Source: Alphaproteobacteria bacterium (GTDB lineage Bacteria; Pseudomonadota; Alphaproteobacteria; RF32; CAG-239). From it: a stretch of 64,000 bases of DNA. The stretch spans positions 4,462 to 68,461 of the forward strand of contig JAFUSA010000005.1 of assembly GCA_017480745.1 (NCBI GenBank), given 5' to 3'. The position numbers were made by a program, and so were the translations under genes. The notes below the pieces were generated by a model. It was not told where the DNA came from. It saw only the letters and a program-made list of their open reading frames with translations, and made no database searches. How positions within the stretch are numbered: position 1 is the stretch's first letter; each line of letters opens with the position of its first letter. Positions 1 to 64,000 of this stretch are shown here, one piece after another.

Positions 1-123
1 CATTAGCCGATGGTTTGCGCACATATGATATTAGCAAATATCGCTATTTATTATATATTCCTTATTGACAAAATTTTAAAAATTGCTAAACTATCATATA
101 TCTAGAACTAAGAGTGTAAAGAC

Positions 124-927
124 ATGGACAAAGTATCTATAATTTTACCTGTATACAACTGTGAAAGCTACGTTTGTCAAACCATAGAATCTGTGCTTAA
201 TCAGGATTATAAAAACTGGGAATTGATTATTATGGATGATGGTTCAACAGATAAATCATTAGATAAAGTGTTTGAGTATGCTCAAAAAGATTCTCGCATT
301 AATGTCTATTCTTCTCCAATTAACAAAGGTGTCGGACCGGCGCGTAATGCCGCAATAAAATATGCTAAAGGAAGATATTTAGCTTTTATTGATGCTGACG
401 ATTTATGGGCAAAAAATAAGTTATCCAGCCAAATTTTCTTTATGAAAAAACATAATGCCGGATTGTCACACACTGCATTTGCCTGCTTAACCGAAGATGG
501 TCATATTCGTCGCAACGGACAAGTTAATGTTGATGAATGCATAGATATAAAACGCTATATGAAAACTTCACAAATAGGTATGTCAACCGTAATGATTGAT
601 CGTAAAAAAATTAAAGATGTTCATTTTCCGAATGACAGAAAACTTTGTGAAGACGCACGGTTATGGATGCATTATTTGCGTCGTGGTGAAAAATTTTATG
701 GATTAAATAAAATTTTGTTGCTATACCGAATTCGTCAAAATCAACTTAGCCGCCATAAACATAAAATGGCATGGTTAGCCTTCAAGAGATTTATGAGTGA
801 ACCTTGTCTTTCGCCGATAGAAAAAATTTCTTGCTATGCGGCTTATGCTAAAAATGCCATAAAAAAATATAAAAGAAAATGCAATATTGATATGTCTTAC
901 ATTAAAGATCAGTTTAACTGCAAGTAA
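124..927 (+). CDS. Family 2 glycosyltransferase
   Basis: 267 aa ORF. N-terminus SIILPVYNCESYVCQTIESVLNQDY..IIMDDGSTD plus a later DADD motif are typical of GT-A fold GT2 enzymes. TTGACA at 65-70 lies upstream. Confidence 0.85.
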   Translation: MDKVSIILPVYNCESYVCQTIESVLNQDYKNWELIIMDDGSTDKSLDKVFEYAQKDSRINVYSSPINKGVGPARNAAIKYAKGRYLAFIDADDLWAKNKLSSQIFFMKKHNAGLSHTAFACLTEDGHIRRNGQVNVDECIDIKRYMKTSQIGMSTVMIDRKKIKDVHFPNDRKLCEDARLWMHYLRRGEKFYGLNKILLLYRIRQNQLSRHKHKMAWLAFKRFMSEPCLSPIEKISCYAAYAKNAIKKYKRKCNIDMSYIKDQFNCK

Positions 928-1037
928 ACGCAGAATAAAGTAAATTTACCGAAAACTTTATATATACATTACTTTTATTGCGCCTGCCATTCAAATTTGA
1001 TCTGATATAGAGAACTACATCGTCTGATAGTTTCCTT

Positions 1038-1181
1038 CACCAATACAAACGGCAGGTATAAAAACCGCCGTTTTTTCTTTTTAAATCAATCACTTATATG
1101 AGTTCAGATGTTGTATTTTTGAAAATGCGCGTTTTGGGAAATTTTACGAACTGGTTGAGGTATAAATGCCATAAAATCAAA
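1038..1181 (+). repeat. Intergenic repeat, copy A: CACCAATA box, hairpin plus T-run, then GAAAATGCGCGTTTTGGGAAATTTTACGAAC core
   Basis: Aligned by eye with 1719-1973 and 2577-2717. Shared blocks are caccaata, a stem-loop followed by ttttttctttttaaatcaa, and the core gaaaat(g/a)(c/g)(g/c)(c/t)gttttgggaaattttacgaac (1121-1151). Confidence 0.7.
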
Positions 1182-1299
1182 CCGTTATAAAAAAATTCCG
1201 TTTTTTGTAAAAAATACTTGACAAAAAATCAGAATAGAGATAAAATGAAGCTACAAAAGACATTTATTTATATTAAATAACCAAACAAGGAAAATTGTG

Positions 1300-1713
1300 A
1301 TGAGCGTGCAAGAGAAAATCGCCAAGATAAAAGATAAAGCAGCCAAACTAGCTGTTAAAGCGGCTGCAGTGGCAACCATGATGACCGGTGCAGGTGTTGC
1401 CGGCAGTTGTGCTGAAAATTGCGCTAATACTGATGAAACCAAAGACAAAATTGAGAATACGGAAAAGACTTCTGTTGTTTTCAGATCTACTCACAATAGC
1501 TATAGACTTTTCACTGATTCCAATATCTTAACGGAAGATGGCGATGAGCTTTGTGTTGATGATAAAGACCGTTTTCTTGAGCCGGGCGATACGATAACTT
1601 ATGAAACAGGTCGTTCAGGTATTACCAAGGTTAAAGCCGTCAGATATAAAAACGGAAATAAAAACGTTAATTTCGGCAAAATCGGTAAAATCGGAAAAGA
1701 TATAACAGACTAA
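1300..1713 (+). CDS. Hypothetical protein with N-terminal Ala-rich hydrophobic segment
   Basis: ORF 1297-1713. ATG at 1300 follows AAGGA at 1287-1291. TTGACA (1218-1223), 17 nt, then TAAAAT (1241-1246) lies upstream. I recognise no family. Confidence 0.45.
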   Translation: MSVQEKIAKIKDKAAKLAVKAAAVATMMTGAGVAGSCAENCANTDETKDKIENTEKTSVVFRSTHNSYRLFTDSNILTEDGDELCVDDKDRFLEPGDTITYETGRSGITKVKAVRYKNGNKNVNFGKIGKIGKDITD

Positions 1714-1718
1714 TTTGC

Positions 1719-1973
1719 AAACTGCAAAGTAAGTATTACCAATAAGAAGCATCCTTTATGGGTGCTTTTTTTATTGGTGATACGAAGTCTACTTAATGAG
1801 CCAAAGCGGAAGCAGAGGCGAATTTAGTAAACAAGTGACCGAAGCTTAAATTTTCCGCTGCAAAATCATAAAATTAAATTTAAGCAGGACAAGTCCCGTT
1901 ATGTTTTCAAAAATGCGCATTTTGGGAAATTTTACGAACCAATTGTGGTAAGAATATCATAAAATCAAATGAT
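1719..1973 (+). repeat. Intergenic repeat, copy B (split by ~130 bp of extra sequence)
   Basis: The 5' part, aaactgcaaagtaagtattaccaata plus hairpin and T-run (1719-1770), matches copy C. The core aaaatgcgcattttgggaaattttacgaacc (1910-1941) contains the perfect 14-bp palindrome AAAATGCGCATTTT. Confidence 0.65.
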
Positions 1974-2067
1974 TAGCTGATTATAATTGGCTAAAATTGT
2001 GAGTTATTAGTTTATCTGATATTGATTTTTTGTTGATTTTAGTGTGTAATCTTTTCAGAGGTATAAA

Positions 2068-2571
2068 ATGAAAATCATAAATATCAATGGTCCGATAAAT
2101 TCCGGTAAAACGACAATATCCAAATTGCTCAAAGAAAAATTATCTCAAAGTCTTTTTGTTGAGGTAGACGAGCTTCTTTTGGATGATGAACAGGAAAAGT
2201 TAAAATTAACTCGAGAACAAGGTTGGGAGGAAAGATTAAAAAGGCTTGATGAAGTTATCACTCGAGAGAAAAAATTACAACGCTATGATAATATTATTTT
2301 TGCATATCCGATGACCGATAAAACTTATCATCAATGGAGGTTATGGGAAGATGATAATACGAAATTTATCAATATTTCTTTAGCTCCGAATATTGACATT
2401 TGTTTGCAAAATCGCGGAACTCGAGAATTGCGTGAAAATGAAAAAACAAGAATAAAGCAAATGTATCAAGAAGGTTATCATTGTTCAAAATTTGCAGATT
2501 TAATTATTGATAACAGTATACAAACTCCTCAAGAAACTTTGCAAAAAATTTTAGTTTTTTTAAGAAAATAG
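2068..2571 (+). CDS. P-loop NTPase / small-molecule kinase-like protein
   Basis: 167 aa. Walker A GPINSGKTT at the N-terminus. Size and layout resemble AAA_33 or shikimate-kinase-like small kinases. GAGG RBS at 2057-2060. Confidence 0.5.
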   Translation: MKIININGPINSGKTTISKLLKEKLSQSLFVEVDELLLDDEQEKLKLTREQGWEERLKRLDEVITREKKLQRYDNIIFAYPMTDKTYHQWRLWEDDNTKFINISLAPNIDICLQNRGTRELRENEKTRIKQMYQEGYHCSKFADLIIDNSIQTPQETLQKILVFLRK

Positions 2572-2576
2572 CTCGT

Positions 2577-2717
2577 AAACTGCGAGGTAAGCATCACCAA
2601 TACAGGCTCTAAATTGCCTGTTTTTTCTTTTTAAATCAAGCATTTAAACGAGTTCGGATGTTTGTTTTTTGAAAATAGCTGTTTTGGGAAATTTTACGAA
2701 CCGATTGTGATAAAATT
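2577..2717 (+). repeat. Intergenic repeat, copy C
   Basis: aaactgcgaggtaagcatcaccaata, then hairpin CAGGC..GCCTG plus ttttttctttttaaatcaa, then core gaaaatagctgttttgggaaattttacgaacc (2671-2702). It starts 6 nt after the stop of the preceding gene. Confidence 0.7.
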
Positions 2718-2931
2718 ATTCATGTTCTTCAAATAATAATTAATTTTAGTATATTATTCTATAAAATCAGCTTGCATCTTAAAAATTGTTTAAATCAGAA
2801 CTTTACATAATGAATAAACAAAACACCACACAAAAGAATACTAACCCCTAATTTGAGAGAGCTTTTTTGTTTTAATTATTTGTTAATGGAGAATAAGATA
2901 TACTGAATGGAAGATTCAAAACAGATAAAAG

Positions 2932-3795
2932 GTGCTTATTGATTTGAAAAAAAATCTTAAAGTATGTGTTTGCTATCATCGACCGGCATTTGTTTTTGAA
3001 GAAGAGTGTTTTGTGCCAATGTGGTCAGGAAAAGATGTTGCTCATGAAATTTCCAAAGAAGGTAGTGCACTTTCAGAAGAACAAATTGATTGGATGGAAA
3101 AGCATTGTGTTGGAGATAATACCGGAGATAACATATCCAAAGAGAATCGTAAATATTCAGAAATAACTGTTTTATATTGGGTTTGGAAAAATTATGCTAA
3201 ACTTGGCAATCCGAAATATATAGGTTTTATGCAATACAGACGGCATTTTTTGTTAGATTGTAATAGTTTCAATGGTATAGAAGCTGATCACTTTAATCAG
3301 GTTTATATTGATAAAATTCCAGATGATTATGCTAAAAATATAGGTCTTACAGAAAAAAATATTTTAAATATTTTAGAAAATTATGACGGTATTGTTGCCT
3401 GTAACGATACAAAACAAAGTATCAGAAATTATAATGAAACGCATTGTTCACAAGATATTAAATATTATAACAAAACGTTGGAAATTATTGATAATGATTG
3501 GCCAGATATATCTTTTGCCGCACATCATTATGAAAAAGAGACGTATCACTCTTGGTCGCAATGCTTTGTAATTCAAAAAGAGCATTTTTTTGAATATTGC
3601 GAATTTTTGTTTGATGTTTTGAAAAAACTTGATGTTTTCTGCAAAGATGATTATCAAAAATTAAGTGTTGAGCAACAAAGAATTTTAGGATATGCGGCTG
3701 AAAATCTTTGGGGTATTTATTGGAGATATTTAACTGATAAAGGATTAAAATTTAAATGTGTTCCATTGATTTTTAACAAAAATCCTTTTATTTGA
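2932..3795 (+). CDS. DUF4422-like putative polysaccharide glycosyltransferase
   Basis: 287 aa, GTG start. The overall pattern (VCYHRP.., YSEITVLYWVWKN, FMQYRRHF, ILGYAAENLWGIYW) resembles, from memory, DUF4422 exopolysaccharide biosynthesis proteins. Confidence 0.5.
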   Translation: MLIDLKKNLKVCVCYHRPAFVFEEECFVPMWSGKDVAHEISKEGSALSEEQIDWMEKHCVGDNTGDNISKENRKYSEITVLYWVWKNYAKLGNPKYIGFMQYRRHFLLDCNSFNGIEADHFNQVYIDKIPDDYAKNIGLTEKNILNILENYDGIVACNDTKQSIRNYNETHCSQDIKYYNKTLEIIDNDWPDISFAAHHYEKETYHSWSQCFVIQKEHFFEYCEFLFDVLKKLDVFCKDDYQKLSVEQQRILGYAAENLWGIYWRYLTDKGLKFKCVPLIFNKNPFI

Positions 3796-3903
3796 TGCTA
3801 AGCATATAATAAAATTACTGTGTATTTGCCTATACATTCATTTGCGTTTTTACAAATAATTGATATAATAAATGTATGTAATCAGTTAGAGAGGAGATAA
3901 TCC

Positions 3904-4401
3904 GTGAATAAACTGTTTTTGAGCGCATTTTTACTTATGTTTTCATCTGTTTGCTTTGCCGAAAACTTTCATTGGGTTGATGAAAGCGGGAATGAAGTGT
4001 CGGATCAAGAGGTGGCTGATTTTATAGGTAATAATTTTATGAACGGCGCTAAGGAACAAGCAAAAGAAAATTTGCCCATATACGAGAAACTTAAAAATTG
4101 TTTGCCCGCAAAAGGTAATTATATTCAGGTTCTCGGGCTAAAAGACAGTTTGTGCCATTTTAAGTTTGTGGATTATGACTGTTATTTTCCACAAGAAGTT
4201 GCTCAAAAATATGCCGAACTTGGCATAAAATCAGTCCATGAAATATTAAATGGAAATTTTAGCACGGAAACAGATGAAGCCGTAAAAATGAAGCAAATTA
4301 TCTCAAATAAGGACTATTGTTATTATAATATGACATGGTCTGTTACAATGGAAGATGAAAACGGCGATGAAGTTCCTGTTGAAGGAATAATTATTGAATA
4401 A
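3904..4401 (+). CDS. Secreted hypothetical protein
   Basis: 165 aa. GTG start 7 nt after GAGGAG. Signal-peptide-like N-terminus MNKLFLSAFLLMFSSVCFA. Confidence 0.5.
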   Translation: MNKLFLSAFLLMFSSVCFAENFHWVDESGNEVSDQEVADFIGNNFMNGAKEQAKENLPIYEKLKNCLPAKGNYIQVLGLKDSLCHFKFVDYDCYFPQEVAQKYAELGIKSVHEILNGNFSTETDEAVKMKQIISNKDYCYYNMTWSVTMEDENGDEVPVEGIIIE

Positions 4402-4502
4402 AAAATAATCTATCAACACAATTATACTGCATAACACAAAATTATGTTTACTTTTATGAATAATTACATATAATCCTCTCGATTTTGATAAGGAGTCTTT
4501 AT

Positions 4503-5873
4503 ATGTATTACAGTCTATCCGAAATTTTTGCCATAGGTATAGGTCCATCCAGTTCACACACTGTGGGTCCGATGAAAGCCGCCAAACGTTTTGTTGATGG
4601 TTTGCAAAACAAAATATCGTTGGTGGAAAATATAAAAATATATCTATACGGTTCTTTGGCTTTAACGGGAATCGGGCACGGAACACCAAACGCCGTTGTT
4701 TATGGGCTTTTAGGTTTTGAAGCGGATAAAATAGATATAACGCAAAACTATATTCAACGCATAAATAATGAAAAATCTTTATTGTTAGGTGGCAAAAAAA
4801 ATATTCCGTTTGATTTTAATACAAACTTTGTTTTAGAAAAGACTATCTTTCTCAAAGAACATTCAAACGGTATGAAATTTGTCGCCTTAGACGGCAATAA
4901 CAATATTATTGCCGAGGAAACTTATTTTTCCATTGGAGGTGGAACCATACTCCGACAAGATGAATTTGCACATCAGGAAGAACGCAAACCACTCAATGTT
5001 CCGTATCAGTTTTCAAGTTTTGCCGAATTGAAGAACATTTGCGAACATAATAATTTATCAATAAGTGATGTAGTTTTAGCCAACGAACGTGCACTGCATT
5101 CTGATGATGAAATTAAGGCTTACTGCAACAAAATAGCGCAGATTATGCAGCAAAACATTAATGACGGAGTGAGTAAAAAAGGCATTTTACCGGGGGTAAT
5201 TAAATTACGTCGCCGAGCACCGGAAATGTATGAAAATTTACAACAACGCTTTGAAAACAATGTTGATGATGCGTTATATGTATTGGATTGGGTAAACTTG
5301 TGGGCTTTTGCCGTTGCAGAAGAAAACGCTTCCGGCAGTAAAATAATTACGGCTCCGACCATGGGCTCGGCTGGTATTATGCCGGCAGTTATGCGCTATT
5401 ATCAAAGATTTGTGCATAAAAAAGCTTATTATGATGAACAAGCAGATATTGTTTATTTAACCACAGCAGCCGCCATTTGCTCTTTATATCGAACAAACGC
5501 TTCAATTTCCGGCGCTGAGGTTGGCTGTCAGGGCGAAGTAGGAGTAGCTTGTTCAATGGCTGCGGCCGGTTTATGCGCAGTTATGGGAGGCAATATTAAC
5601 CAAATTGAAAACGCGGCGGAAATCGCCATGGAACACAATTTGGGGCTTACTTGCGATCCGGTTAAAGGATTAGTGCAAATCCCGTGTATTGAGCGTAATG
5701 CTATGGCAGCCATCAAAGCCGTTAACGCCAGTCGCTTGGCTTATCGAGGATCCGGAGAGCATAAAGTTAGCTTGGACAGCATTATTAAAACAATGTATGA
5801 AACCGGTTTAAGCTTGCAAAGTGCCTATAAGGAGACTTCTTTGGGCGGTTTAGCCACTAATGTTTTATGCTGA
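4503..5873 (+). CDS. sdaA: L-serine dehydratase (single-chain, iron-sulfur dependent)
   Basis: GIGPSSSHTVGPMKAA near the N-terminus and full-length collinearity with SdaA-type enzymes. I prefer the ATG at 4503 (AAGGAG at 4490-4495) over the upstream TTG at 4485. Confidence 0.9.
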   Translation: MYYSLSEIFAIGIGPSSSHTVGPMKAAKRFVDGLQNKISLVENIKIYLYGSLALTGIGHGTPNAVVYGLLGFEADKIDITQNYIQRINNEKSLLLGGKKNIPFDFNTNFVLEKTIFLKEHSNGMKFVALDGNNNIIAEETYFSIGGGTILRQDEFAHQEERKPLNVPYQFSSFAELKNICEHNNLSISDVVLANERALHSDDEIKAYCNKIAQIMQQNINDGVSKKGILPGVIKLRRRAPEMYENLQQRFENNVDDALYVLDWVNLWAFAVAEENASGSKIITAPTMGSAGIMPAVMRYYQRFVHKKAYYDEQADIVYLTTAAAICSLYRTNASISGAEVGCQGEVGVACSMAAAGLCAVMGGNINQIENAAEIAMEHNLGLTCDPVKGLVQIPCIERNAMAAIKAVNASRLAYRGSGEHKVSLDSIIKTMYETGLSLQSAYKETSLGGLATNVLC

Positions 5874-5976
5874 TTCAATTATCTGATATATGCCGCAAAA
5901 TAATTTTGACTACCTACAAAACTGCCGACGCCATTACAAGCATCGGCAGTGCGCTTGATTATTTTGCAAAAATAGT

Positions 5977-6242
5977 TTGACTTTTGCATTTTTTATGATA
6001 TAGTGAGGGAAGAACTTCGGTTCGGAGCTTTGACAAGCTCTTGCTAAGTTAGGTGTTTTAGGACACCGTAGTAAAGATATAATGAATATCTCCGATGTGG
6101 TCGGGGAGCCTGTGATGGATGTTCAGGGCTTCTGCCTAAAGATTACAGGAATCGTTTAACTTAGCATGATTTGTCAACTCTCCGATCGCCGTTTGGCGGT
6201 CTGTTTTTTTTAATAAACAACTTTAACAGAGGAGATAAAATT
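5977..6242 (+). promoter_or_regulatory. Promoter plus type B structured leader of pilin-like gene P1
   Basis: TTGACT (5977-5982), 16 nt, then TGaTATAGT (5996-6004). The leader has GAAC-UUCG-GUUC (6012-6023). A long-range pairing joins GCUAAGUUA (6043-6051) to UAACUUAGC (6157-6165). The box GUCAACUCUCC (6173-6183) precedes the hairpin GAUCGCC-GUUU-GGCGGUC (6184-6201), which is followed by a T8 run. Confidence 0.7.
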
Positions 6243-6893
6243 ATGAAAAATTTTGAAATTAAAAATGAGTCCGGCAGAAGTATGATAGAAATGTTAGGCG
6301 TGCTTGCCATCATTGGTGTTTTGAGTGTTGGCGGAATCGCCGGATACAGCAAGGCGATGACTAAATATAGAATCAACAAAACCATTGAACAAATAACTCT
6401 TATTGCCGGTAATGTGCGTGCGTTCTTTGCTCCGCAACACAATTATGATGGACTTGACAGCTGCTCTGATGATAACTCTTATTGCAAATTAATCAGAAAA
6501 GCCAAACTAATACCGGATGAAATGTGGGATGATACTTATAAAAGATTTAAAAATGTGTTTGGGTATAGGGTTGATTTAATGACGAAAAATAGGTCTACTG
6601 ATGGCGACAAGCAGGCATTTGATATTTATTACTCTATAGGAGATAATATGGAAACCTGTATAGAATTGTTAAGTTACGACTGGCGTATGTCTGGTGCGCA
6701 AGCTATTCAAATCGGTGGTCCCGCGGGGGCTGTTAATTTTAAACTTCCCGTTGCCGTAGATAAAGCTGTTGAGGCATGTTCGGAAACTATCAGTAAAAAC
6801 CGGATGTATGGAGGATCCTTTCCTGATATGCTTTTTTTCTTTGATATAAATTTAAACAGCACATATTGGAGTTCTTTGACTTGGGCAAATTAG
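6243..6893 (+). CDS. Type IV pilin-like protein P1 (class III signal peptide)
   Basis: MKNFEIKNESG|RSMIEMLGVLAIIGVLSVGGIAGYSKAM. Gly at -1, Glu at +5, then a hydrophobic helix. ATG at 6243 follows GAGGAGA. The ORF-track extension to 6171 runs through the leader RNA. Confidence 0.85.
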   Translation: MKNFEIKNESGRSMIEMLGVLAIIGVLSVGGIAGYSKAMTKYRINKTIEQITLIAGNVRAFFAPQHNYDGLDSCSDDNSYCKLIRKAKLIPDEMWDDTYKRFKNVFGYRVDLMTKNRSTDGDKQAFDIYYSIGDNMETCIELLSYDWRMSGAQAIQIGGPAGAVNFKLPVAVDKAVEACSETISKNRMYGGSFPDMLFFFDINLNSTYWSSLTWAN

Positions 6894-6954
6894 TCTGCTT
6901 ACCAATCTGCCGGCGCCCTCACAAGCGCCGGCAGGAGGATGATTCGGCTTTGCG

Positions 6955-9900
6955 TTAAGCAACCTTCATCAAACGGGTTTCGTTAGTCCAAAGAATATAC
7001 GATTCGACTCGCCATTCCTGATATATCTGTTTTATTAACTCGGCATAAAGCATTAATTGCGTTTTATACGCCGGCGGAGTATGTTCCAAATCAGCTGCTG
7101 CTTCGCGATTAGTTTTAAAATCCACAATTATTACCCGATGTTCCTCCGGCAAAGTTATCAAACGGTCAATTTGCGCAGAAATTATTTTATCCCCTACTCT
7201 ACCGATAATCGGAACTTCGGCTTGAGAATGTTCGCCGAACAGCCAGTCAAAGTGCACACTGTTGATTAAATTAAGCACTTCGTGTTTAATTTCCGCCTGT
7301 TTATTCGCACTAAAATCCCCGGCATTGCGATGCAGATATTCATCAATCAAGGCCTGATAATCATTTGCTTGTGGCGGCAAAAATTGCAACAACTTATGAA
7401 TAAGTGTGCCGCGCCGATAATAAACTGCATCATCTTTGAGTGGAGAAGCTGAATCCACGTCGTCTTCATCAACCAATTTTGATGGTGTGTATGGCTTTCC
7501 TAAACCGTTTTCATTTTCGGCTTCAACAAACATCCAATTTTCAAAATCAGCCTGTTCTTCGGCAGAAGAATTGTTTTTATCTTGTTTTTTCGGTAAAATA
7601 TCCGGTGTTTCATATACTAATCCGATGTTTTCTTCGGCAACGCCAAAATCCTTAAAGCCGTTATAACACAGTGAATACCACGAATTTTCATCTATATCAT
7701 TGCTATTGCTGTATCCGCAAACAATTAAAGTATCTTCGGCACGTGTTAACGCCACATAAAGCAACCGTCGATATTCTTCCAATTCTGCTTCTTTTATTTT
7801 TTGCAAAATATTTTCGCAACAGTCTTCATAACTATCCCCACACAACGGATAATATGCTAAATCGTTGTCTGTTAAAAACGCTTGCTTATGTTGCGGTTTA
7901 TGATATGAAACAGTATCAGGCAAAAATACCACAGGCGCTTGTAATCCTTTGGAATGGTGAGCGGTCATCAACCGAACAGCATCGTTGTCCGCATCCTCTC
8001 CTTCACGTTTTATTTCCACATCACTTTGCCCCATCCAAGCCAAAAAACCTTGCATATTGGGAATTTGCGTTTGCTCATAAATTAAAGCTTGATTCATAAA
8101 TTCATCCAACGCATCTTCAACCTCAACTCCCATACGGGCAATAAACTTTTTGCGTCCGTCTTGCTCTCGCAAAACACGAGTATATAATTCGTATGGACGA
8201 ATATAATCTAAATCATCAAACAAATCTTTTAGCTGTTTTGTAACGTTATTTTCGTATTTTTTCGTCTCTTGTAAACATGTCCAAAGTAATTTATTGCCGC
8301 GCCCGAAGCATAAGTCTTCCAATTCGGCATCGGTTAATCCAAACAAAGGAGATTTAAGCACCTCAGCCAAAGATAAATCATCTTGTGGCAATAATAAAAA
8401 CTTGCCCAAAGATAGTAAATCTTGCACAACAATTTGCTTTGATAAAACAATAACATCAGCACCGGCAATGTTAACATTTTCTTTTTTGCAAGCACGAATA
8501 AAATCTGTTACAAAATCATTTCGTTTACGCACCAAAATCATAAAATCACGATAGTGCAATGGATGTGCGGTATGAGCACTTTTATCAACCATTGTGCGGA
8601 TTGTGGCGGCCATTTTTTGGGCCAACTTCGTGCGCACAGATACACGTTGCGTCATTTCCATAGGAGGCAACCACTCTTTATCATTTACAACTTTATCATC
8701 TTTTTGTGCAACCATCAGAGGCCAAATTTCCACCCGTCCAAACTGACCGGCACGCACCGGAACATGGTTAACTTTTTCGCCGGCAGAAACTACTCCGTCA
8801 GCAACATTATTTTTGGCAAACAGATGATTCACCGTTTCCAAAACCGCCGGTGCCGAACGAAATGAATTATGTAAATTCACACGAGCAAATTTATCTTTGG
8901 CCTTAGTGGCAAAATAAGATGCCATTTCATCAAATTTATGCGGATCCGCTCCTTGAAAACTATAAATAGATTGTTTGCGATCTCCCACCACAAAAATGGT
9001 GCGATCTTGTTCCTTTTGTCCGTCACCGGCAAAAAATTCCTCGCTCAAGCTCTTAACTATTTGCCACTGTTCGGGCGATGTATCTTGCGCCTCATCAACC
9101 AAAATATGGTTAATTCCCCCGTCTAATTTAAACAAAACCCACGAAGATGTTGCTGAATCTGACAACAAATCAACGGTCAAACGAATTAAATCACTATAAT
9201 CAAGTTTGGCGCTTTTCTGCTTATACTCTTCGAACCGGTTGTTAAGCTCCTGTGCGATGGTAAAAAAAGCTTTTGTAGAATTATATAAATTTAAATTTAT
9301 CAGTGTTCTTTCCAATTCTAAAACATCTTCGGCATCTTTAATTAAATTTTCCAAAGTCTGCGGATTTTTTTCGGCATTTTTTTTGGTAATCAAAGAGCTG
9401 TCAGCCCGACGTTCCCCTTCTTTTGTTAAAAACAAGTTGCGGTATTCTTCATAAGTTTCGCCTCGCAAACCGTGAGATAAAACCTCTTCCATTGCTTTCA
9501 TTTTTTTCTGATCATTTGTTGAACCACCGGATAGCACTTCCATATATTGTGCTAATTTATGCGCACTTACCTTTTGCATAAAATCGGCTTTTAAATCCTC
9601 GGCAGTATATATTGGATTAACACTTAATTTTTTTTGCAAATCTTGTAAAAAATTATCAATCCCGTTATGCTTAACCAAAATCTCGGCAATTTTGTAACGA
9701 TTTTTCGTTACGTCTTCAATCATATTTTCAAAAGGTTCTTCCTTCATCTCCCTCGTCAAATATCTTATAGCATCACCAACGGGGGCGCTATTATGCTTAC
9801 TCAGTAAATTTGTTTGAATACTCTCCAAAATATCAGACGATTCACGATCATTCATAATTTCAAAATAAGGAGAAATACCTGCTTCAAGAGGAAAACGTTT

Positions 9901-10344
9901 TAAGATATTCTGGCAAAAACTGTGAATAGTCTGAATCTTCAAGCCACCGGGTGTATCAAGCAAACAAGCAAATAATGTGCGAGCCTTATTTCTGAATTGA
10001 TGCAATTTATCGGCAGAATCGGCTTCGCTTCCCAATATATTGAGCAAAGATTCTTCCAATTTTTCTTCCGGCATAACCGCCCATTCACTCAAACGCTTTG
10101 AAATGCGTGTATTCATCTCTGCCGCTGCTGCTTTGGTATATGTTAAACACAAAATCTGTTCAGGTCTAACATTGTGCAATAACAACTGCAAAACTCTATC
10201 AGACAGCACTTTTGTTTTTCCGGTACCGGCAGAAGCCTCTACCCATACCGAAGTATGTGGATTTGCGGCCTTGCGCTGCTCTTCTGTTGCATTTTTTTTG
10301 CGCGCTTCCACCTCATTTTTATAATCTTCAATTACCTTAATCAT
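6955..10344 (-). CDS. addA: Double-strand break repair helicase-nuclease AddA
   Basis: 1129 aa. UvrD-type helicase motifs (ASAGTGKT, DEAQDTSP) and a C-terminal nuclease motif (IIVDFKTN). Lies directly downstream of addB. Confidence 0.85.
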   Translation of the reverse strand: MIKVIEDYKNEVEARKKNATEEQRKAANPHTSVWVEASAGTGKTKVLSDRVLQLLLHNVRPEQILCLTYTKAAAAEMNTRISKRLSEWAVMPEEKLEESLLNILGSEADSADKLHQFRNKARTLFACLLDTPGGLKIQTIHSFCQNILKRFPLEAGISPYFEIMNDRESSDILESIQTNLLSKHNSAPVGDAIRYLTREMKEEPFENMIEDVTKNRYKIAEILVKHNGIDNFLQDLQKKLSVNPIYTAEDLKADFMQKVSAHKLAQYMEVLSGGSTNDQKKMKAMEEVLSHGLRGETYEEYRNLFLTKEGERRADSSLITKKNAEKNPQTLENLIKDAEDVLELERTLINLNLYNSTKAFFTIAQELNNRFEEYKQKSAKLDYSDLIRLTVDLLSDSATSSWVLFKLDGGINHILVDEAQDTSPEQWQIVKSLSEEFFAGDGQKEQDRTIFVVGDRKQSIYSFQGADPHKFDEMASYFATKAKDKFARVNLHNSFRSAPAVLETVNHLFAKNNVADGVVSAGEKVNHVPVRAGQFGRVEIWPLMVAQKDDKVVNDKEWLPPMEMTQRVSVRTKLAQKMAATIRTMVDKSAHTAHPLHYRDFMILVRKRNDFVTDFIRACKKENVNIAGADVIVLSKQIVVQDLLSLGKFLLLPQDDLSLAEVLKSPLFGLTDAELEDLCFGRGNKLLWTCLQETKKYENNVTKQLKDLFDDLDYIRPYELYTRVLREQDGRKKFIARMGVEVEDALDEFMNQALIYEQTQIPNMQGFLAWMGQSDVEIKREGEDADNDAVRLMTAHHSKGLQAPVVFLPDTVSYHKPQHKQAFLTDNDLAYYPLCGDSYEDCCENILQKIKEAELEEYRRLLYVALTRAEDTLIVCGYSNSNDIDENSWYSLCYNGFKDFGVAEENIGLVYETPDILPKKQDKNNSSAEEQADFENWMFVEAENENGLGKPYTPSKLVDEDDVDSASPLKDDAVYYRRGTLIHKLLQFLPPQANDYQALIDEYLHRNAGDFSANKQAEIKHEVLNLINSVHFDWLFGEHSQAEVPIIGRVGDKIISAQIDRLITLPEEHRVIIVDFKTNREAAADLEHTPPAYKTQLMLYAELIKQIYQEWRVESYILWTNETRLMKVA

Positions 10345-10361
10345 CAGCGGTTCCTCAAATC

Positions 10362-13271
10362 TTACTGTTCATCATCTTTAACAGACCACTCTAAAAGTCG
10401 CGACAAGTGTTCATAATTGCTACTATATTTACTACTACTGTTTTGGGTTAAATACGGACGATTCGGATTATCAAATTCCGTTATTAATTCACGTAAAATA
10501 CCGTCTATTTTTTCTGCTGCCTGTTGTGTTTGTTCAAAATCAGTATAATTTTCAGCCTTATCCTTAAAACCCCAATAGCGCAAACTATTAACTTTTCGAG
10601 CTCTAATACCCTCAAAACCGCCTTTCTCCGCTATCAAACCTTCTATCGGTAGCTGAGGAGCCGTGCCGGCAACCATTTCTTTGCTACTGCGCATTTTTCC
10701 GGTTTTGTAATCAATAATATTGATAAATCCGTCTTTTGTTTCATCCACACGATCAGCTTTGGCTGTTATTTGAAAATTGCCGGCCGGAGCAATATAGTTA
10801 ATACAACCGGTTATTTCGTTATGAATCTCGCTGATATTTTGACGATATGAAGTTTCTACATCTACCAACCAGTTTATGATATTAATGTAGCGTGGCCACC
10901 AAAATGCCATAACATCTAAGGATATACCGGAATCGGCAAAGAATTTTTCTCCTAATTCAGAAAGCTCTCGACGTGCCAATCCGGCTTCCGGAAATTGACT
11001 TTTATACTTATCATTGAAAGTCTGTAAAATCTCATGCACAATGTTACCAAAATCAACACTTAATTTTTCACCATCTAAATCATCAAGAGGATATAAAGAC
11101 AAAACATATTTTGCATAAATGACATACGGATCGCGCATTAAATTTTCCACATTATTTGCCGATAATTTGCGCGGCCGGCGAGAAACAACAGGCTTAGGCA
11201 TCGGGGCCGATAAGGCGGCCATTTTTTCTCGGCGGTCAAGCATTTTTGCCCAATATGCAAACTTATTATCATAAATAAAGTTGAATTTTTTTACATTTTG
11301 CTCCTTATCACTATCATCAGTGGCAAAATTTGCTTCCAAAACAGTTTCCAAACGTAACCACCAACGCGACTTGTTTGCCGGAGCTCCATCAGCCTTTTGT
11401 GCACGCGTTAAATAAACCTCAGGTGCTTGCAACAGATTGGCAAAATCTGCCGCCGCAACACCAATACTGCGTTCCGGCAGAGGTAAGCCGAATTGTTGTT
11501 TCATCGGGCGAGACATCCACATATCGGCTTCCGGTAACTTTGGCCATACACCCTCGTTTACTTCGCCCAAAACAGTAACATCAAAACGACATAAACGCGC
11601 TTCAATAGGTCCCAAAATTTTGATACGTCTGTGAGCTCCGTATCTGTTGCGCACATTTTTTTCACTCAGCAATAAATTTAAAAATCCGCTGTAATCATTG
11701 GTTTGAATAATATCGAGTCCATCACCTTTCATCAATAAATCACTAACAAAATCTGCGGCAACCTTACCGGCATCCTTGCGCCAAATTATTTGTCCTCCTT
11801 TTTTGATATCAGTATTTGCCAGATTTTCCGCCGCTTTTATGTGAGCTTTAAAAATATCTATAAACTTTACACGTGGTTGCAAATACAAATCTTTCAGCTC
11901 CGCAAATGAGTGCCAAAAACTCTCTAATAACAGTTCGGAATCCGGATTTAATTTTTTTTGTTTACGCCATGCCAGCTCAATTTGGTGCACCATCTTATTA
12001 AATTGACTACGCTCATAACCACATGCGGTAAACGGATGTTTTAATAAAGCAATAACCGACGTTTGAGTATTTTGCTCCAACACATCAATTATCAGCCTTA
12101 AATAAATTCCGAGTGGAGTTAAATTAAGCGGTTGACCGGCAGAATCATCTGCATAAATATTCCATTTTTTCAATTCGGCCACCACTCGACGAGATAAATT
12201 TCTATCCAACGTTACCAAGGCCGCCGTTTTATCTTTTTCTTCCATCGTTCTTCGCAAAATCAAAGCTATCGCCTGCGCCTCTTGTCGCACATCATCGGTT
12301 GTAACTAAGTGAATATGCTTAAAAGCGTTCTCTGATAAACTGTTAACACCCAAATTTCGCCAATCGGCAGAAGAAGATGACGGACGCATTATTTCTGAAA
12401 CGGCTTTTTCTTTTTCGCTTATTTTTTCATCGGGCAAATTAACAACCGCAAAACGAGAAATCTCTAAACTTTCCAACAATTCTTTCAGTTCAAACTGGGG
12501 ATGATTTTCATCGATATTTTGCCACGATTTATCATCCAAATAAGTATCTAAACCATATAAATACAGCTCACCTTGCGGCAAATTAATTACACACTCGGCC
12601 AATTCTTTCAAATACGGAAAAGCAGCCGTTGTTCCGCACAAAATAACCGGTTTAGCCATATTTAATTTTTTCCACAAAGCCATTTCTGCGCGCAACAAAT
12701 TTTTACGCCGATCCGCTAAATCTATCATCCCCTTTTCTGCCAAAATATGTGGCCAATGAGATGTAATTATTTGCAATAACAACAAAGTTTGCTGCCAATG
12801 ATCAGAATATTCCTCAGGAACCAAATTTTTTAAATCTTCAGTATTTAATTCTTCATTTTTTATCAAATCAAGCAATTTGCCAAGACTTTTAGCCAACGCA
12901 TATGCTTGTGCTAATGACACCTGTTTAAGACCAAATCGACTACCTTGCATAATCAAGCGTGTAAAAATAAAAATGCGCTCATCGTTGCTTATGGCCGGAC
13001 TAAGCGCCGACAATATATCAGATGCCGATGTTAAATAAACTTCTTCGTCATCTAAATCAGCCACCGGAGCAATGCGCGGTAAGATTATCGGAGATAAACC
13101 GCTTTGTCGCACAAAAGCTTCCGTTAAATTTTGACACGCACGACGATTGGGCATCAAAAACAAAACATCCGCCAATTTTTGCGGATTTTCACTATACCTT
13201 TCAATAAAACGCTCGGCCAAAACATCCACAAAAGATTGTGTGGCCCTTATATTATAAACTTTGTTCGTCAC
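10362..13271 (-). CDS. addB: Double-strand break repair protein AddB
   Basis: About 970 aa with C-terminal PD-(D/E)XK-like ADRVDE..IIDYKTG. I prefer the GTG at 13271 (AGGAG 5 nt upstream) over the TTG at 13286, which overlaps the rdgB stop. Confidence 0.8.
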   Translation of the reverse strand: MTNKVYNIRATQSFVDVLAERFIERYSENPQKLADVLFLMPNRRACQNLTEAFVRQSGLSPIILPRIAPVADLDDEEVYLTSASDILSALSPAISNDERIFIFTRLIMQGSRFGLKQVSLAQAYALAKSLGKLLDLIKNEELNTEDLKNLVPEEYSDHWQQTLLLLQIITSHWPHILAEKGMIDLADRRKNLLRAEMALWKKLNMAKPVILCGTTAAFPYLKELAECVINLPQGELYLYGLDTYLDDKSWQNIDENHPQFELKELLESLEISRFAVVNLPDEKISEKEKAVSEIMRPSSSSADWRNLGVNSLSENAFKHIHLVTTDDVRQEAQAIALILRRTMEEKDKTAALVTLDRNLSRRVVAELKKWNIYADDSAGQPLNLTPLGIYLRLIIDVLEQNTQTSVIALLKHPFTACGYERSQFNKMVHQIELAWRKQKKLNPDSELLLESFWHSFAELKDLYLQPRVKFIDIFKAHIKAAENLANTDIKKGGQIIWRKDAGKVAADFVSDLLMKGDGLDIIQTNDYSGFLNLLLSEKNVRNRYGAHRRIKILGPIEARLCRFDVTVLGEVNEGVWPKLPEADMWMSRPMKQQFGLPLPERSIGVAAADFANLLQAPEVYLTRAQKADGAPANKSRWWLRLETVLEANFATDDSDKEQNVKKFNFIYDNKFAYWAKMLDRREKMAALSAPMPKPVVSRRPRKLSANNVENLMRDPYVIYAKYVLSLYPLDDLDGEKLSVDFGNIVHEILQTFNDKYKSQFPEAGLARRELSELGEKFFADSGISLDVMAFWWPRYINIINWLVDVETSYRQNISEIHNEITGCINYIAPAGNFQITAKADRVDETKDGFINIIDYKTGKMRSSKEMVAGTAPQLPIEGLIAEKGGFEGIRARKVNSLRYWGFKDKAENYTDFEQTQQAAEKIDGILRELITEFDNPNRPYLTQNSSSKYSSNYEHLSRLLEWSVKDDEQ

Positions 13272-13282
13272 TTTGGCTCCTG

Positions 13283-13879
13283 TCAAAGATTATCAATTAA
13301 ATATTGCTTGAATTTTTGCATTGCTCTGCCTCGATGAGAAATTTTATTTTTATCTTCATGCGACATTTGAGCAAAACTGCATGAATAGCCGTCAGGAATA
13401 AATATCGGATCATAACCGAAACCGTTTGCACCTAACATTTTTTGCTCTGCAATTATTCCGTCAACCCGACCTTCAAACAATTCGTATTTACCATCAGGAT
13501 ATGCTAACGAAACCACACAGGAAAAATGCGCCTTGCGACTCGGATTACCACTTTTAACAATCTCATCTAATAATTTATCCATTCCTTTTGCAAAATCACG
13601 ATTCGGAGCATAACGAGCAGAATATACACCAGGCGCACCGTGCAAAGCATCCACACAAAGACCGGAATCATCTGCAATACAAGGGATTCCGGTATACTTT
13701 GCTATTGTTTTTGATTTCAATAACGAATTTTCGGCAAAAGTTGTTCCGGTTTCTTCCACATCTGGCAAATCTAAATCATCAGCCGAACAAACTTCAACTC
13801 CCAAAGGCAGCAACATTTCTTTCACTTCTGCTATTTTTCCGGCGTTATGGCTGGCAAAAATTATTTTTTTCAACAACAT
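13283..13879 (-). CDS. rdgB: dITP/XTP pyrophosphatase (Ham1/RdgB family)
   Basis: 198 aa. FASHNAGK, ADDSGL and GFGYDPIF motifs. Confidence 0.9.
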   Translation of the reverse strand: MLLKKIIFASHNAGKIAEVKEMLLPLGVEVCSADDLDLPDVEETGTTFAENSLLKSKTIAKYTGIPCIADDSGLCVDALHGAPGVYSARYAPNRDFAKGMDKLLDEIVKSGNPSRKAHFSCVVSLAYPDGKYELFEGRVDGIIAEQKMLGANGFGYDPIFIPDGYSCSFAQMSHEDKNKISHRGRAMQKFKQYLIDNL

Positions 13880-13881
13880 TA

Positions 13882-14592
13882 TTATTCTCCCAAAACTCGT
13901 TTTTGCGCCATGATAATTTGATGAATCCCTGATTTAGCTAAGCGAAACAGTTCATTAAATTCGTTTTCATTAAAAGTTGCACCCTCGGCAGTAGCCTGTA
14001 TTTCCACAATACGTCCGCTTTCCGTTAAAACAAAATTTGTATCGGCATCAGCATGTGAATCCTCAGAATAATCTAAATCAAGCATTGTTTCTCCGTCTAT
14101 AATACCGCAAGATACCGCCGCAACAAACTCTTTTATAGGGTTACGTAACAATCGCCCCTCATTTACCATTTTGCGCATAGCTATATATAATGCAACAAAT
14201 GCGCCGGAAATTGACGCAGTTCGCGTACCACCGTCCGCCTGCAACACATCACAATCTATTTGCACACATATTTCAGGCATGGCTTTTAAATCAACTGCGG
14301 CTCTTAAACTGCGCCCGATTAACCGTTGGATTTCGTGAGTGCGACCACCGACTCCTTTTGTTTCGCGCGAAACTCTTGTTTGCGTTGAACGTGGTAATAA
14401 CGCATATTCAGCGGTTATCCAACCATGTCCCTTATCTTTCAGCCATGCCGGAAGATTCTCGTCCACAGTAGCCGTGCACAATACCTTAGTATTTCCGCAT
14501 TTTACCAAACAAGACCCTTCGGCATATATATTTACATTGGTGACAAATTCCAAATTTCGCATTTGTTCGTTGCTTCTGCCGCTATAACGCAT
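13882..14592 (-). CDS. rph: Ribonuclease PH
   Basis: MRYSGRSNEQMR..EGSCLVKCGNTKVLCTA..QADGGTR. ATG at 14592 with AAGGA RBS, 2 nt after the aroK stop. The ORF track's TTG at 14598 is less likely. Confidence 0.9.
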   Translation of the reverse strand: MRYSGRSNEQMRNLEFVTNVNIYAEGSCLVKCGNTKVLCTATVDENLPAWLKDKGHGWITAEYALLPRSTQTRVSRETKGVGGRTHEIQRLIGRSLRAAVDLKAMPEICVQIDCDVLQADGGTRTASISGAFVALYIAMRKMVNEGRLLRNPIKEFVAAVSCGIIDGETMLDLDYSEDSHADADTNFVLTESGRIVEIQATAEGATFNENEFNELFRLAKSGIHQIIMAQKRVLGE

Positions 14593-14594
14593 AC

Positions 14595-15152
14595 TCAATC
14601 CTTTCTTTTATATTCACTATCATAAAACCTGTTGATGGCCGATATCACATGTCTTACCGTATTTTCCACACGTTCATTGCGGGTTTCTACCACAATATCT
14701 GCTTCGGAATAAAAAGGATATTCCTCATTAATGTATTCCCCCAATTTGGCTTTTACCGATTCATTATCCCCAAGCAAAAAAGGCCGTCTGGTTCGTCCTG
14801 CCGTGCGATGGTAAAGAGTATCTATATCAGCTTTCAACCAAATTGTCAGAGCATTAGTTTTTGCTAATTCACGTGTTGTTTGCGCCACAAAAGATCCTCC
14901 GCCGGAAGCCAAAACACATGGCATACCATTCAACAAACGTTTCATAACCCTTTCTTCTCCGGCTCTATATTCTTTCTCGCCAAAGCATTTAAACACATCA
15001 ACCAAAGACAATCCGGCTGCTTTTTCTATTTCCTGATCTCCATCAACAAACGGTAAAGAGAGTTTACGCGCCAAACGCCTACCCACACTGGTTTTACCAC
15101 TTCCCATAAGTCCTACCAGCAAAATTATTTTATCTATTTTAGGCATTTTCAT
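14595..15152 (-). CDS. aroK: Shikimate kinase
   Basis: 185 aa. LVGLMGSGKTSVGRRLA..FVDGDQEIE. Confidence 0.85.
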   Translation of the reverse strand: MKMPKIDKIILLVGLMGSGKTSVGRRLARKLSLPFVDGDQEIEKAAGLSLVDVFKCFGEKEYRAGEERVMKRLLNGMPCVLASGGGSFVAQTTRELAKTNALTIWLKADIDTLYHRTAGRTRRPFLLGDNESVKAKLGEYINEEYPFYSEADIVVETRNERVENTVRHVISAINRFYDSEYKRKD

Positions 15153-15243
15153 TTTTATCTTTTTTTGTTTTTAACTATTGACCTTAGTATATAACCTTGT
15201 TAATATATAATCAATATCTTTTTAACAACTTATGAGGAAAATT

Positions 15244-15411
15244 ATGCGTAAGAGCGGATTCAACAGTTCATATTCAAGACAAAGTAACCTTAAAGTTGCG
15301 CTATATGCCATCGGATTGGCTGTAATTTTAGGGATTTGTGCCATTATGCTGCAAGATATTCAAGTCCCGGTTGAGCATGTAACGCAGGACATTAACGTAA
15401 GTGTAGAATAA
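15244..15411 (+). CDS. Small membrane protein (55 aa), not in the ORF track
   Basis: ATG at 15244, 6 nt after GAGGA. MRKSGFNSSYSRQSNLKVALYAIGLAVILGICAIMLQ.. has one predicted TM helix. Stop at 15409-15411, 2 nt before the xerD ATG. Confidence 0.35.
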   Translation: MRKSGFNSSYSRQSNLKVALYAIGLAVILGICAIMLQDIQVPVEHVTQDINVSVE

Positions 15412-15413
15412 TT

Positions 15414-16343
15414 ATGCTCGGCCGGCAAATAGAGTTATTTTTACAAATGATGGCGGCGGAAAAAGGCGCCGCACAGAATTCTATTGCGGCATACGAACGT
15501 GATTTAGAGCAATTTTTGCAATTTAACAACTTGGGATTAAAAGATTCTATCCATAAAGCCGATATTGAAAATTTTTTGCAAGACTTGCATACAAGAGGAT
15601 TCACACCCAAAACTATTGCTCGTAAACTATCTGCCGTACGTGAATTTTGCAAATTTTTATATTCGGAAAAAATAATTGCCGATAACCCCGCATCAAATAT
15701 CACGGCACCCAAACAAGAAAAACCTTTGCCTAAATTTTTAAGCATTGAAGAAATCAAAGACTTAATAAACACGGCAAATCAAAGCAATGACTATCGCATA
15801 AGGCGAATAGCCGTAATGATTGAGCTGATGTATGCAACCGGTTTGCGTGTTTCTGAACTGGTCGGGCTTCCCAATAACGCCGTAAACAATGAAAAAGGAT
15901 TAATTACGGTGCTTGGCAAAGGCAGTAAAGAAAGAATCATACCAATAGCCGAACACACACAAATGATTTTAGCACAATATAAAGAAGTTCGCCATGAATT
16001 TATTAAAAAAAACTCATCTTCACCTTGGCTTTTTCCTTCTGTTGTCGCTATGGACGGACATTTAACACGCGACGCTTTTTATAAAGATTTGAAAAAATTA
16101 GCCGCCGAATGCGGTATTTATCCATCACGGATCACGCCACACGTGTTAAGGCACTCGTTTGCCACACACTTAATCAATAATGATGCCGATTTACGCTCCG
16201 TGCAAAAGATGCTCGGACACGAAAGTATCGGAACAACAGAGATTTATACCCATATTTTTAAACAAAAACTTCTTAAAACCATACAACAAAAACATCCTCT
16301 TGGAAGTTTAGGTTGCAAAAAGGAAAAAGAAGATGAAGAATGA
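15414..16343 (+). CDS. xerD: Tyrosine recombinase XerD (XerC/D family)
   Basis: 309 aa. C-terminal RHSFATHL..LGHESIGTTEIYTH catalytic region. Divergent from aroK. Confidence 0.75.
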   Translation: MLGRQIELFLQMMAAEKGAAQNSIAAYERDLEQFLQFNNLGLKDSIHKADIENFLQDLHTRGFTPKTIARKLSAVREFCKFLYSEKIIADNPASNITAPKQEKPLPKFLSIEEIKDLINTANQSNDYRIRRIAVMIELMYATGLRVSELVGLPNNAVNNEKGLITVLGKGSKERIIPIAEHTQMILAQYKEVRHEFIKKNSSSPWLFPSVVAMDGHLTRDAFYKDLKKLAAECGIYPSRITPHVLRHSFATHLINNDADLRSVQKMLGHESIGTTEIYTHIFKQKLLKTIQQKHPLGSLGCKKEKEDEE

Positions 16344-16854
16344 AATTAAAATCAACAAAGAACATACCCTAAATGATTTAACTAATGTGGCACAAACTAT
16401 TATGCCTTTGGTTAAACAAATTTTGGGCCCGAAAAATTATTTATTGTTGGAACTTTTGAAAAACTGGCAAGATATTGTCGGTGAGGATATGACGCAATAT
16501 AGTTTGCCGCAAAAAGTAACTTTTCGCAAAAACGAACGAACTGATGGAAGTTTAACCCTTCTTGTGCCAAGTGGTGCTTTTGCAATGGAAATTCAGCAAA
16601 AAGAACGAAAAATTTTAGAAAAAATAAATGCTTTTTTAGGATATTCGGCTTTTGCCAAAATAAAAATATTGCAAAACGGAAATCCTGACATTTTCAGAGC
16701 AACCAAAAAATCCAGTGATAAGATAAAAAAAATCCTTGTATCCGAAAAAGAACAAAATTATATTATTCAGCAAATAAAAGACATAAATAATCCTGATTTG
16801 CGAGATATTCTTGAAAAATTGGGCAAAGCGGTGATGTGTGATAACAGAAAATAG
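16333..16854 (+). CDS. DUF721/DciA-like protein
   Basis: 173 aa. LLKNWQDIVGEDM..GSLTLLVPSGAFAMEIQ pattern typical of DUF721. Start overlaps the xerD stop. Confidence 0.55.
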   Translation: MKNEIKINKEHTLNDLTNVAQTIMPLVKQILGPKNYLLLELLKNWQDIVGEDMTQYSLPQKVTFRKNERTDGSLTLLVPSGAFAMEIQQKERKILEKINAFLGYSAFAKIKILQNGNPDIFRATKKSSDKIKKILVSEKEQNYIIQQIKDINNPDLRDILEKLGKAVMCDNRK

Positions 16855-17593
16855 GAGACTGATTTTGGAAGAGATTATCAAAAAAATAAGTAATACACTG
16901 ACGTTGGTGATTGCGTTTTTCGTTTCTGCGATATTTTACTTCAATTATAAAGGTTTTGTTTATGAAGACGGCAAAATTTTTTTGAAACCGCAAGAAGCAA
17001 AGGCCACGGAAATGAATGGGATTGCCTCGGTTTTGCCGAAAGATATTGCACTCAATGTTTCCTATAAATTTGCCGAAGGCTCTGAAAAAGCGCCGTTAAC
17101 AATGTATGAATTTTCTTCTTTCGGCTGTCCGCATTGCGCAGATTTTCATTTAGATACCATGCCCAAACTAAAACGTGATTTTATGGATAAAGGTTTGTTA
17201 CGCGTCGTATTTGTTAATTTTCCTTTGGACAAGCAATCGATGAAAGTTGCTATGCTTTCTGAATGTATGACTTATGAAAATTATACTTCTTTTGTTGACA
17301 ACATGTTTTCCGAACAACGTTCTTGGTGGCAGGATACGGATAACGAGCGTTTGTTTCAATATGCTGCCGAATATGGTTTGAGTTATGACGAAGCCCAACG
17401 TTGTATCGGTAATGACGCAGTTGCGCGCGATATAGTAAGTTTAAGACAAGACGCGATGACAAGACTCGGAATACAGGGAACTCCGGCCTTTATGATTTCC
17501 GGAGCTGACGGTAATGAAATTATATACGGGGCGCGCGGATACGATGAAGTTAAAAATTATATAGAAAGTCGCCTTTTACGTTTACAAAAATAA
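16838..17593 (+). CDS. DsbA-family thiol:disulfide oxidoreductase, membrane anchored
   Basis: CPHC active site (FSSFGCPHCADFH) after an N-terminal TM segment. The true start may be the TTG at 16865, after AGGAGA at 16853-16858. Confidence 0.7.
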   Translation: MITENRRLILEEIIKKISNTLTLVIAFFVSAIFYFNYKGFVYEDGKIFLKPQEAKATEMNGIASVLPKDIALNVSYKFAEGSEKAPLTMYEFSSFGCPHCADFHLDTMPKLKRDFMDKGLLRVVFVNFPLDKQSMKVAMLSECMTYENYTSFVDNMFSEQRSWWQDTDNERLFQYAAEYGLSYDEAQRCIGNDAVARDIVSLRQDAMTRLGIQGTPAFMISGADGNEIIYGARGYDEVKNYIESRLLRLQK

Positions 17594-17604
17594 GGTTTCT
17601 GAAT

Positions 17605-17904
17605 ATGTCTGAAACTCCGCAAGATATTCATGATTTGGATGAGCGTATTGTTAAAGCAAAAAATAAACATTTAAGTGCGACAAATCCTTCACCGCAAAGG
17701 GTAGTTTTTATAAATGTTTTACAAATAACGTTAGAGATGCTCTCACCTCTTATTGTTGCTACATGTATAGGATATTTGTTGGATAACTTGCTAAATACGC
17801 TTCCTATAATAATGATTGTTATGATAGTGTTTGGCGTTGCAGCCGGAGTTTTAAATGCTTATCGAGCAGCGGTTAAAATAGATAAAGATATGAAAGAAGA
17901 TTAG
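17605..17904 (+). CDS. atpI: ATP synthase protein I-like (AtpI/AtpZ family)
   Basis: 99 aa with two TM helices, immediately upstream of the F0 a subunit. Confidence 0.5.
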   Translation: MSETPQDIHDLDERIVKAKNKHLSATNPSPQRVVFINVLQITLEMLSPLIVATCIGYLLDNLLNTLPIIMIVMIVFGVAAGVLNAYRAAVKIDKDMKED

Positions 17905-17908
17905 TGCA

Positions 17909-18634
17909 ATGGAAAATCCATTAGAACAGTTTGCCATAAAAAAAATCATACCATGGGATATTAATGGTTACGACATATCTTTTACTAATTCATCGCTGTG
18001 TATGGTTATTACGGTATTGTTTATCATAACATTCATGAGTTTATGCCTGCGTAAGCGGGCAATAGTCCCGAATATGGGACAGGCAATTTCAGAGGCTGTT
18101 TATGATTTTGTGCAAGGTATTGTCGGGGAAAATTTAGGTAAAGACGGTAGCAAATATGTGTCTTTAATTTTTACGTTATTTACATTCATTGCTTGCGGTA
18201 ATTTGCTGGGATTATTTCCATACAGTTTCACATTCACATCACACATTGCCGCAGTTGGTGCCTTGTCATTGCTGTTTCTTATATTAAATATAATTTTCGG
18301 AATAAAGCGGCGCGGATGGGGATATCTTCATACCTTTTTTCCGCACGGAGTTCCGGTTATTATGGCTCCGTTAATAACCCCGATTGAAATACTGTCTTTG
18401 CTATCAAAGCCATTCAGCCTGACTATTCGTTTGGCGGTTAATATGTCGGTAGGACATATTATGCTTAAAGTTTTCGGAACATTTATTGTTATGCTGCAAT
18501 TCTTCGGTTTCATACCGTTAATTGCGGATATGTGCATTATAATGTTTGAATTATTTATCACTTTGCTGCAAGCTTATATATATACGGTATTGAGCTGTGT
18601 TTATTTAAGCCAGTCAATCAGTGATGAGGAATAA
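17909..18634 (+). CDS. atpB: F0F1 ATP synthase subunit a
   Basis: 241 aa polytopic protein. LSLTIRLAVNMSVGH contains the conserved Arg region. Position in the a-c-b'-b operon fits. Confidence 0.9.
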   Translation: MENPLEQFAIKKIIPWDINGYDISFTNSSLCMVITVLFIITFMSLCLRKRAIVPNMGQAISEAVYDFVQGIVGENLGKDGSKYVSLIFTLFTFIACGNLLGLFPYSFTFTSHIAAVGALSLLFLILNIIFGIKRRGWGYLHTFFPHGVPVIMAPLITPIEILSLLSKPFSLTIRLAVNMSVGHIMLKVFGTFIVMLQFFGFIPLIADMCIIMFELFITLLQAYIYTVLSCVYLSQSISDEE

Positions 18635-18658
18635 ATTTTAACAGAAAGGAATTAAATT

Positions 18659-18898
18659 ATGGAAAATGAGATTATTCAAAACAAAGCCTTCAACTATATT
18701 GCGGCTTCTATTTGTGCATTGGCACTTTCTGCCGGCGTATGGGGGTTGACAAAATTGTGGACCACATTAATTGAAACGGTCGGCCGCAATCCGCAAGTTA
18801 AGAAAGATGTTACCACTTTCGGATACATTGGTTTCGGTTCAATCGAATCTATTGCGCTGTATATATTTGTGGTAGCTATTTTAATCATCTTTTTCTAA
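18659..18898 (+). CDS. atpE: F0F1 ATP synthase subunit c (divergent helix 1)
   Basis: 79 aa helical hairpin. GRNP loop and carboxylate in GFGSIESIALY. Sits between the a and b' genes. Confidence 0.8.
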   Translation: MENEIIQNKAFNYIAASICALALSAGVWGLTKLWTTLIETVGRNPQVKKDVTTFGYIGFGSIESIALYIFVVAILIIFF

Positions 18899-18916
18899 GC
18901 GAACAAAGGATAATTA

Positions 18917-19393
18917 ATGCCTCAATTAGATTTTGCAACATATTTATCTCAAGCCTTTTGGCTGATAGTTTGTTTTTGTTTTTTATGGGCGGTATTGGCT
19001 AATTTTATAACACCGAAAATCGCCGATATACAAGAACAGCGCAAGCGCAAAATTGACGACTTTATTCAAAAAGCGGATAAATTGAACAAACAGGCGCAAA
19101 AATCTTTGGATAAATACAACAATGCTCTGAATGAGGCTAAAAATGTGGCAGAAAAGCAAATAGAAGCCGGAAAATCCGAACTAAAAAATTATTTGGATGA
19201 GGCCGAAAGAAAATCTGCAATAAAGTTAGGCAAAAAGATTGCCGACAGTGAGTTGCTTGTTGCCAAAGAAAAGAAAGAAACAATGCAACAAATAGAAATT
19301 ATTGCGCAAGATTTATCTTTTGATATTGTGCAAAAATTGGGATTTTCGCATATTAGCAAGCAAGATATAGCAAATATAAGCAAAAAGAGATAG
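18917..19393 (+). CDS. atpF2: F0F1 ATP synthase subunit b'
   Basis: 158 aa. One N-terminal TM helix, then a long charged coiled-coil-like helix. First of two b-type genes. Confidence 0.75.
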   Translation: MPQLDFATYLSQAFWLIVCFCFLWAVLANFITPKIADIQEQRKRKIDDFIQKADKLNKQAQKSLDKYNNALNEAKNVAEKQIEAGKSELKNYLDEAERKSAIKLGKKIADSELLVAKEKKETMQQIEIIAQDLSFDIVQKLGFSHISKQDIANISKKR

Positions 19394-19395
19394 CC

Positions 19396-20043
19396 ATGGG
19401 CGAAGAATTTATTGAAGACTCCATCAAGCAAACTATCAGTGATGATGGTAATTTGCTTGATGCCACACAAAATGCCATTATAGATGCGGCGGAAAATGTT
19501 AGCGGAGCGTTAAATTCTTCTGCCGATTTGCCTATATCAAGTTTGCCGAGTGAACCCTTCTATACCGAAGTTGAGTTTTGGTTGGCAGTGGCTTTTGTTT
19601 TGGCAATAAGTTCCTTGGCAAAGCCTTTATATAGTATTATCAAAAATTCCTTGCAAAATCGTATTCAAAGAGTTGTTGATGATATTAACGAAGCAACAGA
19701 ATTGCGAGATGATGCGCAAAAATTGTTGGCCGATTATGAACGTAAGTTTGTTAATGTTGATAATGAAATTGCGCAAATAATTGATATTGCTGACAAAAAT
19801 TTACAAAACATAAAAAAAGCGGAACTTTCCAAGCTGGAAAATAACTTGCGCACAAAAAAAGCCGAAGCAGAACGCCGAATGGCAGAAAATATTGAAAAGG
19901 CTCGTTATGAAGTTAATCTTTCAGCAAGTAAAATATCGGTAGAAATTGCTAAAAAAGCCATAAACAATTACATTGAAAAAGCCGATAAAAGCGCACTGAT
20001 TGACGAAGCCATAGTTGAATTGGATAATTTGATAAATGAATAA
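19396..20043 (+). CDS. atpF: F0F1 ATP synthase subunit b
   Basis: 215 aa. TM segment (FWLAVAFVLAISS) followed by a charged helical region. Second b-type gene. Confidence 0.75.
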   Translation: MGEEFIEDSIKQTISDDGNLLDATQNAIIDAAENVSGALNSSADLPISSLPSEPFYTEVEFWLAVAFVLAISSLAKPLYSIIKNSLQNRIQRVVDDINEATELRDDAQKLLADYERKFVNVDNEIAQIIDIADKNLQNIKKAELSKLENNLRTKKAEAERRMAENIEKARYEVNLSASKISVEIAKKAINNYIEKADKSALIDEAIVELDNLINE

Positions 20044-20584
20044 AAATAATACTTCCGCAATTATTGCCAACGAAACAATAAATACCTCTAAATTAGCAGA
20101 GGCAAAAAGGATAATTATCGGTTTGCAAGATGAATTGAAAAATTACATAAATTCCGGCTCTGGGCCGTTTTTAGCGGCAATTTATGATTCTGCCGGAAAT
20201 TTGGTCGCCAAAGAAGCAAACAGTGTTGTGTCGGGAAATTGCAGTCATAATCATGCTGAAATGAATGCCATAAAGGCTGCCGAGCAAAGATTAGGCACAT
20301 ACGATTTATCGTCATATTCTTTACGTTTATATGTTACATCAGAACCATGTATTATGTGTTTGGGTGGTATCATGTGGTCTGGAATAAAAGAAGTATATTA
20401 CGGAGTTCCGTCGCACATAGTTGAAGCCATAACCGGATTTGATGAAGGGTTCAAACCAAATTGGCTTGATGAGTTCAAAAAACGTAATATAACCGTTTAC
20501 GGCAACATTGAACCACAGACCGGAGAAGAAGTATTGCGCGAATATGTTGCTCGCGGATTAAAAGTTTATAAACCGGAAAAATAA
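20036..20584 (+). CDS. Zinc-dependent nucleoside/nucleotide deaminase (CMP/dCMP deaminase fold)
   Basis: HAEMNAI ... PCIMCLGGI (H-A-E and PC..C zinc motifs). Confidence 0.75.
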   Translation: MNKNNTSAIIANETINTSKLAEAKRIIIGLQDELKNYINSGSGPFLAAIYDSAGNLVAKEANSVVSGNCSHNHAEMNAIKAAEQRLGTYDLSSYSLRLYVTSEPCIMCLGGIMWSGIKEVYYGVPSHIVEAITGFDEGFKPNWLDEFKKRNITVYGNIEPQTGEEVLREYVARGLKVYKPEK

Positions 20585-20720
20585 TAAACAACAGGCTCTT
20601 TTGAAGAGCTTAGCAAATGTTCACATGTGTAGAGGATCGCTTTGCAAAAAGTATTTTATCACACCATCTAAAAAAAGTGCTTGCAATTTAAAACAAAGTG
20701 TTTTATCTATGCAGTGTTAA

Positions 20721-20796
20721 GCCGCTTTAGCTCAGGTGGTAGAGTAGCTGATTCGTAATCAGTTGGTCGCGTGTTCGAGTCACGCAAGCGGCACCA
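20721..20796 (+). tRNA. tRNA-Thr (anticodon CGU)
   Basis: Hand-folded cloverleaf. Acceptor gccgctt/aagcggc, anticodon arm gctga-TTCGTAA-tcagt, T arm gcgtg-ttcgagt-cacgc, encoded CCA. Confidence 0.9.
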
Positions 20797-20836
20797 ACAA
20801 AAAACACCGGAATTTTATTCCGGTGTTTTTGTTTTT
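20797..20836. terminator. Bidirectional intrinsic terminator
   Basis: ACACCGG-aattttatt-CCGGTGT flanked by an A-run and a T-run. Lies between tRNA-Thr (+) and the 964-aa gene (-). Confidence 0.75.
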
Positions 20837-20846
20837 CAAGTATTGA

Positions 20847-23741
20847 TTACCACAACTCGTCATATTTAAGCGACGGATCGTTTAAGTTTTGACGATAAGC
20901 TTTATTGTATGGCTTAAAATCTGTGGTATTTTCAAACACATCATATTTATCAACATAATTGTCATAACCTAATTTGAAATCACCAAACGCATTATCGCGG
21001 TCAAAATAACAATAAGTGGTAGCATATCCCTCTAAGGTATATTTCTTAACAGGAAAGATGTTCCAATAAGCATTACCGGATAAATCTATCTTTAACGTTT
21101 TAGTAAATTTGGTGTATTCATTTGCAGGATACAAAAAGCCCATTAAAACGGCCCAACCGCGGGTATAACCTCCAGGAGGAACATTGCCGTAAGACGAACT
21201 CTTACCTGTTTTAATCGGTACCACCAAAGACTTTAACCATGTACTTTGTTGAAATACTAATGGTTTGAGGTGGTGTTTACCATCAACTTGGTCAGCAGAT
21301 AATACATAAACATCCTTATTGTTATGAGAAAGTTTCATCATATTATCAGCTAATGTTGCATTATTTATGCTAACGTTTTTGTTCGAAATAGGTGGAGTAA
21401 CATCCTCAATAGTTATCTTACCGCCGGAAATTGTTCCACTGTTTTTAGACTTTAATTCCAGTGCATTATATTCCGGTTCAACCAAAGTGGACGGAGCATT
21501 TGCCAAGTTCTTATTTTCCACATATGGCTTGCTGGTATTGCTCAAATTAAGGCTACCAGCCTGCGCCATTTGGAAACTGGACGGAGTAACCGTAATCACG
21601 CGGCTGTATCCCGGAGGACAAGGAGGTGCCGGAACTACACCAGTATATGGTGAAGCATAGTTATCATCTGAAGTAAGAGAGCCATCACCAGCTTTACCAA
21701 GAGAATCAAGTTGTGCTGATAAGTTTGATTCATTGAATGTTAGTGAAGTATCTTCATCTTTACTATTCGTTGCCACATAAATCCCCTTGGTGATGAAGTC
21801 CGGCAAAATATCACTCAGGCGGGCTCCACCGCGGGTAGTCAACTTAATATCATTCATTACAGACGTATAAGCCGGATTAACCATATAGGTATCATAGCGA
21901 TTGTCACCGCTACCATAGGTAGTACGTGCAGAAGATGTTAATAAATCCGGCACTTTTACCAAATTACCATCTTTATCCAAATTATTGGCAACAAAACGGT
22001 TCGCCATAACAATACCGGTGCCGTCATCTGCCGCATTAGTTGATGTAGGCTTATTATTTGTTCCCCTATCTTGAGCTTTGTCACCGGTTACATCTAACAT
22101 ACCTTTGCGAACAAATACCGTACCGGCTTTTGCTCCGTTATCTCCGGTTTTATCATGCATTTCCCACCTATTGGTTGCTTTATTGTATGATGGGGCTGTA
22201 TTAATTTTGGCACTATCACCGAATTCTGCCGTAATAACTTTATTATCGGCTGAAGCTGTTTGCGAACCGCTGATTTGCAATTTCCAATCTCCGGATTCCA
22301 ACGCCACATGACCTGTTGTTTTGCCACTGACATCTGTTGCTTCGGTAGATATTCCATAATAGGTATTTTGTCCGGTCGATTTAAGGCCGGCTGTTCGAGA
22401 TGTTCCACTGTCATTCAAAACAAACTCATTACCTCTACTATCGCTATCATTCTTGGTTTTAATCTCCACATTGCCGTTAGTGATGCCGGCAGTGGTATAA
22501 ATAGTCGGTAATGTACCGTTATGTTGAACCATACCGTTTACTTGAATGCCTTCGGCATCAACTTTGAGCCATTTGTTAGTGTCATCAATTTTATCCGAGC
22601 CAACTTCAAATTCGGTAGCGCGAACTTTTCCCGTATCAACCTGTTTGGCTATCAATTCTTCATTTACCCTAACTTTACCATCAACTGAAACGGTTATCTC
22701 ACCCGGAGCAGTACTGTATAACCCACTTATGTTATCAGTTGTAACATGCTCATTCATATCGATATCGCCGTCGCTGACAAGAAATCTTGCTTTGTTGTTT
22801 GCCTCATTGAAAGCAGCTTCCAATGTTCCACCGATGAAAGCATTTGGGTTGGTACCGGTTTTATTGATAAACAAACCATAATCCATTTCATTGCCTTCAC
22901 CGTCCGTAACTTTTTCGGCTCCAACAATCAAACTGTTTATGTTGCGAATGCTATATTTTGTTTGTGATTTAGTTTCATCGCCATCATCATCAAGCCCCGT
23001 AGAGGTGTTTTGATTTCCGCCCATATATAAATCGGTGCGCATAGTATTACGCCATTCCTGATTTTCACCGTTTTCTTTGGTACGTTGCAAGAACTTTGTT
23101 TGTTCTCCCTCTTCCCCAAGATTTTCTCCATTTACAACATTTGAAGACGAAATAACAATAGAATATACATTAGGCTCCGCCGCGGCTGTGCCTCCAAATA
23201 CATTGGTATAGTTTTCTCCTTCTAACTTCCAAATACCACCGATACCTCGTGCTTTAACACCACCTGAAGTACCTGTAATATATCCGCCGTTAGAACCAAC
23301 CAACGCAGCAATACGCGCTGTGCGTTCTTGTCCTATACCCTTAGCTGCATCTGATTTTGCCGGATAAACCACAAACGCTGTCAGGTTATTACTACGGCGA
23401 TATACTTTAGCCACAGGCTCACCGAATTCGTAAAGCGAACCTGCTTGGAAATTATACGGTAAATAAGCTGCTAAATCTGCGTTTGATATAGTGATATAAT
23501 CACTCGCATGAATATCTTTATCCATTAAATTAGAATAGTTAGCGGCAATATAAGCATCAACTGCCCCGATATATGTGCGCATTGCACCGGCAGTATTTAT
23601 ATCTTCAACTTCCAGCGTGCGCTCTGCCGATTTTTTATACATGGTAGGAGTAACCACTGCAATCAGCCCCAACATTGCCAAGGCTTCAATCATCAAACCG
23701 CCGCGTTCGGTAAGTGTTTTGTATATTTTTTTGTTATTCAT
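20847..23741 (-). CDS. Giant pilin-like protein (964 aa) with class III signal-type N-terminus
   Basis: ATG at 23741, 6 nt after GGAGA. MNNKKIYKTLTERG|GLMIEALAMLGLIAVVTP has Gly at -1 and Glu at +5 with a hydrophobic helix. The rest is Gly/Thr/Asn/Ser/Asp-rich, with the first Cys only near residue 700. Confidence 0.65.
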   Translation of the reverse strand: MNNKKIYKTLTERGGLMIEALAMLGLIAVVTPTMYKKSAERTLEVEDINTAGAMRTYIGAVDAYIAANYSNLMDKDIHASDYITISNADLAAYLPYNFQAGSLYEFGEPVAKVYRRSNNLTAFVVYPAKSDAAKGIGQERTARIAALVGSNGGYITGTSGGVKARGIGGIWKLEGENYTNVFGGTAAAEPNVYSIVISSSNVVNGENLGEEGEQTKFLQRTKENGENQEWRNTMRTDLYMGGNQNTSTGLDDDGDETKSQTKYSIRNINSLIVGAEKVTDGEGNEMDYGLFINKTGTNPNAFIGGTLEAAFNEANNKARFLVSDGDIDMNEHVTTDNISGLYSTAPGEITVSVDGKVRVNEELIAKQVDTGKVRATEFEVGSDKIDDTNKWLKVDAEGIQVNGMVQHNGTLPTIYTTAGITNGNVEIKTKNDSDSRGNEFVLNDSGTSRTAGLKSTGQNTYYGISTEATDVSGKTTGHVALESGDWKLQISGSQTASADNKVITAEFGDSAKINTAPSYNKATNRWEMHDKTGDNGAKAGTVFVRKGMLDVTGDKAQDRGTNNKPTSTNAADDGTGIVMANRFVANNLDKDGNLVKVPDLLTSSARTTYGSGDNRYDTYMVNPAYTSVMNDIKLTTRGGARLSDILPDFITKGIYVATNSKDEDTSLTFNESNLSAQLDSLGKAGDGSLTSDDNYASPYTGVVPAPPCPPGYSRVITVTPSSFQMAQAGSLNLSNTSKPYVENKNLANAPSTLVEPEYNALELKSKNSGTISGGKITIEDVTPPISNKNVSINNATLADNMMKLSHNNKDVYVLSADQVDGKHHLKPLVFQQSTWLKSLVVPIKTGKSSSYGNVPPGGYTRGWAVLMGFLYPANEYTKFTKTLKIDLSGNAYWNIFPVKKYTLEGYATTYCYFDRDNAFGDFKLGYDNYVDKYDVFENTTDFKPYNKAYRQNLNDPSLKYDELW

Positions 23742-23778
23742 CTCTGTTCTCCCTATATTATTCCACATACCAATCAAT

Positions 23779-24609
23779 TTATTGATTCATCAGTTTATCA
23801 CAACGATCTTTTTCCGCAGAAACTCGTTGTATATGGTCATAAGCAAAAAAGCAGGCGCTTGCCCCACAAGTATCTTTCAAATTTTCATTTTGTGTCCACA
23901 TAATAGAGTTTTCATCCAAAACATCATAGCGAATACTCTGCGTTCCTTTGCCGATAGTATTATCTATCAAACTTATTTTGGCATTATTTCCCAATAATTT
24001 ACATTGTAAGGTATCTTCCCCTGAAATACTGCAATCCGTCCACCCGAAAATAGTTGAAGTCCCCAAACCATAAACACGACCGGACGCCGAAGTAGAAGAC
24101 TTAGACAATAAGTTAACCAAAACAGGAAGAGGCGTCGCCTCTAAGCTTTTGGAAAGCCACGCATCAGGAATTGCCGCATAAGACACAGCATAAATATAAT
24201 CTTTTTCCCCTGCTCTATCACACCGAACAAATTCATTATTTTCAGATGTCTCTGCCTGCTCTTTCAAGCAATATATATAATGTTGTACCGTCAAATCGCC
24301 ACTGTTGGCATACCCAACCGGCAGATTATCGGTATATGATGTATAAGGAAAGCTCAAAGCGCCTTCTCCACTCATTTTGACTGGAACTGGTTTGAGCGGG
24401 TCATCAACGGTATACCAGCCATCGTTATTGGTGGATTTAATAATCTCGCATTCCATAGTTTTTACCATGGCCGTATGCTCCGCCTTAAAGCGGTTAACAA
24501 CCGAGGCTGCTTTAATTTCACTCAATGTATTATCTTTATCCGGTCGTTGCGACAAATTAAGGAAGCTTAGTGCCACCATCACCGTTGCCAGAAATATCCA
24601 TATATACAT
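23779..24609 (-). CDS. Membrane-anchored hypothetical protein, first gene of the giant pilin-like operon
   Basis: 276 aa. ATG after GGAG. The N-terminus MYIWIFLATVMVALSFLNL is hydrophobic from residue 1, with no Gly/Glu prepilin motif. The stop is 37 nt before the next gene. Confidence 0.5.
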   Translation of the reverse strand: MYIWIFLATVMVALSFLNLSQRPDKDNTLSEIKAASVVNRFKAEHTAMVKTMECEIIKSTNNDGWYTVDDPLKPVPVKMSGEGALSFPYTSYTDNLPVGYANSGDLTVQHYIYCLKEQAETSENNEFVRCDRAGEKDYIYAVSYAAIPDAWLSKSLEATPLPVLVNLLSKSSTSASGRVYGLGTSTIFGWTDCSISGEDTLQCKLLGNNAKISLIDNTIGKGTQSIRYDVLDENSIMWTQNENLKDTCGASACFFAYDHIQRVSAEKDRCDKLMNQ

Positions 24610-24849
24610 ACAAAGACTCCGATAAACCTATACTAATGTAACTCTATCACAACATTCGGCAAAAATCCATATACTTTTTGCTTTTACAAAGATATTTAAT
24701 ATTTTTGTAATATTTTGTCTGAATAAAATAAAAATATAGTTAAAATATGCGGTGCATTTGTTGATTTTGTGCAGTTTTGCAATATATTTATGATACTGTT
24801 TTTGGTAAATAACTCAGTATTTACATCACACATTTACAAGGAGATAACA

Positions 24850-25380
24850 ATGAATGCAGTATTAGAAAATATTAAAACACGGCGTAGCATTCGCCACTAT
24901 AAATCAGATATGGTAGAAACCGAAAAGTTAGAAAAAATTATTGAAGCCGGACTTTATGCCGCAAGTGGAATGGGACAACAAAAAACAATCATCGTTGCCA
25001 TAAAAAATAAGGAAATTCGCGATAAATTGGCAGAAATAAATCGCAAAATTGCCGGTTGGGAGGAAGGTGTTGACCCGTTTTACGGTGCGCCGGTTGTTAT
25101 AATTGTTTTGGCGGAAAAGGGCTATTTTACTGGTATTTATGACGGCAGTTTGGTTATTGGTAATATGATGTTGGCAGCGCACTCGTTAGGCGTTGGAAGT
25201 TGCTGGATTCATCGTGCCAAAGAAGAGTTTGAAATGCCTGAATACAAAGATTTTCTTAAATCTTTGGAAATTGAGGGTGAATATGAGGGTGTCGGACACT
25301 GCATTTTGGGATATGCCGCCGGAGATGAACCCAAAGCTGCACCACGCAAGGAAAAACGCGTGTATTACATAGACTATTAA
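24850..25380 (+). CDS. Nitroreductase family protein
   Basis: ENIKTRRSIRHY near the N-terminus, typical of NfsB-like nitroreductases. ATG at 24850 after AAGGAGA. The upstream part of the ORF-track call is unlikely to be coding. Confidence 0.85.
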   Translation: MNAVLENIKTRRSIRHYKSDMVETEKLEKIIEAGLYAASGMGQQKTIIVAIKNKEIRDKLAEINRKIAGWEEGVDPFYGAPVVIIVLAEKGYFTGIYDGSLVIGNMMLAAHSLGVGSCWIHRAKEEFEMPEYKDFLKSLEIEGEYEGVGHCILGYAAGDEPKAAPRKEKRVYYIDY

Positions 25381-25394
25381 AACAGGCTACTTTG

Positions 25395-25427
25395 TAAAAA
25401 ACTGCCGGCGCTTGTGAGGAGCGCCGG
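25395..25427 (-). terminator. Intrinsic terminator of pilin-like gene P2
   Basis: On the minus strand, CCGGCGCT-cctcaca-AGCGCCGG is followed by TTTTTT. The stem sequence is homologous to the hairpin after P1 (6907-6934). Confidence 0.7.
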
Positions 25428-25442
25428 TGGTTTATCCATGTT

Positions 25443-26219
25443 TTAATTTGCCCAAATACTGTTTTTCCAATATTCGCTATTGACATCAACATCGAAGTAG
25501 AAAGTCAGATTAATGCTATCTTTGTCATAAAGAGCTGAATCCTCTTCTATGGCTTTTGAACATACTTCAACTGCCTTATCAACGCTTACCGGAGTTTTTA
25601 GAAATGCATCGTAATCTCCAGAATCTCCCATAACATATATTGCTTTAACATTAGCATTGCTCCAATCATGAGTTGTCAACTCAATACATGCTTCTTCATT
25701 ATTTATAAGGTAATAAATACTAAACGCCTGATTATCATAGAGTTTGGATTTATCTTCTGTACCTAACGTAACCCCACCACCGAAAGGATTGGTAATAGAC
25801 ATAATCTTACCATCAGTTACAGTAATCATTTCATCTGGTAATATTTTGGCTTTTTTAACTATCGGACAGCCATTGTAAGCACCGGTAGGTTTTCCTTGTG
25901 CATTAACGCCGGAAGCACCCCAGCAACCGGAGGCATCGCAAGTGCTATCATCTTTACTACCGCAACGCACCCCGATATAATTCTTCTGTGGTCCCCAAAA
26001 GGCACGCACATTTCCGGCAATGAGAGTTGTTTGCTCAATTGTTTTGTTAATACGATATTTCATCATGGCCTTGCTGTATCCGGCGATTCCACCTACCGAT
26101 AAAACGCCAATGATAGCGAGCACGCCAAGCATTTCTATCATTGAACGACCGCTCTGTGCATTTTTCGTCATTGCGAGCGCAGCGTGGCAATCTGTATTTT
26201 TTATTTTTAAGTTTCTCAT
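25443..26219 (-). CDS. Type IV pilin-like protein P2
   Basis: MRNLKIKNTDCHAALAMTKNAQSG|RSMIEMLGVLAIIGVLSVGGIAGYSKAM. ATG at 26219 is preceded by the invariant AAAGGAAGTTTACT. The C-terminus is closest to P1 (..YW..WAN). Confidence 0.85.
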   Translation of the reverse strand: MRNLKIKNTDCHAALAMTKNAQSGRSMIEMLGVLAIIGVLSVGGIAGYSKAMMKYRINKTIEQTTLIAGNVRAFWGPQKNYIGVRCGSKDDSTCDASGCWGASGVNAQGKPTGAYNGCPIVKKAKILPDEMITVTDGKIMSITNPFGGGVTLGTEDKSKLYDNQAFSIYYLINNEEACIELTTHDWSNANVKAIYVMGDSGDYDAFLKTPVSVDKAVEVCSKAIEEDSALYDKDSINLTFYFDVDVNSEYWKNSIWAN

Positions 26220-26457
26220 AGTAAACTTCCTTTCATTATTAAAATACCTACAAAACGATACCGCCCTTATGAGGCGGTCGGAAGTTGACAACTATCACGA
26301 TAATAGTATGAGCTATTTGAATTATCTTATTCACCCATCTTCCAACCATAAAGTCGGAAATTATTTAACGTCCTTACGACGATCGTGAGAGGTTGTCACA
26401 CCCCAGACGAGTTACCTCATCTTGTGTTTATATTATCACAAAAAATCTAAAAGTCAA
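26220..26457 (-). promoter_or_regulatory. Promoter plus type A structured leader (P2 copy)
   Basis: Minus strand: TTGACT (26452-26457), TGaTAATAT (-10 at 26430-26435). H1 AGAUGAG-GUAA-CUCGUCU (26405-26422). Anti-SD box (26278-26287). Hairpin CCGCC..GGCGG (26261-26277). SD GGAAGUU (26224-26230). Confidence 0.75.
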
Positions 26458-26534
26458 ACATTTTCGCATTCATTTTTTAATTATTCTTTTCTTTTTTTAT
26501 TTTATAAACTATATTAAAGAGAGGAGAAGAATTG

Positions 26535-26891
26535 ATGAATAAAAAAGATTTGTTAAAAAGTTTAATGTTTTTATTTAAGAAAAAGCGTCGAAAATCTCGC
26601 GGTAAAAATATTTCGGCAGCCGAAGCCATTGATATTCAAAATAAATATATGAATATAAGCTGTCCGATTGATGCGCCGATTGCACCTCCTTATGTGGAAA
26701 TTGCCAAGCAATTATATTCGCCCAAACAGGAAGTTTTTGTTGCTGCTTTGTTTTATTTGGAACAAATAGCTTTGAATGAAAAATCGCATAACAGCGCTAT
26801 TGTAGGTTTATTGCAAAAATTTTCGGTTGATGAAAAACTTCCGCAATCGCAAAAAACAATGGTTATGCAAACATTAGAACGCATAAGTTAA
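26535..26891 (+). CDS. Hypothetical protein with basic N-terminus
   Basis: 118 aa from the ATG at 26535 (GAGGAG upstream). Divergent from the P2 promoter. I recognise no family. Confidence 0.4.
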   Translation: MNKKDLLKSLMFLFKKKRRKSRGKNISAAEAIDIQNKYMNISCPIDAPIAPPYVEIAKQLYSPKQEVFVAALFYLEQIALNEKSHNSAIVGLLQKFSVDEKLPQSQKTMVMQTLERIS

Positions 26892-26946
26892 TTTGAATAT
26901 AAAAAACAATCGCCCTTTATTTAAAAGGGGCGATTGTCTTTTGGTT

Positions 26947-27891
26947 TTAGTGCTGATGCAAACCGGATTTTGTGCCACGCAGATTGATGGTCAAATCTTG
27001 TTGGCGATTCTTGCGAGTGGCCGTAAACGATGTGTGAACCCAGCCATCATTCGGGTCTGTCGAATCATCACCATAGAATTCAAGAATCAATTGGTCATAG
27101 AGCAAATTTTTACTCACCCACTCGGCAAGTTTGAAATTGTCCATTCCCATAATCTCAAAGTCCACAGCTTCACAGCGCATGTGCTGAGATGTTTTACTGG
27201 AACCTTTAACCACTGCGTTTAGCTTTGGCGAGCGGTAAGCAGAATTCACACGCACGGGGCGGTTAAAGCTGTTGCGTATCGGTTGCAAAACATTCACACA
27301 CACTTGTCGCAACTTTTCAATTCCGGCTTCGTCAGGGATATTGAAAATTTTGCGGGCATGTGCAGTTTCCGAGCGAACCATTTCCCACAATGTGAAGTTG
27401 TTGGAAAGCCTAAGAGCACGAAGTCCGCTTTCTGCCGATAAGTTAAGCTTGCGATTCTTTTTAGGATCAACATAGGATAGATGAACCCACGCTTCGCCAG
27501 CATAATCAGCGTCGTAGCGCAAAAATTCAAGCATAACCACGTCAAAGTCCAAGTTGTTGACAATCCATTCTGTTACCACTTTCGGACTGATGCCTCGGAC
27601 GCGAAAATCCACTGCTTCGCAACTCAGGTGTTGAGAGTTCGGAGCGCCGTTCCACAAATGATTAACGCGTGGTGTGCGAAAACCGTTGACTATGGTAACA
27701 GGTTTGCCGAAATGCATTGCTATCGGTTGCAACAAAACATTGCAAAAGAGCTTCAACTTTGCGATTCCTTGTTCATCGGGAACATTGTAAATATTATTTT
27801 CCGTTGCCTTAGAATCGTGCGTGAACTCCCACAAATTAAAGCTTTCGCTCAAACGATAAGCTTTAAGTTCCGCAGAATTAAGCTGTTTCAT
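26947..27891 (-). CDS. Tandem-duplicated zinc peptidase M15 (D-Ala-D-Ala carboxypeptidase / endolysin-like) protein
   Basis: Two ~155-aa repeats. Each has a LS..F.LWE..S.TA start, a S-Q-H-x6-D motif (SQHLSCEAVD and SQHMRCEAVD) and a later WVH. No signal peptide. Confidence 0.65.
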   Translation of the reverse strand: MKQLNSAELKAYRLSESFNLWEFTHDSKATENNIYNVPDEQGIAKLKLFCNVLLQPIAMHFGKPVTIVNGFRTPRVNHLWNGAPNSQHLSCEAVDFRVRGISPKVVTEWIVNNLDFDVVMLEFLRYDADYAGEAWVHLSYVDPKKNRKLNLSAESGLRALRLSNNFTLWEMVRSETAHARKIFNIPDEAGIEKLRQVCVNVLQPIRNSFNRPVRVNSAYRSPKLNAVVKGSSKTSQHMRCEAVDFEIMGMDNFKLAEWVSKNLLYDQLILEFYGDDSTDPNDGWVHTSFTATRKNRQQDLTINLRGTKSGLHQH

Positions 27892-28201
27892 AATAAGAAA
27901 AATTAAAAATGTGAATAAATATTAAAATTTGCTCAATAATAACACAAAAAAATTTTAAAAGCAAGTATTTTTTGTCTAATATGTGTAACAAAATAATCTG
28001 GCATATAAATAGAGTGATTGATATCGGATTTGTGATTGCGTAATATTGAAATTATCAAGTATTCTGGTAAATGTTTAAACAAATTGCAAACATTTTAAAT
28101 TTTGAGGATTGCAATACTTTGTTTACATTTTTGCACAAATAATAAAAAAAGTATTGCAAAATATATTTTACTGCATTATACAGGCAATGTTTAAGAATTA
28201 T

Positions 28202-28278
28202 GCGTGCTTAGCTCAGTTGGCTAGAGCAACTGACTCTTAATCAGTGGGTCGAGGGTTCGAATCCCTCAGCGCGTACCA
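28202..28278 (+). tRNA. tRNA-Lys (anticodon CUU)
   Basis: Hand-folded cloverleaf. Anticodon arm actga-CTCTTAA-tcagt, T arm gaggg-ttcgaat-ccctc, encoded CCA. The acceptor stem has two G-U pairs. Confidence 0.85.
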
Positions 28279-28285
28279 ATAGAAA

Positions 28286-28312
28286 ACACCGGGGTGAAGT
28301 CCGGTGTTTTTT
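28286..28312 (+). terminator. Intrinsic terminator after tRNA-Lys
   Basis: ACACCGG-ggtgaagt-CCGGTGT followed by TTTTTT. Confidence 0.75.
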
Positions 28313-28581
28313 GCAGAAAGAAAGTCTCATCAAGCTTTATAGGTTTTATCGTTAAAAGAAGGGGCAAGAAATAATGTCCTTCATTTCCGAAATTGATCAT
28401 ATAGTGAAAAATTATGGTGTTGGCAAATTTTTTAATTATGAGGTAATGTAAATAAAAATGAGTAAAAATATTTTCATAAAATAATACGAATATTTTGTCA
28501 AAAAAGCCTTGCAATGCAAAAATAAATATGTTATACTAACCATAGAATGAGTAAGGTATTAGGGGTAAGAGGATAGACAAA

Positions 28582-29853
28582 ATGAAGTTTAAAACAGCGG
28601 CAATCATCGGTTTAACATCTGTGGCTACCATTTTTGGTGGTAAAAAAATGCATGCACAAGAAGTAACAGATACTAAGCCGGATATAACTACCACTGTTAC
28701 AAATAATCAGAATACTCCTTTACAGTCGCAATCTGTTGACAGCATAGACGGTATTTCCGGTGCAGATAGTTTGAGCACAATCCAGTTAGATCTTAAAAGC
28801 TACGGTATTGATACATCTAAGTTGAGTGCACGTTCTAAAACATGGGCAAAAATAGATTCCGTAAAACAAGCCATAATTGATTATTATGATGCGCTGACTT
28901 CTTTCAGACACACAGATTCTCTTAAACTTAATGATGAAGATATTTTATATTTAAGAATGATTATGGGCAAGATGGATTTACATATCGGGTCGTTTCACAA
29001 TTTTGGTCGGGAAAACAATTTGCAATATAATGCTCGCGATTTGATTGGTATAAAAACCGGGGAATTCAGTCGTCAGATTGCGGATGAGTGCAAACAATAT
29101 ATGAAACCGCGCAACGCTCCGGGCGGGGAATGTTTAAAATTTGTTAAGCATGTTTTGGCTATTAATGGTGAAATATCAGAGTCTTTTTTGAAATTTGCAT
29201 CTGCCTATCAAACAATTAATTATTTTAACAACTGTGATAATTTTTCCATGCGCAAAACAGTTTGGGCCGATACAAATAAATATCCAAAGGGATCAATTGG
29301 TGTTTGTCAACGCGGTCCGGGTGCGGTTGATGCACATATTTGGATTGCCGATGAACAAGATTCCACACACATTGCTACCGTTCAACATGATGGTAATGTG
29401 TTGCAATTTTTGCCGACAATTCAGCTTTCCGACATCAAATACGGTTATAATCCAGATGGCCATCGCGGCAGAAGAGGTCATTATGGAGATCCGTTTGTGG
29501 TGCTGAGGAATGATGATACCGTTAGTATGTATACCGCATGGCGTGAGTTAATGAACTCCGAAGTTCAGGATTTACCTAACAAAGCGTTAACCATTGCGGA
29601 AAGCAAAGATAAAGTAAATGTTGCTGATTTCAGTTTTAAAAATCTGTTTCATATTTTGCTTAAACAAAAAGATCAACTGTTTGCTAAGTTTAATCATATT
29701 GATGGCGAAGTGCAATGGACAACAAAGCATGAAGCTGTTAATTGGTTAAAGCAAAGTCCATATAAAAAACTCAGCAGATACACCAAAAACCGCAAAAGAG
29801 GTGTTAAACGTCCGACTAATGTTCTGCGATCACGTGGTGGAAGAACATTGTGA
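28582..29853 (+). CDS. Secreted hypothetical protein, possible papain-like (CHAP/NlpC-like) Cys-His hydrolase
   Basis: 423 aa. Signal-peptide-like N-terminus. Candidate catalytic pair GGECLKFVKHV ... VDAHIWIADE. Very basic C-terminal tail (KNRKRGVKRPTNVLRSRGGRTL). The domain call is tentative. Confidence 0.35.
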   Translation: MKFKTAAIIGLTSVATIFGGKKMHAQEVTDTKPDITTTVTNNQNTPLQSQSVDSIDGISGADSLSTIQLDLKSYGIDTSKLSARSKTWAKIDSVKQAIIDYYDALTSFRHTDSLKLNDEDILYLRMIMGKMDLHIGSFHNFGRENNLQYNARDLIGIKTGEFSRQIADECKQYMKPRNAPGGECLKFVKHVLAINGEISESFLKFASAYQTINYFNNCDNFSMRKTVWADTNKYPKGSIGVCQRGPGAVDAHIWIADEQDSTHIATVQHDGNVLQFLPTIQLSDIKYGYNPDGHRGRRGHYGDPFVVLRNDDTVSMYTAWRELMNSEVQDLPNKALTIAESKDKVNVADFSFKNLFHILLKQKDQLFAKFNHIDGEVQWTTKHEAVNWLKQSPYKKLSRYTKNRKRGVKRPTNVLRSRGGRTL

Positions 29854-30000
29854 TTTCTTTAATGTTAAAGTAACTCTGCTGATTTATGGAAATTAGCGGG
29901 GTTTTTGCTTGTTTTTTTTTGCAAAAAAATATTTGACTTTTAATTTTTTATAAAACAGACGTATATCAGTTGCTTCTTTTCTTATTAAAATCAAATATGT

Positions 30001-30897
30001 TTAGATGTGAAAAAGGTCTTTTCGGCGCAAATTTGCAGCAAAATCAATAATGGCATTGCTAACATCATCAGCCATTTGATAAAAATTGTCATTTTTTTGC
30101 AAATTATCCTCATCAGCATAAAGCGCGCGGTTAATTTCTAACTGCAAAGTATATATTTTACGTCGCGGTTGACAATAATTAAATGTTATATAGGCACCCG
30201 AATAAGGACAATTAAATTCCACATTATAATTTTTATCCCAAAAACGACCAGCGAAAAAATCGCTCATTTCTTGCGGACAACTTTGACTGAACAGGTTGCC
30301 TAAACAGATATCTATACCGGAGCGATCATCTATTATGGAACAAATCTTAGATGGCATTGAATGGCAATCAAGCACTAAGCAAAATCCAAATTTTCGCAAA
30401 CATTTATCTATAATTTTCTGCAATCGAGCATGATATACATCATAAACATTTTGCAAACGTTTTTGCACCTCATTATAATCAAGCAATCCTTTATACAAAG
30501 GTTCGCGCTTATAGTTTATGCGATGCACTACGCCAAGCCCCACTCTACAATGTTTGTCATATAAAATATCTTTGTTTTGCGGGTAGTTATAAAACATTGT
30601 CGGATCAAGTTCCAAGCGATCACGATTCAAATCAATAAACGTGCGCGATACAAGCATTTTTATAGTCGGAATCCCAGCATTAATCGCTGGTTCAAGCAGC
30701 TCATCCACCAACAAATCTTCGTTATGACGCATAGTTTTTTCATCACTATTTACTTGTGCTAAAAATTCCGGCGGGAAGTATGTTCCGCTATGAGGAACAG
30801 ATAAAACTAACGGGTATTGCAAATCGTTAATGTTATAATCCTTAAATACGCTTATATTGCTGTAATCAACTGCAAAATTTAATTTTTCGCTTTCCAT
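30001..30897 (-). CDS. N-formylglutamate amidohydrolase family protein
   Basis: 298 aa. VLSVPHSGTYFP, IDLNRD and LDCHSMPS motifs characteristic of the FGase family. Confidence 0.7.
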   Translation of the reverse strand: MESEKLNFAVDYSNISVFKDYNINDLQYPLVLSVPHSGTYFPPEFLAQVNSDEKTMRHNEDLLVDELLEPAINAGIPTIKMLVSRTFIDLNRDRLELDPTMFYNYPQNKDILYDKHCRVGLGVVHRINYKREPLYKGLLDYNEVQKRLQNVYDVYHARLQKIIDKCLRKFGFCLVLDCHSMPSKICSIIDDRSGIDICLGNLFSQSCPQEMSDFFAGRFWDKNYNVEFNCPYSGAYITFNYCQPRRKIYTLQLEINRALYADEDNLQKNDNFYQMADDVSNAIIDFAANLRRKDLFHI

Positions 30898-31177
30898 ACA
30901 AACCTGCTTTTTTTATGTTTCACTTTTTCGCATTACGAGACATTATAAAACTTATTTTTTAATTCGTCAAGACCTGCCTTAAAATATTGGGCAGGACCTT
31001 GACTTTTCAGGAATAAAACTATGAAAAAAACATCATAGACACCAAATAAAATAGTTCTTTATCGCACAAAAAACATATATCAAAAGCATAAAAAAACTCA
31101 ATAAATAGTTTAATAAGTAGCAAAATGTGGTTGTCAAACAATTTTAATAAACATAATCTCAACATAGGAGAAAATAA

Positions 31178-31423
31178 ATGAAAGAATTTGACTTTACTAA
31201 ACTGACTTTTGAAGACGCGTTGTCTCAACTTGAAAATATTGTGCGTGAACTTGAAGCCGGTAAAATAAAACTTGATGACGCCGTTGATGCGTATGAAAAA
31301 GCCACAACACTGAAAAAATTTTGCGAAGATAAGCTCAAAAACGCTCAGCTGAAAATAGAAAAAATAAATGTTGCATCCGATGGTACTATTAATACGGAAC
31401 CATTAGATAAAATAGAAGAATAA
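31178..31423 (+). CDS. xseB: Exodeoxyribonuclease VII small subunit
   Basis: 81 aa. FEDALSQLENIVRELEAGKIKLDDAVDAYEKA. Directly upstream of ispA, as in many proteobacteria. Confidence 0.85.
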   Translation: MKEFDFTKLTFEDALSQLENIVRELEAGKIKLDDAVDAYEKATTLKKFCEDKLKNAQLKIEKINVASDGTINTEPLDKIEE

Positions 31424-31425
31424 TA

Positions 31426-32322
31426 ATGACAGATATTGTAAAAACACTAACAGAATTTTCTCAAAAATTTAATCAAGATTTAGCTGCTTGTTTTTCTCCG
31501 GTGCAAGGCGCGGAAAATAGAGTGATTGAAGCAATGAAATATTCGGTTATGAACGGTGGAAAACGTTTACGCCCATATTTGCTGTGTGAGTGTGCCGCAC
31601 TTTTTGGAGTGGATTATGACACATCTTTTCCGGCAGCGGCATCTTTGGAAATGCTTCACTCATATTCTTTGATTCATGATGATTTGCCGGCAATGGATAA
31701 TGATGACCTGCGTCGCGGAAAACCGACTTGCCATAAGCAATTTGATGAGGCAACCGCAATTTTGGCCGGAGACGGTCTGTTAACATATGCTTTTAGCTAT
31801 CTTTCGCAAGCGTTGATAATTCGGCCGGAAATTCGCTTGACTTTGGTGCAGTTGCTTTCTGATGCAGCAGGAGCTTTCGGCGGCATGGTTAGTGGACAAA
31901 CATTAGATATTTACGCGGTTTCTTCTGCTGATGATACAGAAAATAAATCAATTATAGCGCGTTTGGAAGAAATGAAAACCGGTCGTTTGCTGCGTTATGC
32001 CTGCGAAGCAGGAGCCGTTTTGGGACAGGCCGATTTGGAAGACCGTAAAACTCTTGTAAGCTATTCGCGTAAAATAGGTCAGGCTTTTCAAATTGCCGAT
32101 GATATTTTAGATAGAATCGGTGATCAATCAGTAGTGGGCAAAACTTTACATAAAGACGAATCGCAGAATAAATTTACATATGTTGCTTGTTATGGTATAG
32201 AAAAAGCGCGCGAAAAAGCAAAAAAATTAACCAATGAAGCAATAGAAGAAATAGAAAAATTTGGTGCAAAGGCCGAAAATCTCCAGCTTTTAGCAAAATA
32301 TATCATTGAAAGAAATTATTAA
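31426..32322 (+). CDS. ispA: Farnesyl diphosphate synthase (polyprenyl synthetase family)
   Basis: LIHDDLPAMDNDDLRRGKPT (first DDxxD region) and FQIADDILD (second). Confidence 0.85.
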   Translation: MTDIVKTLTEFSQKFNQDLAACFSPVQGAENRVIEAMKYSVMNGGKRLRPYLLCECAALFGVDYDTSFPAAASLEMLHSYSLIHDDLPAMDNDDLRRGKPTCHKQFDEATAILAGDGLLTYAFSYLSQALIIRPEIRLTLVQLLSDAAGAFGGMVSGQTLDIYAVSSADDTENKSIIARLEEMKTGRLLRYACEAGAVLGQADLEDRKTLVSYSRKIGQAFQIADDILDRIGDQSVVGKTLHKDESQNKFTYVACYGIEKAREKAKKLTNEAIEEIEKFGAKAENLQLLAKYIIERNY

Positions 32323-32397
32323 AAAAATTGTTGCATTTTTGTTACAAATGTGATATATTTAAGCTATAAGATATAATTATGAGGATGGAGGTGTGCC

Positions 32398-32844
32398 ATG
32401 ATTGATAATAAACCTTCCGAAGGCTTGAGCTTTATGATGAAGTTGAACAATGCCGCTTTTGATAAAAAGGAATTGGTTCGACTGGCTCACGAGGCAATTA
32501 TGGATTCTCACGACCAACGTACGTTTGTTGAACGTAAGGGTAAGGATTTACGGGTTAACCCGACCAGTATAAATTTAGGGGCAACCGTAGGTATGGGGCA
32601 TGCAATATTGAACCATAATCTTTCTACTAACGATAAGTTAAATATGGTTATGAAAAAATACATAGATTTAACGGTTAAAGATAATCCGGATATCAGTAAA
32701 GAAAGTGCTCTGAATAGTTTTTGCAAAGATTTTGCCAAGAGTTATCCTGAAGAATATGGTGCAAAAAGTGGCGAACATACCCGACAAAATGCCCTGAACC
32801 CTCTTTTGAAAGCAAAAATCGTGGCTCAACAATATCAAACATAG
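32398..32844 (+). CDS. Hypothetical protein
   Basis: 148 aa. ATG after GGAGG. Followed by a GC hairpin plus T-run at ~32908-32935. I recognise no family. Confidence 0.4.
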   Translation: MIDNKPSEGLSFMMKLNNAAFDKKELVRLAHEAIMDSHDQRTFVERKGKDLRVNPTSINLGATVGMGHAILNHNLSTNDKLNMVMKKYIDLTVKDNPDISKESALNSFCKDFAKSYPEEYGAKSGEHTRQNALNPLLKAKIVAQQYQT

Positions 32845-32950
32845 TTATATTTTAAGAATAATCTCTCATACTTTTCATCATTTCATTCTCCTTTCCCGCC
32901 GCTCGATTTTTCGGGCGGCGGTTTTAATTTCCTTAACGTTCGCCTAATTA

Positions 32951-33610
32951 TTATTCAGTCCAATAAGTTGAGTTGGCATCAACATCAAATAATAAACCCA
33001 AAAATGAATGACCATCTTCACAAAATTTCACTGATGTATCAATGTCAACCGGAACATGTAAATATTGATATTTTGTATCAACGTCAGGTGAAGTTATTAT
33101 TTTTACTCCGGCAGAAGTCCAATCATATGTGATAAGTTCTACACAGGCTTCTTCAGGAATATTAGTAAACCAGATACCAAAAGCTTTATTATCTCCACCA
33201 AATATTCCCTCACTTTTATCGATTGCTCCAAAACTATTTATACTTTCTCCAAAAGCACTTGTCATGCCGGTAATTTTTCCTGTGGATCTATCAAATATCA
33301 ACATTTCATCCGGCACTAACTTTGCTTTTTGAATAATTGCTTTTCCTGTATCTGTTGACAAATCTAATCCCGCATAATTTCCCTGAGGAGCAAAAAAAGT
33401 CCGCACATTACCGGCGATGAGAGTTATTTGCTCAATAGTTTTGTTAATTCTATACTTCATCATCGCCTTGCTGTATCCGGCGATTCCGCCTACCGATAAA
33501 ACGCCGATGATGGCAAGAACGCCCAACATCTCTATCATTGAACGTCCGGATTGGCTCCCTCGCCCCTTGCGGGAGAGAGAATCATTATTTTTTATTTTTA
33601 AGTTTCTCAT
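32951..33610 (-). CDS. Type IV pilin-like protein P3
   Basis: MRNLKIKNNDSLSRKGRGSQSG|RSMIEMLGVLAIIGVLSVGGIAGYSKAM. Same SD context as P2, P4 and P5. Confidence 0.85.
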   Translation of the reverse strand: MRNLKIKNNDSLSRKGRGSQSGRSMIEMLGVLAIIGVLSVGGIAGYSKAMMKYRINKTIEQITLIAGNVRTFFAPQGNYAGLDLSTDTGKAIIQKAKLVPDEMLIFDRSTGKITGMTSAFGESINSFGAIDKSEGIFGGDNKAFGIWFTNIPEEACVELITYDWTSAGVKIITSPDVDTKYQYLHVPVDIDTSVKFCEDGHSFLGLLFDVDANSTYWTE

Positions 33611-33852
33611 AGTAAACTTCCTTTCATTTAACTAAATCACTAATAAAAACGACACCGCCCGATAAAGGCGGCCGGAAGTTGACGACTATTTTAGCTTAAA
33701 TAGTGTTGCGTATTCGCATATAACCTATTCCGCAACCTTCCAGCCACAGCTGGATTTTTTACGCCCATAAGGCGAAGCTAAAAGAGGTCGTCAAACCCCA
33801 GACAAGTTACCTTATCTTGTCTTTACTATATCATAAAAAACTTAAAAGTCAA
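33611..33852 (-). promoter_or_regulatory. Promoter plus type A structured leader (P3 copy)
   Basis: Minus strand: TTGACT (33847-33852), TGaTATAGT (-10 at 33825-33830). H1 AGAUAAG-GUAA-CUUGUCU (33800-33817). Box (33672-33683). Hairpin CCGCC..GGCGG (33655-33671). SD (33615-33621). Confidence 0.75.
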
Positions 33853-33911
33853 ACATTTTTATGAAAAATGCGCAAAATACGGTTGTTATTCGAGTATGAC
33901 ATAAATACATC

Positions 33912-34805
33912 TTATTTAAAACTATATCCTCTCAGCAACTCGGCAATACTCATTGTTCGCTTGCCCTGACGCTGAATTTGCGTAATATTCAACGAACCAC
34001 CGCTAACCCCAATATGTAACTCATTGCCTGCTTGTTTGATTGTTCCGACAGGCAGAGAAACGTCGCCTTTTTCTGCTCGTATAATCTTAAATCTTTCGCC
34101 GTTATACTCAAAATACATTGCCGGATATGGGCTGAAAGCACGAATCTTATTATAAAGAGCATCTACTGACTGTGTAAAATCCAGCAAGCACTCGGCTTTA
34201 TCTATTTTTTGCGCATAACAGGCCAAAGCATCATCTTGTTTTTGCGGAGAATATTTTTTTACATCTGACAAAACATCACTAATTAAATCTGCACCAAGCA
34301 CTGCTAATTTATCGTGCAATTCTTCACCGTCAGTATGCGGAGAAATTGCCACTATTCCTTTATGCAACATATCTCCGGTATCCAGTCCCTCAGCGACCTG
34401 CATAATTGTAACTCCGCTTTGTGTATCTCCGGCTTCTATAGCTCTTTGTATTGGTGCTGCACCACGCCAACGCGGTAATAATGAAGCATGAATATTCAAA
34501 CACCCTAACGGACAAGCCTCTAAAACAGGCTTAGGCAAAATCAGACCGTAAGCAGCCACCACCGCAACATCGGCTTTCAAATCCGCAAACTTCTGCTGTT
34601 CCTCAACATTTCGCAATGTTTTAGGGGTGCGAACTTCTATGCCGTTTTCTTCTGCCAATAAATGTATAGGAGTTTTATTTAACTTATTTCCTCTACCCGC
34701 CGGCTTTGGCTCACGGGTATAAACGCAAATAACGTTATGTTCCCTGATCAAACGGCGGAGCGCCGGCACAGCAAAGTCCGGCGTTCCCATAAATACGACT
34801 TTCAT
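33912..34805 (-). CDS. fmt: Methionyl-tRNA formyltransferase
   Basis: MKVVFMGTPDFAVP..., HASLLPRWRGAAPIQRAI. Confidence 0.9.
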   Translation of the reverse strand: MKVVFMGTPDFAVPALRRLIREHNVICVYTREPKPAGRGNKLNKTPIHLLAEENGIEVRTPKTLRNVEEQQKFADLKADVAVVAAYGLILPKPVLEACPLGCLNIHASLLPRWRGAAPIQRAIEAGDTQSGVTIMQVAEGLDTGDMLHKGIVAISPHTDGEELHDKLAVLGADLISDVLSDVKKYSPQKQDDALACYAQKIDKAECLLDFTQSVDALYNKIRAFSPYPAMYFEYNGERFKIIRAEKGDVSLPVGTIKQAGNELHIGVSGGSLNITQIQRQGKRTMSIAELLRGYSFK

Positions 34806-36676
34806 TATTCGCTTAATCCCATACGATTATAGTTTACTTCAATTTTATAATCTTTGGCATAATCATTTAATAATGCCTCGGACATCTCGTGAGTAATTTC
34901 CGCATATAATGCTTGATTCAAAAAAGCTTTGTCCTCATCGCTCAATGATTTGGAATCATCATAGATATTGGTGGTTTCGGCAATAATGTAGTCATCCCCT
35001 GCTTTTATAATCTGCGGTTCGTTCTTAGCAGCCGTAAACAAGTCTTCCATTTCCTTAAACGAAAGATTATCCAAAGACTCTCCCTTAGTTACCGGCATAG
35101 TGTTTTTAGCTGTCAGATTATAGCGTTTGGCGACTGTTGATACATCATCTCCGGCATCAAAATCATGCTGAATATTTTCAACGGTTTCCTGCACAATTGC
35201 GTTACGTTCATAATCAGCCCACAAAGCTTTTAACTTTTCATCGGCTTCTTCACGCGGTAATTTATGTTGATCGATTATTTCATCTATTTGCACAACAGCA
35301 ATTCCGCCATCTGTTTCAACGGCTTGACTTATTTCTCCCTCGTTATAGGAAAAAGCGGCTTCAATAAAATCAGCAGTATTCAACACTCCTTGCAAACTAT
35401 CATCAACAGATTCTGCTTTTCCTTCCTCAGTTAAAGCTTTAACTTTGATTAACGGAACTTCATAAGCAGCAGCAATTTCAGACAAAGTCACTCCGGCACC
35501 CAATTTATCTTCAATCTGAGCAATTATTTCATAGCTATCATCATATACTTTATCCTGACGAAGTTCGGCAATAATTTGTTTATTTGCTTCTTCCTTAGAC
35601 GTTTTTTGCGGAGCCGTAATGGAAGTTACTTTCAAAATCTGCCAACTGTCGGCAATATTTGTAACTTCGGAAATTTCCCCCTCAGACAAAGCAAAAATAA
35701 CATCTGCCAATTCTTCCGCAACATCGTTTACACTAACATTGCCCAAATCAGTTTCTTCCACGCTCTGCCCGTTTTCGGCGGCAACCGTTGTAAAATCGTT
35801 TCCTTGCTTTAACTTAGCATAAGCAACATCGGCAGCTTCCTTGGATGTGAAAACCATTTGTAAAACGCCGCGTTGTTCCGGTTGTTCAAATTGCTCTATG
35901 TTTTCTTTGTAGTAGGCTTCAATTTCTTCCGGCGATACTTCTATTTTGTTTAATAAATCATCTTGCGACAAATACATTACAGTAACATTACGAACCTCTG
36001 GAACCATAAACTCTGCTTCCATAGAATCATAGAGCTCATCTAACTCTTCCTGATCTGGCTCACGCGTAATCTTAGTATCATTATAAATCAACTTTGCAAA
36101 TTTAAATGTCCGTCGTTGACCCAACACTTTTTCCATTTGTGCCTGCAAAACCTGCGGAACATTGGCATAAGCCACTTGCGAATCCAAAATAACCTTGCGC
36201 GCAACATTGCGTTTGATTTCGGCAATCAAATCTCCCTCAGTCTTTCCGGAGCGGCTCAAAAACCAATTATACAGCTCTCTATCAAATTTGCCGTTGTTAT
36301 TGAATTGCGGCATATTGAAGATTATTTCTCTGATTAAATTTTCCGTAAAATCTATATTATATTTACGCATAGTATTTTCAATAATAGCATCATTTAGCTT
36401 AGATTTCGCCAACCCTAAAATAACTTGCGCTTTTTGTTCTTCATCATCATCCATATTTATATTTATGTTTTTTAAGGCGGTTAACTCGTGTTGCAACATA
36501 AAGGCAAACTCATTTTGTGTGATGGCTATATCGTCAACTTTAATAACCGTTTTGTTACTGTTAGCGGTGTTAATATAACCGGAAACACCGAACAAAGACA
36601 TAAAACTCAGTGCCGTTACCGATAATACAATTTTGGTAAACAAACTATTGTGCATTTTCGCAAATTTATTAATCAT
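34805..36676 (-). CDS. PpiD-like periplasmic chaperone / peptidyl-prolyl isomerase domain protein
   Basis: 623 aa. N-terminal TM anchor, then a SurA-N-like and parvulin-like architecture. Assignment rests on size, layout and weak motif memory. Confidence 0.55.
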   Translation of the reverse strand: MINKFAKMHNSLFTKIVLSVTALSFMSLFGVSGYINTANSNKTVIKVDDIAITQNEFAFMLQHELTALKNININMDDDEEQKAQVILGLAKSKLNDAIIENTMRKYNIDFTENLIREIIFNMPQFNNNGKFDRELYNWFLSRSGKTEGDLIAEIKRNVARKVILDSQVAYANVPQVLQAQMEKVLGQRRTFKFAKLIYNDTKITREPDQEELDELYDSMEAEFMVPEVRNVTVMYLSQDDLLNKIEVSPEEIEAYYKENIEQFEQPEQRGVLQMVFTSKEAADVAYAKLKQGNDFTTVAAENGQSVEETDLGNVSVNDVAEELADVIFALSEGEISEVTNIADSWQILKVTSITAPQKTSKEEANKQIIAELRQDKVYDDSYEIIAQIEDKLGAGVTLSEIAAAYEVPLIKVKALTEEGKAESVDDSLQGVLNTADFIEAAFSYNEGEISQAVETDGGIAVVQIDEIIDQHKLPREEADEKLKALWADYERNAIVQETVENIQHDFDAGDDVSTVAKRYNLTAKNTMPVTKGESLDNLSFKEMEDLFTAAKNEPQIIKAGDDYIIAETTNIYDDSKSLSDEDKAFLNQALYAEITHEMSEALLNDYAKDYKIEVNYNRMGLSE

Positions 36677-36858
36677 CTTAACATCCTGTTTAAATTATTT
36701 TCTCCCCTATTATAGAAATATAATTAATAAAAGCAATTTTTAAATTGATTTTTACCACATAATAAAATAGTGGCTAAGTTGCTTTTTTTGTAGAAAATTA
36801 TTTTTTAGTGTGATAATAGAGTCTAAGTTTGTATATTTTTTAGTATGAGGTTTACATT

Positions 36859-37617
36859 ATGATAAGAAAAAAACTTATTGCCGGTAATTGGAAAATGAAT
36901 TGTCTGAGCAAAGATGGAACTGCTTTGGCACAAGCGATTGCTACCGAAGTTAAAGCCAATAAATTCAACTGCGACTTTTTGATTTGTCCGCCTTTCACAT
37001 TGTTAGGCCTAATCAAAAAATGCTTGCGTGGGTCCAAAATCGCATTAGGTTCCCAAGATGTTCATTTTGCCGAAAAAGGTGCACATACTGGTGATATAAG
37101 TCCTTTAATGTTAACCGATTTGGGATGTGGTTATGCCATTATCGGTCATTCCGAACGTCGTGTTGATCATTTTGAAAGTAATGAATTGGTGTGCAAAAAA
37201 GCCGTTGCGGCTCATAATGCCGGACTTAACACGGTTATTTGTATCGGAGAAAGTGAAAAAGAACGCGAGGCCGGTGAAACAATTAAAGTTTGCCAATCTC
37301 AAATAGAAGGTTCCGTGCCAAACGATGCAACTGCAAAAAATACAGTAATTGCATACGAACCTATTTGGGCTATCGGAACAGGAAAAACGCCAACTTCGGC
37401 AGATGTTCAGGAAGTTCATGCTGCTATTCGCAAAGCTTTGGCTAAAAAATTGGGCACTGCCGTAGCCAACAGAATGCGCATATTATACGGCGGCTCGGTT
37501 AAACCTAATAATGCCGCAGAATTACTTTCTTTGCCGGATGTTGACGGAGCACTTATCGGTGGTGCAAGTCTGAAAGCCGATGACTTTATTAATATTGCTA
37601 AAAATGTTTGTAAGTAA
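36859..37617 (+). CDS. tpiA: Triosephosphate isomerase
   Basis: LIAGNWKMN, IIGHSERR, AYEPIWAIGTG. Confidence 0.9.
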   Translation: MIRKKLIAGNWKMNCLSKDGTALAQAIATEVKANKFNCDFLICPPFTLLGLIKKCLRGSKIALGSQDVHFAEKGAHTGDISPLMLTDLGCGYAIIGHSERRVDHFESNELVCKKAVAAHNAGLNTVICIGESEKEREAGETIKVCQSQIEGSVPNDATAKNTVIAYEPIWAIGTGKTPTSADVQEVHAAIRKALAKKLGTAVANRMRILYGGSVKPNNAAELLSLPDVDGALIGGASLKADDFINIAKNVCK

Positions 37618-37628
37618 GGGAGATTATA

Positions 37629-38126
37629 ATGGGTACTGTATTGTTGGTTTTACAGTTAATTGTAGCTATCTTTTTAGTAGCGGTTATTTTATTGCAACGT
37701 TCTAACGGCGGTGCATTGAGCGGATTGGGTGGTGACAGCGGAATAGGCGGTTTGTTGAGCGCTCGCGGTAAAGGCAATATTTTAACCCGCACGACCGCTG
37801 TTTTAGCAACTCTGTTTTTTGCATTGAGTATGGCTATATCCATTTATTTCAGTCGTGTAGAAGTTAAAAGAACATCTATTGTAGATGCTGTTGCCGAAAA
37901 TACCATACCGGCAGAACAAAATGCTGATGTTAACACTTTGGATGCTCAAAATACTCCTGATGCGGAAGAAAATACGGTTTCCACACCGATTGAAAACACT
38001 ACCGTATCAGCAGAAGTCGCTCCTGAATCCAATAACGAATCGGTTGAAGCAATTGCCGGCGAATCGATGGAATCCGAAGCGCAACAGCAAGAACAGGACG
38101 AGCCGGAAGTTCCTGTTGCGGAGTAA
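37629..38126 (+). CDS. secG: Preprotein translocase subunit SecG with long acidic C-terminal extension
   Basis: N-terminal ~75 aa match the SecG layout (LLQRSNGG..GLGG). tpiA-secG-pyrG context. The extra ~85 aa tail is rich in E/A/N/T. Confidence 0.75.
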   Translation: MGTVLLVLQLIVAIFLVAVILLQRSNGGALSGLGGDSGIGGLLSARGKGNILTRTTAVLATLFFALSMAISIYFSRVEVKRTSIVDAVAENTIPAEQNADVNTLDAQNTPDAEENTVSTPIENTTVSAEVAPESNNESVEAIAGESMESEAQQQEQDEPEVPVAE

Positions 38127-38211
38127 GTTTTGCGTAGTTTGACCGACATATAGGCACTTTTTACAGAGTGCCTTTGTCGCTTTTTATGGAATATTGAAAA
38201 AGGAAAAATAT

Positions 38212-39864
38212 ATGTCTGATAATACCTTAAACCCTAATTCTAAATTTATATTCATTACCGGAGGAGTTGTATCTTCTTTGGGTAAAGGGCTGACTTCTGC
38301 CTCATTGGCTTCAATTTTGCAAGCACGCGGATATAAAGTTCGTCTGCGCAAGCTTGATCCATATTTGAATGTTGATCCGGGCACAATGAATCCTTGTCAA
38401 CATGGTGAAGTATTTGTTACCGATGATGGAACAGAGGCCGATTTAGATTTAGGACATTATGAGCGATTTTCTAACGTGCCGGCCAAACGCACTGATAGCA
38501 TTACCACCGGGAAAATATACTCACGCGTTATTGAAAAAGAACGTCGCGGATTTTATTTAGGTTCAACTATTCAAGTTATTCCTCATGTTACAAATGAAAT
38601 TAAAGACTTTATATTATCAGATATTACCGATGAAGATTTTGTGTTGTGTGAAATCGGGGGTACGGTTGGTGATATTGAAGGTCAGCCATATTTGGAAGCC
38701 ATCAGACAAGTTGCTTATGAATTAGGACGTGAGCGCACAATGTTTATTCATGTAACATTGTTACCATATATTCCGACTGCCGGAGAACTCAAAACAAAAC
38801 CAACGCAACACTCAGTAAAAAAATTGCAGGAATACGGTATTCAGCCGGATATGATTTTATGTCGCACCCAAATGGCTATACCGGAAAACGAAAAACGCAA
38901 ATTAGCTTTGTTTTGCAACATCAAAGAAGAAAATGTTATCACCGCTTTGGATGCCGCCAGTATTTATCAGGTTCCGTTGGCATATTCGGCCGAAGGAATT
39001 GATAGACAGGTGTGCAAACATTTTAATCTGCCATACGATAAACCGACAGATTTGAGCAAATGGCAAAAAATCGTCGATATTCTCAAATCTCCGGAAGGCG
39101 AAGTCAGAATAGCGGTTGTCGGCAAATATATGATGTTGTTGGAAGCATATAAATCTTTGCACGAAGCTTTAATACACGGTGGCATCGCTAATCATTATAA
39201 AGTAAAAATTAAATGGATTGATGCCGAAACTTTGGAAACACAAAATCCTGATGAAATTTTAAACAACGTTAGTGCCATTCTTGTCCCTGGAGGATTTGGC
39301 CTACGAGGCACACAAGGAATGATTAACGCCGTTAAATATGCCCGTGAAAATAAAGTTCCTTTCTTAGGTATATGCTTTGGAATGCAAATGGCCGTTATCG
39401 AAACAATGCGTAATTTATGCGGCATCAAAAACGCCAACACCACCGAGCTTGATGAAAACTGCGAACCTGTAATCGGATTAATGACGGAATGGAATAAAGA
39501 CGGAGCAAAACAAATTCGCCACAAAGACGGTGATTTGGGCGGAACTATGCGCTTGGGCGCCTACCCTTGCCGCTTGAAGAAAGATTCCAAAGCGGCACAA
39601 ATTTATGGCACTGATGAAATATCCGAACGTCATCGCCACCGCTATGAAGTAAATATAAAATATAAAGACATGCTTAACAAAGCCGGAATGAGCATAACCG
39701 GGTTATCACCGGAAGGTGAATTGCCTGAAATAGTGGAAAGGCCGGATCATCCGTGGTTTATCGGTGTTCAATTTCATCCGGAATTAAAATCTCGCCCGTT
39801 TGCTCCGCATCCGCTGTTTGTATCGTTTGTTAAGGCGGCAATAGATAATTCTCGTTTGTTATAA
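38212..39864 (+). CDS. pyrG: CTP synthase
   Basis: [16 protein letters not shown] at the N-terminus. GICFGMQ glutaminase motif. I prefer the ATG at 38212 over the upstream alternative start at 38194. Confidence 0.92.
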
Positions 39865-39873
39865 GGACATATT

Positions 39874-41172
39874 ATGAAAATAGCCATTATCGGAACAGGT
39901 TATGTAGGTTTACCATCGGGTGTAGGGTTTGCCGAGTTGGGCAATGAGGTATGTTGTATTGACAACAACCTACAAAAAATAGAAAAATTGCAAAACGGTG
40001 AACTGACAATTTATGAAGACGGATTGCAAGAGTTGTTTGAACGTAATTTGCAAAACGGACATCTGCGATTTACGTCGTCCATGCGGGAAGGTGTTGAAAA
40101 TGCCGACTTGATAATTATTGCCGTTGGCACACCGCCACATCCTATCACCAAAGAAGCCGATTTACAATACATAGAAGCTGCGGCAGAAGAATTGGCACAA
40201 TTTTTAAACAAATATACCGTCGTGGCCACAAAATCTACCGTGCCGGTAGGAACTGGCGATAAAATAGAACAAATAATATCGCGGATTAATTCTAAGGCCG
40301 AAGTTGATGTTATATCTTTGCCGGAATTTTTACGCGAAGGATTTGCCATTCATGATTTTTTTGCGCCAGATCGAATAGTTGTCGGCACAGAGTCGATAAG
40401 GGCTCGTAAACTTATTGCTGAGTTGTATAAAGATTTTACAACAACAAAGATTCTTTATGTAAACCGTCGTTCAAGTGAAACAATTAAATATGCCTCTAAT
40501 GCGTTTTTGGCCGTAAAATTGAACTATATCAATGAATTGGCTGATTTTTGCGAAAAAGCCGGAGCCGATATTGATGAAGTGGCCGCCGGAATGGGGGCAG
40601 ACAGCCGCATCGGACATAAGTTTTTGCGTGCCGGCCCAGGTTTTGGAGGGAGCTGTTTTCCCAAAGATACCAATGCGATGTCATTTATGGCTCACCAATT
40701 CGGTATATCTATGCCCCTGATTGATACAACCATTGCCGAAAATGAAAAACGCCAACTTTCTATGGCTGAACGTATTTTAAGCCACACAACCACTGATTCG
40801 GCCCAAATTGCCGTTTTAGGCTTGGCATTTAAAAACGGCACAGATGATTGTCGCACAAGTCCGGCAATTAACATCGTTAAAGAAATGCTTAAACATAATC
40901 GCAATATCTCCGTATATGATCCAAAAGCCATGGCTTCGGCACAAACATTGTTAGGAAATGAGGTAACTTATGCCGAAAATGCCTACCAAGCGGTAGAAAA
41001 AGCCGATGTAGTGACAATTTTAACCGAATGGAATGATTTTAAGCTATTAAATTGGGAAAAAATTGCAAATCTGATGAACCAAAGGATTGTAGTTGATTTA
41101 CGCAATATTTTAGATGAAAAAATTTTGCTTCAAGCCGGATTTAAATATTACCGCATCGGTAAAAAAATGTAA
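39874..41172 (+). CDS. ugd: UDP-glucose 6-dehydrogenase family protein
   Basis: MKIAIIGTGYVGL Rossmann start. GGSCFPKD catalytic Cys motif. Confidence 0.85.
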   Translation: MKIAIIGTGYVGLPSGVGFAELGNEVCCIDNNLQKIEKLQNGELTIYEDGLQELFERNLQNGHLRFTSSMREGVENADLIIIAVGTPPHPITKEADLQYIEAAAEELAQFLNKYTVVATKSTVPVGTGDKIEQIISRINSKAEVDVISLPEFLREGFAIHDFFAPDRIVVGTESIRARKLIAELYKDFTTTKILYVNRRSSETIKYASNAFLAVKLNYINELADFCEKAGADIDEVAAGMGADSRIGHKFLRAGPGFGGSCFPKDTNAMSFMAHQFGISMPLIDTTIAENEKRQLSMAERILSHTTTDSAQIAVLGLAFKNGTDDCRTSPAINIVKEMLKHNRNISVYDPKAMASAQTLLGNEVTYAENAYQAVEKADVVTILTEWNDFKLLNWEKIANLMNQRIVVDLRNILDEKILLQAGFKYYRIGKKM

Positions 41173-41227
41173 AATCATGTTGAAAATAATTTAAAAATAG
41201 TATAGTAAATAGAGCAAGGAGATTAAA

Positions 41228-41659
41228 ATGAGTGATGAATACATAAAATCTTTAAGCCAAGAAGAGAGAATTGTTTTTTTGAAATTGTTCTGCAAATTAA
41301 TTAAAGCAGATGGCGTAATTGACGCAGATGAGATTACATTTTTAAAATCTATTACCTCTCGCTACGGCATGGATAACAGCGTTGTGGTATCTATTGTTAG
41401 AGATTCCAATGCCATAAATATTGAAAATGAAGCTCGCAAAATTACCGATCGAAGGAAAGCTTTGCACCTTGTTCATGAGTTGTGTATGCTCGCTAATTTG
41501 GATGAAGATTTACACGAAAATGAATTGGATATAATTATTGACGCTTCTCGCGCCATGGGAATTGAAGATGATAAAGTTATTTTGATTAATCGTTTTGTGT
41601 TAGACAGTTTGATTTTGGCTAAAACCGGACGAGTTATTATGGAAGAAGACAATGGATAA
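41228..41659 (+). CDS. TerB-like (tellurite resistance B / DjlA N-domain-like) protein
   Basis: 143 aa. Repeated pattern L..LIKADGVIDADEI.FL and ..ANLDEDLHENELDII typical of the TerB fold. Confidence 0.5.
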   Translation: MSDEYIKSLSQEERIVFLKLFCKLIKADGVIDADEITFLKSITSRYGMDNSVVVSIVRDSNAINIENEARKITDRRKALHLVHELCMLANLDEDLHENELDIIIDASRAMGIEDDKVILINRFVLDSLILAKTGRVIMEEDNG

Positions 41660-42119
41660 GCAAGAATTGAAAAAAGCTCTGCAAGAACAATGCGAACCGT
41701 TTGCCGAAAGCGTTCGCAAGAAGATAGAGTATTTGCAGAGTGATGAAGTTTTTTCCGTTGATGAGCAAGACGATTTTCTACCGGAAGAAGATTTATCTTT
41801 GGAAGCCGCTTTCGATTTGGCTATGCTTAACGAACCGAATGTGGTTAAATATGACGACCCGTTATCCGGCGCGCGCAATCAGCCGATGGAAAGGCGTGGT
41901 TCAACATATTCTGCACCAGCGGCTTCAAAGCAATCAACAACACCGGAAAGCTCGAGTGTGTTTGATATGTTTAAGGAAAACAATATTCCAACCTCCGTAT
42001 ATGTTAATACCACACCTACGCAACAAAGTATAAAGGAAAACAGGCAGAGTATTGCTGCAAAAATAGCTGCTTTGCGCGGAATATCTGTTCCTGACAACTA
42101 TTTGAACAAGAAAAATTAA
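41652..42119 (+). CDS. Hypothetical protein, translationally coupled to the TerB-like gene
   Basis: 155 aa. The ATG overlaps the upstream stop by 8 nt. Acidic N-terminal half, Ser/Thr/Pro-rich centre. Confidence 0.4.
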   Translation: MDKQELKKALQEQCEPFAESVRKKIEYLQSDEVFSVDEQDDFLPEEDLSLEAAFDLAMLNEPNVVKYDDPLSGARNQPMERRGSTYSAPAASKQSTTPESSSVFDMFKENNIPTSVYVNTTPTQQSIKENRQSIAAKIAALRGISVPDNYLNKKN

Positions 42120-42169
42120 ACTTATACTAAGAGAACTGCCGGCTAATTCAAGCCGGCAGTTTATCCGTA

Positions 42170-42826
42170 TTAATACGATGAACTATGTGCAGAATCAAAA
42201 TTTTTAACATCAACGAAAAAAGTTAAATCATACGAGCTATGATTTGCAAGGTCTTCACATATTGTGTTAGCTAACTCTAAATCAACCGGTGTTACCGCAT
42301 GTTTATGCTCACCACCTCCAATATAAGCTCCGACAGCGGTAATATTGGCAGTACTCCAATCCTGACTGACTATTTCAATACAAGCTTCTTGCGGAATGGA
42401 GCCTACATAAATCATAAAACCGTCTAATCCAATATAACCGCCGTCATCTTGCAGAGATACTGCATTTCCAAATGCTCCGGTAATTGCAGTAATTTTACCG
42501 GTAGCACTATCAACTGTTACCATCTCATCAGGGAATATTTTGGCTTTTTTAACTATCGGACAGCCATCTTTAGAAGATTGACCAGAGCAACCGGCACTAT
42601 AGCAATAACAATACACCCCATCATAATTTCTCTGATTTGAAAAAAATGTTCGCACATTTCCGGCAATGAGTGTTATTTGCTCAATGGTTTTGTTGATGCG
42701 ATACTTCATCATTGCCTTGCTGTATCCGGCGATTCCGCCAACAGAGAGAACACCAATTATAGCAAGAACTCCCAACATCTCAATCATTGAACGTCCGTTT
42801 TGATTTTTTATTTTTAAGTTATTCAT
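42170..42826 (-). CDS. Type IV pilin-like protein P4
   Basis: MNNLKIKNQNG|RSMIEMLGVLAIIGVLSVGGIAGYSKAM. Shortest (11 aa) leader peptide. Confidence 0.85.
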   Translation of the reverse strand: MNNLKIKNQNGRSMIEMLGVLAIIGVLSVGGIAGYSKAMMKYRINKTIEQITLIAGNVRTFFSNQRNYDGVYCYCYSAGCSGQSSKDGCPIVKKAKIFPDEMVTVDSATGKITAITGAFGNAVSLQDDGGYIGLDGFMIYVGSIPQEACIEIVSQDWSTANITAVGAYIGGGEHKHAVTPVDLELANTICEDLANHSSYDLTFFVDVKNFDSAHSSSY

Positions 42827-43066
42827 AGTAAACTTCCTTTCATCAAATTAGTTATTTCATTACAAAATTAACCGCCCACTGAGGCGGCCGGAAGTTGGAA
42901 ACTATACATAGAAATAGTGAGATCTATTTGATATAACCTATTCAATCTCCTTCCGACCAAAGTCGGAAACATTTTACGTTTAGACAACGCCTATGTAGAG
43001 GTTTCCACACCTCAGACGAGTTACCTCATCGTGGTTTTATTATACAATAAAAAATTTCAAAGTCAA
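42827..43066 (-). promoter_or_regulatory. Promoter plus type A structured leader (P4 copy)
   Basis: Minus strand: TTGACT (43061-43066), TGTATAAT (-10 at 43039-43044). H1 GAUGAG-GUAA-CUCGUC (43014-43031). Box (42888-42898). Hairpin CCGCC..GGCGG (42872-42887). SD (42831-42837). Confidence 0.75.
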
Positions 43067-43138
43067 ACATTTTTTTCAATTCGGCAAACTTTTGTAGCCC
43101 TACTCTATTTATTATCGATGCCTGCCCCAAAGCGGCTA

Positions 43139-43300
43139 CTATTCATCAAAGCGAACTATAAATTTTGCTGATTTTATTTGTTCTTCACTGAGTTCGGGCC
43201 ACCAAATATAAACAAAATCCGGTTGCCACAATTCAGTATATGAAAATATGGAGATATTGCTCCAAACGCATAATAAAGCTATAACAGATCTTGTGTACAT
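43139..43300 (-). CDS. Possible small ORF (53 aa), not in the ORF track
   Basis: ATG at 43300, 7 nt after GGAGAG. MYTRSVIALLCVWSNISIFSYTELWQPDFVYIWWPELSEEQIKSAKFIVRFDE. No homology is recognisable. Confidence 0.2.
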   Translation of the reverse strand: MYTRSVIALLCVWSNISIFSYTELWQPDFVYIWWPELSEEQIKSAKFIVRFDE

Positions 43301-43419
43301 TGTAACTCTCCGCTGCGGATATATGCCATGTTATGCAAAATTCAAGAGATTTACAAAATTATGCTTGACGAATAAAAAAATTATGCTATTTTTATTGTGG
43401 TTAAAAAAAGGAATATGAT

Positions 43420-44091
43420 ATGACAAGCAAAATTATCGTGTGGGATTTGGATAACACTCTATATCGTGAAACTCCGGAATTCCACGATTTGATGGATACT
43501 ATTACTGCCGAAGCGGCTATTGAAGATTTTCATTTACCTATGGATTTACAAACCGCTAAGGAAATAGTAACCGAATCTTATCGCACTTATCGCGATGGCG
43601 GCGAAATATTTATAAAAAAATACGGAATATCTCCAAAGGAAATGTTTGACGCATATCATAAACGCAAAGAAGATAACCTTGCTCCGATTAAACCATACGA
43701 CGGTTTGGCCGAAAAGATATCCGAATTAAAATGCCCGCAATACATTTTTTCAACAAGCTCTCATAACGCTTGTGAGGCCATTTTAAAACACATAGGATTA
43801 TATGATTTTTTTGCCGGAAGATTCTATTCGGTAGAAGAATTTGCCGCTTATAAAAAAAATGAAAGTGCCGATGTGTATTTGAAATTTTGCCAGGCAATTA
43901 ATGCCTCTCCTGAGGATTGTTTATTTATAGATGACAGCTATTCTAATTTGGAATGTGCAAAAAAAGCCGGTATGACCACAGTGCGCTTGTGTCACGGCAA
44001 ACAAAATAATAAGAGCACAGAGTATATTGACTATGCGGTAGATAATATTGATGATTGCCTGAGTTTCTTATTTGAATATTTCAAGTGCTAA
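43420..44091 (+). CDS. HAD-superfamily hydrolase (pyrimidine 5'-nucleotidase-like)
   Basis: IVWDLDNTLY (DxD motif I), FSTSS (motif II), IDDSYSN (motif IV). Confidence 0.65.
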   Translation: MTSKIIVWDLDNTLYRETPEFHDLMDTITAEAAIEDFHLPMDLQTAKEIVTESYRTYRDGGEIFIKKYGISPKEMFDAYHKRKEDNLAPIKPYDGLAEKISELKCPQYIFSTSSHNACEAILKHIGLYDFFAGRFYSVEEFAAYKKNESADVYLKFCQAINASPEDCLFIDDSYSNLECAKKAGMTTVRLCHGKQNNKSTEYIDYAVDNIDDCLSFLFEYFKC

Positions 44092-44771
44092 TCGCGACAA
44101 TATGACGCTTCTTTTTTGTAATTTTCAGTTGTATCAATACGAGAGTTTTGTTTTTCTAAATTTTTGCGAAAATCATTGAAGATTTGTTCAACCTTGTTCG
44201 TATATATTTGCACAACTTTCTGTTCGTCTGCTTCATAATTGTCTTTGGAAACAAATGGACCGTTTGTTTCTATATACTGTTGCAAATTATCTCTCATATC
44301 TTTTGCTGCATCTCTTAATGCCTGATGACCGAATTGCAAATGTGTTTGTTCGTGACGCATAGTCAGATTGAATTGACAGCTATCTTTTTTTAACCGATTG
44401 GATATATATACAACAGGCGTATATAGCAATTTTACTTCAATTTTTTTCGGATATGTGCAATAGCGCTCCGATTTTAGCATAACTGTTTCCGGATCTATGC
44501 TAACTGATGCGCGTGCCGAAAGCTGTGTTAATCCGCGAATACGTTCAACAACTCCATTCGGATTATCTTCCAAATAGATCTGTTTAATTTCGTCAGGACT
44601 TTTTTCATAATCATAATGCAAATCGCCATAATTATAAATTACCTCAATTTTGGGAGGATTTTCCGCCACCCAATTTTTACATTCTTTTACGGAATATTCA
44701 AAAGACGACGCCGCCCAACTTTGTAGGGAATATAAACAAGCGCACAATATCAAAATAAATAATCTACTCAT
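44088..44771 (-). CDS. Secreted putative zinc metalloprotease (HExxH, DUF922-like)
   Basis: Signal peptide MSRLFILILCACLYSLQSWA. The HEQTH motif sits in MRHEQTHLQFGH. Confidence 0.45.
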   Translation of the reverse strand: MSRLFILILCACLYSLQSWAASSFEYSVKECKNWVAENPPKIEVIYNYGDLHYDYEKSPDEIKQIYLEDNPNGVVERIRGLTQLSARASVSIDPETVMLKSERYCTYPKKIEVKLLYTPVVYISNRLKKDSCQFNLTMRHEQTHLQFGHQALRDAAKDMRDNLQQYIETNGPFVSKDNYEADEQKVVQIYTNKVEQIFNDFRKNLEKQNSRIDTTENYKKEASYCRD

Positions 44772-44871
44772 TTGAAACTACTCTGTTTATTTACAACATA
44801 TATAATTTAACACATATGTTTTAAATCTGCGTTAATATTTTTATACTATAATACTTTAAAATGAGGTTGTT

Positions 44872-45561
44872 ATGAAAAAATATTTATTTTTGTCTTGTCT
44901 GTTGTTTGTTTTAACACCGCTTGCCGTGGCGCAAAATGTTAATCGCAATACGGTTATGCCGGGATTCTTTGTTCCGAATAATGCTCTAACAACCACATCT
45001 TCTCCGGAAAATTTGCAAGCGAATCCCATGGCTCAATATAGGGGAAAGCAATTAAAAGATGTATATAATTTACAAACAGAAGAGCGAGAACAGCAAACAA
45101 TGCAACCGCAACAGTATTCAACCCAAAGCAATGCTCGGCAAAACACCGAACAAACTATTGCCGGCCCTATGCCGCAATCCGTTTCCTCAAACGATGCTTC
45201 AAACAATCAGAAGAGTTATGTGCGAGGTAGTTTTCAAGTTGAAAATGAGCCTTTTGAAGAAGAAACAAACAATTTTGAACCAGAATACAGCGAAGGTTTC
45301 AATAATGAAACGACTTCTTCGTCATATTCTGACATAAAATCTGAGGCTGATAAAATTCGCGAAGCACTTAAACATATGAGTGTTGAAGAATATATGCAGC
45401 AGTTAGCAAATGGTGGAACAAACGAACGTTCCGCAGTGTATGATAAAATTTTCAATGAATATGAACAAGACTTGGCAAGAATCAGTCAACACCAACCGGT
45501 TGCAAATGAACGTTTAGATAAGATGCTGTCCGATTATCACAATGAAGACAGACATTTATAG
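44872..45561 (+). CDS. Secreted Gln/Asn/Glu-rich hypothetical protein
   Basis: Signal peptide MKKYLFLSCLLFVLTPLAVAQ. Low-complexity Q/N/E/S-rich centre. Terminator at ~45582-45616. Confidence 0.45.
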   Translation: MKKYLFLSCLLFVLTPLAVAQNVNRNTVMPGFFVPNNALTTTSSPENLQANPMAQYRGKQLKDVYNLQTEEREQQTMQPQQYSTQSNARQNTEQTIAGPMPQSVSSNDASNNQKSYVRGSFQVENEPFEEETNNFEPEYSEGFNNETTSSSYSDIKSEADKIREALKHMSVEEYMQQLANGGTNERSAVYDKIFNEYEQDLARISQHQPVANERLDKMLSDYHNEDRHL

Positions 45562-45636
45562 AGCATATAAAAATAAACTTTTCCCGCTGACATAAAATGC
45601 CGGCGGGATTTTTTTTATAAAATAAAAATACTTTTT

Positions 45637-46047
45637 TTATTCTTTGATAATACTCAAGCTATCTTCTTTTTCGCCAACATAGGTAACAACAATTTCCGCA
45701 TCTTCGGAACCTGTGCTTTCGCCATAATGCCAAATATCAACTAATTCCACAATCGGGTCGCCTGGTTTTAAGACCAGCACATCACCGTTTTCTGAGCGAA
45801 CAGTTAATTCTCCTTTTGTTAAATACCCTATATTCAATATGGGATGTTTATGCATTGCTAATTTTTCACCGGCGGGAATAGTAATTCTCAACATTGTTAT
45901 TTGCGGATTATCAATATGAATAGGCTTAATCGCTTGCTTATTCCAATGCGAATCTGTCTGAATTAAGGTTTCCGAATTGGCGGCATACGCCCCTGATGAA
46001 ATAATAACGCCAACAAATAATAATAAAAGCCCCATATATTTTTTCAT
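45637..46047 (-). CDS. Cupin domain protein with signal peptide
   Basis: 136 aa. LAMHKHP...G.L.V....G......PGD pattern of the cupin barrel. N-terminal signal-like segment. Confidence 0.6.
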   Translation of the reverse strand: MKKYMGLLLLFVGVIISSGAYAANSETLIQTDSHWNKQAIKPIHIDNPQITMLRITIPAGEKLAMHKHPILNIGYLTKGELTVRSENGDVLVLKPGDPIVELVDIWHYGESTGSEDAEIVVTYVGEKEDSLSIIKE

Positions 46048-46134
46048 TGTAAATTCCTTTCTTTTTCTGCATAGAACCGCTTAGAGGATATCTTAAAAAA
46101 TTGTTGTTTGCAAGTATGCTGATAGTAGTATTCA

Positions 46135-47091
46135 CTAATAAGCCGCATTAAATTTAGTCTTCGGTTGCTTGCAACGTGGACACTTCCAATCTTCCGGCAA
46201 GTTTTCGAAAGCTACGCCATCATGTTCCGCTGGATCATAAACATATCCGCAAACCGAGCAAACATACTTTCCGCTTTTAGTTTTGAACGTTATATCTCCA
46301 ACCGGCAACGTTTTAGGCGGATTATTCAAATCCACTACACGCTTTGCCTCCAAATTTTCGTATCCCAAAGGCGTATGTGTTCCCATATAAATTGTGGGAT
46401 TTTTACTCACAAACTCACGCACGCGGTTTAAAGTTTCACGTGCCGCTGATAAATCTTCATAAACCACAGAAAGCTTGTCTGCATAAAGTGCTTCGTCAGT
46501 ATAAGTTATATCCCCTTGAAACATATAAAATAAACCGTCATTTTCTGCAACAACCAAACTATTGCCCTTAGTATGACCTTTGGCTTTGATATAATACACA
46601 CCATCAACAATTTTTTGACATTCCGGAAAATTATAATATGCGCCATCAGTAAATTTTACCGGCACAATATTCTTCAAATCTTTCAGCTCATCAGCATCAC
46701 ACTCTTCCTCATTAACATATATTTCAGCATTCGGAAAACTTTTCAGCTCTCCGGTATGATCATTATGTTTATGTGTTATCAATATTTTGCTTATCTGTTC
46801 CGGTTTATAGCCTAAATCATTAAGTGCTTCCATATATGATTTAATTGATTGCCCTATATAAATTGATGTATTTTCATCGGGCACTTGTTCAGGAAAATCG
46901 GCCGGCAAACCGGTATCTATCAAAATAACCTCATCTCCGGTATCAATCAAATAATTTTGTAGCCCCGAGCGATAGAGCTGTTTTGCGTCAAAGTTATTTT
47001 CCCCTTCTTCACCGCCAAATGCAAATTGCTGATTCATAAATCCGTTATTTCTAAATTTTATTGCTTTAATTTCCATTTTAGATATCCTCAT
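46135..47091 (-). CDS. Metallo-beta-lactamase fold hydrolase fused to a C-terminal rubredoxin domain
   Basis: [11 protein letters not shown] (HxHxDH) in the N-terminal ~260 aa. The C-terminal [23 protein letters not shown] has two CxxC knuckles of rubredoxin. The start could also be the ATG at 47076. Confidence 0.7.
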
Positions 47092-47756
47092 TTTTTCATT
47101 GTTGCCAAACGTTTACCCAATTCATAAGCTTTTTGCAAATCTTTGGGAAATTGCTCCTCTCGAACCTTCGCTTTATGTTCGGGATTGAATAAATCACAAT
47201 CATATTTAGAATAATCCGTGTATTGGAATGTATCAAAAGCATATAGAGTTTCACTATAACCAAATACTGCTCGTAAGCTCGCTTCGTTATCACTTAGAAC
47301 AGTGTCATAATGATGTTGTCTAAATTGTTCTTCCGTAGCATTCATTGTAAAAATCATTGCGGTAGGCAGTGTATGATTTAAAACACGTTTAAGACCGCCG
47401 TTTTCACTATCAATCATATATGTATGCGCCGGAAACATAAAACGTTCCATAAAAGCTCTACACATACCGCTCGGATAGCTGTGATAAACCGGAGATCCGA
47501 TAATTACTGCATCAGCATGCAAACATTTTTCCAAAACAGGGCGAAGATCATCTTTATAAAAGCACAAACCTTGTTGTTCAACACCTTTGCGTTTGCAAAT
47601 CAAGCAACTGATACAACCTTTATAATTCAGGTCATATAAATTAACAATTTCTACTTCCGCTCCAAACTCTTCAGCACCGCGTGCCGCTTCTTTCAATAGC
47701 TTTGCCGTATTAAAGTTTTTGCGCGGACTACCGTTTATGATCATTATTTTAGTCAT
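47088..47756 (-). CDS. Flavodoxin-like FMN reductase / iron-sulfur flavoprotein-like protein
   Basis: [13 protein letters not shown] start typical of NADPH-dependent FMN reductases. Cys cluster [12 protein letters not shown]. The stop overlaps the next start (ATGA). Confidence 0.55.
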
Positions 47757-48210
47757 TTTTGTTCCTTTCTTTTGTTCCTTCCAAGGCTTTGTTAAGCAAT
47801 TTTTTCATTGTTATCATTTCATCATAAGTTAAATGAATACAGCCATCAAGGACTTGCGGAATATCCACCGCTTTTTCTTTTAATTTGCTACCGTTTTCGG
47901 TTAAAGAAATCTGCAAGACACGTTCATCGGCTTTCAAGCGCTCACGGCGGACAAATCCTGATTTTTCCAGCTTTTTCAAGACAGGTGTTAAAGTGCCGGA
48001 ATCAAGATAAATCTTTTCACCCAAGCTTTTTTCTGACATCGCGCCATATTCCCACAATACCATCAGTACAATGTATTGCGTATAGGTTAAGCCAATCTTT
48101 TCCAAGGGCTTACGATATATTTTAATAACCTCTTTGGCACAGGCATAAAGCGGAAAACACAATTGGTTTCCGAGCTTTAAGACTTCAGATTTGTCCGCTG
48201 ATTTAAGCAT
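47749..48210 (-). CDS. MarR family transcriptional regulator
   Basis: LTYTQYIVLMVLWE..MSEKSLGEKIYLDSGTLTPVLKKLEKSGFVRR winged-helix region. The ATG at 48210 overlaps the upstream TAA (TAATG). Confidence 0.8.
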   Translation of the reverse strand: MLKSADKSEVLKLGNQLCFPLYACAKEVIKIYRKPLEKIGLTYTQYIVLMVLWEYGAMSEKSLGEKIYLDSGTLTPVLKKLEKSGFVRRERLKADERVLQISLTENGSKLKEKAVDIPQVLDGCIHLTYDEMITMKKLLNKALEGTKERNKND

Positions 48211-48392
48211 TATTTTTTCGCCGGTTCCCATTTGCAACGAACAGGTGAAACAATGCTGCCCTCTTTCTTTAATTCGGCAAATGCCTTATCCACGGCTTTG
48301 CGGTCAAGTCCGGACATTTCAGCTACTTTACCGGCATTAACCGGCTCACCTGCTTTTTTCATTGTTTCTAAGACAATTTCTTTATCAGTCAT
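48210..48392 (-). CDS. Small winged-helix-like DNA-binding protein (60 aa)
   Basis: MTDKEIVLETMKKAGEPVNAGKVAEMSGLDRKAVDKAFAELKKEGSI resembles a minimal wHTH. Translationally coupled to the MarR gene. Confidence 0.4.
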   Translation of the reverse strand: MTDKEIVLETMKKAGEPVNAGKVAEMSGLDRKAVDKAFAELKKEGSIVSPVRCKWEPAKK

Positions 48393-48409
48393 AATTTTTT
48401 CCTAAAAAA

Positions 48410-48865
48410 TTAAAGCTGTTGCAAAATCCAGTTTTGCTCGCCGATGCACTCAATCAGTTCAAGCTGTTGCTCGCCCCAATACATATCTTCTTCTTCGTCT
48501 TTGTAATAGTCTTTAAGCAAGTCATAGGTTGTAACATCTTCTTCGGCATTTTTCAGCACACCTTTGAGCCATGCCAAACCGTCAACGGATACTTTCAGGT
48601 CATGTTTTACCCAATCAATCGGGTTTTCAAAAACTTCTCCTGCTTTTTTGGCTTCAAGTTTAACTTTACCGCCCAAATCCAAAATACGGTCAATACATTT
48701 TTCAACATAACCGCGTTCTTCGGTAGCGTGTTCGGCATATTTTTCAGCCAGTTTTGAAAAACCTTTAGCCGCAAAAATGCGTGACTGCACTAAATGTCCG
48801 TCCGCTTGTTGCGCTAAGTTTGTTACAATGAACTGTAAATCAGAAATAATCTTTTCGTTTGACAT
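48410..48865 (-). CDS. Ferritin-like (bacterioferritin-type four-helix bundle) protein
   Basis: 151 aa. Spacing of E..H and E..EE..H-like positions (AEHATEERGYVEKCIDRIL; DEEEDMYWGEQQLELI) is collinear with bacterioferritin as I recall it. Confidence 0.55.
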   Translation of the reverse strand: MSNEKIISDLQFIVTNLAQQADGHLVQSRIFAAKGFSKLAEKYAEHATEERGYVEKCIDRILDLGGKVKLEAKKAGEVFENPIDWVKHDLKVSVDGLAWLKGVLKNAEEDVTTYDLLKDYYKDEEEDMYWGEQQLELIECIGEQNWILQQL

Positions 48866-48990
48866 TTTATCCTCACTTTATTTAACAAATTGCACACAAT
48901 TTAATTGTATTCAATACCTTATTAGCAAAACATTTTATTTAAGTCAACGATTATAACGTGTATGTGTTAATTTTTTTTTGCAAAAATAGT

Positions 48991-49234
48991 TTGACATTTA
49001 AGTTTTTTATGGTATCATAAAAACAAGATGAGGTAACTTGTCTGGGGTGTCGAAACCTCTCAACTTTCGTCTGTTATGGACGTTAAATTTTCCAGCATGG
49101 CTGGAAGGTTGCAGAATAAGAATGAGTATCGAATATGCAACACTGTTTAAAGTTGACAGTTTCGAACTTCCGGCCACCTCATGAGGTGGTTAATTTTGTA
49201 ATGAAATAACTAATTTAATGAAAGGAAGTTTACT
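48991..49234 (+). promoter_or_regulatory. Promoter plus type A structured leader (P5 copy, reference copy)
   Basis: Promoter: TTGACA (48991-48996), 16 nt, then TGgTATCAT (49010-49018).
Helices: H1 49026-49043 (GUAA loop), H2 49044-49059, H3 49068-49082, H4 49090-49106, H5 49142-49160.
Platform: box AACUUCC 49165-49171, palindromic hairpin CCACCUCAUGAGGUGG 49174-49189 followed by a U-rich tract, SD GGAAGUU 49224-49230. Confidence 0.8.
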
Positions 49235-49930
49235 ATGAAAAACTTTGATACAAAAAATATTCAAATTAATTTTAATCAAGCGGAAGATGCCTTGACGATT
49301 CCTGCGGAATCGAGGCATGACCATAAGTGTGGCTCTACCACACAAAGCGGTCGCTCAATGATAGAAATGCTTGGCGTGTTAGCCATTATCGGTGTGTTAT
49401 CGGTGGGCGGCATCGCCGGATATTCAAAAGCCATGCAAAAATATCGCATCAACAAAACCATTGAACAAATAACTCTTATTGCCGGCAATGTGCGTGCATT
49501 TTTTGCTCCGCAAAGAAATTATGACGACTTATCAACCAATGTTATCAAAAAAGCCAAACTTGTACCCGATGAAATGTGGGATGGTGGAAGTGACACTAAT
49601 CCGGTTAACGCATTTGGAGGAAATTTTGTGTTTTCTGCTGAGAATTTAACATCTGCTTCCAATATATCGGGTTCTTTTGTTATTATGATTGATTCTATTC
49701 CGCAAGAAGCCTGTATTGAAATAGCCACTATGGATTGGCGCGCAGATTCCGGAAATTCTGTTGTTAATATTTCTGTTAACGGTACTATGGATGAAACATT
49801 AGCGCAATATACAGATAATTGCACAGACAGTGCTCACAATGTTTGTGCAAAAAATATGCCGATGGATATTGCAACGGCTTCAAATGCTTGCAGTTCAGAT
49901 GAAAATTTTATAGGTATTAAGTTCTATTAA
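49235..49930 (+). CDS. Type IV pilin-like protein P5
   Basis: A 39-aa leader peptide ending ..TTQSG|RSMIEMLGVLAIIGVLSVGGIAGYSKAM. Divergent C-terminal domain with KKAKLVPDEM and IPQEACIEI motifs shared with the family. Confidence 0.85.
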   Translation: MKNFDTKNIQINFNQAEDALTIPAESRHDHKCGSTTQSGRSMIEMLGVLAIIGVLSVGGIAGYSKAMQKYRINKTIEQITLIAGNVRAFFAPQRNYDDLSTNVIKKAKLVPDEMWDGGSDTNPVNAFGGNFVFSAENLTSASNISGSFVIMIDSIPQEACIEIATMDWRADSGNSVVNISVNGTMDETLAQYTDNCTDSAHNVCAKNMPMDIATASNACSSDENFIGIKFY

Positions 49931-49980
49931 AAAAATATAGCAAAACATATCGCCGATTCTTTGACGGAATCGGCGGTCGC

Positions 49981-50757
49981 TTATTTTTTTATTTTGTTAA
50001 ATAAGTTCAAAAAGTTTGTTGTGGTAACAGTTGCTAATTCGTCAACAGATAGTCCTTTAACCTCTGCCAAAACTTGAGCAGTGTTGACCACAAAGGCTGG
50101 TTCGTTGCGCTCGCCACGATGCGGAATCGGCGCCAAAAACGGCGAGTCTGTTTCAATTAACAATCTATCTATCGGAACTGTGGCAAAAACATTGCGTAAC
50201 TCTTCACTTTTCTTAAAAGTTATGATGCCCGAAGCCGAGATATAAAAACCTATTTGCAACGCAAAATTGCATAATTCGGCACTTGAAGAAAAGCAATGTA
50301 ATTCGCCGCGGAACGGCTTCATTTTATACGCCTCTGATAATATTTGCATCATATCAGCATCAGAATCGCGATTATGAATAATCAAAGGCAGATCATATTC
50401 TTGTGATGCTTTAATATGTTCTTTTAATATGTTGATTTGTCTATCTTTTGTATTTGAGCTGTAGTAATAGTCTAATCCGCATTCGCCAATTCCCACAACG
50501 TAAGGAGATTTTACAATTTCGGCAAAATCAGCTACACAAAAATCCGGATATTTATCAGCAATTTCCGGATGAATCCCTACTGTTGTATATATTTTCGGAT
50601 GATTCCGGCAAAATTCAATTATCTTAGGGGTATCAGCTATATCATCGCTGACATCTAAGATATATTCAACTTTCATTTCCCGCGCTCTTTGCACCACATC
50701 TTCTCTATCCGTAGCAAAATCAGCGGAATTTATATGACAATGACTATCGCAAAACAC
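49981..50757 (-). CDS. tatD: TatD family metal-dependent hydrolase
   Basis: MFCDSHCHIN start (HxH). GECGLDYY, ETDSPFLAP. Confidence 0.85.
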   Translation of the reverse strand: MFCDSHCHINSADFATDREDVVQRAREMKVEYILDVSDDIADTPKIIEFCRNHPKIYTTVGIHPEIADKYPDFCVADFAEIVKSPYVVGIGECGLDYYYSSNTKDRQINILKEHIKASQEYDLPLIIHNRDSDADMMQILSEAYKMKPFRGELHCFSSSAELCNFALQIGFYISASGIITFKKSEELRNVFATVPIDRLLIETDSPFLAPIPHRGERNEPAFVVNTAQVLAEVKGLSVDELATVTTTNFLNLFNKIKK

Positions 50758-51809
50758 TATAACACCTTACAAATACCGTTCAAAATATTAATTAACATAA
50801 CTCGTCTATCCATATTAATATTGACACAATCAGCGAAGTTTTTGCGTATTTCCTGCCAGCAAGCATATAATGCCTCGGCATCCTGACATTCGGCCATATT
50901 ATCCTTAATGAACTTCAACAATAACTCTTGCAACAAAGTAAATTTATCGTCATCGATCGCATTTTTATTGCAAAAATCCAACATTTTGGACAGAGAAAAA
51001 TTGCGCTTGGCATATAAAATAGCAGAAAGTTCGTTATAAATATCAACTGCTTCATAATCGGCGTAACGTATGGCTTTACCTATGCTTCCGTCGCTCATTT
51101 CTGCCAACTTCGCTACCATAGATTCGCTTAAATTTGAGCGATATCGCCGGAGCAAACTTGCAACTTCGTTTTTTTTGAGCGTATGCATCGGCAATTTTGC
51201 GCAACGCGAACGGATAGTCGGTAATAATGTACCGGCATTATGGCTGATTAACAGTAAAATTGTTTTGGCCGGAGGTTCTTCTAATATTTTCAACAAAGCA
51301 TTTGCCGCACTTTTGTTCATATCGTCAGCGCTATCAATAATTACTATTCGCCACCCGTCATTAAAAGACGTCTTGCTTAAAAAATCATTGATTTTACGTA
51401 CATCATCAATGCGTATAAACGCCGATTTTTTCAGGTTGGCAATTTCATTATCATCAAGCGGTTCTCCCTTGCGTATTGCCGAAATGATTTTACGTTTGTC
51501 CGTTTCAATATAATCCTTTTCCAACACTTTCAAATCAGGGTGCGAACCTCCGGCAATTTGTTGAAATATCTGAGAGTTTTCCGGAATGTTCAATGACGAA
51601 TAATTGTCTTTTTTATTTGTATCGGCCCAAAGCAAAAAACGGGCGATTCTATAAGCCAAGGTTGCTTTACCTATTCCCTGCGGGCCGCTTAAAATCCAAG
51701 CATGATGCAAGGTGTTGTTTTTCCATGCTTTTAAAAATATTTCTTCTGCCTCTGTTTGTCCTAACAAAAAACCGTTATTTTGCGGTAAAATATTTTCAAC
51801 TTCCGCCAT
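50757..51809 (-). CDS. holB: DNA polymerase III subunit delta'
   Basis: HAWILSGPQGIGKATLA, VVIIDSADDMN-like box (IVIIDSADDMNKSAANALLKILEEPP), SRC motif (TIRSRC). Confidence 0.8.
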   Translation of the reverse strand: MAEVENILPQNNGFLLGQTEAEEIFLKAWKNNTLHHAWILSGPQGIGKATLAYRIARFLLWADTNKKDNYSSLNIPENSQIFQQIAGGSHPDLKVLEKDYIETDKRKIISAIRKGEPLDDNEIANLKKSAFIRIDDVRKINDFLSKTSFNDGWRIVIIDSADDMNKSAANALLKILEEPPAKTILLLISHNAGTLLPTIRSRCAKLPMHTLKKNEVASLLRRYRSNLSESMVAKLAEMSDGSIGKAIRYADYEAVDIYNELSAILYAKRNFSLSKMLDFCNKNAIDDDKFTLLQELLLKFIKDNMAECQDAEALYACWQEIRKNFADCVNINMDRRVMLINILNGICKVL

Positions 51810-52453
51810 TAAACCCCCAGTCGTTCTTCTATAACCGCCACAATTTTTTTATGTAAATTTTCAATACTTGTATCGGCATCAAGCACTACACAGCGTTCCG
51901 GTTCTCGTTTGGCAATTTCTAAAAAGCCGTTTCTTAAATTATTATGAAATTCAAGTTTTTTGCTTTCAAAACGCAGTTCTTTAACCTCCATTTCTTCCGC
52001 TTTTGCATAAGAACGGCGCATTCCGATTATCGGATCTATATCCAAAATAATGGTTAAATCAGGTTTAAAATCTCCGGCAACTATTTTATATAAATTTTGC
52101 AAAATATCAAAATCAACCCGTTTATCATAACCATAGTATTGATAAGCTTCGGTTGAGTCTGCATATCTGTCAGAAATTACCCATTTTCCATCATTTAAGG
52201 TTGGCCACACAATTTTGGTTAAGTTACACCTTCTGTCAGCATAATAAAGCAGACATTCGCTAATAGCATCAAACTTGTCTTTATCACCCGTTACCAGCAG
52301 TTGACGTAAAACTTTTCCTTCTTCGGTACTTCCGGGTTCTTTGGTTAACACAACATCAATTTTTCGGGAATGTAGATACTGCGCTAATAATTTGATTTGT
52401 GTGGATTTACCGCAACCTTCTCCCCCTTCAAGAGTGATGAATTTTCCGCGCAT
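51809..52453 (-). CDS. tmk: Thymidylate kinase
   Basis: FITLEGGEGCGKSTQ P-loop. DRY motif (SDRYADS). Confidence 0.9.
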   Translation of the reverse strand: MRGKFITLEGGEGCGKSTQIKLLAQYLHSRKIDVVLTKEPGSTEEGKVLRQLLVTGDKDKFDAISECLLYYADRRCNLTKIVWPTLNDGKWVISDRYADSTEAYQYYGYDKRVDFDILQNLYKIVAGDFKPDLTIILDIDPIIGMRRSYAKAEEMEVKELRFESKKLEFHNNLRNGFLEIAKREPERCVVLDADTSIENLHKKIVAVIEERLGV

Positions 52454-53602
52454 TTATTTTGCTCCGAATACAAAATATTTTACATTAAACCACAAACGAC
52501 CTAACAATCCTACTTTACTTACGTTTTTATCGGCTACCAACGGAATTTCCAATGGATTTTGACCGTCTATTTCTATTTTTAGGGTGCCTATTTTTTGTCC
52601 GGCTTGCACCGGAGCGTTTATCGGTTGATCAAATTCCGCGGTTGCTTTGATTTTTTCAGTTTTGCTGAGATGGACGGTTTTCAAAACATCTTCGGCAACT
52701 GTTAAATCAACACTTTTTTCTGTTCCGTACCAAACATTTGCTGTGGCAATTTTTTGCCCTTTGCTGAAAATTTTATAGTTATTGAACTCTCTGAACCCCC
52801 AGCTCATCATTCGTTCGCTTTCTTCCGAACGTTCCTTATTGCTACTCATTCCGCTCATAACTTCAATTAATCGGCGATTCCCCTTTGTGGCAGAAGCGGC
52901 CAAACAAAATCCGGCTTCTTCGGTATGTCCGGTTTTCAATCCGTCAGCGCCTTTCATTGAATATAACAACGGATTGCGGTTACCTTGTTTGATATTATTA
53001 TATGTAAATTCTTTCTCACTGAAATAATGGTATAAATCCGGAAATTCCTTGATTATATGGCGTGAAAGAATTGCTAAATCTTCCATAGACATTTTTTGGT
53101 CAGGGTGCGGAAGTCCGGTAGAATTAGCAAAACTACTGTTTTTCAAACCTAAATTTTTAGCTGTTTTGTTCATCAATATGGCAAAATCTTCTTCTGAACC
53201 GGAAATATTTTCTGCCACAACAATGCATGCATCATTACCGGATTGAATAACAATACCTTTGATTATATTTTCCACCGTTACATTATCGCCGATGGATAAA
53301 AACATTGTGGAACCTCCGGTTGCCGCACCACCTTTACGCCAAGCATTTTCGCTAACCGAAAAAGTGTCATCAAGTTTAATACTGCCGTCTTTAATTTTGC
53401 TCATTAAAATGTAAACGGTCATCAATTTACTCATAGAAGCCGGAGGTACGCTTTCGGTTATATTTTTTTCAAACAAATATTCACCGGTATCAAAATCCAT
53501 CAAAATTGCATTACGCGCTGATGTTTCGTATGCCTGAGCTTGTATAACACAAGCCATCATACAGCCAAAAACCGCAACACTCAATCCGTTTAATTTCATC
53601 AT
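52454..53602 (-). CDS. dacC: D-alanyl-D-alanine carboxypeptidase (S11, PBP5/6-like)
   Basis: SMSKLMT (SxxK), QSGND (SxN), LKTGHT (KTG). Signal peptide. Confidence 0.88.
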   Translation of the reverse strand: MMKLNGLSVAVFGCMMACVIQAQAYETSARNAILMDFDTGEYLFEKNITESVPPASMSKLMTVYILMSKIKDGSIKLDDTFSVSENAWRKGGAATGGSTMFLSIGDNVTVENIIKGIVIQSGNDACIVVAENISGSEEDFAILMNKTAKNLGLKNSSFANSTGLPHPDQKMSMEDLAILSRHIIKEFPDLYHYFSEKEFTYNNIKQGNRNPLLYSMKGADGLKTGHTEEAGFCLAASATKGNRRLIEVMSGMSSNKERSEESERMMSWGFREFNNYKIFSKGQKIATANVWYGTEKSVDLTVAEDVLKTVHLSKTEKIKATAEFDQPINAPVQAGQKIGTLKIEIDGQNPLEIPLVADKNVSKVGLLGRLWFNVKYFVFGAK

Positions 53603-53608
53603 TCTCTC

Positions 53609-54727
53609 CTATTTTTTCTCAATTCTTGTGTCTTTTATACCATAATATTTAAGTTTGGCCTGTGCCACCATGGCTTCTTCCTTGCGATTATAGGGGCCAA
53701 CCGTTACACGATAATATTTTTTTCCGCCTACTTCTGTCGGCACAATGTGGCAACTGCCATATTCTTTAACGCGAATCATTTGTTTATGTGCCGCATCATA
53801 ACCGGAGAATGAACCTGCTATAATATAGTAGTATCCGCTTAAATATTGATATTCACCGGTTTTGACAGCTCGGGTATCTCCTTTTTTAGGATCAGTTGCG
53901 GCTTTGGCATAAATACCATTATTTTCATGCACCGGTTTGCCGGCCAAAGCGGTTGTTCCCATAGCCGCCGATTTTGCAACTCCGTCTTTTGTTGCAGCGC
54001 TACCATAAACAGCCGGCTCGACTGTTTGTCCGGTTGGTTTGTAAGACCCAAGCGCATATTTTTTATCGCCAACACTGGCATAAATCTCTGCCTGATCGGC
54101 CTTTATTGTTGCTTCGGAAATTTTAATTCTCTCTTCTGATGATTCATATAGCGAATGGGCAGGGGTTTGTGCGGCTAATTTAGAACTGTCGCCGGAAACT
54201 TTTCCTGTTAGCATGGCTTCTTTTAGCTCTTTGCTTTCTTTGGCCATAACTTCCACCTTAACTTTGGTTGTGCCTTGTCCTAAATAGCCCAAAAGTTGAG
54301 CTCCGCGTTTGGATAAGTCTATAATGCGATCTTTTACATAAGGGCCACGGTCATTAACACGCAAAACAATAGAGCGACCGTTTTGCAAATTAGTTACTTT
54401 AACAATGCTTGGTAGTGGTAATGTGCGGTGTGCTGCGGTTAAAGTATTCATATTATAACGTTCGCCGTTTGCCGTTGGTTTACCGTTAAAATCTTCACCA
54501 TACCATGATGCAATACCAACTTCGGAATAGGTATAATCCTCCTTCGGATAATACCATCTGCCGGCGATTTGATAAGGATTACCAACCTTATATATTCCGC
54601 CGTAATTCTTAATTATTTCCGCCTGTGCCTGTGGCGATAATCCGGCAAGTTCAGGCGTTCCCGTGGAACAAGAAGAAAGCAATCCGCAAGCCATGGCTGC
54701 AAAAATAAGTTTTTTTACACAGTTCAT
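53609..54727 (-). CDS. rlpA: Septal ring lytic transglycosylase RlpA family lipoprotein with SPOR domain
   Basis: Lipobox LLSSC. DPBB region GIASWYGEDFNGKPTANGERY..LRVNDRGPY. C-terminal SPOR-like YYIIAGSF....YRVTVGPY. Confidence 0.85.
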   Translation of the reverse strand: MNCVKKLIFAAMACGLLSSCSTGTPELAGLSPQAQAEIIKNYGGIYKVGNPYQIAGRWYYPKEDYTYSEVGIASWYGEDFNGKPTANGERYNMNTLTAAHRTLPLPSIVKVTNLQNGRSIVLRVNDRGPYVKDRIIDLSKRGAQLLGYLGQGTTKVKVEVMAKESKELKEAMLTGKVSGDSSKLAAQTPAHSLYESSEERIKISEATIKADQAEIYASVGDKKYALGSYKPTGQTVEPAVYGSAATKDGVAKSAAMGTTALAGKPVHENNGIYAKAATDPKKGDTRAVKTGEYQYLSGYYYIIAGSFSGYDAAHKQMIRVKEYGSCHIVPTEVGGKKYYRVTVGPYNRKEEAMVAQAKLKYYGIKDTRIEKK

Positions 54728-54919
54728 CTTTTTGTCATTATACCCTTAAAAATATTTTAACGCAGACTAACTTTTTTTTGACTTTACTGCAAGCATAATT
54801 AACAACTTATACCGTTCTTAATACATTATTAGAACATCCTGTTGTATCAACATAAATGAATAAGTTTACCTGATGAAATATTTTTTAATGTTAGTGTATG
54901 TTGAACCACAGGGACGCAA

Positions 54920-55585
54920 ATGACAGATATTTTCAAAAACAAAAGACCTAATTTTCAAAAACTTATGAAATTTGGTTTTGTGCGAAAAAATCAAGTTTAT
55001 ACGTTTAACACTCCAATGAATAACGCTCAATTTATTTTATCGGTTGAGGTGCAAGAAAACGGCAAAGTTTCAAGTAAAATAACCGATATTGATTTTGGGG
55101 AAGAGTATGTTTTGCATTTGGTTCCTGATGCGACAGGTGAATACATAGGTAAAATTCGCACAGAATATAATGATATTCTACAAAAAATTGCAGCGGAATG
55201 TTTTGATGTAGAGATTTTCAAAACATCGCAGGCAAAAGAAATTATTTGCTATGTGCGACAAAAATATGGTGATGAAGCTGAATATTTATGGCCAAAGTTT
55301 CCGAATAATGCAATATGGCGGCGCAAAGATAATAAAAAATGGTATGGTGTAATTTTGACCGTTTCGGCAAAAAAGTTCGGATTTGAGAGCAGCGAAAATT
55401 TAGAAGTTATAGATATTCGAGCAGATAAGGCGAATTTGGCAAATTTGATAGATAATCAAAAATATTTTGCCGGATATCATATGAATAAGGAACATTGGCT
55501 GACAATTTGTTTAAACAATTCTGTTACAACCGAAGAGATTATGCTTCGGATTGATGAAAGTTATCGACTTGCCGCAAAAAAATAA
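54920..55585 (+). CDS. MmcQ/YjbR family protein
   Basis: 221 aa. The C-terminal half (KWYGVILTV...GYHMNKEHWLTI) matches the YjbR-like fold signature as I recall it. Confidence 0.6.
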   Translation: MTDIFKNKRPNFQKLMKFGFVRKNQVYTFNTPMNNAQFILSVEVQENGKVSSKITDIDFGEEYVLHLVPDATGEYIGKIRTEYNDILQKIAAECFDVEIFKTSQAKEIICYVRQKYGDEAEYLWPKFPNNAIWRRKDNKKWYGVILTVSAKKFGFESSENLEVIDIRADKANLANLIDNQKYFAGYHMNKEHWLTICLNNSVTTEEIMLRIDESYRLAAKK

Positions 55586-55930
55586 GCGATCCGCTTACGT
55601 CTGTGGTGTCAAGACCTCTTTTACGTGCGCCGTTCGTGGCGTTAAAATATTTCCGACAATGGTCGGAAGGTTGTGGAATAAATGTGGATGAATACGCAAC
55701 ACTATTTAAGCTAAAATAGTCTTGAACTTCCGGCCGCCTTAGTGGGTGGAATTGCCGGATATTCGAAAGCAATGATGAAATATCGTATTAACAAAACCAT
55801 TGAACAAATCACTTTGATTGCCGGCAATATCCGCACCTTTTTTGCCCCGCAGAGGAGTTATGCAGATTTAAACAACAGCACTATTCTTAAAAAAGCAAAA
55901 CTTGTTCCTGAGGAAATGATAGAATTATAG
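55586..55930 (+). pseudogene. Decayed pilin-like locus: promoterless type A leader remnant fused to an internally and C-terminally truncated pilin ORF
   Basis: Residues 55586-55748 align with leader A from H2 onward (H3, H4, GAAUAA, H5, box, 5' arm of the hairpin). The sequence then jumps directly into codons for GIAGYSKAMMKYRINKTIEQITLIAGNIRTFFAPQ and stops at 55928-55930 after ..KKAKLVPEEMIEL. No SD, start codon, signal peptide or C-terminal domain remains. Confidence 0.8.
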
Positions 55931-55931
55931 A

Positions 55932-56513
55932 TTAACTCTCCATATCATAATTTGGTATGCGTTCGAATTTATCTTTAAGGCGCTGATAGGCTTCGGAAAT
56001 TTTTTTGAATTTTTCTTCGGCCTCAGCGTCTTCTTTATTTAAATCTGGATGATATTTTTTTGCCATCTTTTTATATTGCAGTTTCAGCGTTTGCGGATTA
56101 ACGTCACGAATATTCATTTCCAACACACGCACACATTTACGTTCCTCATAAGTAAAATAAATACCGTCGGACGAATATTCCTGATTGCTGTCTGTATTAT
56201 TAATATAGCCGTCAGAAAAATATTCGGCTTCCTCCCATAAATCATAACCGAACTGATAATGTATTTTAGATTTAAAGTTATGAAAGAATCGGCGATGTGG
56301 CTTAAATTCATCATCGCTAATGCCCTCACCTGAATAATAGTTCCATTTGGCGTTATATTCCTGAACATGTTGTAAACAGAACCAATAATAATCTTTCAGG
56401 CTACTATCCTTAGGAGCACGGTATTCACCTTTTTCTTTGCATCCGGGATGATCACACTGGTGTTCAATGTTATCATTTTGCGGGGCATAGTATTTTTTAG
56501 TTCGTTTAATCAT
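55932..56513 (-). CDS. DnaJ (J) domain-containing protein
   Basis: C-terminal J domain with KKYHPDLN (HPD motif). N-terminal Cys/His-rich segment. Confidence 0.7.
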   Translation of the reverse strand: MIKRTKKYYAPQNDNIEHQCDHPGCKEKGEYRAPKDSSLKDYYWFCLQHVQEYNAKWNYYSGEGISDDEFKPHRRFFHNFKSKIHYQFGYDLWEEAEYFSDGYINNTDSNQEYSSDGIYFTYEERKCVRVLEMNIRDVNPQTLKLQYKKMAKKYHPDLNKEDAEAEEKFKKISEAYQRLKDKFERIPNYDMES

Positions 56514-56624
56514 TATTATTCCGTCGTATCAAACTTTTTTAATGTAATCCTGTTTATAAATAAAGGCAAGCAGTTTGCAATATTTTTCTGACATTATATT
56601 ATATGCATTGAAGGAGAATGTGTT

Positions 56625-57461
56625 ATGCCAGAATTACCGGAAGTAGAAACTATCAAAAATACGGTAAAAAATGCGTTAAACGGAGCAGTTATTCTGAATG
56701 TGCAAGTCAATAAACGTCGTTTGCGCGATGAGATTCCGGCAGATTTTGAACAATCGATTGCCGGCGCAAAGATTTCTGATATGCGGCGAATCGCTAAGTA
56801 TATGCTTATTGATTTGGATAATGGTCTATCAATTATCTGTCATTTTGGAATGAGCGGAAAATTTCGTATAGAATCAGTTTGGCCTGAGAATCCGCAAAAG
56901 CATGATCATGTTATTATTTCTACCGATAAAGGTGTACTTATTTATAACGATGCACGTCGTTTTGGTTTGATTACCTATTGCGAATCCGCAAACTTGAAAA
57001 CAAATCGCTATCTTTGTAAATTAGGCCTTGACCCATGGGATAGCGAATTGACGTCAGAATATTTATTGCAAAAATTCAAAAATCGCAAAACTGCCGTAAA
57101 ATTGGCTCTACTTGACCAAGAAATTATTTGCGGAATCGGCAATATTTATGCTTCGGAAATTTTATATAAAGCACGAATCCATCCGGAAAGACCATGCGAA
57201 TCGATAAATAAAGCAGAAGCTGAAAAAATTATTCGCTTTACACAGGAAGTTTTGGAAGAATCGATTGCCGCCGGCGGGTCAACCATTCACGATTTTAAGC
57301 GACCGGACGGTGATATTGGCTATTTTCAAGAAAAACACTGCGTTTATAACAAAACGGGAAAACAATGTCCGGATTGCAACTGTCATTTAAATGGCGGCGG
57401 AATCCGCAAAATAGTGCAAGGCGGACGCTCAACTTTTTTCTGCCCGAATCTGCAAAAATAG
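56625..57461 (+). CDS. mutM: Formamidopyrimidine-DNA glycosylase
   Basis: MPELPEVETI N-terminus. C-terminal zinc finger CPDCNCHL..GGRSTFFCPNLQ. Confidence 0.9.
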   Translation: MPELPEVETIKNTVKNALNGAVILNVQVNKRRLRDEIPADFEQSIAGAKISDMRRIAKYMLIDLDNGLSIICHFGMSGKFRIESVWPENPQKHDHVIISTDKGVLIYNDARRFGLITYCESANLKTNRYLCKLGLDPWDSELTSEYLLQKFKNRKTAVKLALLDQEIICGIGNIYASEILYKARIHPERPCESINKAEAEKIIRFTQEVLEESIAAGGSTIHDFKRPDGDIGYFQEKHCVYNKTGKQCPDCNCHLNGGGIRKIVQGGRSTFFCPNLQK

Positions 57462-57472
57462 GAGAATTAAAA

Positions 57473-57835
57473 ATGAAACACACATATATATACCTGTTTT
57501 TAGCCGTTATTTTATTTATAAAACCTGCCGATGCCGCCTTTGTTGATGGAATGGACGATGTGCCTTTATATGACGGGTTAAGCCAAATAACGCAAGATGA
57601 TTTTTCTTTTGGGAATGAGGAAACACGCTTGCTTGAAGCTTATTTAACCGCAAAAAAGCTCAAATTTGCCAAAGTTGCGGAGTTCTATAAAGAATCGCTT
57701 CCGCAGTTAGGGTGGATATATCAAGGGAATCGGGGTAATGATTTAGTTTTTTACCGCGAAGGAGAGACATTAGAAGTAGTAAGAGAAGCGGTTTCTCCGC
57801 TAATAGTCAGGATAACCGTTAAAACAAAACCATAA
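57473..57835 (+). CDS. Secreted hypothetical protein
   Basis: ATG at 57473 after GGAGA. Signal peptide MKHTYIYLFLAVILFIKPADA. The longer ORF-track version overlaps mutM. Confidence 0.5.
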   Translation: MKHTYIYLFLAVILFIKPADAAFVDGMDDVPLYDGLSQITQDDFSFGNEETRLLEAYLTAKKLKFAKVAEFYKESLPQLGWIYQGNRGNDLVFYREGETLEVVREAVSPLIVRITVKTKP

Positions 57836-57941
57836 AAATTGCAAAAAATATAAAATTTTAGTTGACTTTATGATTTGTATTTGTTTATAAGGGTTACCAG
57901 AAAAAATTTTGTATTAACAATTTTATTATAGGATTAAAAAT

Positions 57942-58202
57942 ATGGCCAATCATAAATCGGCAAAAACAAGAATAGTAAGAAACAACAAGCGCAGTATGAT
58001 TAACGGCGCTCGTAGAAACAGAGTTAGAACTTTTGTAAAAAAAGTTATTGCTTTGATAAACGCTAATGATAAAGAAGCCGCATCGGTTGCTTTTAAGGTA
58101 GCCGAAAGCGAAATGATGAGAGCAGCACAGAAAGGTGTTTTCAAAAAGAATACTGCTTCTCGCACAATCTCTCGTTTGGCTCAAAAAATCAAAGCTCTTT
58201 AA
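57942..58202 (+). CDS. rpsT: 30S ribosomal protein S20
   Basis: MANHKSAKTRIVRNNKRSMINGARRNR.. typical S20 N-terminus. An AT-rich 11-bp stem terminator follows (~58232-58275). Confidence 0.92.
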   Translation: MANHKSAKTRIVRNNKRSMINGARRNRVRTFVKKVIALINANDKEAASVAFKVAESEMMRAAQKGVFKKNTASRTISRLAQKIKAL

Positions 58203-58561
58203 GTCTTTGATTTGAAATAATTTTTGATAGAATGCAAATTAATACCTAATGGTTTTAATTTGCATTTTGTTGTAAAAATCAATATTTTAACGCAGCGAAT
58301 CGGGAAAATACATTGTCAAGAAAAATAATTGCAATGTTCGCAAAAAGTTCTATTGAAATATATTTTTTTAGGTGTTAACAGATTATTCATAAATATTGCG
58401 GAAAAAAATTTTTTCAATACCGATGCGTTGTTTTGATTATATTTTTTTCCCAAACAATCACAAAGTGATCTACATTGGAGGAAAAGAACAATAAATAGTT
58501 TAGTGTCAATGTGTTATAAGATTTAATTTGGTGTTAACTTTAATTTTTTGGATAAGGTAAA

Positions 58562-60001
58562 ATGGCGGAAGAAGCTTTATATGAAGATTTATCAGATATG
58601 AACAGTCAGTGGGAAGAAATTTGCAGTCAATTAAAAGTTGAATTTGGAGAAACCGCTGTCAACAGTTGGTTGAAACCGTTGAGAATAAATTCTTTTGATA
58701 ACGGCGTTGTCAATATCAGTGCTCCGACAATTTTTATGCGAAATTGGGTAATAGCACATTATGCAGAAAGAATCCACCGCATTATGGAGAGAAAGAATCC
58801 GGAAATAAAGCAAGTGCAATTTGTGGTTAAAAATACGGCATCTGGTGGTAATGTGAGCTCACTTTCCGGTAGCGGACATTTGGGCGACGGTTCTTTAACA
58901 AAAAGAATCCAAAAATCCCCTACCCCGCAAAACATTTACGGTCTTAACAACACAGTATCATATAATGACAACGAAAGCGTTTCATCTAAGCTAAATCCGG
59001 CATATACTTTTGAAAATTTTGTGGTTGGAAAAACAAATGAGTTTGCATATGCAGCGGCACGTAAAGTTGCCGAGTCGCGCAATATTACGTTTAATCCGTT
59101 GTTTTTGTATTCAGGTGTTGGTTTAGGTAAAACACACTTAATGCACGCTGTGGCACAATATATAAAGCAAAATGATCCTAAACGCACTGTTGTTTATATT
59201 TCGGCTGAACAGTTTTTGCAAAAATTTGTTAATGCCCTGCGTTATAGAGATACGGACGCTTTCAAAGAGATGTTCCGCACTGTTGACGTTTTAATGATTG
59301 ATGATGTTCAATTTTTAGCAAACAAAACTAAAACTCAGGATGAATTTTTCTATACTTTCAATTCATTGATAGAAGGGGGTAAACAAATAATTTTATCTGC
59401 AGATAAATCACCTAATGATTTGGAGGGAATTGAGAATCGTCTGAAATCGCGTCTGAACAGTGGCTTGGTAGCCGATATCATGCCGACCGATTTTGAACTT
59501 CGTTTGGGTATTTTGCGCAAAAAGTCAGAATTGTTAGGAATTAAATTACCGAATAATGTGGCGGAATTTTTAGCGCAAAAGATATCATCAAACATCAGAG
59601 AGTTAGAGGGCTCGTTAAAGCGCATTATAGCGCATTCGCAACTTCTTTCCGGCAACGAAATTACCATAGATATGACTCAGGAAGTATTGAAAGATATTTT
59701 ACACTCTATTGATCGCAAAACCACAATTGATGAGATTCAAAAGAGGGTTGCCGAATACTTTAATATTTCCGTAAAAGAGATGCAATCTTCGCGTCGTGCC
59801 CGCAATGTAGCAAGACCACGTCAAATAGCCATGTATTTGGCAAAGCATTTAACATCGCGGTCTTTGCCTGAAATCGGCCGCAAGTTTGATCGCGATCACA
59901 CCACGGTTATGCACGCTGTTCGCAAGGTTGAGGAATTGATTGTTGAAGATACCTCAATGGCTGAAAGCATTGAGAGTTTGCGTCGTTCGTTGGAAGGTTA
60001 A
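58562..60001 (+). CDS. dnaA: Chromosomal replication initiator protein DnaA
   Basis: FENFVVGKTNEFA, GVGLGKTHLMHA (Walker A), IDDVQFL, C-terminal DRDHTTVMHA DNA-binding signature. Confidence 0.95.
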   Translation: MAEEALYEDLSDMNSQWEEICSQLKVEFGETAVNSWLKPLRINSFDNGVVNISAPTIFMRNWVIAHYAERIHRIMERKNPEIKQVQFVVKNTASGGNVSSLSGSGHLGDGSLTKRIQKSPTPQNIYGLNNTVSYNDNESVSSKLNPAYTFENFVVGKTNEFAYAAARKVAESRNITFNPLFLYSGVGLGKTHLMHAVAQYIKQNDPKRTVVYISAEQFLQKFVNALRYRDTDAFKEMFRTVDVLMIDDVQFLANKTKTQDEFFYTFNSLIEGGKQIILSADKSPNDLEGIENRLKSRLNSGLVADIMPTDFELRLGILRKKSELLGIKLPNNVAEFLAQKISSNIRELEGSLKRIIAHSQLLSGNEITIDMTQEVLKDILHSIDRKTTIDEIQKRVAEYFNISVKEMQSSRRARNVARPRQIAMYLAKHLTSRSLPEIGRKFDRDHTTVMHAVRKVEELIVEDTSMAESIESLRRSLEG

Positions 60002-60087
60002 AAAATCTGTTGAAGATTTGCGATTTATACTTCTTATTACGGTGTAATTTTGCTATTCGTATATAATAAATCAAAAAGGAAACTGAG

Positions 60088-61206
60088 ATGAAATTTACGA
60101 TTGAAAAAGCTGTTTTAGTTAAAACTTTGGGACACGTGCAAAACATCGTGGAAAGAAGAAATACCGTTCCGGTGTTGTCTAATGTGCGAATTGAAGCTGA
60201 TAGCAACGGCATAAGCTTTAAGGCAACTGATATGGATACGGAAATTACCGAAATTGTAGATGCTAAAATTTTGGAAAACGGAGCCATTACGGCACCGGCA
60301 CACATGCTCTATGATATTGTTAAAAAATTAAGTGACGGAGCGGATATTGAACTGACTTATCCGGATGATAAGAATCAGTTAGCGATTGTTTCCGGCAGAT
60401 CAAAGTTTTCGTTACCAACGATTGGTGTTGAAGATTTTCCGGTTATTTCTGCCGATACTTTGCCGATTAGCTTTACCATGAAGTGCGAAGAACTTAAAGA
60501 TGTTATTGATCGCACGCAATTTGCCGCTTCAACCGAAGAAACCAGATATTTCTTAAATGGTCTATACATTCATCCGAAAGATGAGGGAGAAACAAAAGTT
60601 TTGCGCATTGTAGCCACCGATGGTCACCGTTTGGCCTGTGTAGAATCTCCGTTACCGGAAGGCGCAGCAAAAATGCAAGGTGTTATTTTGCCGCGTAAAA
60701 CAGTTGGTGAAATTCGTAAATTGTTAGATGATGCCGCAGTTGAAAACGTTGAAATCGCTTTATCTGACAGCAAAGTGCGCTTTAATTTGGAAGATATAAC
60801 CTTGGCTTCTAAATTGATTGACGGCACATACCCTGATTATGAACGTGTAATACCGACTTCTAATGACAAACTTTTGGAATTAAATGTAAAAGAATTTGCC
60901 AAAGCAGTTGACCGTGTTTCGGTTGTGGCAGAAAGAACGAGAGCAATAAAAGTTATTGCCAACAAAAATCATCTTATTATTACCGCTTCGAGTCCGGAAT
61001 TGGGAAGTGCTATTGAAGAAATTGAGGTTTCTTACGATAACGAATCCTTAGAGGTTGGCTACAACTTCCGTTATTTGTTAGATATTTTGGCAGAAATGAA
61101 AGGCGAAACCGCTAAATTCAGTTTTAGCGACAGTGCTTCGCCATCGGTCATTCGCGACACTTCGGATTCCAGTGCTATTTACGTTTTGATGCCTATGCGG
61201 GTGTAA
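60088..61206 (+). CDS. dnaN: DNA polymerase III beta sliding clamp
   Basis: 372 aa. MKFTIEKAVL..PVLSNVRIEA.. and C-terminal ..YVLMPMRV. Confidence 0.93.
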   Translation: MKFTIEKAVLVKTLGHVQNIVERRNTVPVLSNVRIEADSNGISFKATDMDTEITEIVDAKILENGAITAPAHMLYDIVKKLSDGADIELTYPDDKNQLAIVSGRSKFSLPTIGVEDFPVISADTLPISFTMKCEELKDVIDRTQFAASTEETRYFLNGLYIHPKDEGETKVLRIVATDGHRLACVESPLPEGAAKMQGVILPRKTVGEIRKLLDDAAVENVEIALSDSKVRFNLEDITLASKLIDGTYPDYERVIPTSNDKLLELNVKEFAKAVDRVSVVAERTRAIKVIANKNHLIITASSPELGSAIEEIEVSYDNESLEVGYNFRYLLDILAEMKGETAKFSFSDSASPSVIRDTSDSSAIYVLMPMRV

Positions 61207-61209
61207 AAA

Positions 61210-62400
61210 TTGCCGTATCTCCACGATAAATTACGAGAGATAACCAATTTAAAGTCAGGTGTAACCCGCCTGACTTTATCTGATTTTCGAAATTATAAAT
61301 CTTTGCGATTAGATACTGAAATAAGACCGATTATAATAACAGGTGAAAATGGGAGTGGCAAAACAAACATTTTGGAAGCTCTTTCTTTTTTGACTCCGGG
61401 ACGAGGATTGCGCAGTGCGCGTTTGGCCGATATAAAACGTATAACCGATAAAGAAAACAACGAGCCAAAGTCTGTGTGGTGGAGTGTGGCGGCAGAAATT
61501 TTTAAAAATAATGAGGAGTATTTAATCGGCACGGCAGTGCAATCTGTCAGCCGTGAGAATGATGTCGATGAATTACACAATTTTGAGCGACGAATTGTTA
61601 AAATTGACGGGCAAAAAATAACTCAACAAAGTGAGTTAGGTAAGTACATCTCGGCTATTTGGCTTACTCCGCAGATGGACAGACTTTTTTTGGGTGGAAC
61701 ACAACCACGTCGCAGTTTTTTAGATCGTCTTGTTTATGCTTTTGATTTAGAGCATGCTAAGCGAACTGCCACATTTGAGCATTTATATCGACAATGGTTG
61801 CAACTTTTGAAAAACGGTTGCAACGATGACAGGTGGTTGCATTCTATTGAAACGGAAATGGCCTCAACAGGGGTAGCCATAGCCGCGGCACGCAGGGAAC
61901 AAATTGCCCGTTTAAACACTTTTATTGAAAACGAACCTGATGATATTTTCCCCGATGTGCGTTTGGAATTAAGCGGCACCATTGAAAAAATGTTGGATAC
62001 ACAGCCAGCTTTAAAGGTGGAAGATTTTTATGCCGAAAGTTTGGCAAAGCAACGGCGAAACGTTGTTTATAGTGATTATGCCGATGGCGTTAATCGCACC
62101 GATTTTAAGGTATATTTCAAAAAGAAAAATATGCCGGCTGATTTATGTTCCACCGGCGAGCAAAAATCGTTGTTGATCAGCATTATTTTGGCGCAGACTA
62201 AATGTCAGATTCTATATAAAAACTTTGCTCCTATTCTGTTATTGGACGAAGTTACCACTCACTTAGACAACGCCAAAAGAGATGCGCTGTTATATAAAAT
62301 TAAAGATTTGCATTTGCAAGCGTGGATAACTTCTACCGAAGAACAAAATTTTCAGGTATTGCGTAACACAGCGCAATTTATAAGACTTGACAATTATTGA
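61210..62400 (+). CDS. recF: DNA replication and repair protein RecF
   Basis: TGENGSGKTNILEA Walker A, SLGEQK-like signature STGEQKSLLIS, LLLDEV Walker B. TTG start. Confidence 0.88.
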   Translation: MPYLHDKLREITNLKSGVTRLTLSDFRNYKSLRLDTEIRPIIITGENGSGKTNILEALSFLTPGRGLRSARLADIKRITDKENNEPKSVWWSVAAEIFKNNEEYLIGTAVQSVSRENDVDELHNFERRIVKIDGQKITQQSELGKYISAIWLTPQMDRLFLGGTQPRRSFLDRLVYAFDLEHAKRTATFEHLYRQWLQLLKNGCNDDRWLHSIETEMASTGVAIAAARREQIARLNTFIENEPDDIFPDVRLELSGTIEKMLDTQPALKVEDFYAESLAKQRRNVVYSDYADGVNRTDFKVYFKKKNMPADLCSTGEQKSLLISIILAQTKCQILYKNFAPILLLDEVTTHLDNAKRDALLYKIKDLHLQAWITSTEEQNFQVLRNTAQFIRLDNY

Positions 62401-62414
62401 TTTTGTAAAAAGTG

Positions 62415-62590
62415 TTTAACTTTTGATTTTTCTATGGTATGGTAAAACTAAGATAAGGTAACTTGTCTGAGGTCTCAAAACCTCTCAAGATCGTCTTTAC
62501 GGGCGTAAAATTTCCGGCATTATGGTCGGAAGGTAGTTGAATAAGAGAAATCTAATAAGCTGCACTATTTAATTTGGATAGTTTCGAACT
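62415..62590 (+). ncRNA. Orphan type A leader with intact promoter and no downstream pilin gene
   Basis: TTTAAC (62415-62420), 17 nt, then TGgTATGGT (62435-62443). H1 AGAUAAG-GUAA-CUUGUCU (62451-62468), H2, H3, H4, GAAUAAG and H5 are all present. Homology stops after GUUUCGAACU (62590). The next element is the terminator at 62612-62647. Confidence 0.6.
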
Positions 62591-62611
62591 AATAAAATAT
62601 CTATTATTCGC

Positions 62612-62647
62612 AAAAAAAAACACCTTCCTTACGGATGGTGTTTTTTT
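62612..62647. terminator. Bidirectional intrinsic terminator
   Basis: A9 run, then CACCTTCC-ttac-GGATGGTG (one mismatch), then a T7 run. Lies between the orphan leader (+) and rplI (-). Confidence 0.75.
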
Positions 62648-62663
62648 GATAATTCTGAATTGT

Positions 62664-63149
62664 TTATTCTTGGTTATAAGCTTTTTCTTGCTTGTTAGCT
62701 TCTTCCGCACTTCTGGCAACATTTACCAAAATGGTTTGAGAAACTTCCGGATGCAAGTTTAACTTAACCTGATATACACCCAAATCTTTAATAGGTTTTT
62801 CCAAATAAACAAAGCGACGAGCAACATCAAAACCGGCATCTTTAACAGCGGCAGCAATATCACGAATTGTTACGGAACCGTATAATTGTCCGGTTTCGGC
62901 AGCTTGACGAATCAAAACTGCTTTAAATCCGTTTAAGGATTCTGCCATTTTAGAAGCGGCTTCCAACAATTCCTTGTTATGTGCTTCCAAAGAAGCTCTC
63001 TGTGCTTCAAAATAAGCAACATTGGCTTCTGTTGCGCGCAAAGCTTTGCGCTGCGGCAATAAATAATTGCGGGCATAACCGTTTTTAACGCTTACTTTAT
63101 CGCCCATCTTACCTAATTTTTCTACGTGTTCGAGCAAAATTACTTCCAT
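62664..63149 (-). CDS. rplI: 50S ribosomal protein L9
   Basis: MEVILLEHVEKLGKMGDKVSVKNGYARNYLLPQ. Confidence 0.92.
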   Translation of the reverse strand: MEVILLEHVEKLGKMGDKVSVKNGYARNYLLPQRKALRATEANVAYFEAQRASLEAHNKELLEAASKMAESLNGFKAVLIRQAAETGQLYGSVTIRDIAAAVKDAGFDVARRFVYLEKPIKDLGVYQVKLNLHPEVSQTILVNVARSAEEANKQEKAYNQE

Positions 63150-63158
63150 AATACCCTC

Positions 63159-63386
63159 CTACATAGCAACATATGGTAACAAAGCAATATAGCGGGCACG
63201 TTTAATGGCGCGAGCCAACTCTCTTTGCTTTTTGGCGGAAACAGATGTAATACGCGAAGGAATAATTTTTCCTTTCTCAGATACATAACGAGAAAGTAAT
63301 TTAACATCCTTATAGTCTATTTTCAAACCGTTTTCACCGGAAAACGGGCAAGATTTTCTTTTGAAAAATGTTTGTTTTGCCATCAT
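63159..63386 (-). CDS. rpsR: 30S ribosomal protein S18
   Basis: [50 protein letters not shown]. Confidence 0.92.
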
Positions 63387-63389
63387 ATT

Positions 63390-63728
63390 TTAAGCCTCCA
63401 CCGCTGCAACGATGTCTTCATCAGAAGTCATCTCATTGTTAAATTCTTCAACTTTAACCGTCATATAACGGATAACGTCTTCATTCAGTCTTACCAATCT
63501 TTCATATTCGGCGATTGCTTTGGCCGGAGCCACAATGTTTAACCAAACATAGTAACCTTTACGGTTTTTCTTAATGCGATAAGCAAGGTTTTTCAAACCC
63601 CAATTATCAACTTTAACAACCTCACCACCTTCTTTGGCAATAACTTGGCTCATTTCTTCAACCAAGGCATTAACCTGAGAGGCACCGAGATCTTGACGCG
63701 CAATTAATACGCTTTCATAATTTGCCAT
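63390..63728 (-). CDS. rpsF: 30S ribosomal protein S6
   Basis: MANYESVLIARQDL..WGLKNLAYRIKKNRKGYY. rpsF-rpsR-rplI order without an intervening ssb/priB. Confidence 0.92.
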   Translation of the reverse strand: MANYESVLIARQDLGASQVNALVEEMSQVIAKEGGEVVKVDNWGLKNLAYRIKKNRKGYYVWLNIVAPAKAIAEYERLVRLNEDVIRYMTVKVEEFNNEMTSDEDIVAAVEA

Positions 63729-63898
63729 ATTTTATCATCTCCTTATGGATTACTCAACAAATGGTTGCTTTTGAAAATTATCGCCGGCAACCGGTTAATG
63801 TATAGCCGAATATATCAAATATCCGGCAAGGGACAGCGCCAATATACATAAAAAAAAATAAAATGCAAGTCTTTTTTTCAAATTTTTGCAAAAAATAC

Positions 63899-64000
63899 TT
63901 TACATTTGCAACCTTTATGATAGTATAGATTCAGAACTTCGGTTCGAGAGCCTTAAGAAGCTCTTACTTATCACGGTGTTATTTTCGAAGCATCGTTAGA
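63899..64000 (+). promoter_or_regulatory. Promoter plus 5' part of a second type B leader (cut by window end)
   Basis: TTTACA (63899-63904), 16 nt, then TGaTAGTAT (63918-63926). GAAC-UUCG-GUUC (63934-63945) and GAGAGC..GCUCU follow, collinear with 6012-6040 of the P1 leader. Confidence 0.6.

Follow-up and report, generated by a model that had tools for sequence, protein, structure and literature searches.

Pilin genes and transcription units of the window

The window (the whole stretch analysed) comprises 64,000 nt of contig JAFUSA010000005.1 (positions 4,462-68,461, forward strand; assembly GCA_017480745.1) from a metagenome-assembled genome (MAG) of an uncultured rumen alphaproteobacterium. 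It holds five intact prepilin genes (P1 to P5) and one pseudogene remnant (R6), all at the coordinates given in a first-pass annotation. Two more units lie beyond those of the annotation: an orphan leader at 62420-62590 and, at the window end, the beginning of a unit (63881-64000). As the annotation had it, each gene is its own transcription unit, here with a structured leader and with a promoter predicted at each copy. The promoters are near-consensus sigma-70 promoters; leader terminators are called for P2-P5 and 3' terminators for P2, P3 and P5, while the P1 and P4 hairpins are read from the sequence. Promoters and terminators were called independently; the leader scores below are those of covariance model R1. 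An autonomous unit consists of a near-consensus sigma-70 promoter, a structured leader of ~210 nt, an RBS, the ORF and a mostly recognisable 3' terminator. All seven copies are convergent with the downstream neighbour, more than the 'usually' of the annotation, and Pfam annotation of the called genes finds only housekeeping genes around them and, as had been claimed, no pilus assembly gene in the window.

P1 (6243-6893, forward strand; 216 aa, predicted cleavage G11|R) follows a promoter and type-B leader RNA (5964-6242), read from the sequence and matched by homologous type-B leaders 5' of other paralogues. Within this leader, the attenuator terminator (GATCGCC-GTTT-GGCGGTC, then a T-run) stands directly before the RBS. 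A 3' hairpin (CTGCCGGCGCC...GGCGCCGGCAG; 6907-6934), not among the calls of the terminator scan, is a probable terminator, and addA (6955-10344, reverse strand) is convergent with P1.

P2, P3 and P4 lie on the reverse strand and have type-A leaders. P2 (25443-26219; 258 aa) has its promoter (26457-26430) and leader at 26220-26457 (R1, 127 bits), with called terminators in the leader (26278-26260) and 3' of the gene (25405-25427). P3 (32951-33610; 219 aa) has a promoter with a TG extended -10 (33852-33825), a leader (promoter and leader, 33611-33852; R1, 142 bits), a leader terminator (33672-33654) and a called bidirectional 3' hairpin (32896-32921). P4 (42170-42826; 218 aa) has a promoter with 11/12 consensus matches (43066-43039), a leader (42827-43066 with the promoter; R1, 136 bits), a leader terminator (42889-42870) and a 3' hairpin, CTGCCGGC-TTGAATTA-GCCGGCAG, at approximately 42135-42162, which the terminator scan did not call.

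P5 (49235-49930; 231 aa, with a 38-residue leader peptide) is on the forward strand. Its promoter (48991-49018; 11/12 matches, TG) and type-A leader lie at 48991-49234 (R1, 161.6 bits); the leader terminator (49172-49191) is called, the RBS is AAGGAAG, and the called 3' terminator (49949-49977) faces the convergent tatD. Strain L004 departs from the window's gene order at the P5 unit's 5' edge.

The three remaining units, also on the forward strand, are incomplete within the window. R6 consists of a decayed leader (55582-55741; R1, 110 bits), with the promoter -10 deleted and the pseudoknot broken, and a pilin remnant (55742-55930) stripped of signal peptide and globular domain, which runs from mature residue ~19 to the KAKLVPEEM motif. 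The terminator 5' arm of the R6 leader is fused to the coding sequence. The orphan promoter and leader (~62420-62590; R1, 77 bits, pseudoknot broken) have no pilin gene and are cut off just 5' of segment 3 and the terminator. At 63881-64000, a promoter and the start of a type-B leader belong to a further gene, whose 228-aa pilin lies just past the window end.

The family extends through the genome, as the annotation had suggested checking. The 94-kb contig carries nine intact copies, and at least 13 further paralogues have the IJ525 locus-tag prefix of this MAG; thus, at least 22 full-length pilin genes are dispersed singly amid housekeeping genes. All copies of the MAG have one invariant N-terminus in common.

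Identity of the proteins

Profile searches and the predicted fold identify the proteins as type IVb major pilins. In each of the five, Bundlin (PF05307) and/or PilS (PF08805), both type IVb pilin families, pass their curated thresholds: P1 (Bundlin 36.8, PilS 29.9 bits), P2 (Bundlin 28.1), P3 (PilS 24.9, Bundlin 24.8), P4 (PilS 26.9) and P5 (PilS 54.4, Bundlin 45.1). The family profile matches BfpA (1zwt, E 1e-9) and PilS (1q5f) in the PDB. The AlphaFold model of P5 has pLDDT >90 over residues 57-231, and the 16 PDB structures that Foldseek ranks highest for it are type IVb pilins throughout (e.g., CofA 9iuf/3s0t, TcpA 8uhf/1oqv/3hrv and PilS 3fhu), with sequence identity to solved pilins of 11-19%. 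The prepilins have leader peptides of 10-38 residues, Gly at -1 and Glu at +5. Arg at +1 is uncommon for a pilin and counts against this identity.

That the proteins are instead ordinary signal-anchored membrane proteins or type II secretion pseudopilins, with no tie to type IV pili, has a next to negligible probability. The generic N-methylation HMMs (N_methyl and TIGR02532) are borderline, scoring only near or slightly under their cut-offs, and the window is free of assembly genes; however, the Bundlin and PilS HMMs match the globular domain, which is predicted to adopt the type IVb pilin fold, and operons of relatives hold the family beside TcpQ and an R64-type PilO, not GspC-M. The HMM, fold and operon data contradict this alternative.

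The block GRSMIEMLGVLAIIGVLSVGGIAGYSKAM.KYRINKTIEQ.TLIAGN.R.F, proposed as the mark of the family, is common to every copy, and tblastn with it against the window finds exactly six places, the intact ones at E 1e-34 to 1e-36. In an alignment of 100 family sequences, the downstream motifs KAK..P.EM, EAC, DW and a C-terminal Cys likewise occupy columns with full or at least 90% conservation, and two Cys are invariant across these members. The codons differ as described (Arg-Ser at +1/+2 is AGA AGT in P1, CGC TCA in P5, and CGT TCA in P2 and P4). Over the 57-codon block, nucleotide identity among copies is 76-85% and the Nei-Gojobori dS is 0.77-2.6, near saturation. Because of this synonymous divergence, the conservation is read from the sequences as purifying selection on the protein, not gene conversion, in agreement with the annotation. 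The claimed C-terminal divergence also stands, with the qualification that 'hypervariable' means paralogues that are 45-55% identical.

The leader RNA

The leader (~210 nt, pseudoknotted) appears to be a newly described element outside the families of Rfam, and by its sequence it looks like an on/off transcription switch. No Rfam model, those for c-di-GMP included, matches it even at E up to 10 (on sub-threshold matches to sRNA-Xcc1, see below). Its parts are a consensus promoter, extensively covarying helices, a 7-10 bp pseudoknot and two mutually exclusive pairings, one of which forms an intrinsic terminator and masks the RBS. That each copy would have its own leader was part of the first-pass claim; the two alternative covarying folds now give it a structure. 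Of the 33 instances that model R1 detects across 1.4 Mb, 25 precede the ATG of a family pilin by 11-35 nt. Pairing holds in 95.6% of the cells of the ON structure, versus ~40% in slid controls, and 31 of 36 pairs have compensatory changes, counts that come from an alignment fitted to the ON structure itself. Double changes occur in 5/8 pairs of the OFF hairpin and 6/7 pairs of the full terminator. The pseudoknot has 7-10 Watson-Crick pairs whose sequence differs in most intact copies, and it is broken in both decayed copies (R6 and the orphan). The minimum-free-energy fold is the OFF state (z = -3.66). In type-B leaders (Alifold, n=4), compensatory changes are found in 22/62 pairs. Among the loci surveyed, only 37 of 129 family genes have the leader; therefore, the family does not depend on it.

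The leader would act as a transcription attenuator. In the default OFF fold, segment 1 would pair with segment 2 and an intrinsic terminator would form directly before the RBS, with the free AACUUCC of segment 3 able to pair with the RBS (GGAAGUU). In the ON fold, segment 2 would pair with segment 3 and close a three-way junction that the pseudoknot locks to the 5' domain; this fold would take part of the terminator 5' arm, leading to read-through. Some ligand, protein or condition is proposed to shift the balance, and the direction of the switch and the nature of its signal belong to this proposal.

Alternatively, the leader may be no sensor but a 5' UTR with a constitutive structural role (in stability or processing), or an independent small RNA gene with its own terminator, the pilin being made only through leaky read-through in the latter case. 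Consistent with this are the thermodynamically favoured terminated fold, the orphan leader that has no downstream gene, and the searches, in which no ligand, binding protein or Rfam riboswitch match was identified. This alternative is nonetheless improbable, as covariation supports each of the two mutually exclusive pairings of segment 2, a pattern characteristic of a switch, and most motif instances lie close to a pilin ATG; the orphan and the remnant, having no intact pseudoknot, seem decayed.

Assembly machinery of relatives

The survey suggested for an assembly system bore out in part: the lineage does encode a type IVb operon and a prepilin peptidase, while neither was located in this MAG among the matches listed, which closer relatives of the query filled. 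Among related gut and rumen Alphaproteobacteria, the same N-terminus (GRSMVEMLGVLAIIGVLSVGGIAGYSKAM) is found on pilins encoded within a conserved operon of the order TcpQ-secretin-PilO-ATPase-platform-pilins-PilT-like ATPase (genomes L064, L089/90, L096 and L100-102). These operons contain 2-3 family pilins and a pilin-like gene of 194-222 aa, and the same ATPase adjoins family pilins in six further genomes. In one relative, L066, a Peptidase_A24 (prepilin peptidase) gene is 3 kb from family pilins. At one site that holds the operon in a relative, the window carries dciA.

Function of the repertoire

The repertoire probably reflects an expansion, specific to this lineage, of type IVb major-pilin genes that encode alternative subunits of one machine under attenuator-switched leaders. 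Processing and assembly are modelled as follows. The prepilin would probably be cleaved by a prepilin peptidase, and the invariant first ~55 mature residues would form the alpha1 helix. Peptidase, platform protein and filament core all have to accommodate this helix, so it would be held constant, and every paralogue would remain usable by one type IVb machine, whose genes (TcpQ, secretin, PilO, extension ATPase, platform and PilT-like ATPase) would lie elsewhere in the genome. The globular domain would be surface-exposed and free to diverge. The dispersed pilins would then be alternative major subunits, interchangeable or co-polymerising, with different surfaces that could change adhesion specificity, antigenicity or phage-receptor properties. 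Since the leaders within a type resemble one another, they would respond together rather than pick one pilin, which weakens a strict one-at-a-time model of variation.

It is less probable that the dispersed proteins serve as minor or tip pilins, or that the machine displays or secretes them as pilin-like proteins, each adding a specific adhesin to a filament body of two or three operon-encoded pilins. The pilins and pilin-like gene of the relatives' operons could suffice as major subunits, and the dispersed copies have extra Cys-rich insertions and long leader peptides. Against this, dispersed and operon pilins have the full alpha1 helix in common and the fold class of major pilins, the known type IVb minor pilins (TcpB, CofB and PilV) are far larger with extra domains, and the near-consensus promoters suggest high expression. 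Very unlikely is a donor reservoir that recombines into an expression locus, in pilE/pilS-type antigenic variation, and is not expressed in place. The large number of paralogues, conserved in their 5' and variable in their 3' portion, would fit such a reservoir, as would the expression-locus pilins in the relatives' operon and the altered gene order of L004. The copies are, however, complete, from strong promoter, RBS, start codon and leader peptide to a mostly recognisable 3' terminator; thus, they are not silent cassettes, and the set differs from pilE/pilS, as the first-pass annotation had argued. The dS range speaks against homogenisation by conversion, and compensatory changes maintain the leader structure in each copy separately, which implies that each is transcribed.

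Comparison with known systems

The family resembles the type IVb major pilins (BfpA/bundlin, PilS of Salmonella Typhi and R64, TcpA, and CofA/LngA) in its PF05307 and PF08805 matches, predicted fold, mature size (~190-235 aa), disulfide-forming Cys pair, long leader peptide, non-Phe +1 and Glu +5. The operon partners in relatives (TcpQ, secretin, PilO, two ATPases and platform protein) are also those of known type IVb systems. Such systems, by contrast, have one major pilin gene, in the operon, whereas this MAG scatters at least 22 full-length paralogues singly among housekeeping genes, each under a promoter and RNA leader of its own, and +1 is Arg.

Neisseria pilE/pilS and the R64 shufflon (PilV) combine a constant N-terminal part with alternative pilin C-terminal parts, and the repertoire here is similar in this respect. 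Those systems use silent partial cassettes or invertible segments, recombined by RecA with a G4 element or by the Rci recombinase; the genes here are complete and separately promoted, with no sign of conversion.

The closest functional analogue is PilA1-PilA6 of Haloferax volcanii, several pilin genes that are not co-regulated with the biosynthesis genes, have an almost completely conserved hydrophobic N-terminal domain with divergent remainders, and can each supply the major pilin of one machine with different adhesion (PMC4371748). That set is archaeal, relies on the PibD peptidase, numbers six genes versus dozens and is unrelated in sequence; only the H-domain is conserved, whereas here it is the whole alpha1 helix, and a structured RNA leader is not described.

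Of known RNAs, sRNA-Xcc1 (RF02221) has the same shape as the leader, a 9-bp closing helix around two hairpins, then CCACC, and is found upstream of the gene symE (bioRxiv 10.1101/2025.06.18.660453). The P5 and P4 leaders match its model full-length and sub-threshold (28-29 bits, E 0.002-0.005), about half the gathering score of 53, and the model does not match P3, P1 or the best-scoring relative, L059. Membership was rejected on these grounds, and the leader is treated as outside this family. Cdi-2-4, a c-di-GMP-II riboswitch 5' of Clostridioides difficile pilA1 whose ligand-bound fold allows read-through (PMC6200980), is the nearest precedent for a possible mode of action of the leader. Both place a structured 5' UTR and an intrinsic terminator ahead of a type IV major pilin gene; the leader differs in architecture and in its lack of an Rfam c-di-GMP match, and is repeated at many paralogous pilin genes.

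Pilin Paralogues and Their Conserved N-Terminal Block

The pilin genes of the window include: (i) five intact copies, P1 (6243-6893, + strand), P2 (25443-26219, - strand), P3 (32951-33610, - strand), P4 (42170-42826, - strand) and P5 (49235-49930, + strand), and (ii) a truncated sixth copy, the remnant R6 (55742-55930, + strand), all as located by the first-pass annotation. The N-terminal block described there as common to every copy is found by tblastn, with its 61 residues as query, at these six sites and nowhere else in the window, with E-values of 1e-34 to 1e-36 at the intact genes. The P1-P5 proteins share 46-57% overall identity, but between the -1 Gly of the predicted cleavage site and approximately residue 57 of the mature protein they differ little or not at all. 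The short motifs reported downstream of the block (KAK..P.EM, EAC, DW and a C-terminal Cys) are likewise real, being invariant or at least 90% conserved in a 100-member alignment of public data.

The five proteins are type IVb major-pilin homologues. Each has the motif ..SG/RSMIEMLGVLAIIGVLSVGGIAG (slash, predicted cleavage site), in which Gly occupies -1 and Glu +5 and some 20 hydrophobic residues directly follow the site. Type IVb pilins are distinguished by a long leader peptide, a +1 residue that varies but is not Phe, and a mature protein of large size (about 180-200 aa). All five paralogues conform to this class: the predicted leader peptides, including the -1 Gly, are of 11 (P1 and P4), 22 (P3), 24 (P2) and 39 (P5) residues, the +1 residue is Arg, and the mature proteins are predicted to be of 192-234 aa. 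The general N-methylation models score close to their limits, with PF07963 at 14.3-17.9 bits (cut-off 21.2) and TIGR02532 at 12.5-16.5 bits (cut-off 16.3, reached by P3 and P4, with the others slightly below). Bundlin (PF05307, curated cut-off 22.3) and/or PilS (PF08805, curated cut-off 22) exceed their cut-offs in all five proteins, with Bundlin/PilS bit scores of 36.8/29.9 for P1, 24.8/24.9 for P3 and 45.1/54.4 for P5, a Bundlin score of 28.1 for P2 and a PilS score of 26.9 for P4. Among solved structures, the family profile matches those of BfpA (1zwt, E 1e-9) and PilS of Salmonella Typhi (1q5f). For P5, an AlphaFold model predicted with 100 homologues has a mean pLDDT of 80.5, with the globular part above 90, and type IVb pilins (CofA, TcpA and PilS) take every one of ranks 1-16 among its Foldseek matches in the PDB (E 6e-9 to 3e-2). 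Cys160 and Cys219 are invariant among 100 sequences, and the pair matches, in the predicted structure, the usual disulfide of the type IVb C-terminal region. The Bundlin and PilS matches and the predicted fold of P5 thus bear out the earlier description of these proteins as type IV pilin-like.

The codons of the block differ between copies as was first noted, with Arg-Ser encoded by AGA AGT in P1, CGC TCA in P5 and CGT TCA in P2 and P4. Over the 57-codon block, nucleotide identity between copies is 76-85% and dS (Nei-Gojobori) is 0.77-2.6. With such low nucleotide identity and high dS, the block is kept by purifying selection on the protein, as the first-pass annotation had argued; recent duplication or gene conversion as the source of the invariant block is ruled out by the dS values.

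Copy Number and Distribution

P5 is 100% identical to the IJ525_00625 protein of an NCBI MAG labelled 'Alphaproteobacteria bacterium' (locus-tag prefix IJ525). The window is part of a 94-kb scaffold from a ruminant gut metagenome (ENA ERZ28654966), which has one more pilin before the window (265 aa, just before its start; retrieved locus L094:1-534) and two after it (228 aa, beyond the window end, and 246 aa, 8 kb further; L099:8872-9558 and L099:956-1696), for 9 intact copies in 94 kb. A further 13 family proteins with IJ525 tags are among the best matches, and together with the scaffold copies these bring this MAG to at least 22. The organism is also represented in ENA ERZ27256836. With clustering at 90%, the matches listed already amount to more than 7,700 family proteins; at 50% identity (E up to 1e-10) there are 1,511 clusters. 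The GTDB species representatives contain more than 506 pilin-family loci, several per genome, and nearly all of the carriers are uncultured Alphaproteobacteria of the gut or rumen, 'Proteobacteria bacterium CAG:495' among them. Contigs with the same pilin family also occur in GTDB genomes labelled Lactobacillus sp., Bacteroidaceae, [Ruminococcus] gnavus and Eubacteriales (loci L038, L044, L054, L066, L078 and L080), where they are probably mis-binned. The literature search found no earlier account of a pilin expansion in RF32/CAG-239-type Alphaproteobacteria, nor of the leader RNA that precedes these genes.

Assembly Machinery

Pfam annotation of the called genes identifies no type IVb machinery in the window or in the 10 kb on either side, in agreement with the first-pass annotation, which had reported no pilus assembly gene in the 64 kb; the other genes are housekeeping genes, including addAB, ATP synthase, dnaA-dnaN-recF and ribosomal protein genes. 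In relatives, pilins with the identical N-terminus (GRSMVEMLGVLAIIGVLSVGGIAGYSKAM) are encoded within a conserved type IVb operon, and machinery and same-family pilins occur together in at least 10 related genomes. The operon encodes, in order, a 456-577 aa protein without an assigned function, TcpQ (PF10671), a secretin (PF00263), an R64-type PilO (PF06864), a 441-512 aa protein also without an assigned function, a T2SSE ATPase of about 556 aa, a T2SSF platform protein, a pilin-like protein of 194-222 aa, two or three family pilins and, usually, a PilT-like second ATPase of roughly 320 aa. The operon ATPase is 80-95% identical across seven species. One relative has a Peptidase_A24 gene (L066:13352-14077, 59 bits) 3 kb from family pilins. 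Together, the operon in relatives and this peptidase gene give the lineage a complete type IVb machine, with pilins of this family as its subunits.

The main gap in the type IVb system assignment is that the operon was not located in this MAG, as both searches for it were saturated by closer relatives of the queries. The ATPase search lists 120 matches at 83-98% identity to the query, none assignable to this MAG, and a search with the 451-aa operon protein gives 425 matches with no IJ525 tag in the best 120. The loci of three candidate operon matches (database proteins P0171, P0229 and P0461) are from other samples, and the neighbourhoods of two further paralogues of this MAG contain housekeeping genes only. 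In a relative, the operon lies beside xerD-like and AAA_18 genes; the window has dciA there instead. Prepilin cleavage, N-methylation and filament polymerisation of P1-P5 are putative activities, predicted from sequence.

The operon of relatives always adjoins, on either side, a gene for a 1444-1501 aa protein without a Pfam match, accompanied by one or two genes for TrbC-like pilins of the VirB2 type (L089:1-2877, L096:1-2888 and L100:13129-18052). The other flank is a conserved run of PRTase, AhpC, VWA, PP2C phosphatase, Ser/Thr kinase and NMO genes. The number of pilins inside the operon varies even between contigs with an identical ATPase, with three in one sample (L089:13497-15512) and two in a second (L091:6757-8051).

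A Structured Leader RNA Upstream of the Pilin Genes

Each pilin copy is its own transcription unit, as first proposed. About 240 nt 5' of the ATG of P2-P5, a consensus scan places a sigma-70 promoter that is nearly perfect and in most cases has a TG extended -10, and a terminator scan places an intrinsic terminator 30-60 nt 5' of each of these ATGs and a second one 3' of the stop codon of P2, P3 and P5. The leader terminators end at 26260 (P2), 33654 (P3), 42870 (P4) and 49191 (P5). The GC-rich 3' hairpins of P1 and P4 were read from the sequence; the scan did not call them. When the upstream regions are aligned, a conserved element of about 210 nt emerges in which compensatory changes are plain to see. 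A covariance model of this leader, built from 15 sequences, finds 33 instances in 1.4 Mb of retrieved sequence, of which 25 end 11-35 nt 5' of the ATG of a family pilin.

The leader has two alternative folds, formed by three of its strands (segments 1, 2 and 3). The ON structure comprises helices H2 and H3 and, in addition, a closing helix (segments 2:3) that encloses hairpins H5 and H6; 95.6% of the alignment cells are paired, compared to 37-47% in slid controls, 31/36 pairs have changes on both sides, and double-change cells number 175 as opposed to 8-23 in the controls. In the OFF structure, the partner of segment 2 is segment 1, which lies upstream of it, and the terminator forms in full. 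Scored on the same alignment, which was fitted to the ON and not to the OFF structure, the OFF hairpin and the full terminator have 88.8% and 88.5% of cells paired, with double changes in 5/8 and 6/7 pairs, respectively. Because the 5' arm of the terminator shares nucleotides with the 3' strand of the closing helix, the two folds are mutually exclusive. A pseudoknot of 7-10 contiguous Watson-Crick pairs is formed by complementarity between the linker after H2 and the loop of H6. Its sequence differs in most copies (UCAACUUU/AAAGUUGA in the P5 leader; examples among the copies are TCAACTTT/AAAGTTGA, TTTTAGCTT/AAGCTAAAA, TACATAG/CTATGTA and TCACGAT/ATCGTGA), and the complementarity exceeds that of at least 98% of shuffled controls for most of the intact leaders.

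Thermodynamic folding of the P5 leader (49024-49234) favours the OFF fold, with the segment 1:2 hairpin and the terminator (energy z-score -3.66); its centroid structure also has the ribosome-binding site, GGAAGUU, base-paired with AACUUCC. Of 26 leader-linked pilin genes, 22 have GGAAG as the ribosome-binding site. P1 has a diverged, type B leader, which is common to other paralogues of this MAG, follows the same logic and shows 22/62 compensatory pairs; a type-B promoter and leader start at 63881-64000 (+ strand) belong to the 228-aa pilin beyond the window end. The operon-encoded pilins lack the leader, and many dispersed pilins of other lineages have different upstream arrangements.

The leaderless dispersed pilin genes of other lineages include those of L025, L047, L055, L013 and L076 (each at about 9700-10000) and of L014 and L016 (each at about 9750-10000). 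The promoter region of some contains a palindrome, either TATGACTAAAGTCATA or TATTACTAAAGTAATA, and one genome has two copies of a palindromic hairpin (ATGTCCGAAAAAAGG..CCTTTTTTCGGACAT) at pilin genes, one of which abuts the ribosome-binding site. These elements look like alternative regulatory solutions for the same pilin family.

The leader is a well-supported, previously undescribed structured RNA. In an Rfam 15 scan of the window only tRNAs reach the gathering score. Permissive scans of five leaders match sRNA-Xcc1 (RF02221) alone, in two leaders and below threshold (49099-49183, + strand, and 42878-42958, - strand; full-length matches of 29.4 and 28.4 bits vs. a gathering score of 53). 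The match covers the three-way-junction part of the leader, and the assignment is rejected as sub-threshold and inconsistent across leaders; sRNA-Xcc1 lies 5' of symE in Xanthomonas integron cassettes. A leader-peptide attenuator is also rejected, as the mini-ORF of hairpin 1 (ATG-AGG-TAA) is not conserved, with ATA in P3 and no counterpart in other groups. The nearest precedent is the c-di-GMP-II riboswitch before pilA1 of C. difficile, in which ligand binding leads to read-through (PMC6200980); considered on that precedent, a c-di-GMP riboswitch gives no match to the leader.

A Probable Repertoire of Complete Pilin Genes

Most of what is known of type IVb pili comes from IncI plasmids and enteric pathogens, in which a single major pilin is encoded in the operon and variation arises via alleles or a shufflon. 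The arrangement here, in widespread uncultured gut and rumen commensals, is different, with dozens of complete pilin genes around a small chromosome. The best-supported interpretation is that P1-P5 and their paralogues are a repertoire of complete, individually regulated type IVb major pilins, a putative function. The invariant alpha1 helix would keep the paralogues compatible with one machine while the exposed domain differs, a compatibility attributed to extreme purifying selection on the whole helix. The leader would act as a transcription attenuator with added translational masking, OFF by default and switched ON when a putative input stabilises the pseudoknotted three-way junction. With 33 instances, a pseudoknot and two covarying folds, it is a candidate for a new riboswitch or antiterminator class over adhesion genes. 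That it is specifically a new ligand-sensing (riboswitch-type) or factor-dependent antiterminator class that gates more than 20 interchangeable type IVb major pilins is a tentative and somewhat doubtful proposal. Copy-specific pseudoknot sequences could additionally permit copy-specific control.

Other readings of the family are possible. That the dispersed pilins are minor or tip subunits of the pilus has a low probability, and so has a leader that folds without sensing. By contrast, a role of the copies as silent donors for recombination is contradicted, as the genes are complete and separately promoted and their high dS reveals no homogenisation. The silent copies of pilE/pilS systems lack the promoter, start codon and N-terminal part and exchange with an expression locus; here the copies are complete, with their own promoters, and the difference from pilE/pilS asserted by the first-pass annotation stands. 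Shufflons (R64 or Typhi PilV) have invertible C-terminal segments, sfx repeats and an adjacent Rci recombinase. The pilin copies here are complete genes, each at a locus of its own and without adjoining alternative 3' segments, and the sole integrase-family gene of the window (15414-16343) is in an xerD-like housekeeping context. The closest functional analogue is PilA1-6 of Haloferax volcanii, six pilins that are not co-regulated with the machinery. As alternative major subunits, if that is their role, the paralogues would be a bacterial counterpart of PilA1-6 on a much larger scale, with bearing on how gut commensals diversify the surfaces that face IgA, phages and changing substrates. If the proposed leader function is correct, the pilus surface would be varied or tuned by conditional transcription of complete paralogues and not by DNA rearrangement.

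Gain, Loss and Placement of Pilin Units

Two decayed units are present in the window. R6 with its leader (55582-55930) keeps most of the leader and has lost the -10; a deletion across the microhomology GGGCGG(T/A)A joins the 5' arm of the terminator to about codon 19 of the mature pilin, and the globular domain is missing. An orphan promoter and leader (62420-62590, + strand) lacks a pilin gene altogether; its sequence breaks off at ...TTTCGAAC, immediately 5' of segment 3 and the terminator, and is followed by the bidirectional terminator of rplI. The pseudoknot complementarity is lost in both. Decay of this kind indicates that the family turns over by gain and loss of copies.

Convergence with a neighbouring gene, first described as usual, extends to 7/7 units of the window, including the remnant and the orphan, with addA, a nitroreductase gene, a 148-aa ORF, a 155-aa ORF, tatD, a dnaJ-domain gene and rplI as the neighbours. 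This is unlikely by chance and suggests that only insertions unable to read into the neighbour are tolerated. Homology between units extends from 10-15 nt 5' of the -35 to the stop codon. Dispersal by a mobile element is not supported, as no flanking inverted or direct repeats, transposase genes or transposon-like ends are seen. Locus L004 (1-2600), of another sample, encodes an identical P5 protein with its leader and tatD, but has an enolase and a TPR gene 5' of the unit in place of the ferritin gene of the window (48400-49235); the breakpoint of gene order thus coincides with the 5' edge of the P5 unit.

The dnaA, dnaN and recF genes lie at 58562-62400, and the pilin-dense stretch adjoins this probable replication origin. 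A stem, CTGCCGGC...GCCGGCAG, is common to the 3' hairpins of P1 (6907-6934), P2 (25405-25427) and P4 (42135-42162) and to the hairpin after the gene upstream of P1 (5933-5960); it may be a genome-wide terminator type or a trace of the shared ancestry of the unit ends.

Follow-up and report, generated by a model that had tools for sequence, protein, structure and literature searches.

The window analysed here, a stretch of 64,000 nt on an alphaproteobacterial contig, contains five complete pilin-like genes whose N-terminal coding regions are almost identical. Four of these genes are preceded by a leader designated Type A, and the remaining one, the P1 gene, by a leader designated Type B. The Type B region (5977-6242) is bounded by a serine dehydratase gene (4485-5873) and by the 216-aa P1 gene, and consists of a sigma-70-type promoter, a structured RNA, an intrinsic terminator, and a spacer that carries the ribosome-binding site (Table 1). 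The first-pass annotation had read this region as a true structured leader, equipped with a promoter and a terminator of its own and recurring before pilin-like genes, and this reading is borne out: the Type B leader is a real, conserved member of a cis-regulatory RNA family that is absent from Rfam.

Table 1. Elements of the Type B leader region and related leaders in the window
Feature	Position	Strand	Details
Sigma-70-type promoter	5977-6004	+	-35 TTGACT 5977-5982, 16-nt spacer, TG-extended -10 TATAGT 5999-6004
P0, 5' hairpin GAAC-UUCG-GUUC	6012-6023	+	three of four pairs never vary; one A-U to G-U change
P1 5' strand	6024-6051	+	P1a GGAG 6024-6027, P1b UUGACAAG 6030-6037, P1c GCUAAGUUA 6043-6051
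P2 hairpin GGUGU/ACACC	6052-6067	+	3/5 pairs compensatory
P2a, weak AU-rich hairpin AGAUAU/AUAUCU	6075-6091	+	0 to -3.9 kcal/mol; predicted in 12/16 copies
P3 hairpin UCUCCGAU / GUCGGGGA	6089-6107 (6089-6096/6100-6107)	+	covariation (helix 4)
P4-P5 arm	6109-6149	+	P4 CCUGUGAU 6109-6116 / AUUACAGG 6142-6149; P5 6126-6129/6134-6137
J4/1, (G/A)AUCAUUU (AAUCGUU in window copy)	6150-6156	+	single-stranded in Fold I
P1 3' strand	6157-6183	+	P1c UAACUUAGC 6157-6165, loop AUGAU, P1b UUUGUCAA 6170-6177, P1a CUCUCC 6178-6183
Intrinsic terminator GAUCGCC-GUUU-GGCGGUC + U8	6184-6211	+	hairpin 6184-6201, U8 6204-6211; terminator scan
Spacer with ribosome-binding site AGGAGA (6230-6235)	6212-6242	+	read from sequence
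Pilin-like gene, 216 aa (P1 gene)	6243-6893	+	prepilin N-terminus G/RSMIEMLGVLAIIG, Bundlin/PilS domains
Type A leader	49021-49190	+	upstream of another pilin-like gene of the window
Type A leader	42871-43036	-	upstream of another pilin-like gene of the window
Type A leader	33654-33822	-	upstream of another pilin-like gene of the window
Type A leader	26260-26427	-	upstream of another pilin-like gene of the window
Second Type B copy	63899-64000	+	-35 TTTACA 63899-63904, -10 TAGTAT 63921-63926, P0 63934-63945, P1 5' strand, P2

The P1 gene encodes a type IV(b) pilin as judged by its N-terminus G/RSMIEMLGVLAIIGVLSV, with Gly at -1, Glu at +5 and a hydrophobic helix, and by Pfam scores above cut-off (PF05307, 36.8 bits with a cut-off of 22.3; PF08805, 29.9 bits with a cut-off of 22). 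The protein is identical to one of a MAG labelled Alphaproteobacteria bacterium (locus tags IJ525_), and its family is very large, with at least 7,973 relatives at E <= 0.001 among 8,000 scored candidates.

The promoter matches the sigma-70-type consensus at 10 of 12 positions in a promoter scan, the upstream TG being present. Similar promoters lie upstream of 16 of the 17 full-length Type B copies, and that of the 17th (L030) was read by eye. The distance from the promoter end to P0 is ~7 nt, counted in both window copies, and by this geometry the transcript would start at P0. An A-rich tract (e.g. TTTTGCAAAAATAG) at 5955-5976 abuts the -35 box and is conserved at the equivalent site in all copies of both leader types, and is reminiscent of an UP element or of a site for a shared regulator.

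The terminator, which sits between leader and ORF exactly where it had been annotated, features a 7-bp stem with five GC pairs followed by T8, as is expected of the hairpin of an attenuator platform. The hairpin is kept in 16/16 Type B copies, with one compensatory pair, and the U tract in 14/16, the copies on L003 and L004 being without a good one. The spacer from terminator to pilin gene measures 31-36 nt in most of the 16 copies, before an AGGAGAU-type SD and ATG; in two of them the length was left unmeasured because the script halted at an upstream in-frame TTG or GTG. The spacer is too short for a second promoter, so that pilin transcription must run through the leader.

Type B leaders are placed exclusively upstream of pilin genes or pilin remnants, among copies that were reached via pilin proteins. 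This arrangement bears on the reading of the leaders as independent sRNA genes, according to which each unit would encode an abundant, structured ~200-nt RNA acting in trans (e.g. by cross-regulation of pilin paralogs or titration of a protein), with pilin expression as a by-product of read-through. Each unit indeed has its own strong promoter and terminator, many copies occur per genome, an intact leader persists beside a decayed pilin remnant (L026 292-491), and the Type A alternative fold resembles the trans-acting sRNA-Xcc1, though below threshold. The spacer, however, is too short to house a pilin promoter of its own, all copies are linked to a pilin gene or remnant, and no candidate target complementarity was identified, and we regard sRNA genes of this kind as distinctly improbable.

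Some copies deviate from the standard arrangement. On L026 (110-491, minus strand), the intact Type B leader precedes a 50-aa pilin remnant that is without a transmembrane segment. On L009 (5450-5847, plus strand), a Type B leader that falls outside the 16 is deleted from P3 to the ribosome-binding site and precedes an 84-aa pilin remnant. Two copies on L012 (5693-5890 and 9912-10000, plus strand) carry insertions of 90-200 nt between terminator and ribosome-binding site; both start with a second terminator-like hairpin (AACCGTTGCTCCGGTT plus a T-rich tail) and are related in sequence to each other, and the insertion may be a small repeat element. One of the 16 checked copies is interrupted by a contig end.

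The second Type B copy had likewise been noticed, together with its own promoter, and both are confirmed. It is cut by the window end and, 3'-truncated as it is, scores 44 bits to the Type B model. Extension past 64000, proposed in the first-pass annotation as a check for a following pilin-like gene, was achieved on longer contigs of the same organism, reached via the rpsF-like protein encoded beside 63899. On L001 (9592-9797, minus strand), the copy is full length and has the same core, closing helix, terminator and 3' platform; a 228-aa Bundlin/PilS pilin-like gene lies 33 nt downstream. L003 is a diverged allele of the 63899 locus and supplied a third Type B sequence.

Fold I and its covariation

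The segment 6008-6212 folds with a minimum free energy of -74.5 kcal/mol (z = -5.15), and 0/200 dinucleotide shuffles fold as well. A covariance model seeded from the three first sequences was run on contigs of the closer P1-pilin homologs and found 17 full-length Type B leaders at 150-218 bits. All homologs stem from metagenome contigs of herbivore-gut type—the gut origin being read from study codes—that were reached through pilin proteins. Exact patterns taken from the conserved core gave two matches in the genome contig collection and five in the metagenome, all of them chance matches as judged by the covariance model.

Sixteen copies support the resulting secondary structure, Fold I: standard pairs occupy 97.2% of pair cells, versus 35-48% with slid partners; compensatory, that is both-sided, changes are found at 33/61 pairs; and the covariation score is 0.531 versus 0.208 in shuffles, a value reached by 0/500, the copies being related paralogs and orthologs, whose counts are not independent events. 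The G-U pairs in the helices fix the strand that acts as RNA.

P0 had been proposed as a hairpin with a UUCG loop, and it is nearly invariant among homologs. The proposed 9-bp long-range helix (6043-6051 with 6157-6165) is real, conserved in homologs, and covaries at all positions; it constitutes only the inner third (P1c) of a closing helix of ~25 bp. This helix, P1 (6024-6051 with 6157-6183), comprises 25 pairs, 16 of them compensatory. On its 5' strand, a conserved internal loop (G)CUCUU separates P1b from P1c, and the pairing register of the 3' side of P1a (CUCUCC, 6178-6183) is ambiguous. The hairpin P2 stands as first annotated and is followed by a conserved GUUA, which reads GUAG in the window copy.

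Within the closing helix, the annotation had placed a GAGCCUG/CAGGGCU hairpin at ~6105-6130. This hairpin was dropped, as covariation yields P3, which had been missed, together with P4 and P5 in its stead; P4 alone covaries at 8/8 pairs, all compensatory, and P5 at 3/4. The P4-P5 arm is specific to Type B and features an internal loop in which GGAUGUNCA (6117-6125) opposes AAAG (6138-6141), both nearly invariant. Junction and loop nucleotides thus stay invariant though all eight P4 pairs have drifted. The GGAUGU of this internal loop resembles half of the CsrA SELEX consensus, and CCUAAAG resembles part of an 11-nt tetraloop receptor or of a UAA/GAN module; to our knowledge, no k-turn consensus fits the Type B leader.

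A pair of positions outside the helices also deserves mention. Positions 6029 and 6150 (alignment columns 21/149) are unpaired in Fold I and covary perfectly, being C-G in 10 copies and U-A in four; neither Fold I nor the second fold described below accounts for this covariation. A search for pseudoknots and tertiary contacts over all column pairs was too noisy, columns 21/149 alone standing out.

Type A and Type B as subtypes of one family

The first-pass annotation had considered the Type B leader unrelated to Type A and had seen two different sensor-like domains wired to one gene family. The former view is refuted and the latter finds no support, given the common architecture and the shared junction motifs. 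A covariance model built from Type B alone matches the Type A leaders over its full length, with scores of 20-46 bits; the best alignment covers model positions 1-201 with 46 bits (E = 7e-15, filters off). The elements brought into register are P1b, P1c, P2 with its GUUA, P3, P4, J4/1 and the terminator. Minimum-free-energy folds agree: 8/8 Type A folds contain P1, P2, P3 and P4 in the same order as Type B, and P0 and the terminator are formed as well in 7/8, the leader at L012:1553 pairing its 5' end with the terminator region instead. The junction motifs common to both types are CUCU, CGUUA, UCC..GG(A/G)AG, AUUU and AU(A/G)(G/A)UU; likewise common is a CUUCC or CUCUCC stretch that is followed by a GC-rich terminator stem. 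Type A therefore shares with Type B the promoter type, the element order P0-P1a/b/c-P2+CGUUA-P3-P4-J4/1-terminator, and the alternative pairings treated below. Types A and B are two structural subtypes of one RNA family that differ in peripheral modules.

The differences are confined to few elements. P0 of Type A has 6-7 bp and a GUAA tetraloop, whereas that of Type B has 4 bp and UUCG. P4 of Type A is a simple hairpin whose large loop contains AAUA; it is without the GGAUGUNCA/AAAG internal loop and the P5 of Type B. In addition, the helix letters differ, with UUCC/GGAA in Type A versus CUCC/GGGG in Type B. The two types thereby represent a natural experiment in which the core is shared and the peripheral modules are exchanged: a UUCG versus a GNRA P0, and an extended versus a plain P4.

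On L032 (2895-3070, plus strand), a Type A leader with a Type A-style ribosome-binding site precedes a pilin that is 78% identical to that of P1, so that leader type and pilin body have been reassorted by recombination. In the window itself, the segment 55600-55930 (plus strand) holds a Type A leader that is without promoter, P0 and 5' part, adjoins a YjbR-family gene (Pfam label via L001), and is fused at its terminator to a 5'-truncated pilin frame (GIAGYSKAMMKYRINK..., 62 aa). The arrangement suggests a pilin remnant or a silent copy.

Such exchange raises the question whether the block from the promoter to the N-terminal coding region acts as DNA, namely as a recombination or gene-conversion cassette for pilin variation in which RNA structure is incidental. 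The near identity of promoter, P0 and the first ~60 codons among paralogs, the reassortment of leader type and pilin body, and the existence of truncated remnants would all suit a cassette. We nevertheless hold this to be extremely improbable: the helices have diverged by compensatory changes rather than being homogenised, and only one strand, read as RNA, allows the conserved G-U pairs.

A second set of pairings

The leaders hold a second set of complementarities, Fold II. Fold I and Fold II are mutually exclusive, and the pairing potential for both is present in all Type B copies. Z (GGUCGGGGAG, 6099-6108), which comprises the P3 3' strand and its neighbours, is complementary to W (CUCUCCGAUC, 6178-6187), made up of the P1 end and the four initial bases of the terminator stem; the Z:W duplex amounts to -14.5 to -20.8 kcal/mol in all 14 non-redundant Type B copies. 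J4/1 (AUCRU) pairs in Fold II with AUGAU (6166-6170) on the 3' side of the P1 internal loop, with five pairs that are 100% pairable. The third helix is a local hairpin GAGC(U)...(A)GCUC (6025-6040) around the P1b 5' strand, 98% pairable. It had been annotated as GAGCU-uugaca-AGCUC; it lies outside the main fold, its loop being the P1 5' strand that covaries with 6170-6177, and fits Fold II. The AGAUAU/AUAUCU hairpin of the annotation (P2a) is in a similar position: it is weak and overlaps the first 3 nt at the base of P3. Both of these annotated hairpins are present in the forced alternative fold.

Taken over Type B, the 19 Fold II-specific pairs are 96.7% pairable, versus 34-61% when slid. 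Changes in the Fold II helices within Type B are one-sided and wobble-compatible only, and the shuffle tests are not significant (Z:W permutation p = 0.11). Between the types, all three helices are swapped as pairs: Z:W is GGGGAG/CUCUCC in Type B versus GGAAG/CUUCC in Type A, the J4/1 helix is AUCAU/AUGAU versus ACUAU/AUAGU or ACUGU/ACAGU, and the local 5' hairpin is GAGC/GCUC versus GGGGU/ACCUC, these swaps amounting to one or a few evolutionary events. Within Type A, W variants match their own Z, CCAGCC occurring only with GCUGG and CCGACC only with GUYGG, by a manual count of three and four informative cases with none discordant.

P0 and the terminator are complementary as well. When the terminator 3' strand is omitted, 6-9 pairs join the loop and 3' strand of P0 to the terminator 5' strand in every Type B minimum-free-energy fold, CGGU of this loop and strand being the part able to do so; under the same omission, the best non-terminator fold is separated from the minimum by only 2.4-6.7 kcal/mol. 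For Type A, it is the 5' strand of P0 (GAUGAGGU, or GAUAAGG) that shows complementarity to the terminator 5' half (ACCUCAU, or CCUUUAUC), with duplexes of -7 to -12 kcal/mol and an own-versus-cross permutation p of 0.04. A dual constraint on P0 from its own hairpin and from terminator pairing is a plausible reason for its invariance.

With moderate confidence, we favour the reading that Type B is a subtype of a previously undescribed family of bistable terminator/antiterminator leaders that gate read-through into type IVb pilin genes. The sigma-70-type promoter would start the transcript at P0. In Fold I, the ~25-bp P1 would clamp the junction of P2, P3 and P4-P5 and leave the terminator free, and transcription would stop ~30 nt before the pilin ribosome-binding site. 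In Fold II, the P3 3' strand would take up the P1 3' end together with the first bases of the terminator stem, J4/1 would pair with AUGAU of the P1 3' strand, the P1 5' strand would collapse to the local hairpin, and P0 would lend its CGGU to the rest of the terminator 5' strand; jointly, these pairings would prevent the terminator from forming, and the polymerase would proceed into the pilin gene. The co-transcriptional choice between the folds would be set by an effector, which may be a small molecule or a protein, and the invariant nucleotides of the junction and of the P4 internal loop are likely the recognition surface for this effector, as judged by their conservation. The RNA structure and its conservation, the kinship with Type A, the placement before pilin genes only and the potential for both sets of pairings are shown; we infer a working terminator, a switching of the folds, and the existence of an effector. 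In the window copy, the forced Z:W fold lies 16 kcal/mol above Fold I, so that any switching would need kinetic control or an effector. A P1 of ~25 bp, moreover, is unusually long for a ligand-gated aptamer and counts against a switch.

These energetics lend weight to a simpler view, in which the leader is a constitutive structural 5' UTR that stabilises or processes a highly expressed pilin mRNA—for example by protection from 5'-end-dependent RNase E decay or as an RNase III site in P1—and the terminator a leaky, fixed attenuator that senses nothing. The position of P0 at the predicted 5' end, the standing of Fold I as by far the thermodynamic minimum, the near-continuous duplex of P1, and promoters near consensus are what such a UTR would display. 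A simple stabiliser, however, needs neither invariant junction and internal-loop nucleotides amid fully drifted helices, nor a second, exclusive set of complementarities kept in both subtypes via swapped pairs, nor a complementarity between P0 and the terminator, and we consider a purely structural role unlikely though still credible.

A working switch would add to the riboswitch-like or attenuator RNAs an orphan class that is new, supported by covariation, with two subtypes and both conformers mapped. It would explain the choice among the very many type IVb pilin paralogs that are near-identically promoted in one genome, and would be relevant to adhesion and to surface variation in an uncultured gut lineage of which little is known. 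The more specific idea that the two types form structural subclasses of a new riboswitch class seems quite unlikely; they would bind a signalling molecule (e.g. a cyclic dinucleotide), or two ligands via their differing P0 and P4, and would gate dozens of dispersed pilin paralogs. If it held, the pilin repertoire would be under ligand-programmed, even mutually exclusive, control at the level of transcription elongation.

Comparison with known RNA families and regulatory systems

A scan against Rfam, which had been suggested for this leader, assigned it to no family at the gathering threshold. With Rfam 15, the whole window yields two tRNAs only at gathering thresholds, and the region 5900-6300 yields chance-level matches only at E up to 10, the best being Hrs13 in the terminator region with E = 0.089. 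The c-di-GMP-I, c-di-GMP-II, T-box and other Rfam riboswitches have no match in the Type B region at E up to 10. No account of a leader of this kind emerged from literature searches.

Two known modes of control were tried and rejected. Leader-peptide attenuation of the trp type would use a 25-codon ORF (AUG 6082 to UAA 6157-6159, plus strand), and the start codon of this ORF is AUA in L001, as read by eye. Anti-SD control would draw on UAUCUCC in P3, which is complementary to the Type B SD GGAGAUA, and on ACUUCC, which is complementary to the Type A SD GGAAGU. A Type A leader, however, occurs with a GGAGAU SD (L020 9794) and a Type B leader with GGAAAU (L029), and the link between leader type and SD looks like co-inheritance.

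Type A resembles sRNA-Xcc1 (RF02221), an integron-associated small RNA of Xanthomonas (PMC2996969). The matches lie at 49099-49183 (plus strand, 29.4 bits) and 42878-42958 (minus strand, 28.4 bits), with E values of 0.002-0.005 and a gathering score of 53, so that they fall below threshold and Type A does not qualify as a member. The Type A alternative fold (outer Z:W, P4 and the J4/1 hairpin) spans the whole 87-nt model and shares some loop letters; the same model has no match in the Type B region at E up to 10. As outlined in PMC2996969, the genomic context of sRNA-Xcc1 is unlike that of the pilin leaders, and the resemblance serves as a lead rather than as an assignment.

The closest functional precedent is the class II c-di-GMP riboswitch that sits upstream of the type IV pilus cluster of C. 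difficile (PMC11477304). Both systems place a structured leader between a promoter and a pilus or pilin gene. Like this riboswitch and riboswitch attenuators, the Type B leader has a terminator right after the closing helix and a potential for mutually exclusive pairings, and multiple copies per genome are possible. Type B differs in having no sequence or structure match to the C. difficile riboswitch and in its very long closing helix; furthermore, the host is an uncultured alphaproteobacterium, in which each dispersed single pilin gene carries its own copy of the leader.

Follow-up and report, generated by a model that had tools for sequence, protein, structure and literature searches.

Several pilin genes in the window, by which we mean the whole 64-kb stretch of DNA analysed, follow a leader in which a short box lies just upstream of a hairpin, H6, and is complementary to the Shine-Dalgarno (SD) sequence of the gene. 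A sequence-only reading of the window had proposed that this box takes part in a three-way alternative pairing and that the leader combines transcription termination with SD sequestration. Does the box pair with the SD, with another part of the leader, or with each in turn? The element proved to be real and the kind of logic right, and the observation and its interpretation each held in part.

Leader copies and their genes

Eight copies of the leader were found in the window by blastn and alignment, the complete ones being four of type A and one of type B (Table 1). One promoter core lay upstream of every copy, and each complete copy had its own strong sigma-70 promoter with an extended -10 element, as judged from a promoter scan of B1 and A1. 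The gene after each complete copy was type IVb pilin-like (Pfam Bundlin/PilS). The N-terminus of the window pilins (GRSMIEMLGVLAIIGVLSVGGIAGYSKAM) was invariant and their C-termini were variable. More than 7,700 proteins belong to the pilin family, and every member with a named source came from a MAG labelled Alphaproteobacteria. The block from the SD to the start codon (GAAAGGAAGTTTACTATG) was 100% identical among the four type A paralogues of the window. Since they are paralogues with a fully invariant block, the four type A copies amount to one observation, not four.

Homologues were collected by scanning species-representative genomes and metagenomes with the pilin alignment, which gave 159 pilin loci; the fetched loci came from rumen and gut samples. 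With nhmmer and with R1, a covariance model built on the 3′ domain, the leader was detected in front of pilin genes from many MAGs and metagenomes, and extra copies were taken from contigs encoding related pilins. The leader was about 210 nt long, and its genes were type IVb pilins of uncultured gut and rumen Alphaproteobacteria. Structure statistics were obtained from a MAFFT alignment of 23 leaders of types A and A′ (the latter class is described below) from many MAGs. Those for type B relied on four leaders, nhmmer having returned three full and two partial type B copies; model R1 detected type B weakly and missed B1. At locus L064 a type B leader stood upstream of a capsule-synthesis gene (PF05159), and at L036 a divergent type C leader stood upstream of a small gene with a weak helix-turn-helix match (PF13413, 18.3 bits against a cutoff of 24.6).

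Truncated and fused copies indicated frequent recombination. Truncated leaders that carried a promoter and were followed by no gene occurred in the window (62401-62590) and at locus L162 (about 13077-13293). The truncated copies had no box, and the copy at 62401-62590 also had a broken pseudoknot, which argues for decay rather than function.

Table 1. Positions in the window of the leader copies, of the exact box and SD sites, and of the parts of leaders B1 and A1.
Feature	Position	Strand	Remarks
Type A leader A1	48960-49240	+	Feature parts 48991..49238; pilin ATG 49235
Type A leader A2	42822..43079	-	Box core 42890-42896; SD 42831-42837; pilin gene 42170-42826 downstream
Type A leader A3	33607..33868	-	Box core 33674-33680; SD 33615-33621; pilin gene 32951-33610 downstream
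Type A leader A4	26216..26468	-	Box core 26280-26286; SD 26224-26230; pilin gene 25443-26219 downstream
Type B leader B1, complete	5950-6245	+	Upstream of pilin gene 6243-6893
Type B leader B2	63884..64000	+	Promoter, H1, H2 and start of H3; rest beyond window end
Damaged type A copies	62401-62590 and 55599-55749		
AACTTCC..GGAAGTT sites	26224-26286, 33615-33680, 42831-42896, 49165-49230		
B1 promoter	5977..6004	+	TTGACT, 16-nt spacer, TG-TATAGT
B1 hairpin H2	6025..6040	+	Loop UUGACA(A) 6030-6036, pseudoknot partner of pre-box
B1 hairpin H4	6089..6108	+	5′ arm UCUCCGAU, 3′ arm GUCGGGGA(G)
B1 P1 5′ strand	6099-6108	+	GGUCGGGGAG; same bases as H4 3′ arm
B1 helix P5	6109-6116 with 6142-6149	+	Inside P1; type A homologue covaries
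B1 helix P6	6150-6155 with 6166-6171	+	Inside P1; type A homologue covaries
B1 pre-box UGUCAA	6172..6177	+	Pseudoknot 3′ strand; holds first bases of the box of the sequence-only reading
B1 box proper CUCUCCGAUC	6178..6187	+	P1 3′ strand, 10 bp with 6099-6108
B1 intrinsic terminator H6	6184..6211	+	Stem-loop 6184-6201, tail TGTTTTTTTT
B1 SD GAGGAGA	6229-6235	+	
B1 pilin start codon (ATG)	6243-6245	+	Gene 6243-6893, Pfam Bundlin/PilS
A1 promoter	48991-49018	+	
A1 H1	49026-49043	+	
A1 H2	49044-49059	+	
A1 H3	49068-49082	+	
A1 H4	49089-49108	+	
A1 P1 5′ strand	49098-49107	+	
A1 P5	49108-49113 with 49136-49141	+	
A1 P6	49143-49146 with 49156-49159	+	
A1 pre-box	49160-49165	+	
A1 box, P1 3′ strand	49167-49176	+	
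A1 H6	49172-49191	+	Terminator scan match
A1 SD	49224-49230	+	ATG 49235

Junction, pseudoknot and terminator

Across the 23 type A and A′ leaders, 97.4% of the pairs in H2, the pseudoknot, P1, P5 and P6 were standard, against 33-45% when the partners were slid. Both sides had changed in 23 of the 30 pairs, and none of 500 shuffles reached the observed values. P1 is the helix formed by the box and the 3′ arm of hairpin H4. It was paired in 98.7% of cells and showed changes on both sides in 5 of its 10 pairs, examples being CUUCCAGCU with GGCUGGAAG, CUUCCGGUC with GACCGGAAG and CUUCCUGCU with GGCAGGAAG. No other long-range helix of the leader is as well supported as P1, and the box partner backed by covariation is the H4 3′ arm rather than the SD. 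This pairing had been predicted from the window and is borne out; in A1 the arm reads TGGAAGGTTG and occupies 49102-49111, one base away from the range first given. The prediction treated this pairing as a mere third option. It is the helix that closes the junction of the leader, and this role, like the pseudoknot with the H2 loop, was absent from the sequence-only reading.

P1 closes a three-way junction with P5 and P6 inside, and the pseudoknot adjoins it. In the latter, the H2 loop pairs with the 6-7 nt directly 5′ of the box, and every position covaries (UCGAAA/UUUCGA, UAACAA/UUGUUA, AGACAU/GUGUCU with a G·U pair, and UGAAAG/CUUUCA). Judged by these two helices, the box as first delimited is divided between them, taking in the last bases of the pseudoknot strand and then the first 7 nt of the P1 3′ strand. 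P1 and the pseudoknot were also present in type B (B1, L028, L064b and L160) and in type C. The pairs between H2 loop and pre-box homologous to those of B1 covaried in the 23 type A and A′ leaders and in the remaining type B leaders. In the B1 box, the 5′ half reads UCUCC (6179-6183) and complements the SD sequence GGAGA, an arrangement repeated in L028, L064b and L160. In L160 the H4 3′ arm had changed without compensation (GGAUGG against CUUCC).

The internal loop of P5 contained an invariant AAUA on the 3′ side and an invariant or nearly invariant AAU on the 5′ side in the 23 leaders. Conservation of these bases suggests a candidate ligand- or protein-binding site.

H4 competes with P1, since its 3′ arm is the P1 5′ strand. 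Its pairing was less perfect than that of P1 (88.2% in the 23 leaders, against 24-55% with partners slid) and four pairs had changes on both sides. Predicted energies ranged from -4 to -18 kcal/mol for the H4 hairpins, from -15 to -20 kcal/mol for the P1 duplexes and from -8 to -13 kcal/mol for H6. RNAalifold on the four window copies recovered P1, P5 and P6 and not the pseudoknot. Pseudoknot-free folding was equivocal, the minimum-energy folds combining rival pairings.

The assignment of H6 as a terminator was upheld, the window hairpin being terminator-like. A terminator scan matched 6184-6201 in B1 and 49172-49191 in A1, and in most genomes the hairpin was followed by a canonical tail of 6-8 U residues; the type A copies of the window had weak U tails (UUAAUUUUG and UGUCGUUU). 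In every leader the 5′ arm of H6 began 4-5 nt within the P1 3′ strand (4 nt are shared in B1). The pairings of H4, P1 and H6 therefore have the arrangement of anti-antiterminator, antiterminator and terminator. Since the lowest 4-5 nt of H6 also belong to the box, a combined switch is plausible on structural grounds. The overlap of P1 and H6 stands; a 7-8 bp helix of box and SD was not conserved.

Box and Shine-Dalgarno sequence

In B1, positions 6175-6185 read CAACTCTCCGA and 6229-6235 read GAGGAGA, and in A1, positions 49165-49171 read AACTTCC and 49224-49230 GGAAGTT, all as first reported. It was not the case that the four type A copies carry one identical box: CAACUUCCGG was exact in two of the four, A1 having CGAACUUCCGG and A4 CAACUUCCGA. 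The pattern AACTTCC-N40-70-GGAAGTT occurred at exactly four sites in the 64-kb window, one in each complete type A leader; the expected count was 0.02, and four sites were reached in 0 of 100 shuffles. The exact complement of AACUUCC and GGAAGUU accordingly holds for the window copies, but beyond the window genome what was kept was a 5-bp core, CUUCC/GGAAG, without the outer AA/UU pairs, and the AA/UU extension was confined to the window genome and the clade of L023 and L099. The flanks did not covary (GCUUCC/GGAAGAU in L024, UACUUCC/GGAAGGU in L035, AACUUCC/GGAAGAG in L026). An 8-bp helix of box and SD was at shuffle level in type A and A′ leaders (77.2% against 76.4%; 194 of the 500 shuffles equalled or exceeded the observed value).

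The comparison of types A and B, from which a coordinated change of box and SD had been deduced, was a weak one. The 5-bp complementarity of UCUCC and GGAGA in type B was at chance level, since in leaderless pilin genes the longest complementary run between the SD window and the 75 nt upstream had a mean of 5.2 nt. The SD of leaderless pilin genes contained GGAG in 83% of cases and GGAGA in 77 of 108. As GGAGA is the default SD of the lineage, the difference between A and B is uninformative about coordinated change. The pairing register was not conserved within type B either, L064b having AGAGGAA. We rejected SD complementarity as a statistic, because leaderless genes score almost as high, and also counts of GGAT in 110-nt windows, which included coding sequence and were uninformative.

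Of 21 type A leaders, 19 had the unusual SD core GGAAG, compared with one of 107 leaderless pilin genes (Fisher 2e-19, relatedness not being corrected for). H6-SD linkers had diverged beyond alignment and the GGAAG or GGAUG SD had been kept. One locus, L159, had a GGAAG SD and no leader upstream.

A further class, A′, differed from type A in four elements together, having CAUAC as H4 5′ arm, GGAUG as H4 3′ arm, CAUCC as box and GGAU(G/U) as SD. It was found first in L105. Orthologues in conserved synteny, whose linkers differ (L165, L163/164, L166-168 and L169), had it too, as did three further pilin loci (L170, L172 and L173); in all, the class occurred in eight pilin-linked lineages and four genomic contexts. 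Two of these (L170 and L172) had an insertion of about 190 nt between H6 and SD. The SD varied within the class, with GGAUU plus a GGAUG over the start codon in L166-168 and GGAUU in L169. Among 26 distinct rows there was no cross-class combination, that is, neither an A box with GGAUG nor an A′ box with GGAAG. In the same rows the 5-bp core was paired in 93.8% of cases against 86.9% in shuffles, with 0 of 500 shuffles as high, although three of the five core pairs were fixed by the anchoring rule (box CC and the first GGA upstream of the start codon). The covarying core pair was U-A in 16 rows and A-U in 7. This covariation of box and SD concerns one column and probably goes back to one event that the paralogues inherited. 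Coordinated change finds moderate support in the comparison of A and A′, within that one column, and extends neither to the flanks nor to the 8-bp helix.

Between classes, cognate boxes and SDs gave complementary runs of 5-6 nt and non-cognate ones runs of 3-4 nt; the type C leader L036b paired AGCUCC with GGAGCU over 6 bp. Exceptions to the match of box and SD were L077 (SD GGAGAAAG), L054 (GAAGGAUU), L174 (GGAAU) and L049 (GCGGAG, before a non-pilin gene). In most leaders the box could form 5-7 bp with the SD, the H4 3′ arm competing for it. Thermodynamic modelling was equivocal: in pseudoknot-free folding the box:SD helix had probabilities of 0.10, 0.62, 0.00 and 0.04 in A1 to A4 and 0.005 in B1.

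The match of box and SD is class-specific. Three observations argue against a mere chance match in the 5-bp core: the GGAAG of type A leaders, the four-element change of A′ and the longer runs of cognate than of non-cognate pairs. Pairing of box and SD is plausible, though less well supported than P1.

The proposed switch, its rivals and known systems

We propose, with a probability of roughly 0.6, that the box is the hinge of a riboswitch-like cis-regulatory attenuator, a leader of about 210 nt upstream of type IVb pilin paralogues. In the folded state, the box (CUUCCGGCC in type A, CUCUCCGAUC in type B) would pair with the H4 3′ arm to form P1 and close the P5/P6 junction, and the nucleotides 5′ of the box would form the pseudoknot with the H2 loop. 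P1 would then hold the bottom 4-5 nt of the H6 5′ arm and leave the SD free, so this state should be ON; as P1 uses the base of that arm, it would act as an antiterminator. In the alternative state, the H4 5′ arm would hold the H4 3′ arm as an anti-antiterminator, and H6 would form and terminate transcription. The 5′ half of the box (CUUCC, CAUCC or UCUCC) would be left unpaired, and in transcripts that read through it could pair with the matching SD core (GGAAG, GGAUG or GGAGA), so that this state should be OFF for both transcription and translation. A ligand, a protein or folding kinetics might act as the trigger. We infer the switching itself, the assignment of the ON state and the pairing of box and SD in vivo.

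A leader that works by attenuation only is possible, if rather unlikely. The box would then be constrained by nothing but P1 and H6, and its complementarity to the SD would be a by-product of the GGA-rich character of both H4 3′ arm and SD, the leader-SD unit having spread by duplication and gene conversion. Covariation is far stronger for P1 than for box and SD, which fits this reading, as do the complete identity of the SD-to-start block among the window paralogues, which gene conversion predicts, and the recombination evident among truncated and fused copies. A complement of 5 nt at chance level, the exceptional SDs of L077, L054, L174 and L049, and the long spacing of some 190 nt in L170 and L172 would also be expected. 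However, GGAAG and GGAUG SDs were kept despite fully diverged linkers while leaderless paralogues use GGAG(A), and the A-to-U change in the SD matches the changes in box and H4 3′ arm exactly, with the classes unmixed in all 26 rows.

If the SD paired with the H4 5′ arm instead of the box, it would be sequestered in the P1 state and the translational logic would be reversed. Box and H4 5′ arm both complement the SD-like H4 3′ arm, so covariation alone cannot separate the two as partners of the SD. We nevertheless regard this arrangement as highly improbable, the match of the H4 5′ arm in A1 being UUCC against 7 bp for the box, and that of CAUAC in A′ being 3 bp against 5 bp for CAUCC; in the L044 group the arm reads CCGAC. 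A role in trans is hardly more credible: the terminated leader (about 165-210 nt) would be an sRNA whose box pairs with the SDs of paralogous pilin genes, giving cross-repression and mutually exclusive pilin expression. All type A genes of a genome do have one box and one SD block in common, truncated leaders with a promoter exist that precede no gene, and sRNA-Xcc1, the nearest family in Rfam, was first obtained as an RNA of about 88 nt and called trans-acting (PMC2996969). Those truncated leaders lack the box, though, the window one with its broken pseudoknot looking decayed, and an arrangement in cis accounts for every feature. Binding of a CsrA-type protein to GGA loops was also considered and dropped, the ground given being that the type B H4 3′ arm (GGGGAG) has no GGA.

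The uncultured Alphaproteobacteria of gut and rumen studied here have pilin paralogues by the dozen, and many of these genes follow the leader. If they share an RNA switch, it would be the main control point for the pili, and perhaps the capsule, made in the host. The natural A and A′ alleles, which differ in H4 5′ arm, H4 3′ arm, box and SD, form a ready compensatory set, so that the dual model of termination and translation proposed above is directly testable with them.

The leader resembles an undescribed on/off RNA switch for surface structures, with sRNA-Xcc1 (RF02221) as the closest known family, below threshold. At gathering thresholds Rfam gave two tRNAs in the window and no family at the leader. 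RF02221 scored 29.4 bits on A1 (E 0.0017), 38.5 on L036 (E 0.0014) and 30.4 on L105 (E 0.12); its gathering score of 53 bits was reached by no leader, and at E<=5 there was no match on the type A leaders L035, L023, L026 and L077 (4 of 7 loci) or on the type B leader L028. In cmscan, model positions 1-87 aligned end to end with the 3′ domain of A1, on the helices P1, P5 and P6 that the covariation analysis had yielded independently. The outer helix of sRNA-Xcc1 corresponds to P1 (GGCUGGAAG with CUUCCGGCC), the inner stem with AAUA and GAAU internal-loop bases to P5, the second hairpin to P6 and the UU.GA joining strand to the pre-box. Both are multi-copy and often lie just upstream of a gene. 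sRNA-Xcc1 is a Xanthomonas sRNA of integron cassettes found upstream of symE (bioRxiv 10.1101/2025.06.18.660453). In APSE phage it precedes an ORF6N gene (bioRxiv 10.1101/2020.03.17.996009), and in Xylella it occurs as five tandem copies (PMC12189769). It is described as a stand-alone, trans-acting RNA of 88 nt (PMC2996969; Chen et al. 2011 via PMC12189769). The related domain of the leader, by contrast, does not stand alone and begins about 75 nt after the predicted start of the transcript of some 210 nt. The leader adds a 5′ domain (H1-H4), the pseudoknot, the competing H4 arm, the terminator H6 and the SD, and it belongs to chromosomal pilin genes of gut Alphaproteobacteria rather than to integron, transposon or plasmid cassettes; a BLAST of the sRNA-Xcc1 consensus against plasmids gave no match. 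We therefore regard the leader as distantly related to sRNA-Xcc1, or as a variant of it, and not as a member. The below-threshold link raises the thought that this widespread "sRNA" could in fact be a cis-acting leader in its terminated form, in which case the annotation of the family would change.

Among ON-type transcriptional riboswitches, the pbuE adenine riboswitch and the c-di-GMP-II riboswitch upstream of pilA1 in Clostridioides difficile have a P1 3′ strand that overlaps the terminator. The leader is similar to such riboswitches in its multi-helix junction closed by P1 and in the P1 3′ strand common to the terminator 5′ arm, and differs in its anti-P1 strand (the H4 5′ arm) and in the possible SD-pairing role of the box. 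It also shows the generic marks of a riboswitch, namely a covarying structured domain with invariant unpaired nucleotides and a terminator exclusive with P1. The c-di-GMP riboswitches are the known precedent for the control of type IV pilins. Such control of type IV pilin genes is treated in two reviews (PMC6366702, PMC11477304). The c-di-GMP-I and -II models did not match at E up to 10 (B1, A1) or up to 5 (seven other loci), and Rfam riboswitch models in general gave no match on the leaders even at E up to 10. The downstream genes, pilins, capsule synthesis (PF05159) and the weak helix-turn-helix match, no more than hint at a surface-structure signal; like the conserved loop bases of P5, they are compatible with a ligand- or protein-binding site.

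Leader-peptide attenuation was rejected, as no AUG or short ORF upstream of H4 was conserved in an alignment of 22 leaders; the two-codon AUG-AGG-UAA in H1 was present in the window copies only. It is conceivable, though doubtful, that the leader family and by extension the little-understood sRNA-Xcc1 motif form a new riboswitch class. Its junction and pseudoknot would sense a signal for pili or capsule such as a second messenger, a four-strand logic (H4 5′ arm, H4 3′ arm, box and SD) would use one box for termination and translation, and terminated leaders might cross-repress in trans.

Like the classical 1:2/2:3/3:4 attenuators and SD switches, the leader has three mutually exclusive pairings (H4 5′ with H4 3′ arm, H4 3′ arm with box, and box with H6), and as in SD/anti-SD/anti-anti-SD switches a CU tract, here the box, resembles an anti-SD, with the H4 3′ arm imitating the SD. 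Unlike in classical attenuators, the sensor is not ribosome stalling, and in complexity the structured junction and the pseudoknot go well beyond a thermometer or a simple attenuator.

Damaged leader copies and remnants

One leader copy in the window lacked the promoter and H1 and retained H2 through the H6 3′ arm, which was joined straight onto the conserved pilin coding segment GGIAGYSKAMMKYRINKT. This fused copy had no SD, start codon or signal peptide, and its fusion point, GGGTGG, was similar both to the H6 3′ arm and to codons for Gly-Gly. We take this copy for a likely pseudogene or product of recombination. Two independent truncated leaders, one in the window and one in L162 (a homologous locus, as are all L-numbered sequences here), kept the promoter and the domains as far as the pre-box, and both stopped exactly at the boundary between pre-box and box. 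The pre-box of the window copy, GUUUCGA, was mismatched to its own H2 loop (UCUCAAAA). Since the two no longer fit, we consider this copy chimeric or decaying. Downstream of it lay a hairpin with CCUUCC, followed by a U7 tail.

A remnant of the opposite kind to these promoter-bearing truncations was found in L160, where only the 3′ half of the leader was present (P5 3′ strand, P6, pre-box, box and H6) and a pilin gene was absent downstream. The window also held an orphan copy of the leaders' common promoter core (TTTGCAAAAAAATATTTGACTTTTAATTTTTTATAAAA), with neither a recognisable leader nor a plus-strand gene 3′ of it.

Insertion and start codon in A′ leaders

In the A′ leaders of L170 and L172, a GC-richer insertion of ~190 nt, starting GTAGGTCATCTTGAGCCCCTTTAGGGGGCGTCAAGATCT and including a long hairpin, separated the SD from the H6 terminator. 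A small mobile repeat could account for this insertion, and the SD 3′ of it remains GGAUG. In A′ leaders an AUG arises within this motif. In L105 this AUG shared the reading frame of the pilin gene, and in L166-168 the AUG of a second GGAUG was the called start codon. Box pairing there would mask the start codon as well as the SD.

Pilin paralogues and their neighbourhood

The 64 kb included five full pilin paralogues, sharing an invariant N-terminal segment of ~45 residues and having highly variable C-terminal domains, a pattern that resembles families diversifying antigenically or functionally by recombination. The type B pilin gene was immediately followed by AddA/AddB-type helicase-nuclease genes, a neighbourhood that L165 and L166 shared. 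The window also carried two tRNA genes.

Coordinates of leader copies, genes and related features
Sequence	Position	Strand	Feature
Window	6243-6893		Pilin paralogue
Window	25443-26219		Pilin paralogue
Window	32951-33610		Pilin paralogue
Window	42170-42826		Pilin paralogue
Window	49235-49930		Pilin paralogue
Window	6955-13286	-	AddA/AddB-type genes
Window	20721-20793	+	tRNA gene
Window	28202-28275	+	tRNA gene
Window	29912-29951	+	Orphan promoter core
Window	55599-55800	+	Fused leader copy
Window	62401-62590	+	Truncated leader
Window	62619-62647		Hairpin, U7 tail
L162	~13077-13293		Truncated leader
L160	16918-16993	-	3′-half remnant
L170	~2840-3000		Insertion
L172	~2480-2640		Insertion
L105	1663-1690		GGAUG with AUG
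L166	~9985-10003		GGAUG with AUG
L064	2419-2690		Leader before capsule gene
L036	2320-2585		Leader before small-protein gene
Window	49099-49183		sRNA-Xcc1 match
L036	1349-1431		sRNA-Xcc1 match
L105	1536-1628		sRNA-Xcc1 match

Non-pilin genes and relation to sRNA-Xcc1

Family leaders also preceded two non-pilin genes, one for a capsule polysaccharide biosynthesis protein (PF05159) and one for a small protein whose match to an HTH domain (PF13413) was weak and fell below the cutoff. The regulon may therefore be wider than the pilins. The Rfam family sRNA-Xcc1 (RF02221) matched the leader 3′ domain end-to-end, below threshold, at three sites, and symE and ORF6N genes have been reported downstream of sRNA-Xcc1. 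Together, these matches and that reported position raise the question of whether the sRNA-Xcc1 family is really a cis-acting leader.

Follow-up and report, generated by a model that had tools for sequence, protein, structure and literature searches.

A conserved two-gene locus encoding a putative giant PilV-type minor pilin and a leaderless partner in uncultured Alphaproteobacteria

Two adjacent genes in a 64,000-nucleotide stretch of an alphaproteobacterial contig (JAFUSA010000005.1, assembly GCA_017480745.1; hereafter the window) raise the question of whether a very large protein that begins like a type IV pilin and a smaller protein that begins with a bare hydrophobic helix belong to one pilus, and in which role. 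The host lineage, uncultured Alphaproteobacteria, occurs in human, primate and ruminant gut metagenomes. A first-pass annotation had described a two-gene unit for proteins of 964 and 276 aa, here called A and B, and both ORFs were found on the minus strand as described. The unit comprises the following elements:

24610..24680, minus strand: upstream region of gene B with Shine-Dalgarno GGAG at 24620-24617 (sequence read)
23779..24609, minus strand: gene B, 276-aa partner protein (ORF; ATG at 24609)
23742..23778, minus strand: B-A spacer of 37 nt with Shine-Dalgarno GGGAGA at 23753-23748
20847-23741, minus strand: gene A, 964 aa (ORF; ATG at 23741)
20800..20830, no strand assigned: predicted bidirectional intrinsic terminator hairpin, 14-bp perfect stem with A-run and T-run, common to A and tRNA-Thr

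The mechanical ORF of A opens at TTG 23777; the equivalent of ATG 23741, which has its Shine-Dalgarno GGGAGA 6 nt upstream, is the start in all homologues. Since no terminator was found in the 37-nt spacer, B and A are likely co-transcribed. The hairpin is located 17 nt beyond the end of gene A, between its stop codon (20847) and tRNA-Thr (20721-20796, plus strand). The terminator shared with tRNA-Thr that the first-pass annotation had proposed is thus visible as a 14-bp inverted repeat, and it is predicted that termination can take place there in both directions. Upstream of B (24610..24680), only weak sigma-70-like matches and no confident promoter assignment were obtained, and the conserved promoter and leader of about 250 nt that all five small pilin genes of the window carry was not found, in agreement with the earlier statement that a type A or B leader is missing from the operon. 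Homologues of A number at least 611 in 90%-identity clusters (589 clusters at 50% identity) and those of B 71, because of which both are judged from sequence to be real genes, with chance ORFs excluded.

To place A among known proteins, it was divided into five segments:

23700..23741, minus strand: aa 1-14, basic class III leader peptide MNNKKIYKTLTERG, last residue Gly(-1)
23610..23699, minus strand: aa 15-44, mature N-terminus GLMIE(+5)ALAMLGLIAVVTPTMYKKSAERT, hydrophobic alpha-1N segment, the most conserved part of the family
22992..23609, minus strand: aa ~45-250, globular pilin domain, homologue of the constant region of PilV (Shufflon_N, PF04917), closing motif KFLQRT..NTMRTDLYMGG
22122..22991, minus strand: aa ~251-540, Gly/Thr/Asn/Asp-rich stalk of variable length (BLAST segment structure, conservation profile)
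20850..22121, minus strand: aa ~541-964, conserved C-terminal domain of ~420 aa with invariant C708 and C911

The N-terminus of A reads MNNKKIYKTLTERG↓GLMIEALAMLGLIAVVTP and constitutes a class III (prepilin) signal with a basic 13-residue leader, Gly(-1) and Glu(+5). The class III signal-like motif noted in the first-pass annotation extends to the family: both residues are kept in 252 of 261 relatives, the other nine being fragments, mis-started sequences or one chimera-like protein. Leaders within the family are 8-27 aa long with a median net charge of +4 and vary in length and sequence while Gly(-1) stays, and G, S or T follows at +1. The alpha-1N segment is near-invariant, with invariant columns in A1 and A4, and it is retained together with the signal while the remainder of A diverges to ~30% identity. 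The generic prepilin models PF07963 and TIGR02532 did not match A at E ≤ 1; both are tuned to sites of the G↓F/M type, and those of type IVb pilins often escape them. AlphaFold2 predicted a helix at residues 10-67 followed by strands and helices up to aa ~200, with pLDDT values of 70-83 for aa 40-200 (long helix and beta-sheet) and below 50 for aa 1-35.

The domain that follows the helix connects A to a characterized pilin. PF04917 did not match A itself at E ≤ 1, but five full-length relatives exceeded the Pfam gathering threshold of 27.5 bits (44.0, 38.9, 37.6, 36.5 and 28.0 bits), and in a separate scan 4 of 42 relatives matched. When R64 PilV was searched against 250 A-family N-termini with phmmer, E-values down to 4.6e-8 were obtained. 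In the reverse direction, an HMM of the A-family N-termini found R64 PilV as its only non-self match among 564 ORFs (E 4.7e-9; next ORF E 0.29). Alignment of the A-family profile with PilV by hhalign gave E 3.8e-5 over 162 columns, at a probability of only 71%, and took in the motif LYR..N.M.T..YMG. The aligned stretches are aa ~55-242 of A and aa 48-218 of PilV, and the A family covers the Shufflon_N profile to about two thirds only. On these comparisons, the N-terminal domain of A is homologous to the PilV constant region by a transitive link that runs via relatives and profiles. No HMM assigned A to a non-pilin family, a point the first-pass annotation had asked to be checked, and its N-terminal ~250 residues are tied to PilV.

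Beyond this domain, the enrichment in Gly, Thr, Asn, Ser and Asp that had been pointed out earlier amounts to 42.7% of residues 61-964. The only cysteines are the two already recognized, C708 (VPAPPCPPGY) and C911 (TTYCYFD), which are invariant as a pair in the family and are predicted to form one disulphide in the C-terminal domain. This domain carries the block YMVNPAYTSVM.DIKLTTRGGARLSD.LPDF and shows much stronger conservation than adhesin tips usually do; it could serve a structural or enzymatic role or bind B. Hypervariable patches, read as a sign of surface exposure, were located at aa ~400-560 and in a loop at aa ~760-800, even between relatives that are 74-86% identical. In some relatives the stalk region matches bactofilin or hexapeptide beta-helix models, and family members range from 964 to 1471 aa. 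No Pfam, NCBIfam, PHROG or PDB match was obtained for the stalk and C-terminal domain of A, so that the ~420-aa domain has neither annotation nor database match. The full-length AlphaFold2 model of A was poor (mean pLDDT 48), and Foldseek with it returned nothing significant, TcpB chains appearing at E 0.24-1.3 only.

Pair adjacency was counted over 69 species-level GTDB loci in which it could be scored by tblastn. In 68 of these, the gene immediately upstream of A, on the same strand, is B; in the remaining one (L079), a divergent B copy is found upstream of A. Conservation of the pair does not extend to a third gene; the best-represented neighbour family occurs in 15 loci. The window further contains five small pilin genes outside the B-A operon, each a candidate major subunit of the same pilus:

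25443..26291, minus strand: nearest small PilS/bundlin-like pilin (G↓RSMIEMLGVLAIIGVLS)
6171-6893, plus strand: small-pilin paralogue
32951-33631, minus strand: small-pilin paralogue
42170-42847, minus strand: small-pilin paralogue
49214-49930, plus strand: small-pilin paralogue

In Pfam the small pilins match both Bundlin and PilS, and hhalign relates them to R64 PilS (E 6.6e-6). Co-occurrence of the pair with small pilins, a further check proposed earlier, was also seen in six further species-level genomes, where such pilins lie in the 10-kb flanks; both deep branches of the family are represented. A is essentially single-copy, and PilS-like pilins occur in tens per genome. With a PilV-related N-terminus and small pilins nearby, a modular pilin with a large grafted domain, as suggested in the first-pass annotation, proved to be the right architecture for A.

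Taken together, these results make it reasonably probable that A is a chromosomal, very large PilV-type minor pilin of an R64 PilS/PilV-class type IVb pilus and that B is its obligate co-expressed partner. The probable place of the pair is the end of the pilus that adheres or primes assembly, and we infer for A a function as tip adhesin or assembly initiator. A would be inserted in the inner membrane through its alpha-1N helix, be cut after Gly14 by a prepilin peptidase and join the filament as assembly begins, hence at the tip, as TcpB, CofB and PilV, minor pilins of other type IVb pili, do. There it would show an extension of ~700 residues, in which the beta-rich stalk varies and the disulphide-bonded C-terminal domain is conserved but carries hypervariable surface patches; this extension may recognize a target on host, mucus or other cells. 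B, whose helix resembles that of a mature pilin without Glu5, would work jointly with A in one of two ways: as another subunit of the tip or priming complex, independent of the peptidase, or as a membrane-bound factor in the assembly of A.

The N-terminus of B is MYIWIFLATVMVALSF, in which a hydrophobic helix (aa 1-21) starts at the first residue with neither a leader nor a basic N-terminal flank. B opens with MYIWI in 65 of 71 homologues, position 5 being Ile; a Gly(-1)/Glu(+5) motif was not found in B, and the window holds no in-frame start upstream of its ATG. The direct helix start and the missing Gly/Glu motif had both been read correctly before, and to call B a membrane-anchored partner is fair. 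Conservation within B is highest in the leaderless helix, which is invariant, and this suggests that it is more than an ordinary anchor. Eight invariant cysteines lie in a beta-rich domain, and the globular part is presumably periplasmic or extracellular and disulphide-rich. The AlphaFold2 model (pLDDT 87.7, pTM 0.83) shows a helix at residues 3-57, thus of ~55 residues with a break at Pro21, and then seven strands, pilin-like in layout. B nevertheless had no match in Pfam, NCBIfam, PDB or BFVD and no similarity to R64 Pil proteins, pilins or solved folds. Foldseek with its model found no pilin or other neighbour (best E 0.36 in PDB and 0.019 in BFVD, TM <0.25); the fold of B matches nothing solved.

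Compatible with A as a PilV-type minor pilin, B may not be a filament subunit at all but an inner-membrane-anchored periplasmic assembly factor or chaperone for A, for example one that holds or folds its periplasmic part of ~900 residues before extraction. We regard this as a serious possibility, though one with somewhat less than even chances. The missing Gly(-1)/Glu(+5) motif, a confident model without fold similarity to solved pilins, the strict adjacency to A with probable co-transcription and eight invariant cysteines that fit an oxidised periplasmic domain all speak for it. Bitopic type IV pilus assembly proteins, however, normally have a basic cytoplasmic N-terminus, whereas B has nothing before its helix. 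This helix is moreover the best conserved part of the protein, as in pilins, and its predicted length and layout are those of pilin alpha-1. More speculatively, and in our estimate rather unlikely, B represents a new kind of filament subunit, a "ready-made" pilin without leader or Glu5 that needs no peptidase and caps or nucleates the filament together with A as a two-protein tip complex, in which both globular parts, the orphan fold of B and the orphan C-terminal domain of A, would be new. GspK-type tip pseudopilins also lack Glu5, as is expected for the tip-most first subunit, which has no preceding N-terminus to neutralise. The likeness of B to GspK in this respect is an analogy only; GspK is made with a prepilin leader that can be cleaved off, and its fold is known, whereas B has no leader and no detectable similarity to it.

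A could also act outside any pilus, its pilin-like N-terminus serving as a mere membrane anchor or a short pseudopilus-type stem for a surface or periplasmic protein. In favour of this, A escapes the generic prepilin HMMs, the proteins of its family (964-1471 aa) are far larger than the characterized pilins used for comparison, and no assembly machinery adjoins the pair: an assembly ATPase, platform protein, secretin or peptidase was found neither in the window nor in the read parts of its 94-kb contig, and ~1.5 Mb of flanks around the pair contained no assembly ATPase, platform protein or secretin. A plain anchor, however, would not keep Gly(-1), Glu(+5) and alpha-1N to the extent seen here amid ~30% identity elsewhere, and the adjoining domain is homologous to that of PilV, a genuine pilus subunit. 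The lineage, besides PilS-like pilins, has a peptidase and R64-type machinery. In three related species (L029, L044, L046), Peptidase_A24 (59 bits) was detected ~2-3 kb away from the 3' end of gene A, or ~6 kb if measured from the start of the gene. In a related contig (L092), a peptidase of 76% identity lies ~4 kb from genes for PAP_PilO, a T2SSE ATPase, a T2SSF platform protein, a pilin-like protein and a second ATPase, a cluster of PilO/PilQ/PilR-type assembly genes. From these relatives we infer that the source organism itself would possess the assembly machinery, and a location of A outside any pilus appears improbable.

That B and A act as in IncI plasmids, with a mating-pair-stabilising adhesin serving conjugative transfer from an integrated element, would fit the presence of PilS-type pilins and the fact that PilV, the closest characterized homologue, has exactly this role (PMC9045228). 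Against this, no tra/trb genes, relaxase, Rci recombinase or shufflon repeats were found near the pair; the terminator hairpin is the only notable inverted repeat at A, without an adjacent recombinase. The pair is located among housekeeping genes near oriC, in chromosomal neighbourhoods that differ across about 70 species, and a tblastn search of 72,556 plasmids with A gave no match, all of which leaves this role very doubtful. A phage origin as tail-fibre or receptor-binding proteins, for which a Gly/Thr/Asn-rich, beta-rich sequence and the beta-helix matches in some relatives might speak, is effectively refuted, as are spurious ORFs, by hundreds of full-length homologues under clear purifying selection, by the lack of relatives in IMG/VR viral contigs and of significant PHROG matches, and by flanks of the pair without phage genes.

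With A read as a PilV-type minor pilin, the data indicate that the R64 PilS/PilV plasmid-type type IVb pilus is now a chromosomal core feature of the lineage, whose inventory includes a single giant minor pilin beside tens of paralogous major pilins per genome, and a universally linked partner of orphan fold. If A is a tip adhesin, it is an obvious candidate for a colonisation determinant, and the hypervariable patches are likely its specificity regions. The pair offers a very large modular pilin with a conserved domain that lacks annotation, in a family of more than 500 sequence clusters that generic prepilin HMMs miss, and B provides a test case for whether a leaderless helix protein without Glu5 can enter a type IV filament.

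PilV of the IncI1/IncI2 thin type IVb pilus (R64, TP114), the adhesin of these pili (PMC9045228), shares with A a prepilin signal with a non-canonical +1 residue and Glu5, a homologous N-terminal constant domain with the variable region C-terminal to this pilin module, and PilS-type major pilins alongside. A is, however, two to three times larger (964-1471 aa versus 474 aa), lacks a shufflon and Rci recombinase, contains the ~420-aa conserved C-terminal domain that is absent from PilV, and has B as an obligate upstream partner, to which R64 has no counterpart. It is also chromosomal, in an isolated two-gene unit outside any pil operon, and not part of a pilI-V operon on a conjugative element. 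TcpB of the Vibrio cholerae TCP, which starts pilus assembly (PMC5207764), and CofB of ETEC CFA/III, which occupies the tip and has a secreted binding partner (PMC6048534), likewise are single large minor pilins of their systems with a pilin domain followed by beta-rich C-terminal domains, a proposed priming function and tip location, and dedicated partners, TcpF and CofJ (PMC5207764, PMC6048534, PMC9565799). A has no sequence match to their PDB entries, and the Foldseek matches are non-significant and come from a poor A model. CofJ and TcpF are soluble and secreted, whereas B is leaderless with a hydrophobic helix at its start. Modular pilins are an established concept, and in PilB and PilC of Streptococcus sanguinis a functional module is grafted C-terminally onto a pilin module as in A (PMC8179133); these belong to another pilus class with unrelated modules, and the graft of A is far larger and of orphan fold.

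Two neighbouring minus-strand ORFs, here termed A and B, were found on reading the sequence, with the coordinates and sizes claimed for them in the first-pass annotation. The features of the locus are:

23779-24609, minus strand: B, 276 aa, GGAG ahead of the ATG
20847-23741, minus strand: A, 964 aa, ATG at 23741, stop codon 20849-20847, GGGAGA 6 nt 5' of the ATG
20800-20830: hairpin between the A stop codon and tRNA-Thr, perfect 14-bp stem with an A-run and a T-run on its flanks
20721-20796: tRNA-Thr, convergent to A

B and A are separated by 37 nt. The mechanical ORF of A runs from TTG 23777, and the equivalent of its ATG is the start in every homologue. The hairpin corresponds to the terminator that had been proposed as common to the operon and tRNA-Thr. 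At least 611 homologues of A were counted among 90%-identity clusters; at 50% identity, 589 clusters were detected with E ≤1e-3, 279 of them with E ≤1e-30. As B also has 71 detectable homologues, both are genuine genes.

Relatives of A were present at 76 loci of a genome collection in which each species is represented once. Nearly all of these genomes are labelled as MAGs of uncultured Alphaproteobacteria, from the gut of humans, primates, ruminants, horses and reindeer, with a few bins bearing evidently wrong names. No relatives were found in a scan of viral contigs or, by tblastn of A, in plasmids. A is essentially single-copy per genome, and B was detected by tblastn directly upstream on the same strand in 68 of the 69 species-level loci whose upstream sequence extends for 900 nt or more; the remaining locus (L079) carries a divergent copy of B with the N-terminus MYLLMLLATFISAIYGYNLSPR. 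The neighbourhood of the pair differs from genus to genus and a conserved third gene was not found beside it, the commonest companion family occurring in at most 15 loci. The pair is a unit. The window belongs to a 94-kb metagenomic scaffold and the chromosomal origin is near, with dnaA, dnaN and recF at ~58-62 kb; the surroundings consist of housekeeping genes, among them ribosomal protein genes, addAB and those for ATP synthase F0.

In 252 of 261 family sequences the leader has Gly as its last residue and is followed by X4-Glu with a stretch of hydrophobic residues, which bears out the class III signal-like motif claimed for A. Of the nine sequences that depart from this pattern, one is a chimera-like protein and the others are fragments, either 5'-truncated or mis-started. 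The leaders are 8-27 residues long, differ in sequence and have a median net charge of +4, and the ~35 residues after them, G[GST][LM][ML][IV]EA.AML.LI..VTP..YKK.AER, are almost invariant even at ~30% overall identity. Since a variable basic leader is combined with a fixed Gly(-1), a fixed Glu(+5) and a hydrophobic N-terminal helix segment (alpha-1N) that is the most conserved part, the N-terminus of the A family carries a class III signal peptide signature, unlike a simple signal anchor. The generic models PF07963 and TIGR02532 did not detect A in Pfam and NCBIfam scans, which accounts for the bare 'hypothetical protein' annotation of the family.

Direct scans of A and of B against Pfam, NCBIfam and PHROGs gave no match, and PDB sequence searches with either protein, as single sequences and as profiles, were likewise negative. 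On account of the lack of a Pfam match for A itself, 42 diverse relatives were scanned, four of which matched PF04917 (Shufflon_N, the PilV constant region). In a targeted scan, five full-length relatives scored above the gathering threshold of 27.5 bits (44.0, 38.9, 37.6, 36.5 and 28.0 bits), with matches spanning profile positions ~10-245 of 324 and protein residues ~48-300. The NCBIfam scan of the 42 relatives returned no PilV model and only sporadic beta-helix matches. For three further tests of the PilV link, the pil region of the IncI plasmid R64 was fetched. R64 PilV matched 250 family N-termini by phmmer with E down to 4.6e-8. By hhalign the family N-terminal profile aligned to PilV with E 3.8e-5 and a probability of 71%, pairing A 55-242 with PilV 48-218, including the motifs ...GGY..., ...W.L... 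and L.R....N.M.T.LYMG. Among 564 ORFs of the R64 region and the window, an HMM of the family N-termini had PilV as its sole non-self match (E 4.7e-9; next E 0.29); on the question of a pilin or a non-pilin family, HMM analysis linked the N-terminal region of A to PilV and gave no non-pilin assignment. The AlphaFold2 model of A was poor overall (mean pLDDT 48) and, searched with Foldseek against the PDB, yielded nothing significant; residues 40-200 reached pLDDT 70-83 and are predicted to form a long N-terminal helix and then a beta-sheet with intervening helices. We conclude from these matches that residues ~45-250 of A represent a diverged member of the PilV constant-region superfamily. As A itself lies below the Pfam threshold, it is named PilV-like and not a Shufflon_N member.

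Comparison with relatives divided A into three parts:

aa 1 to ~310: conserved N-terminal module
aa ~310-540: variable middle
aa ~540-964: conserved C-terminal domain

The middle is 200-450 residues longer in most homologues than in A, and suggests a beta-helical stalk, because in some relatives it matches bactofilin or hexapeptide beta-helix models. The C-terminal domain contains the invariant blocks YMVNPAYTSVM.DIKLTTRGGARLSD.LPDF, VPAP.CPPGY, FQQSTWLK, GW..L/MGF.YP, YWN.FPV, Y.TxYCYF.R and RLNDP.LKY..W, and had no match in Pfam, NCBIfam, PHROGs or PDB sequences. Composition and cysteine layout were as described in the first-pass annotation: in residues 61-964 the combined share of Gly, Thr, Asn, Ser and Asp is 42.7%, and the only two cysteines, C708 (VPAPPCPPGY) and C911 (TTYCYFD), are an invariant pair in the family. 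Among close relatives (74-86% identity), residues ~400-560 are 58-71% and ~760-800 are 53% identical, as compared to at least 80% at most other positions, which fits two exposed, fast-evolving surfaces on a conserved scaffold. A shufflon, as carried by IncI pilV, was rejected for the A gene, where the terminator is the sole inverted repeat and neither alternative 3' segments nor a neighbouring recombinase gene were found. One relative, P0313 (L085 538-3438; 966 aa), consists of a Sec signal and BspA-type leucine-rich repeats fused to the last ~540 residues of an A-like protein, and the gene upstream of it is unrelated to B. It was dropped as proof of an independent C-terminal module, as its gene adjoins the L9-S18-S6 genes, the site of ordinary A genes in seven genomes; it may be a real domain swap or an assembly chimera, and the GC profile gives preference to neither.

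By analogy with PilV (PMC9045228), TcpB (PMC5207764) and CofB (PMC6048534), A would be processed after Gly14, would prime filament assembly and so end at the pilus tip, and would present the stalk and C-terminal domain for binding. That A acts as such a PilV-type minor pilin with B as its partner is, on balance, the probable model.

B starts with a hydrophobic helix that lacks the Gly/Glu motif, as had been claimed: homologues open directly with MYIWILLATIMVALSFFNLSPR in 65 of 71 cases, and no other part of the family, which has an average column identity of 28%, is as well conserved. B has no leader, no Gly(-1) and no Glu5, and an in-frame upstream start is not possible in the window. Eight cysteines are invariant across the family. 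The AlphaFold2 model is confident (pLDDT 87.7, pTM 0.83) and predicts a helix at 3-57, broken at 20-22 (Pro21), followed by a seven-stranded beta-rich domain with short helices. With ~20 hydrophobic residues, a helix of ~55 residues and a beta domain rich in disulphides, B is reminiscent of a mature pilin in layout, but has none of the defining pilin features. B is an orphan, since Foldseek found no neighbour of its model in PDB (best E 0.36) or BFVD (best E 0.019, TM below 0.25), a Pfam scan of 49 homologues gave no family match, and hhalign detected no similarity to 14 R64 Pil proteins, the A N-terminus, the small pilins or the proteins of the L092 assembly cluster. A possible, still tentative reading is that B serves as a membrane-bound assembly factor for the giant pilin. 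That B joins A as a Glu5-less subunit needing no peptidase is conceivable, because Glu5 is dispensable in the subunit that starts a filament, and appears rather unlikely.

Five genes for small pilins, whose signal is G|RSMIEMLGVLAIIGVLS, are also present in the window; they are separate from the B-A operon, and each has a conserved upstream region:

6171-6893: small pilin gene; upstream region 5943-6260, plus strand
25443-26291: small pilin gene; upstream region 26202-26520, minus strand
32951-33631: small pilin gene; upstream region 33593-33910, minus strand
42170-42847: small pilin gene; upstream region 42809-43130, minus strand
49214-49930: small pilin gene; upstream region 48935-49252, plus strand

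The encoded proteins are invariant over the first ~70 residues and variable at the C-terminus; they match Pfam Bundlin and PilS and, by hhalign, R64 PilS (E 6.6e-6). Two further genes lie just past the window on the same contig (L083 377-1117 and 8293-8979). The expansion, for which L086 is a further locus, is extreme, with at least seven genes on one 94-kb contig and four within 20 kb of another genome. A database search shows a very large family, as every one of the 8000 scored candidates was significant and a single MAG contributed at least 16 paralogues to the top 120 matches. The genes stand singly, dispersed among housekeeping genes, and the expansion suggests antigenic variation or mixed filaments. 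Co-occurrence with the pair, which had been put forward as a check, was seen in six other species from both deep branches of the A family, where small pilins flank B-A. The ~250-nt upstream region is common to all five genes and absent from the B-A operon, in agreement with the earlier statement that the operon has no type A or B leader. It comprises a strong sigma-70-like promoter (TTGACTTTT-N17-TATGATATAGT) and, after it, a leader of ~200 nt in which blocks are conserved and partly self-complementary, e.g. GGTCGGAAGG ... CAACTTCCGGCCGCC. Rfam gave no family at gathering score for this region, which may be a regulatory 5' UTR element of the pilin multigene family.

The window and ~1.5 Mb of flanks were searched for assembly genes with a Walker-A regular expression and by tblastn with the R64 Pil proteins; none was detected, the only matches being PilS-like and PilU-like. 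Three species encode an A24 prepilin peptidase (59 bits) ~2-3 kb beyond the 3' end of A, at a distance of ~6 kb from the A start. It is a stand-alone enzyme of 237 aa (L029 15730-16443, minus strand; also L044 and L046) with Peptidase_A24 only and no methyltransferase domain, and its gene is flanked by groES on one side and bL25/pth on the other. In this lineage, type IV pilus genes appear to be dispersed and not grouped in an operon. A metagenome scan with this peptidase recovered the contig Ga0265299_10002639 (L092), in which a 76%-identical peptidase lies ~4 kb from PAP_PilO, a 600-aa T2SSE ATPase and a T2SSF platform protein, with a second, 319-aa T2SSE ATPase on the other strand. The gene in the pilS position encodes a pilin-like protein of 205 aa with Gly(-1) but without Glu5, which is a small-pilin homologue (hhalign E 4e-6). 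The cluster (L092 92-10714) also has an unannotated 576-aa acidic coiled-coil protein and an ABC transporter. Given the A24 peptidase in three species and the L092 assembly cluster, the lineage possesses R64-type type IVb machinery, and we infer the same for the window's own organism.

Large minor pilins, modular pilins and PilV adhesins are already known, and a literature search for pili in this lineage found nothing. The main claim on A refines an already expected architecture, with a putative function. New are the size of the A family (964-1471 aa) and its conserved C-terminal domain, which has no annotation; the dispersal of the genes over the chromosome in a lineage of gut Alphaproteobacteria; and the universally linked, leaderless partner B of orphan fold.

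Several medium-sized window ORFs had no Pfam match at E ≤0.01: 28582-29853 (plus), 44088-44771 (minus), 44872-45561 (plus), 32398-32844 (plus) and 41652-42119 (plus). Two other genes adjoin small pilin genes. One (26947-27891, minus strand), also next to tRNA-Lys, encodes a 314-aa protein with two tandem Peptidase_M15_3 domains, a cell-wall peptidase type. The other, past the window end on the same contig (L083 1-329), is the end of a gene for a 985-aa protein with ankyrin repeats and faint MORN matches, eukaryote-like repeats that could mark a host-interaction factor.
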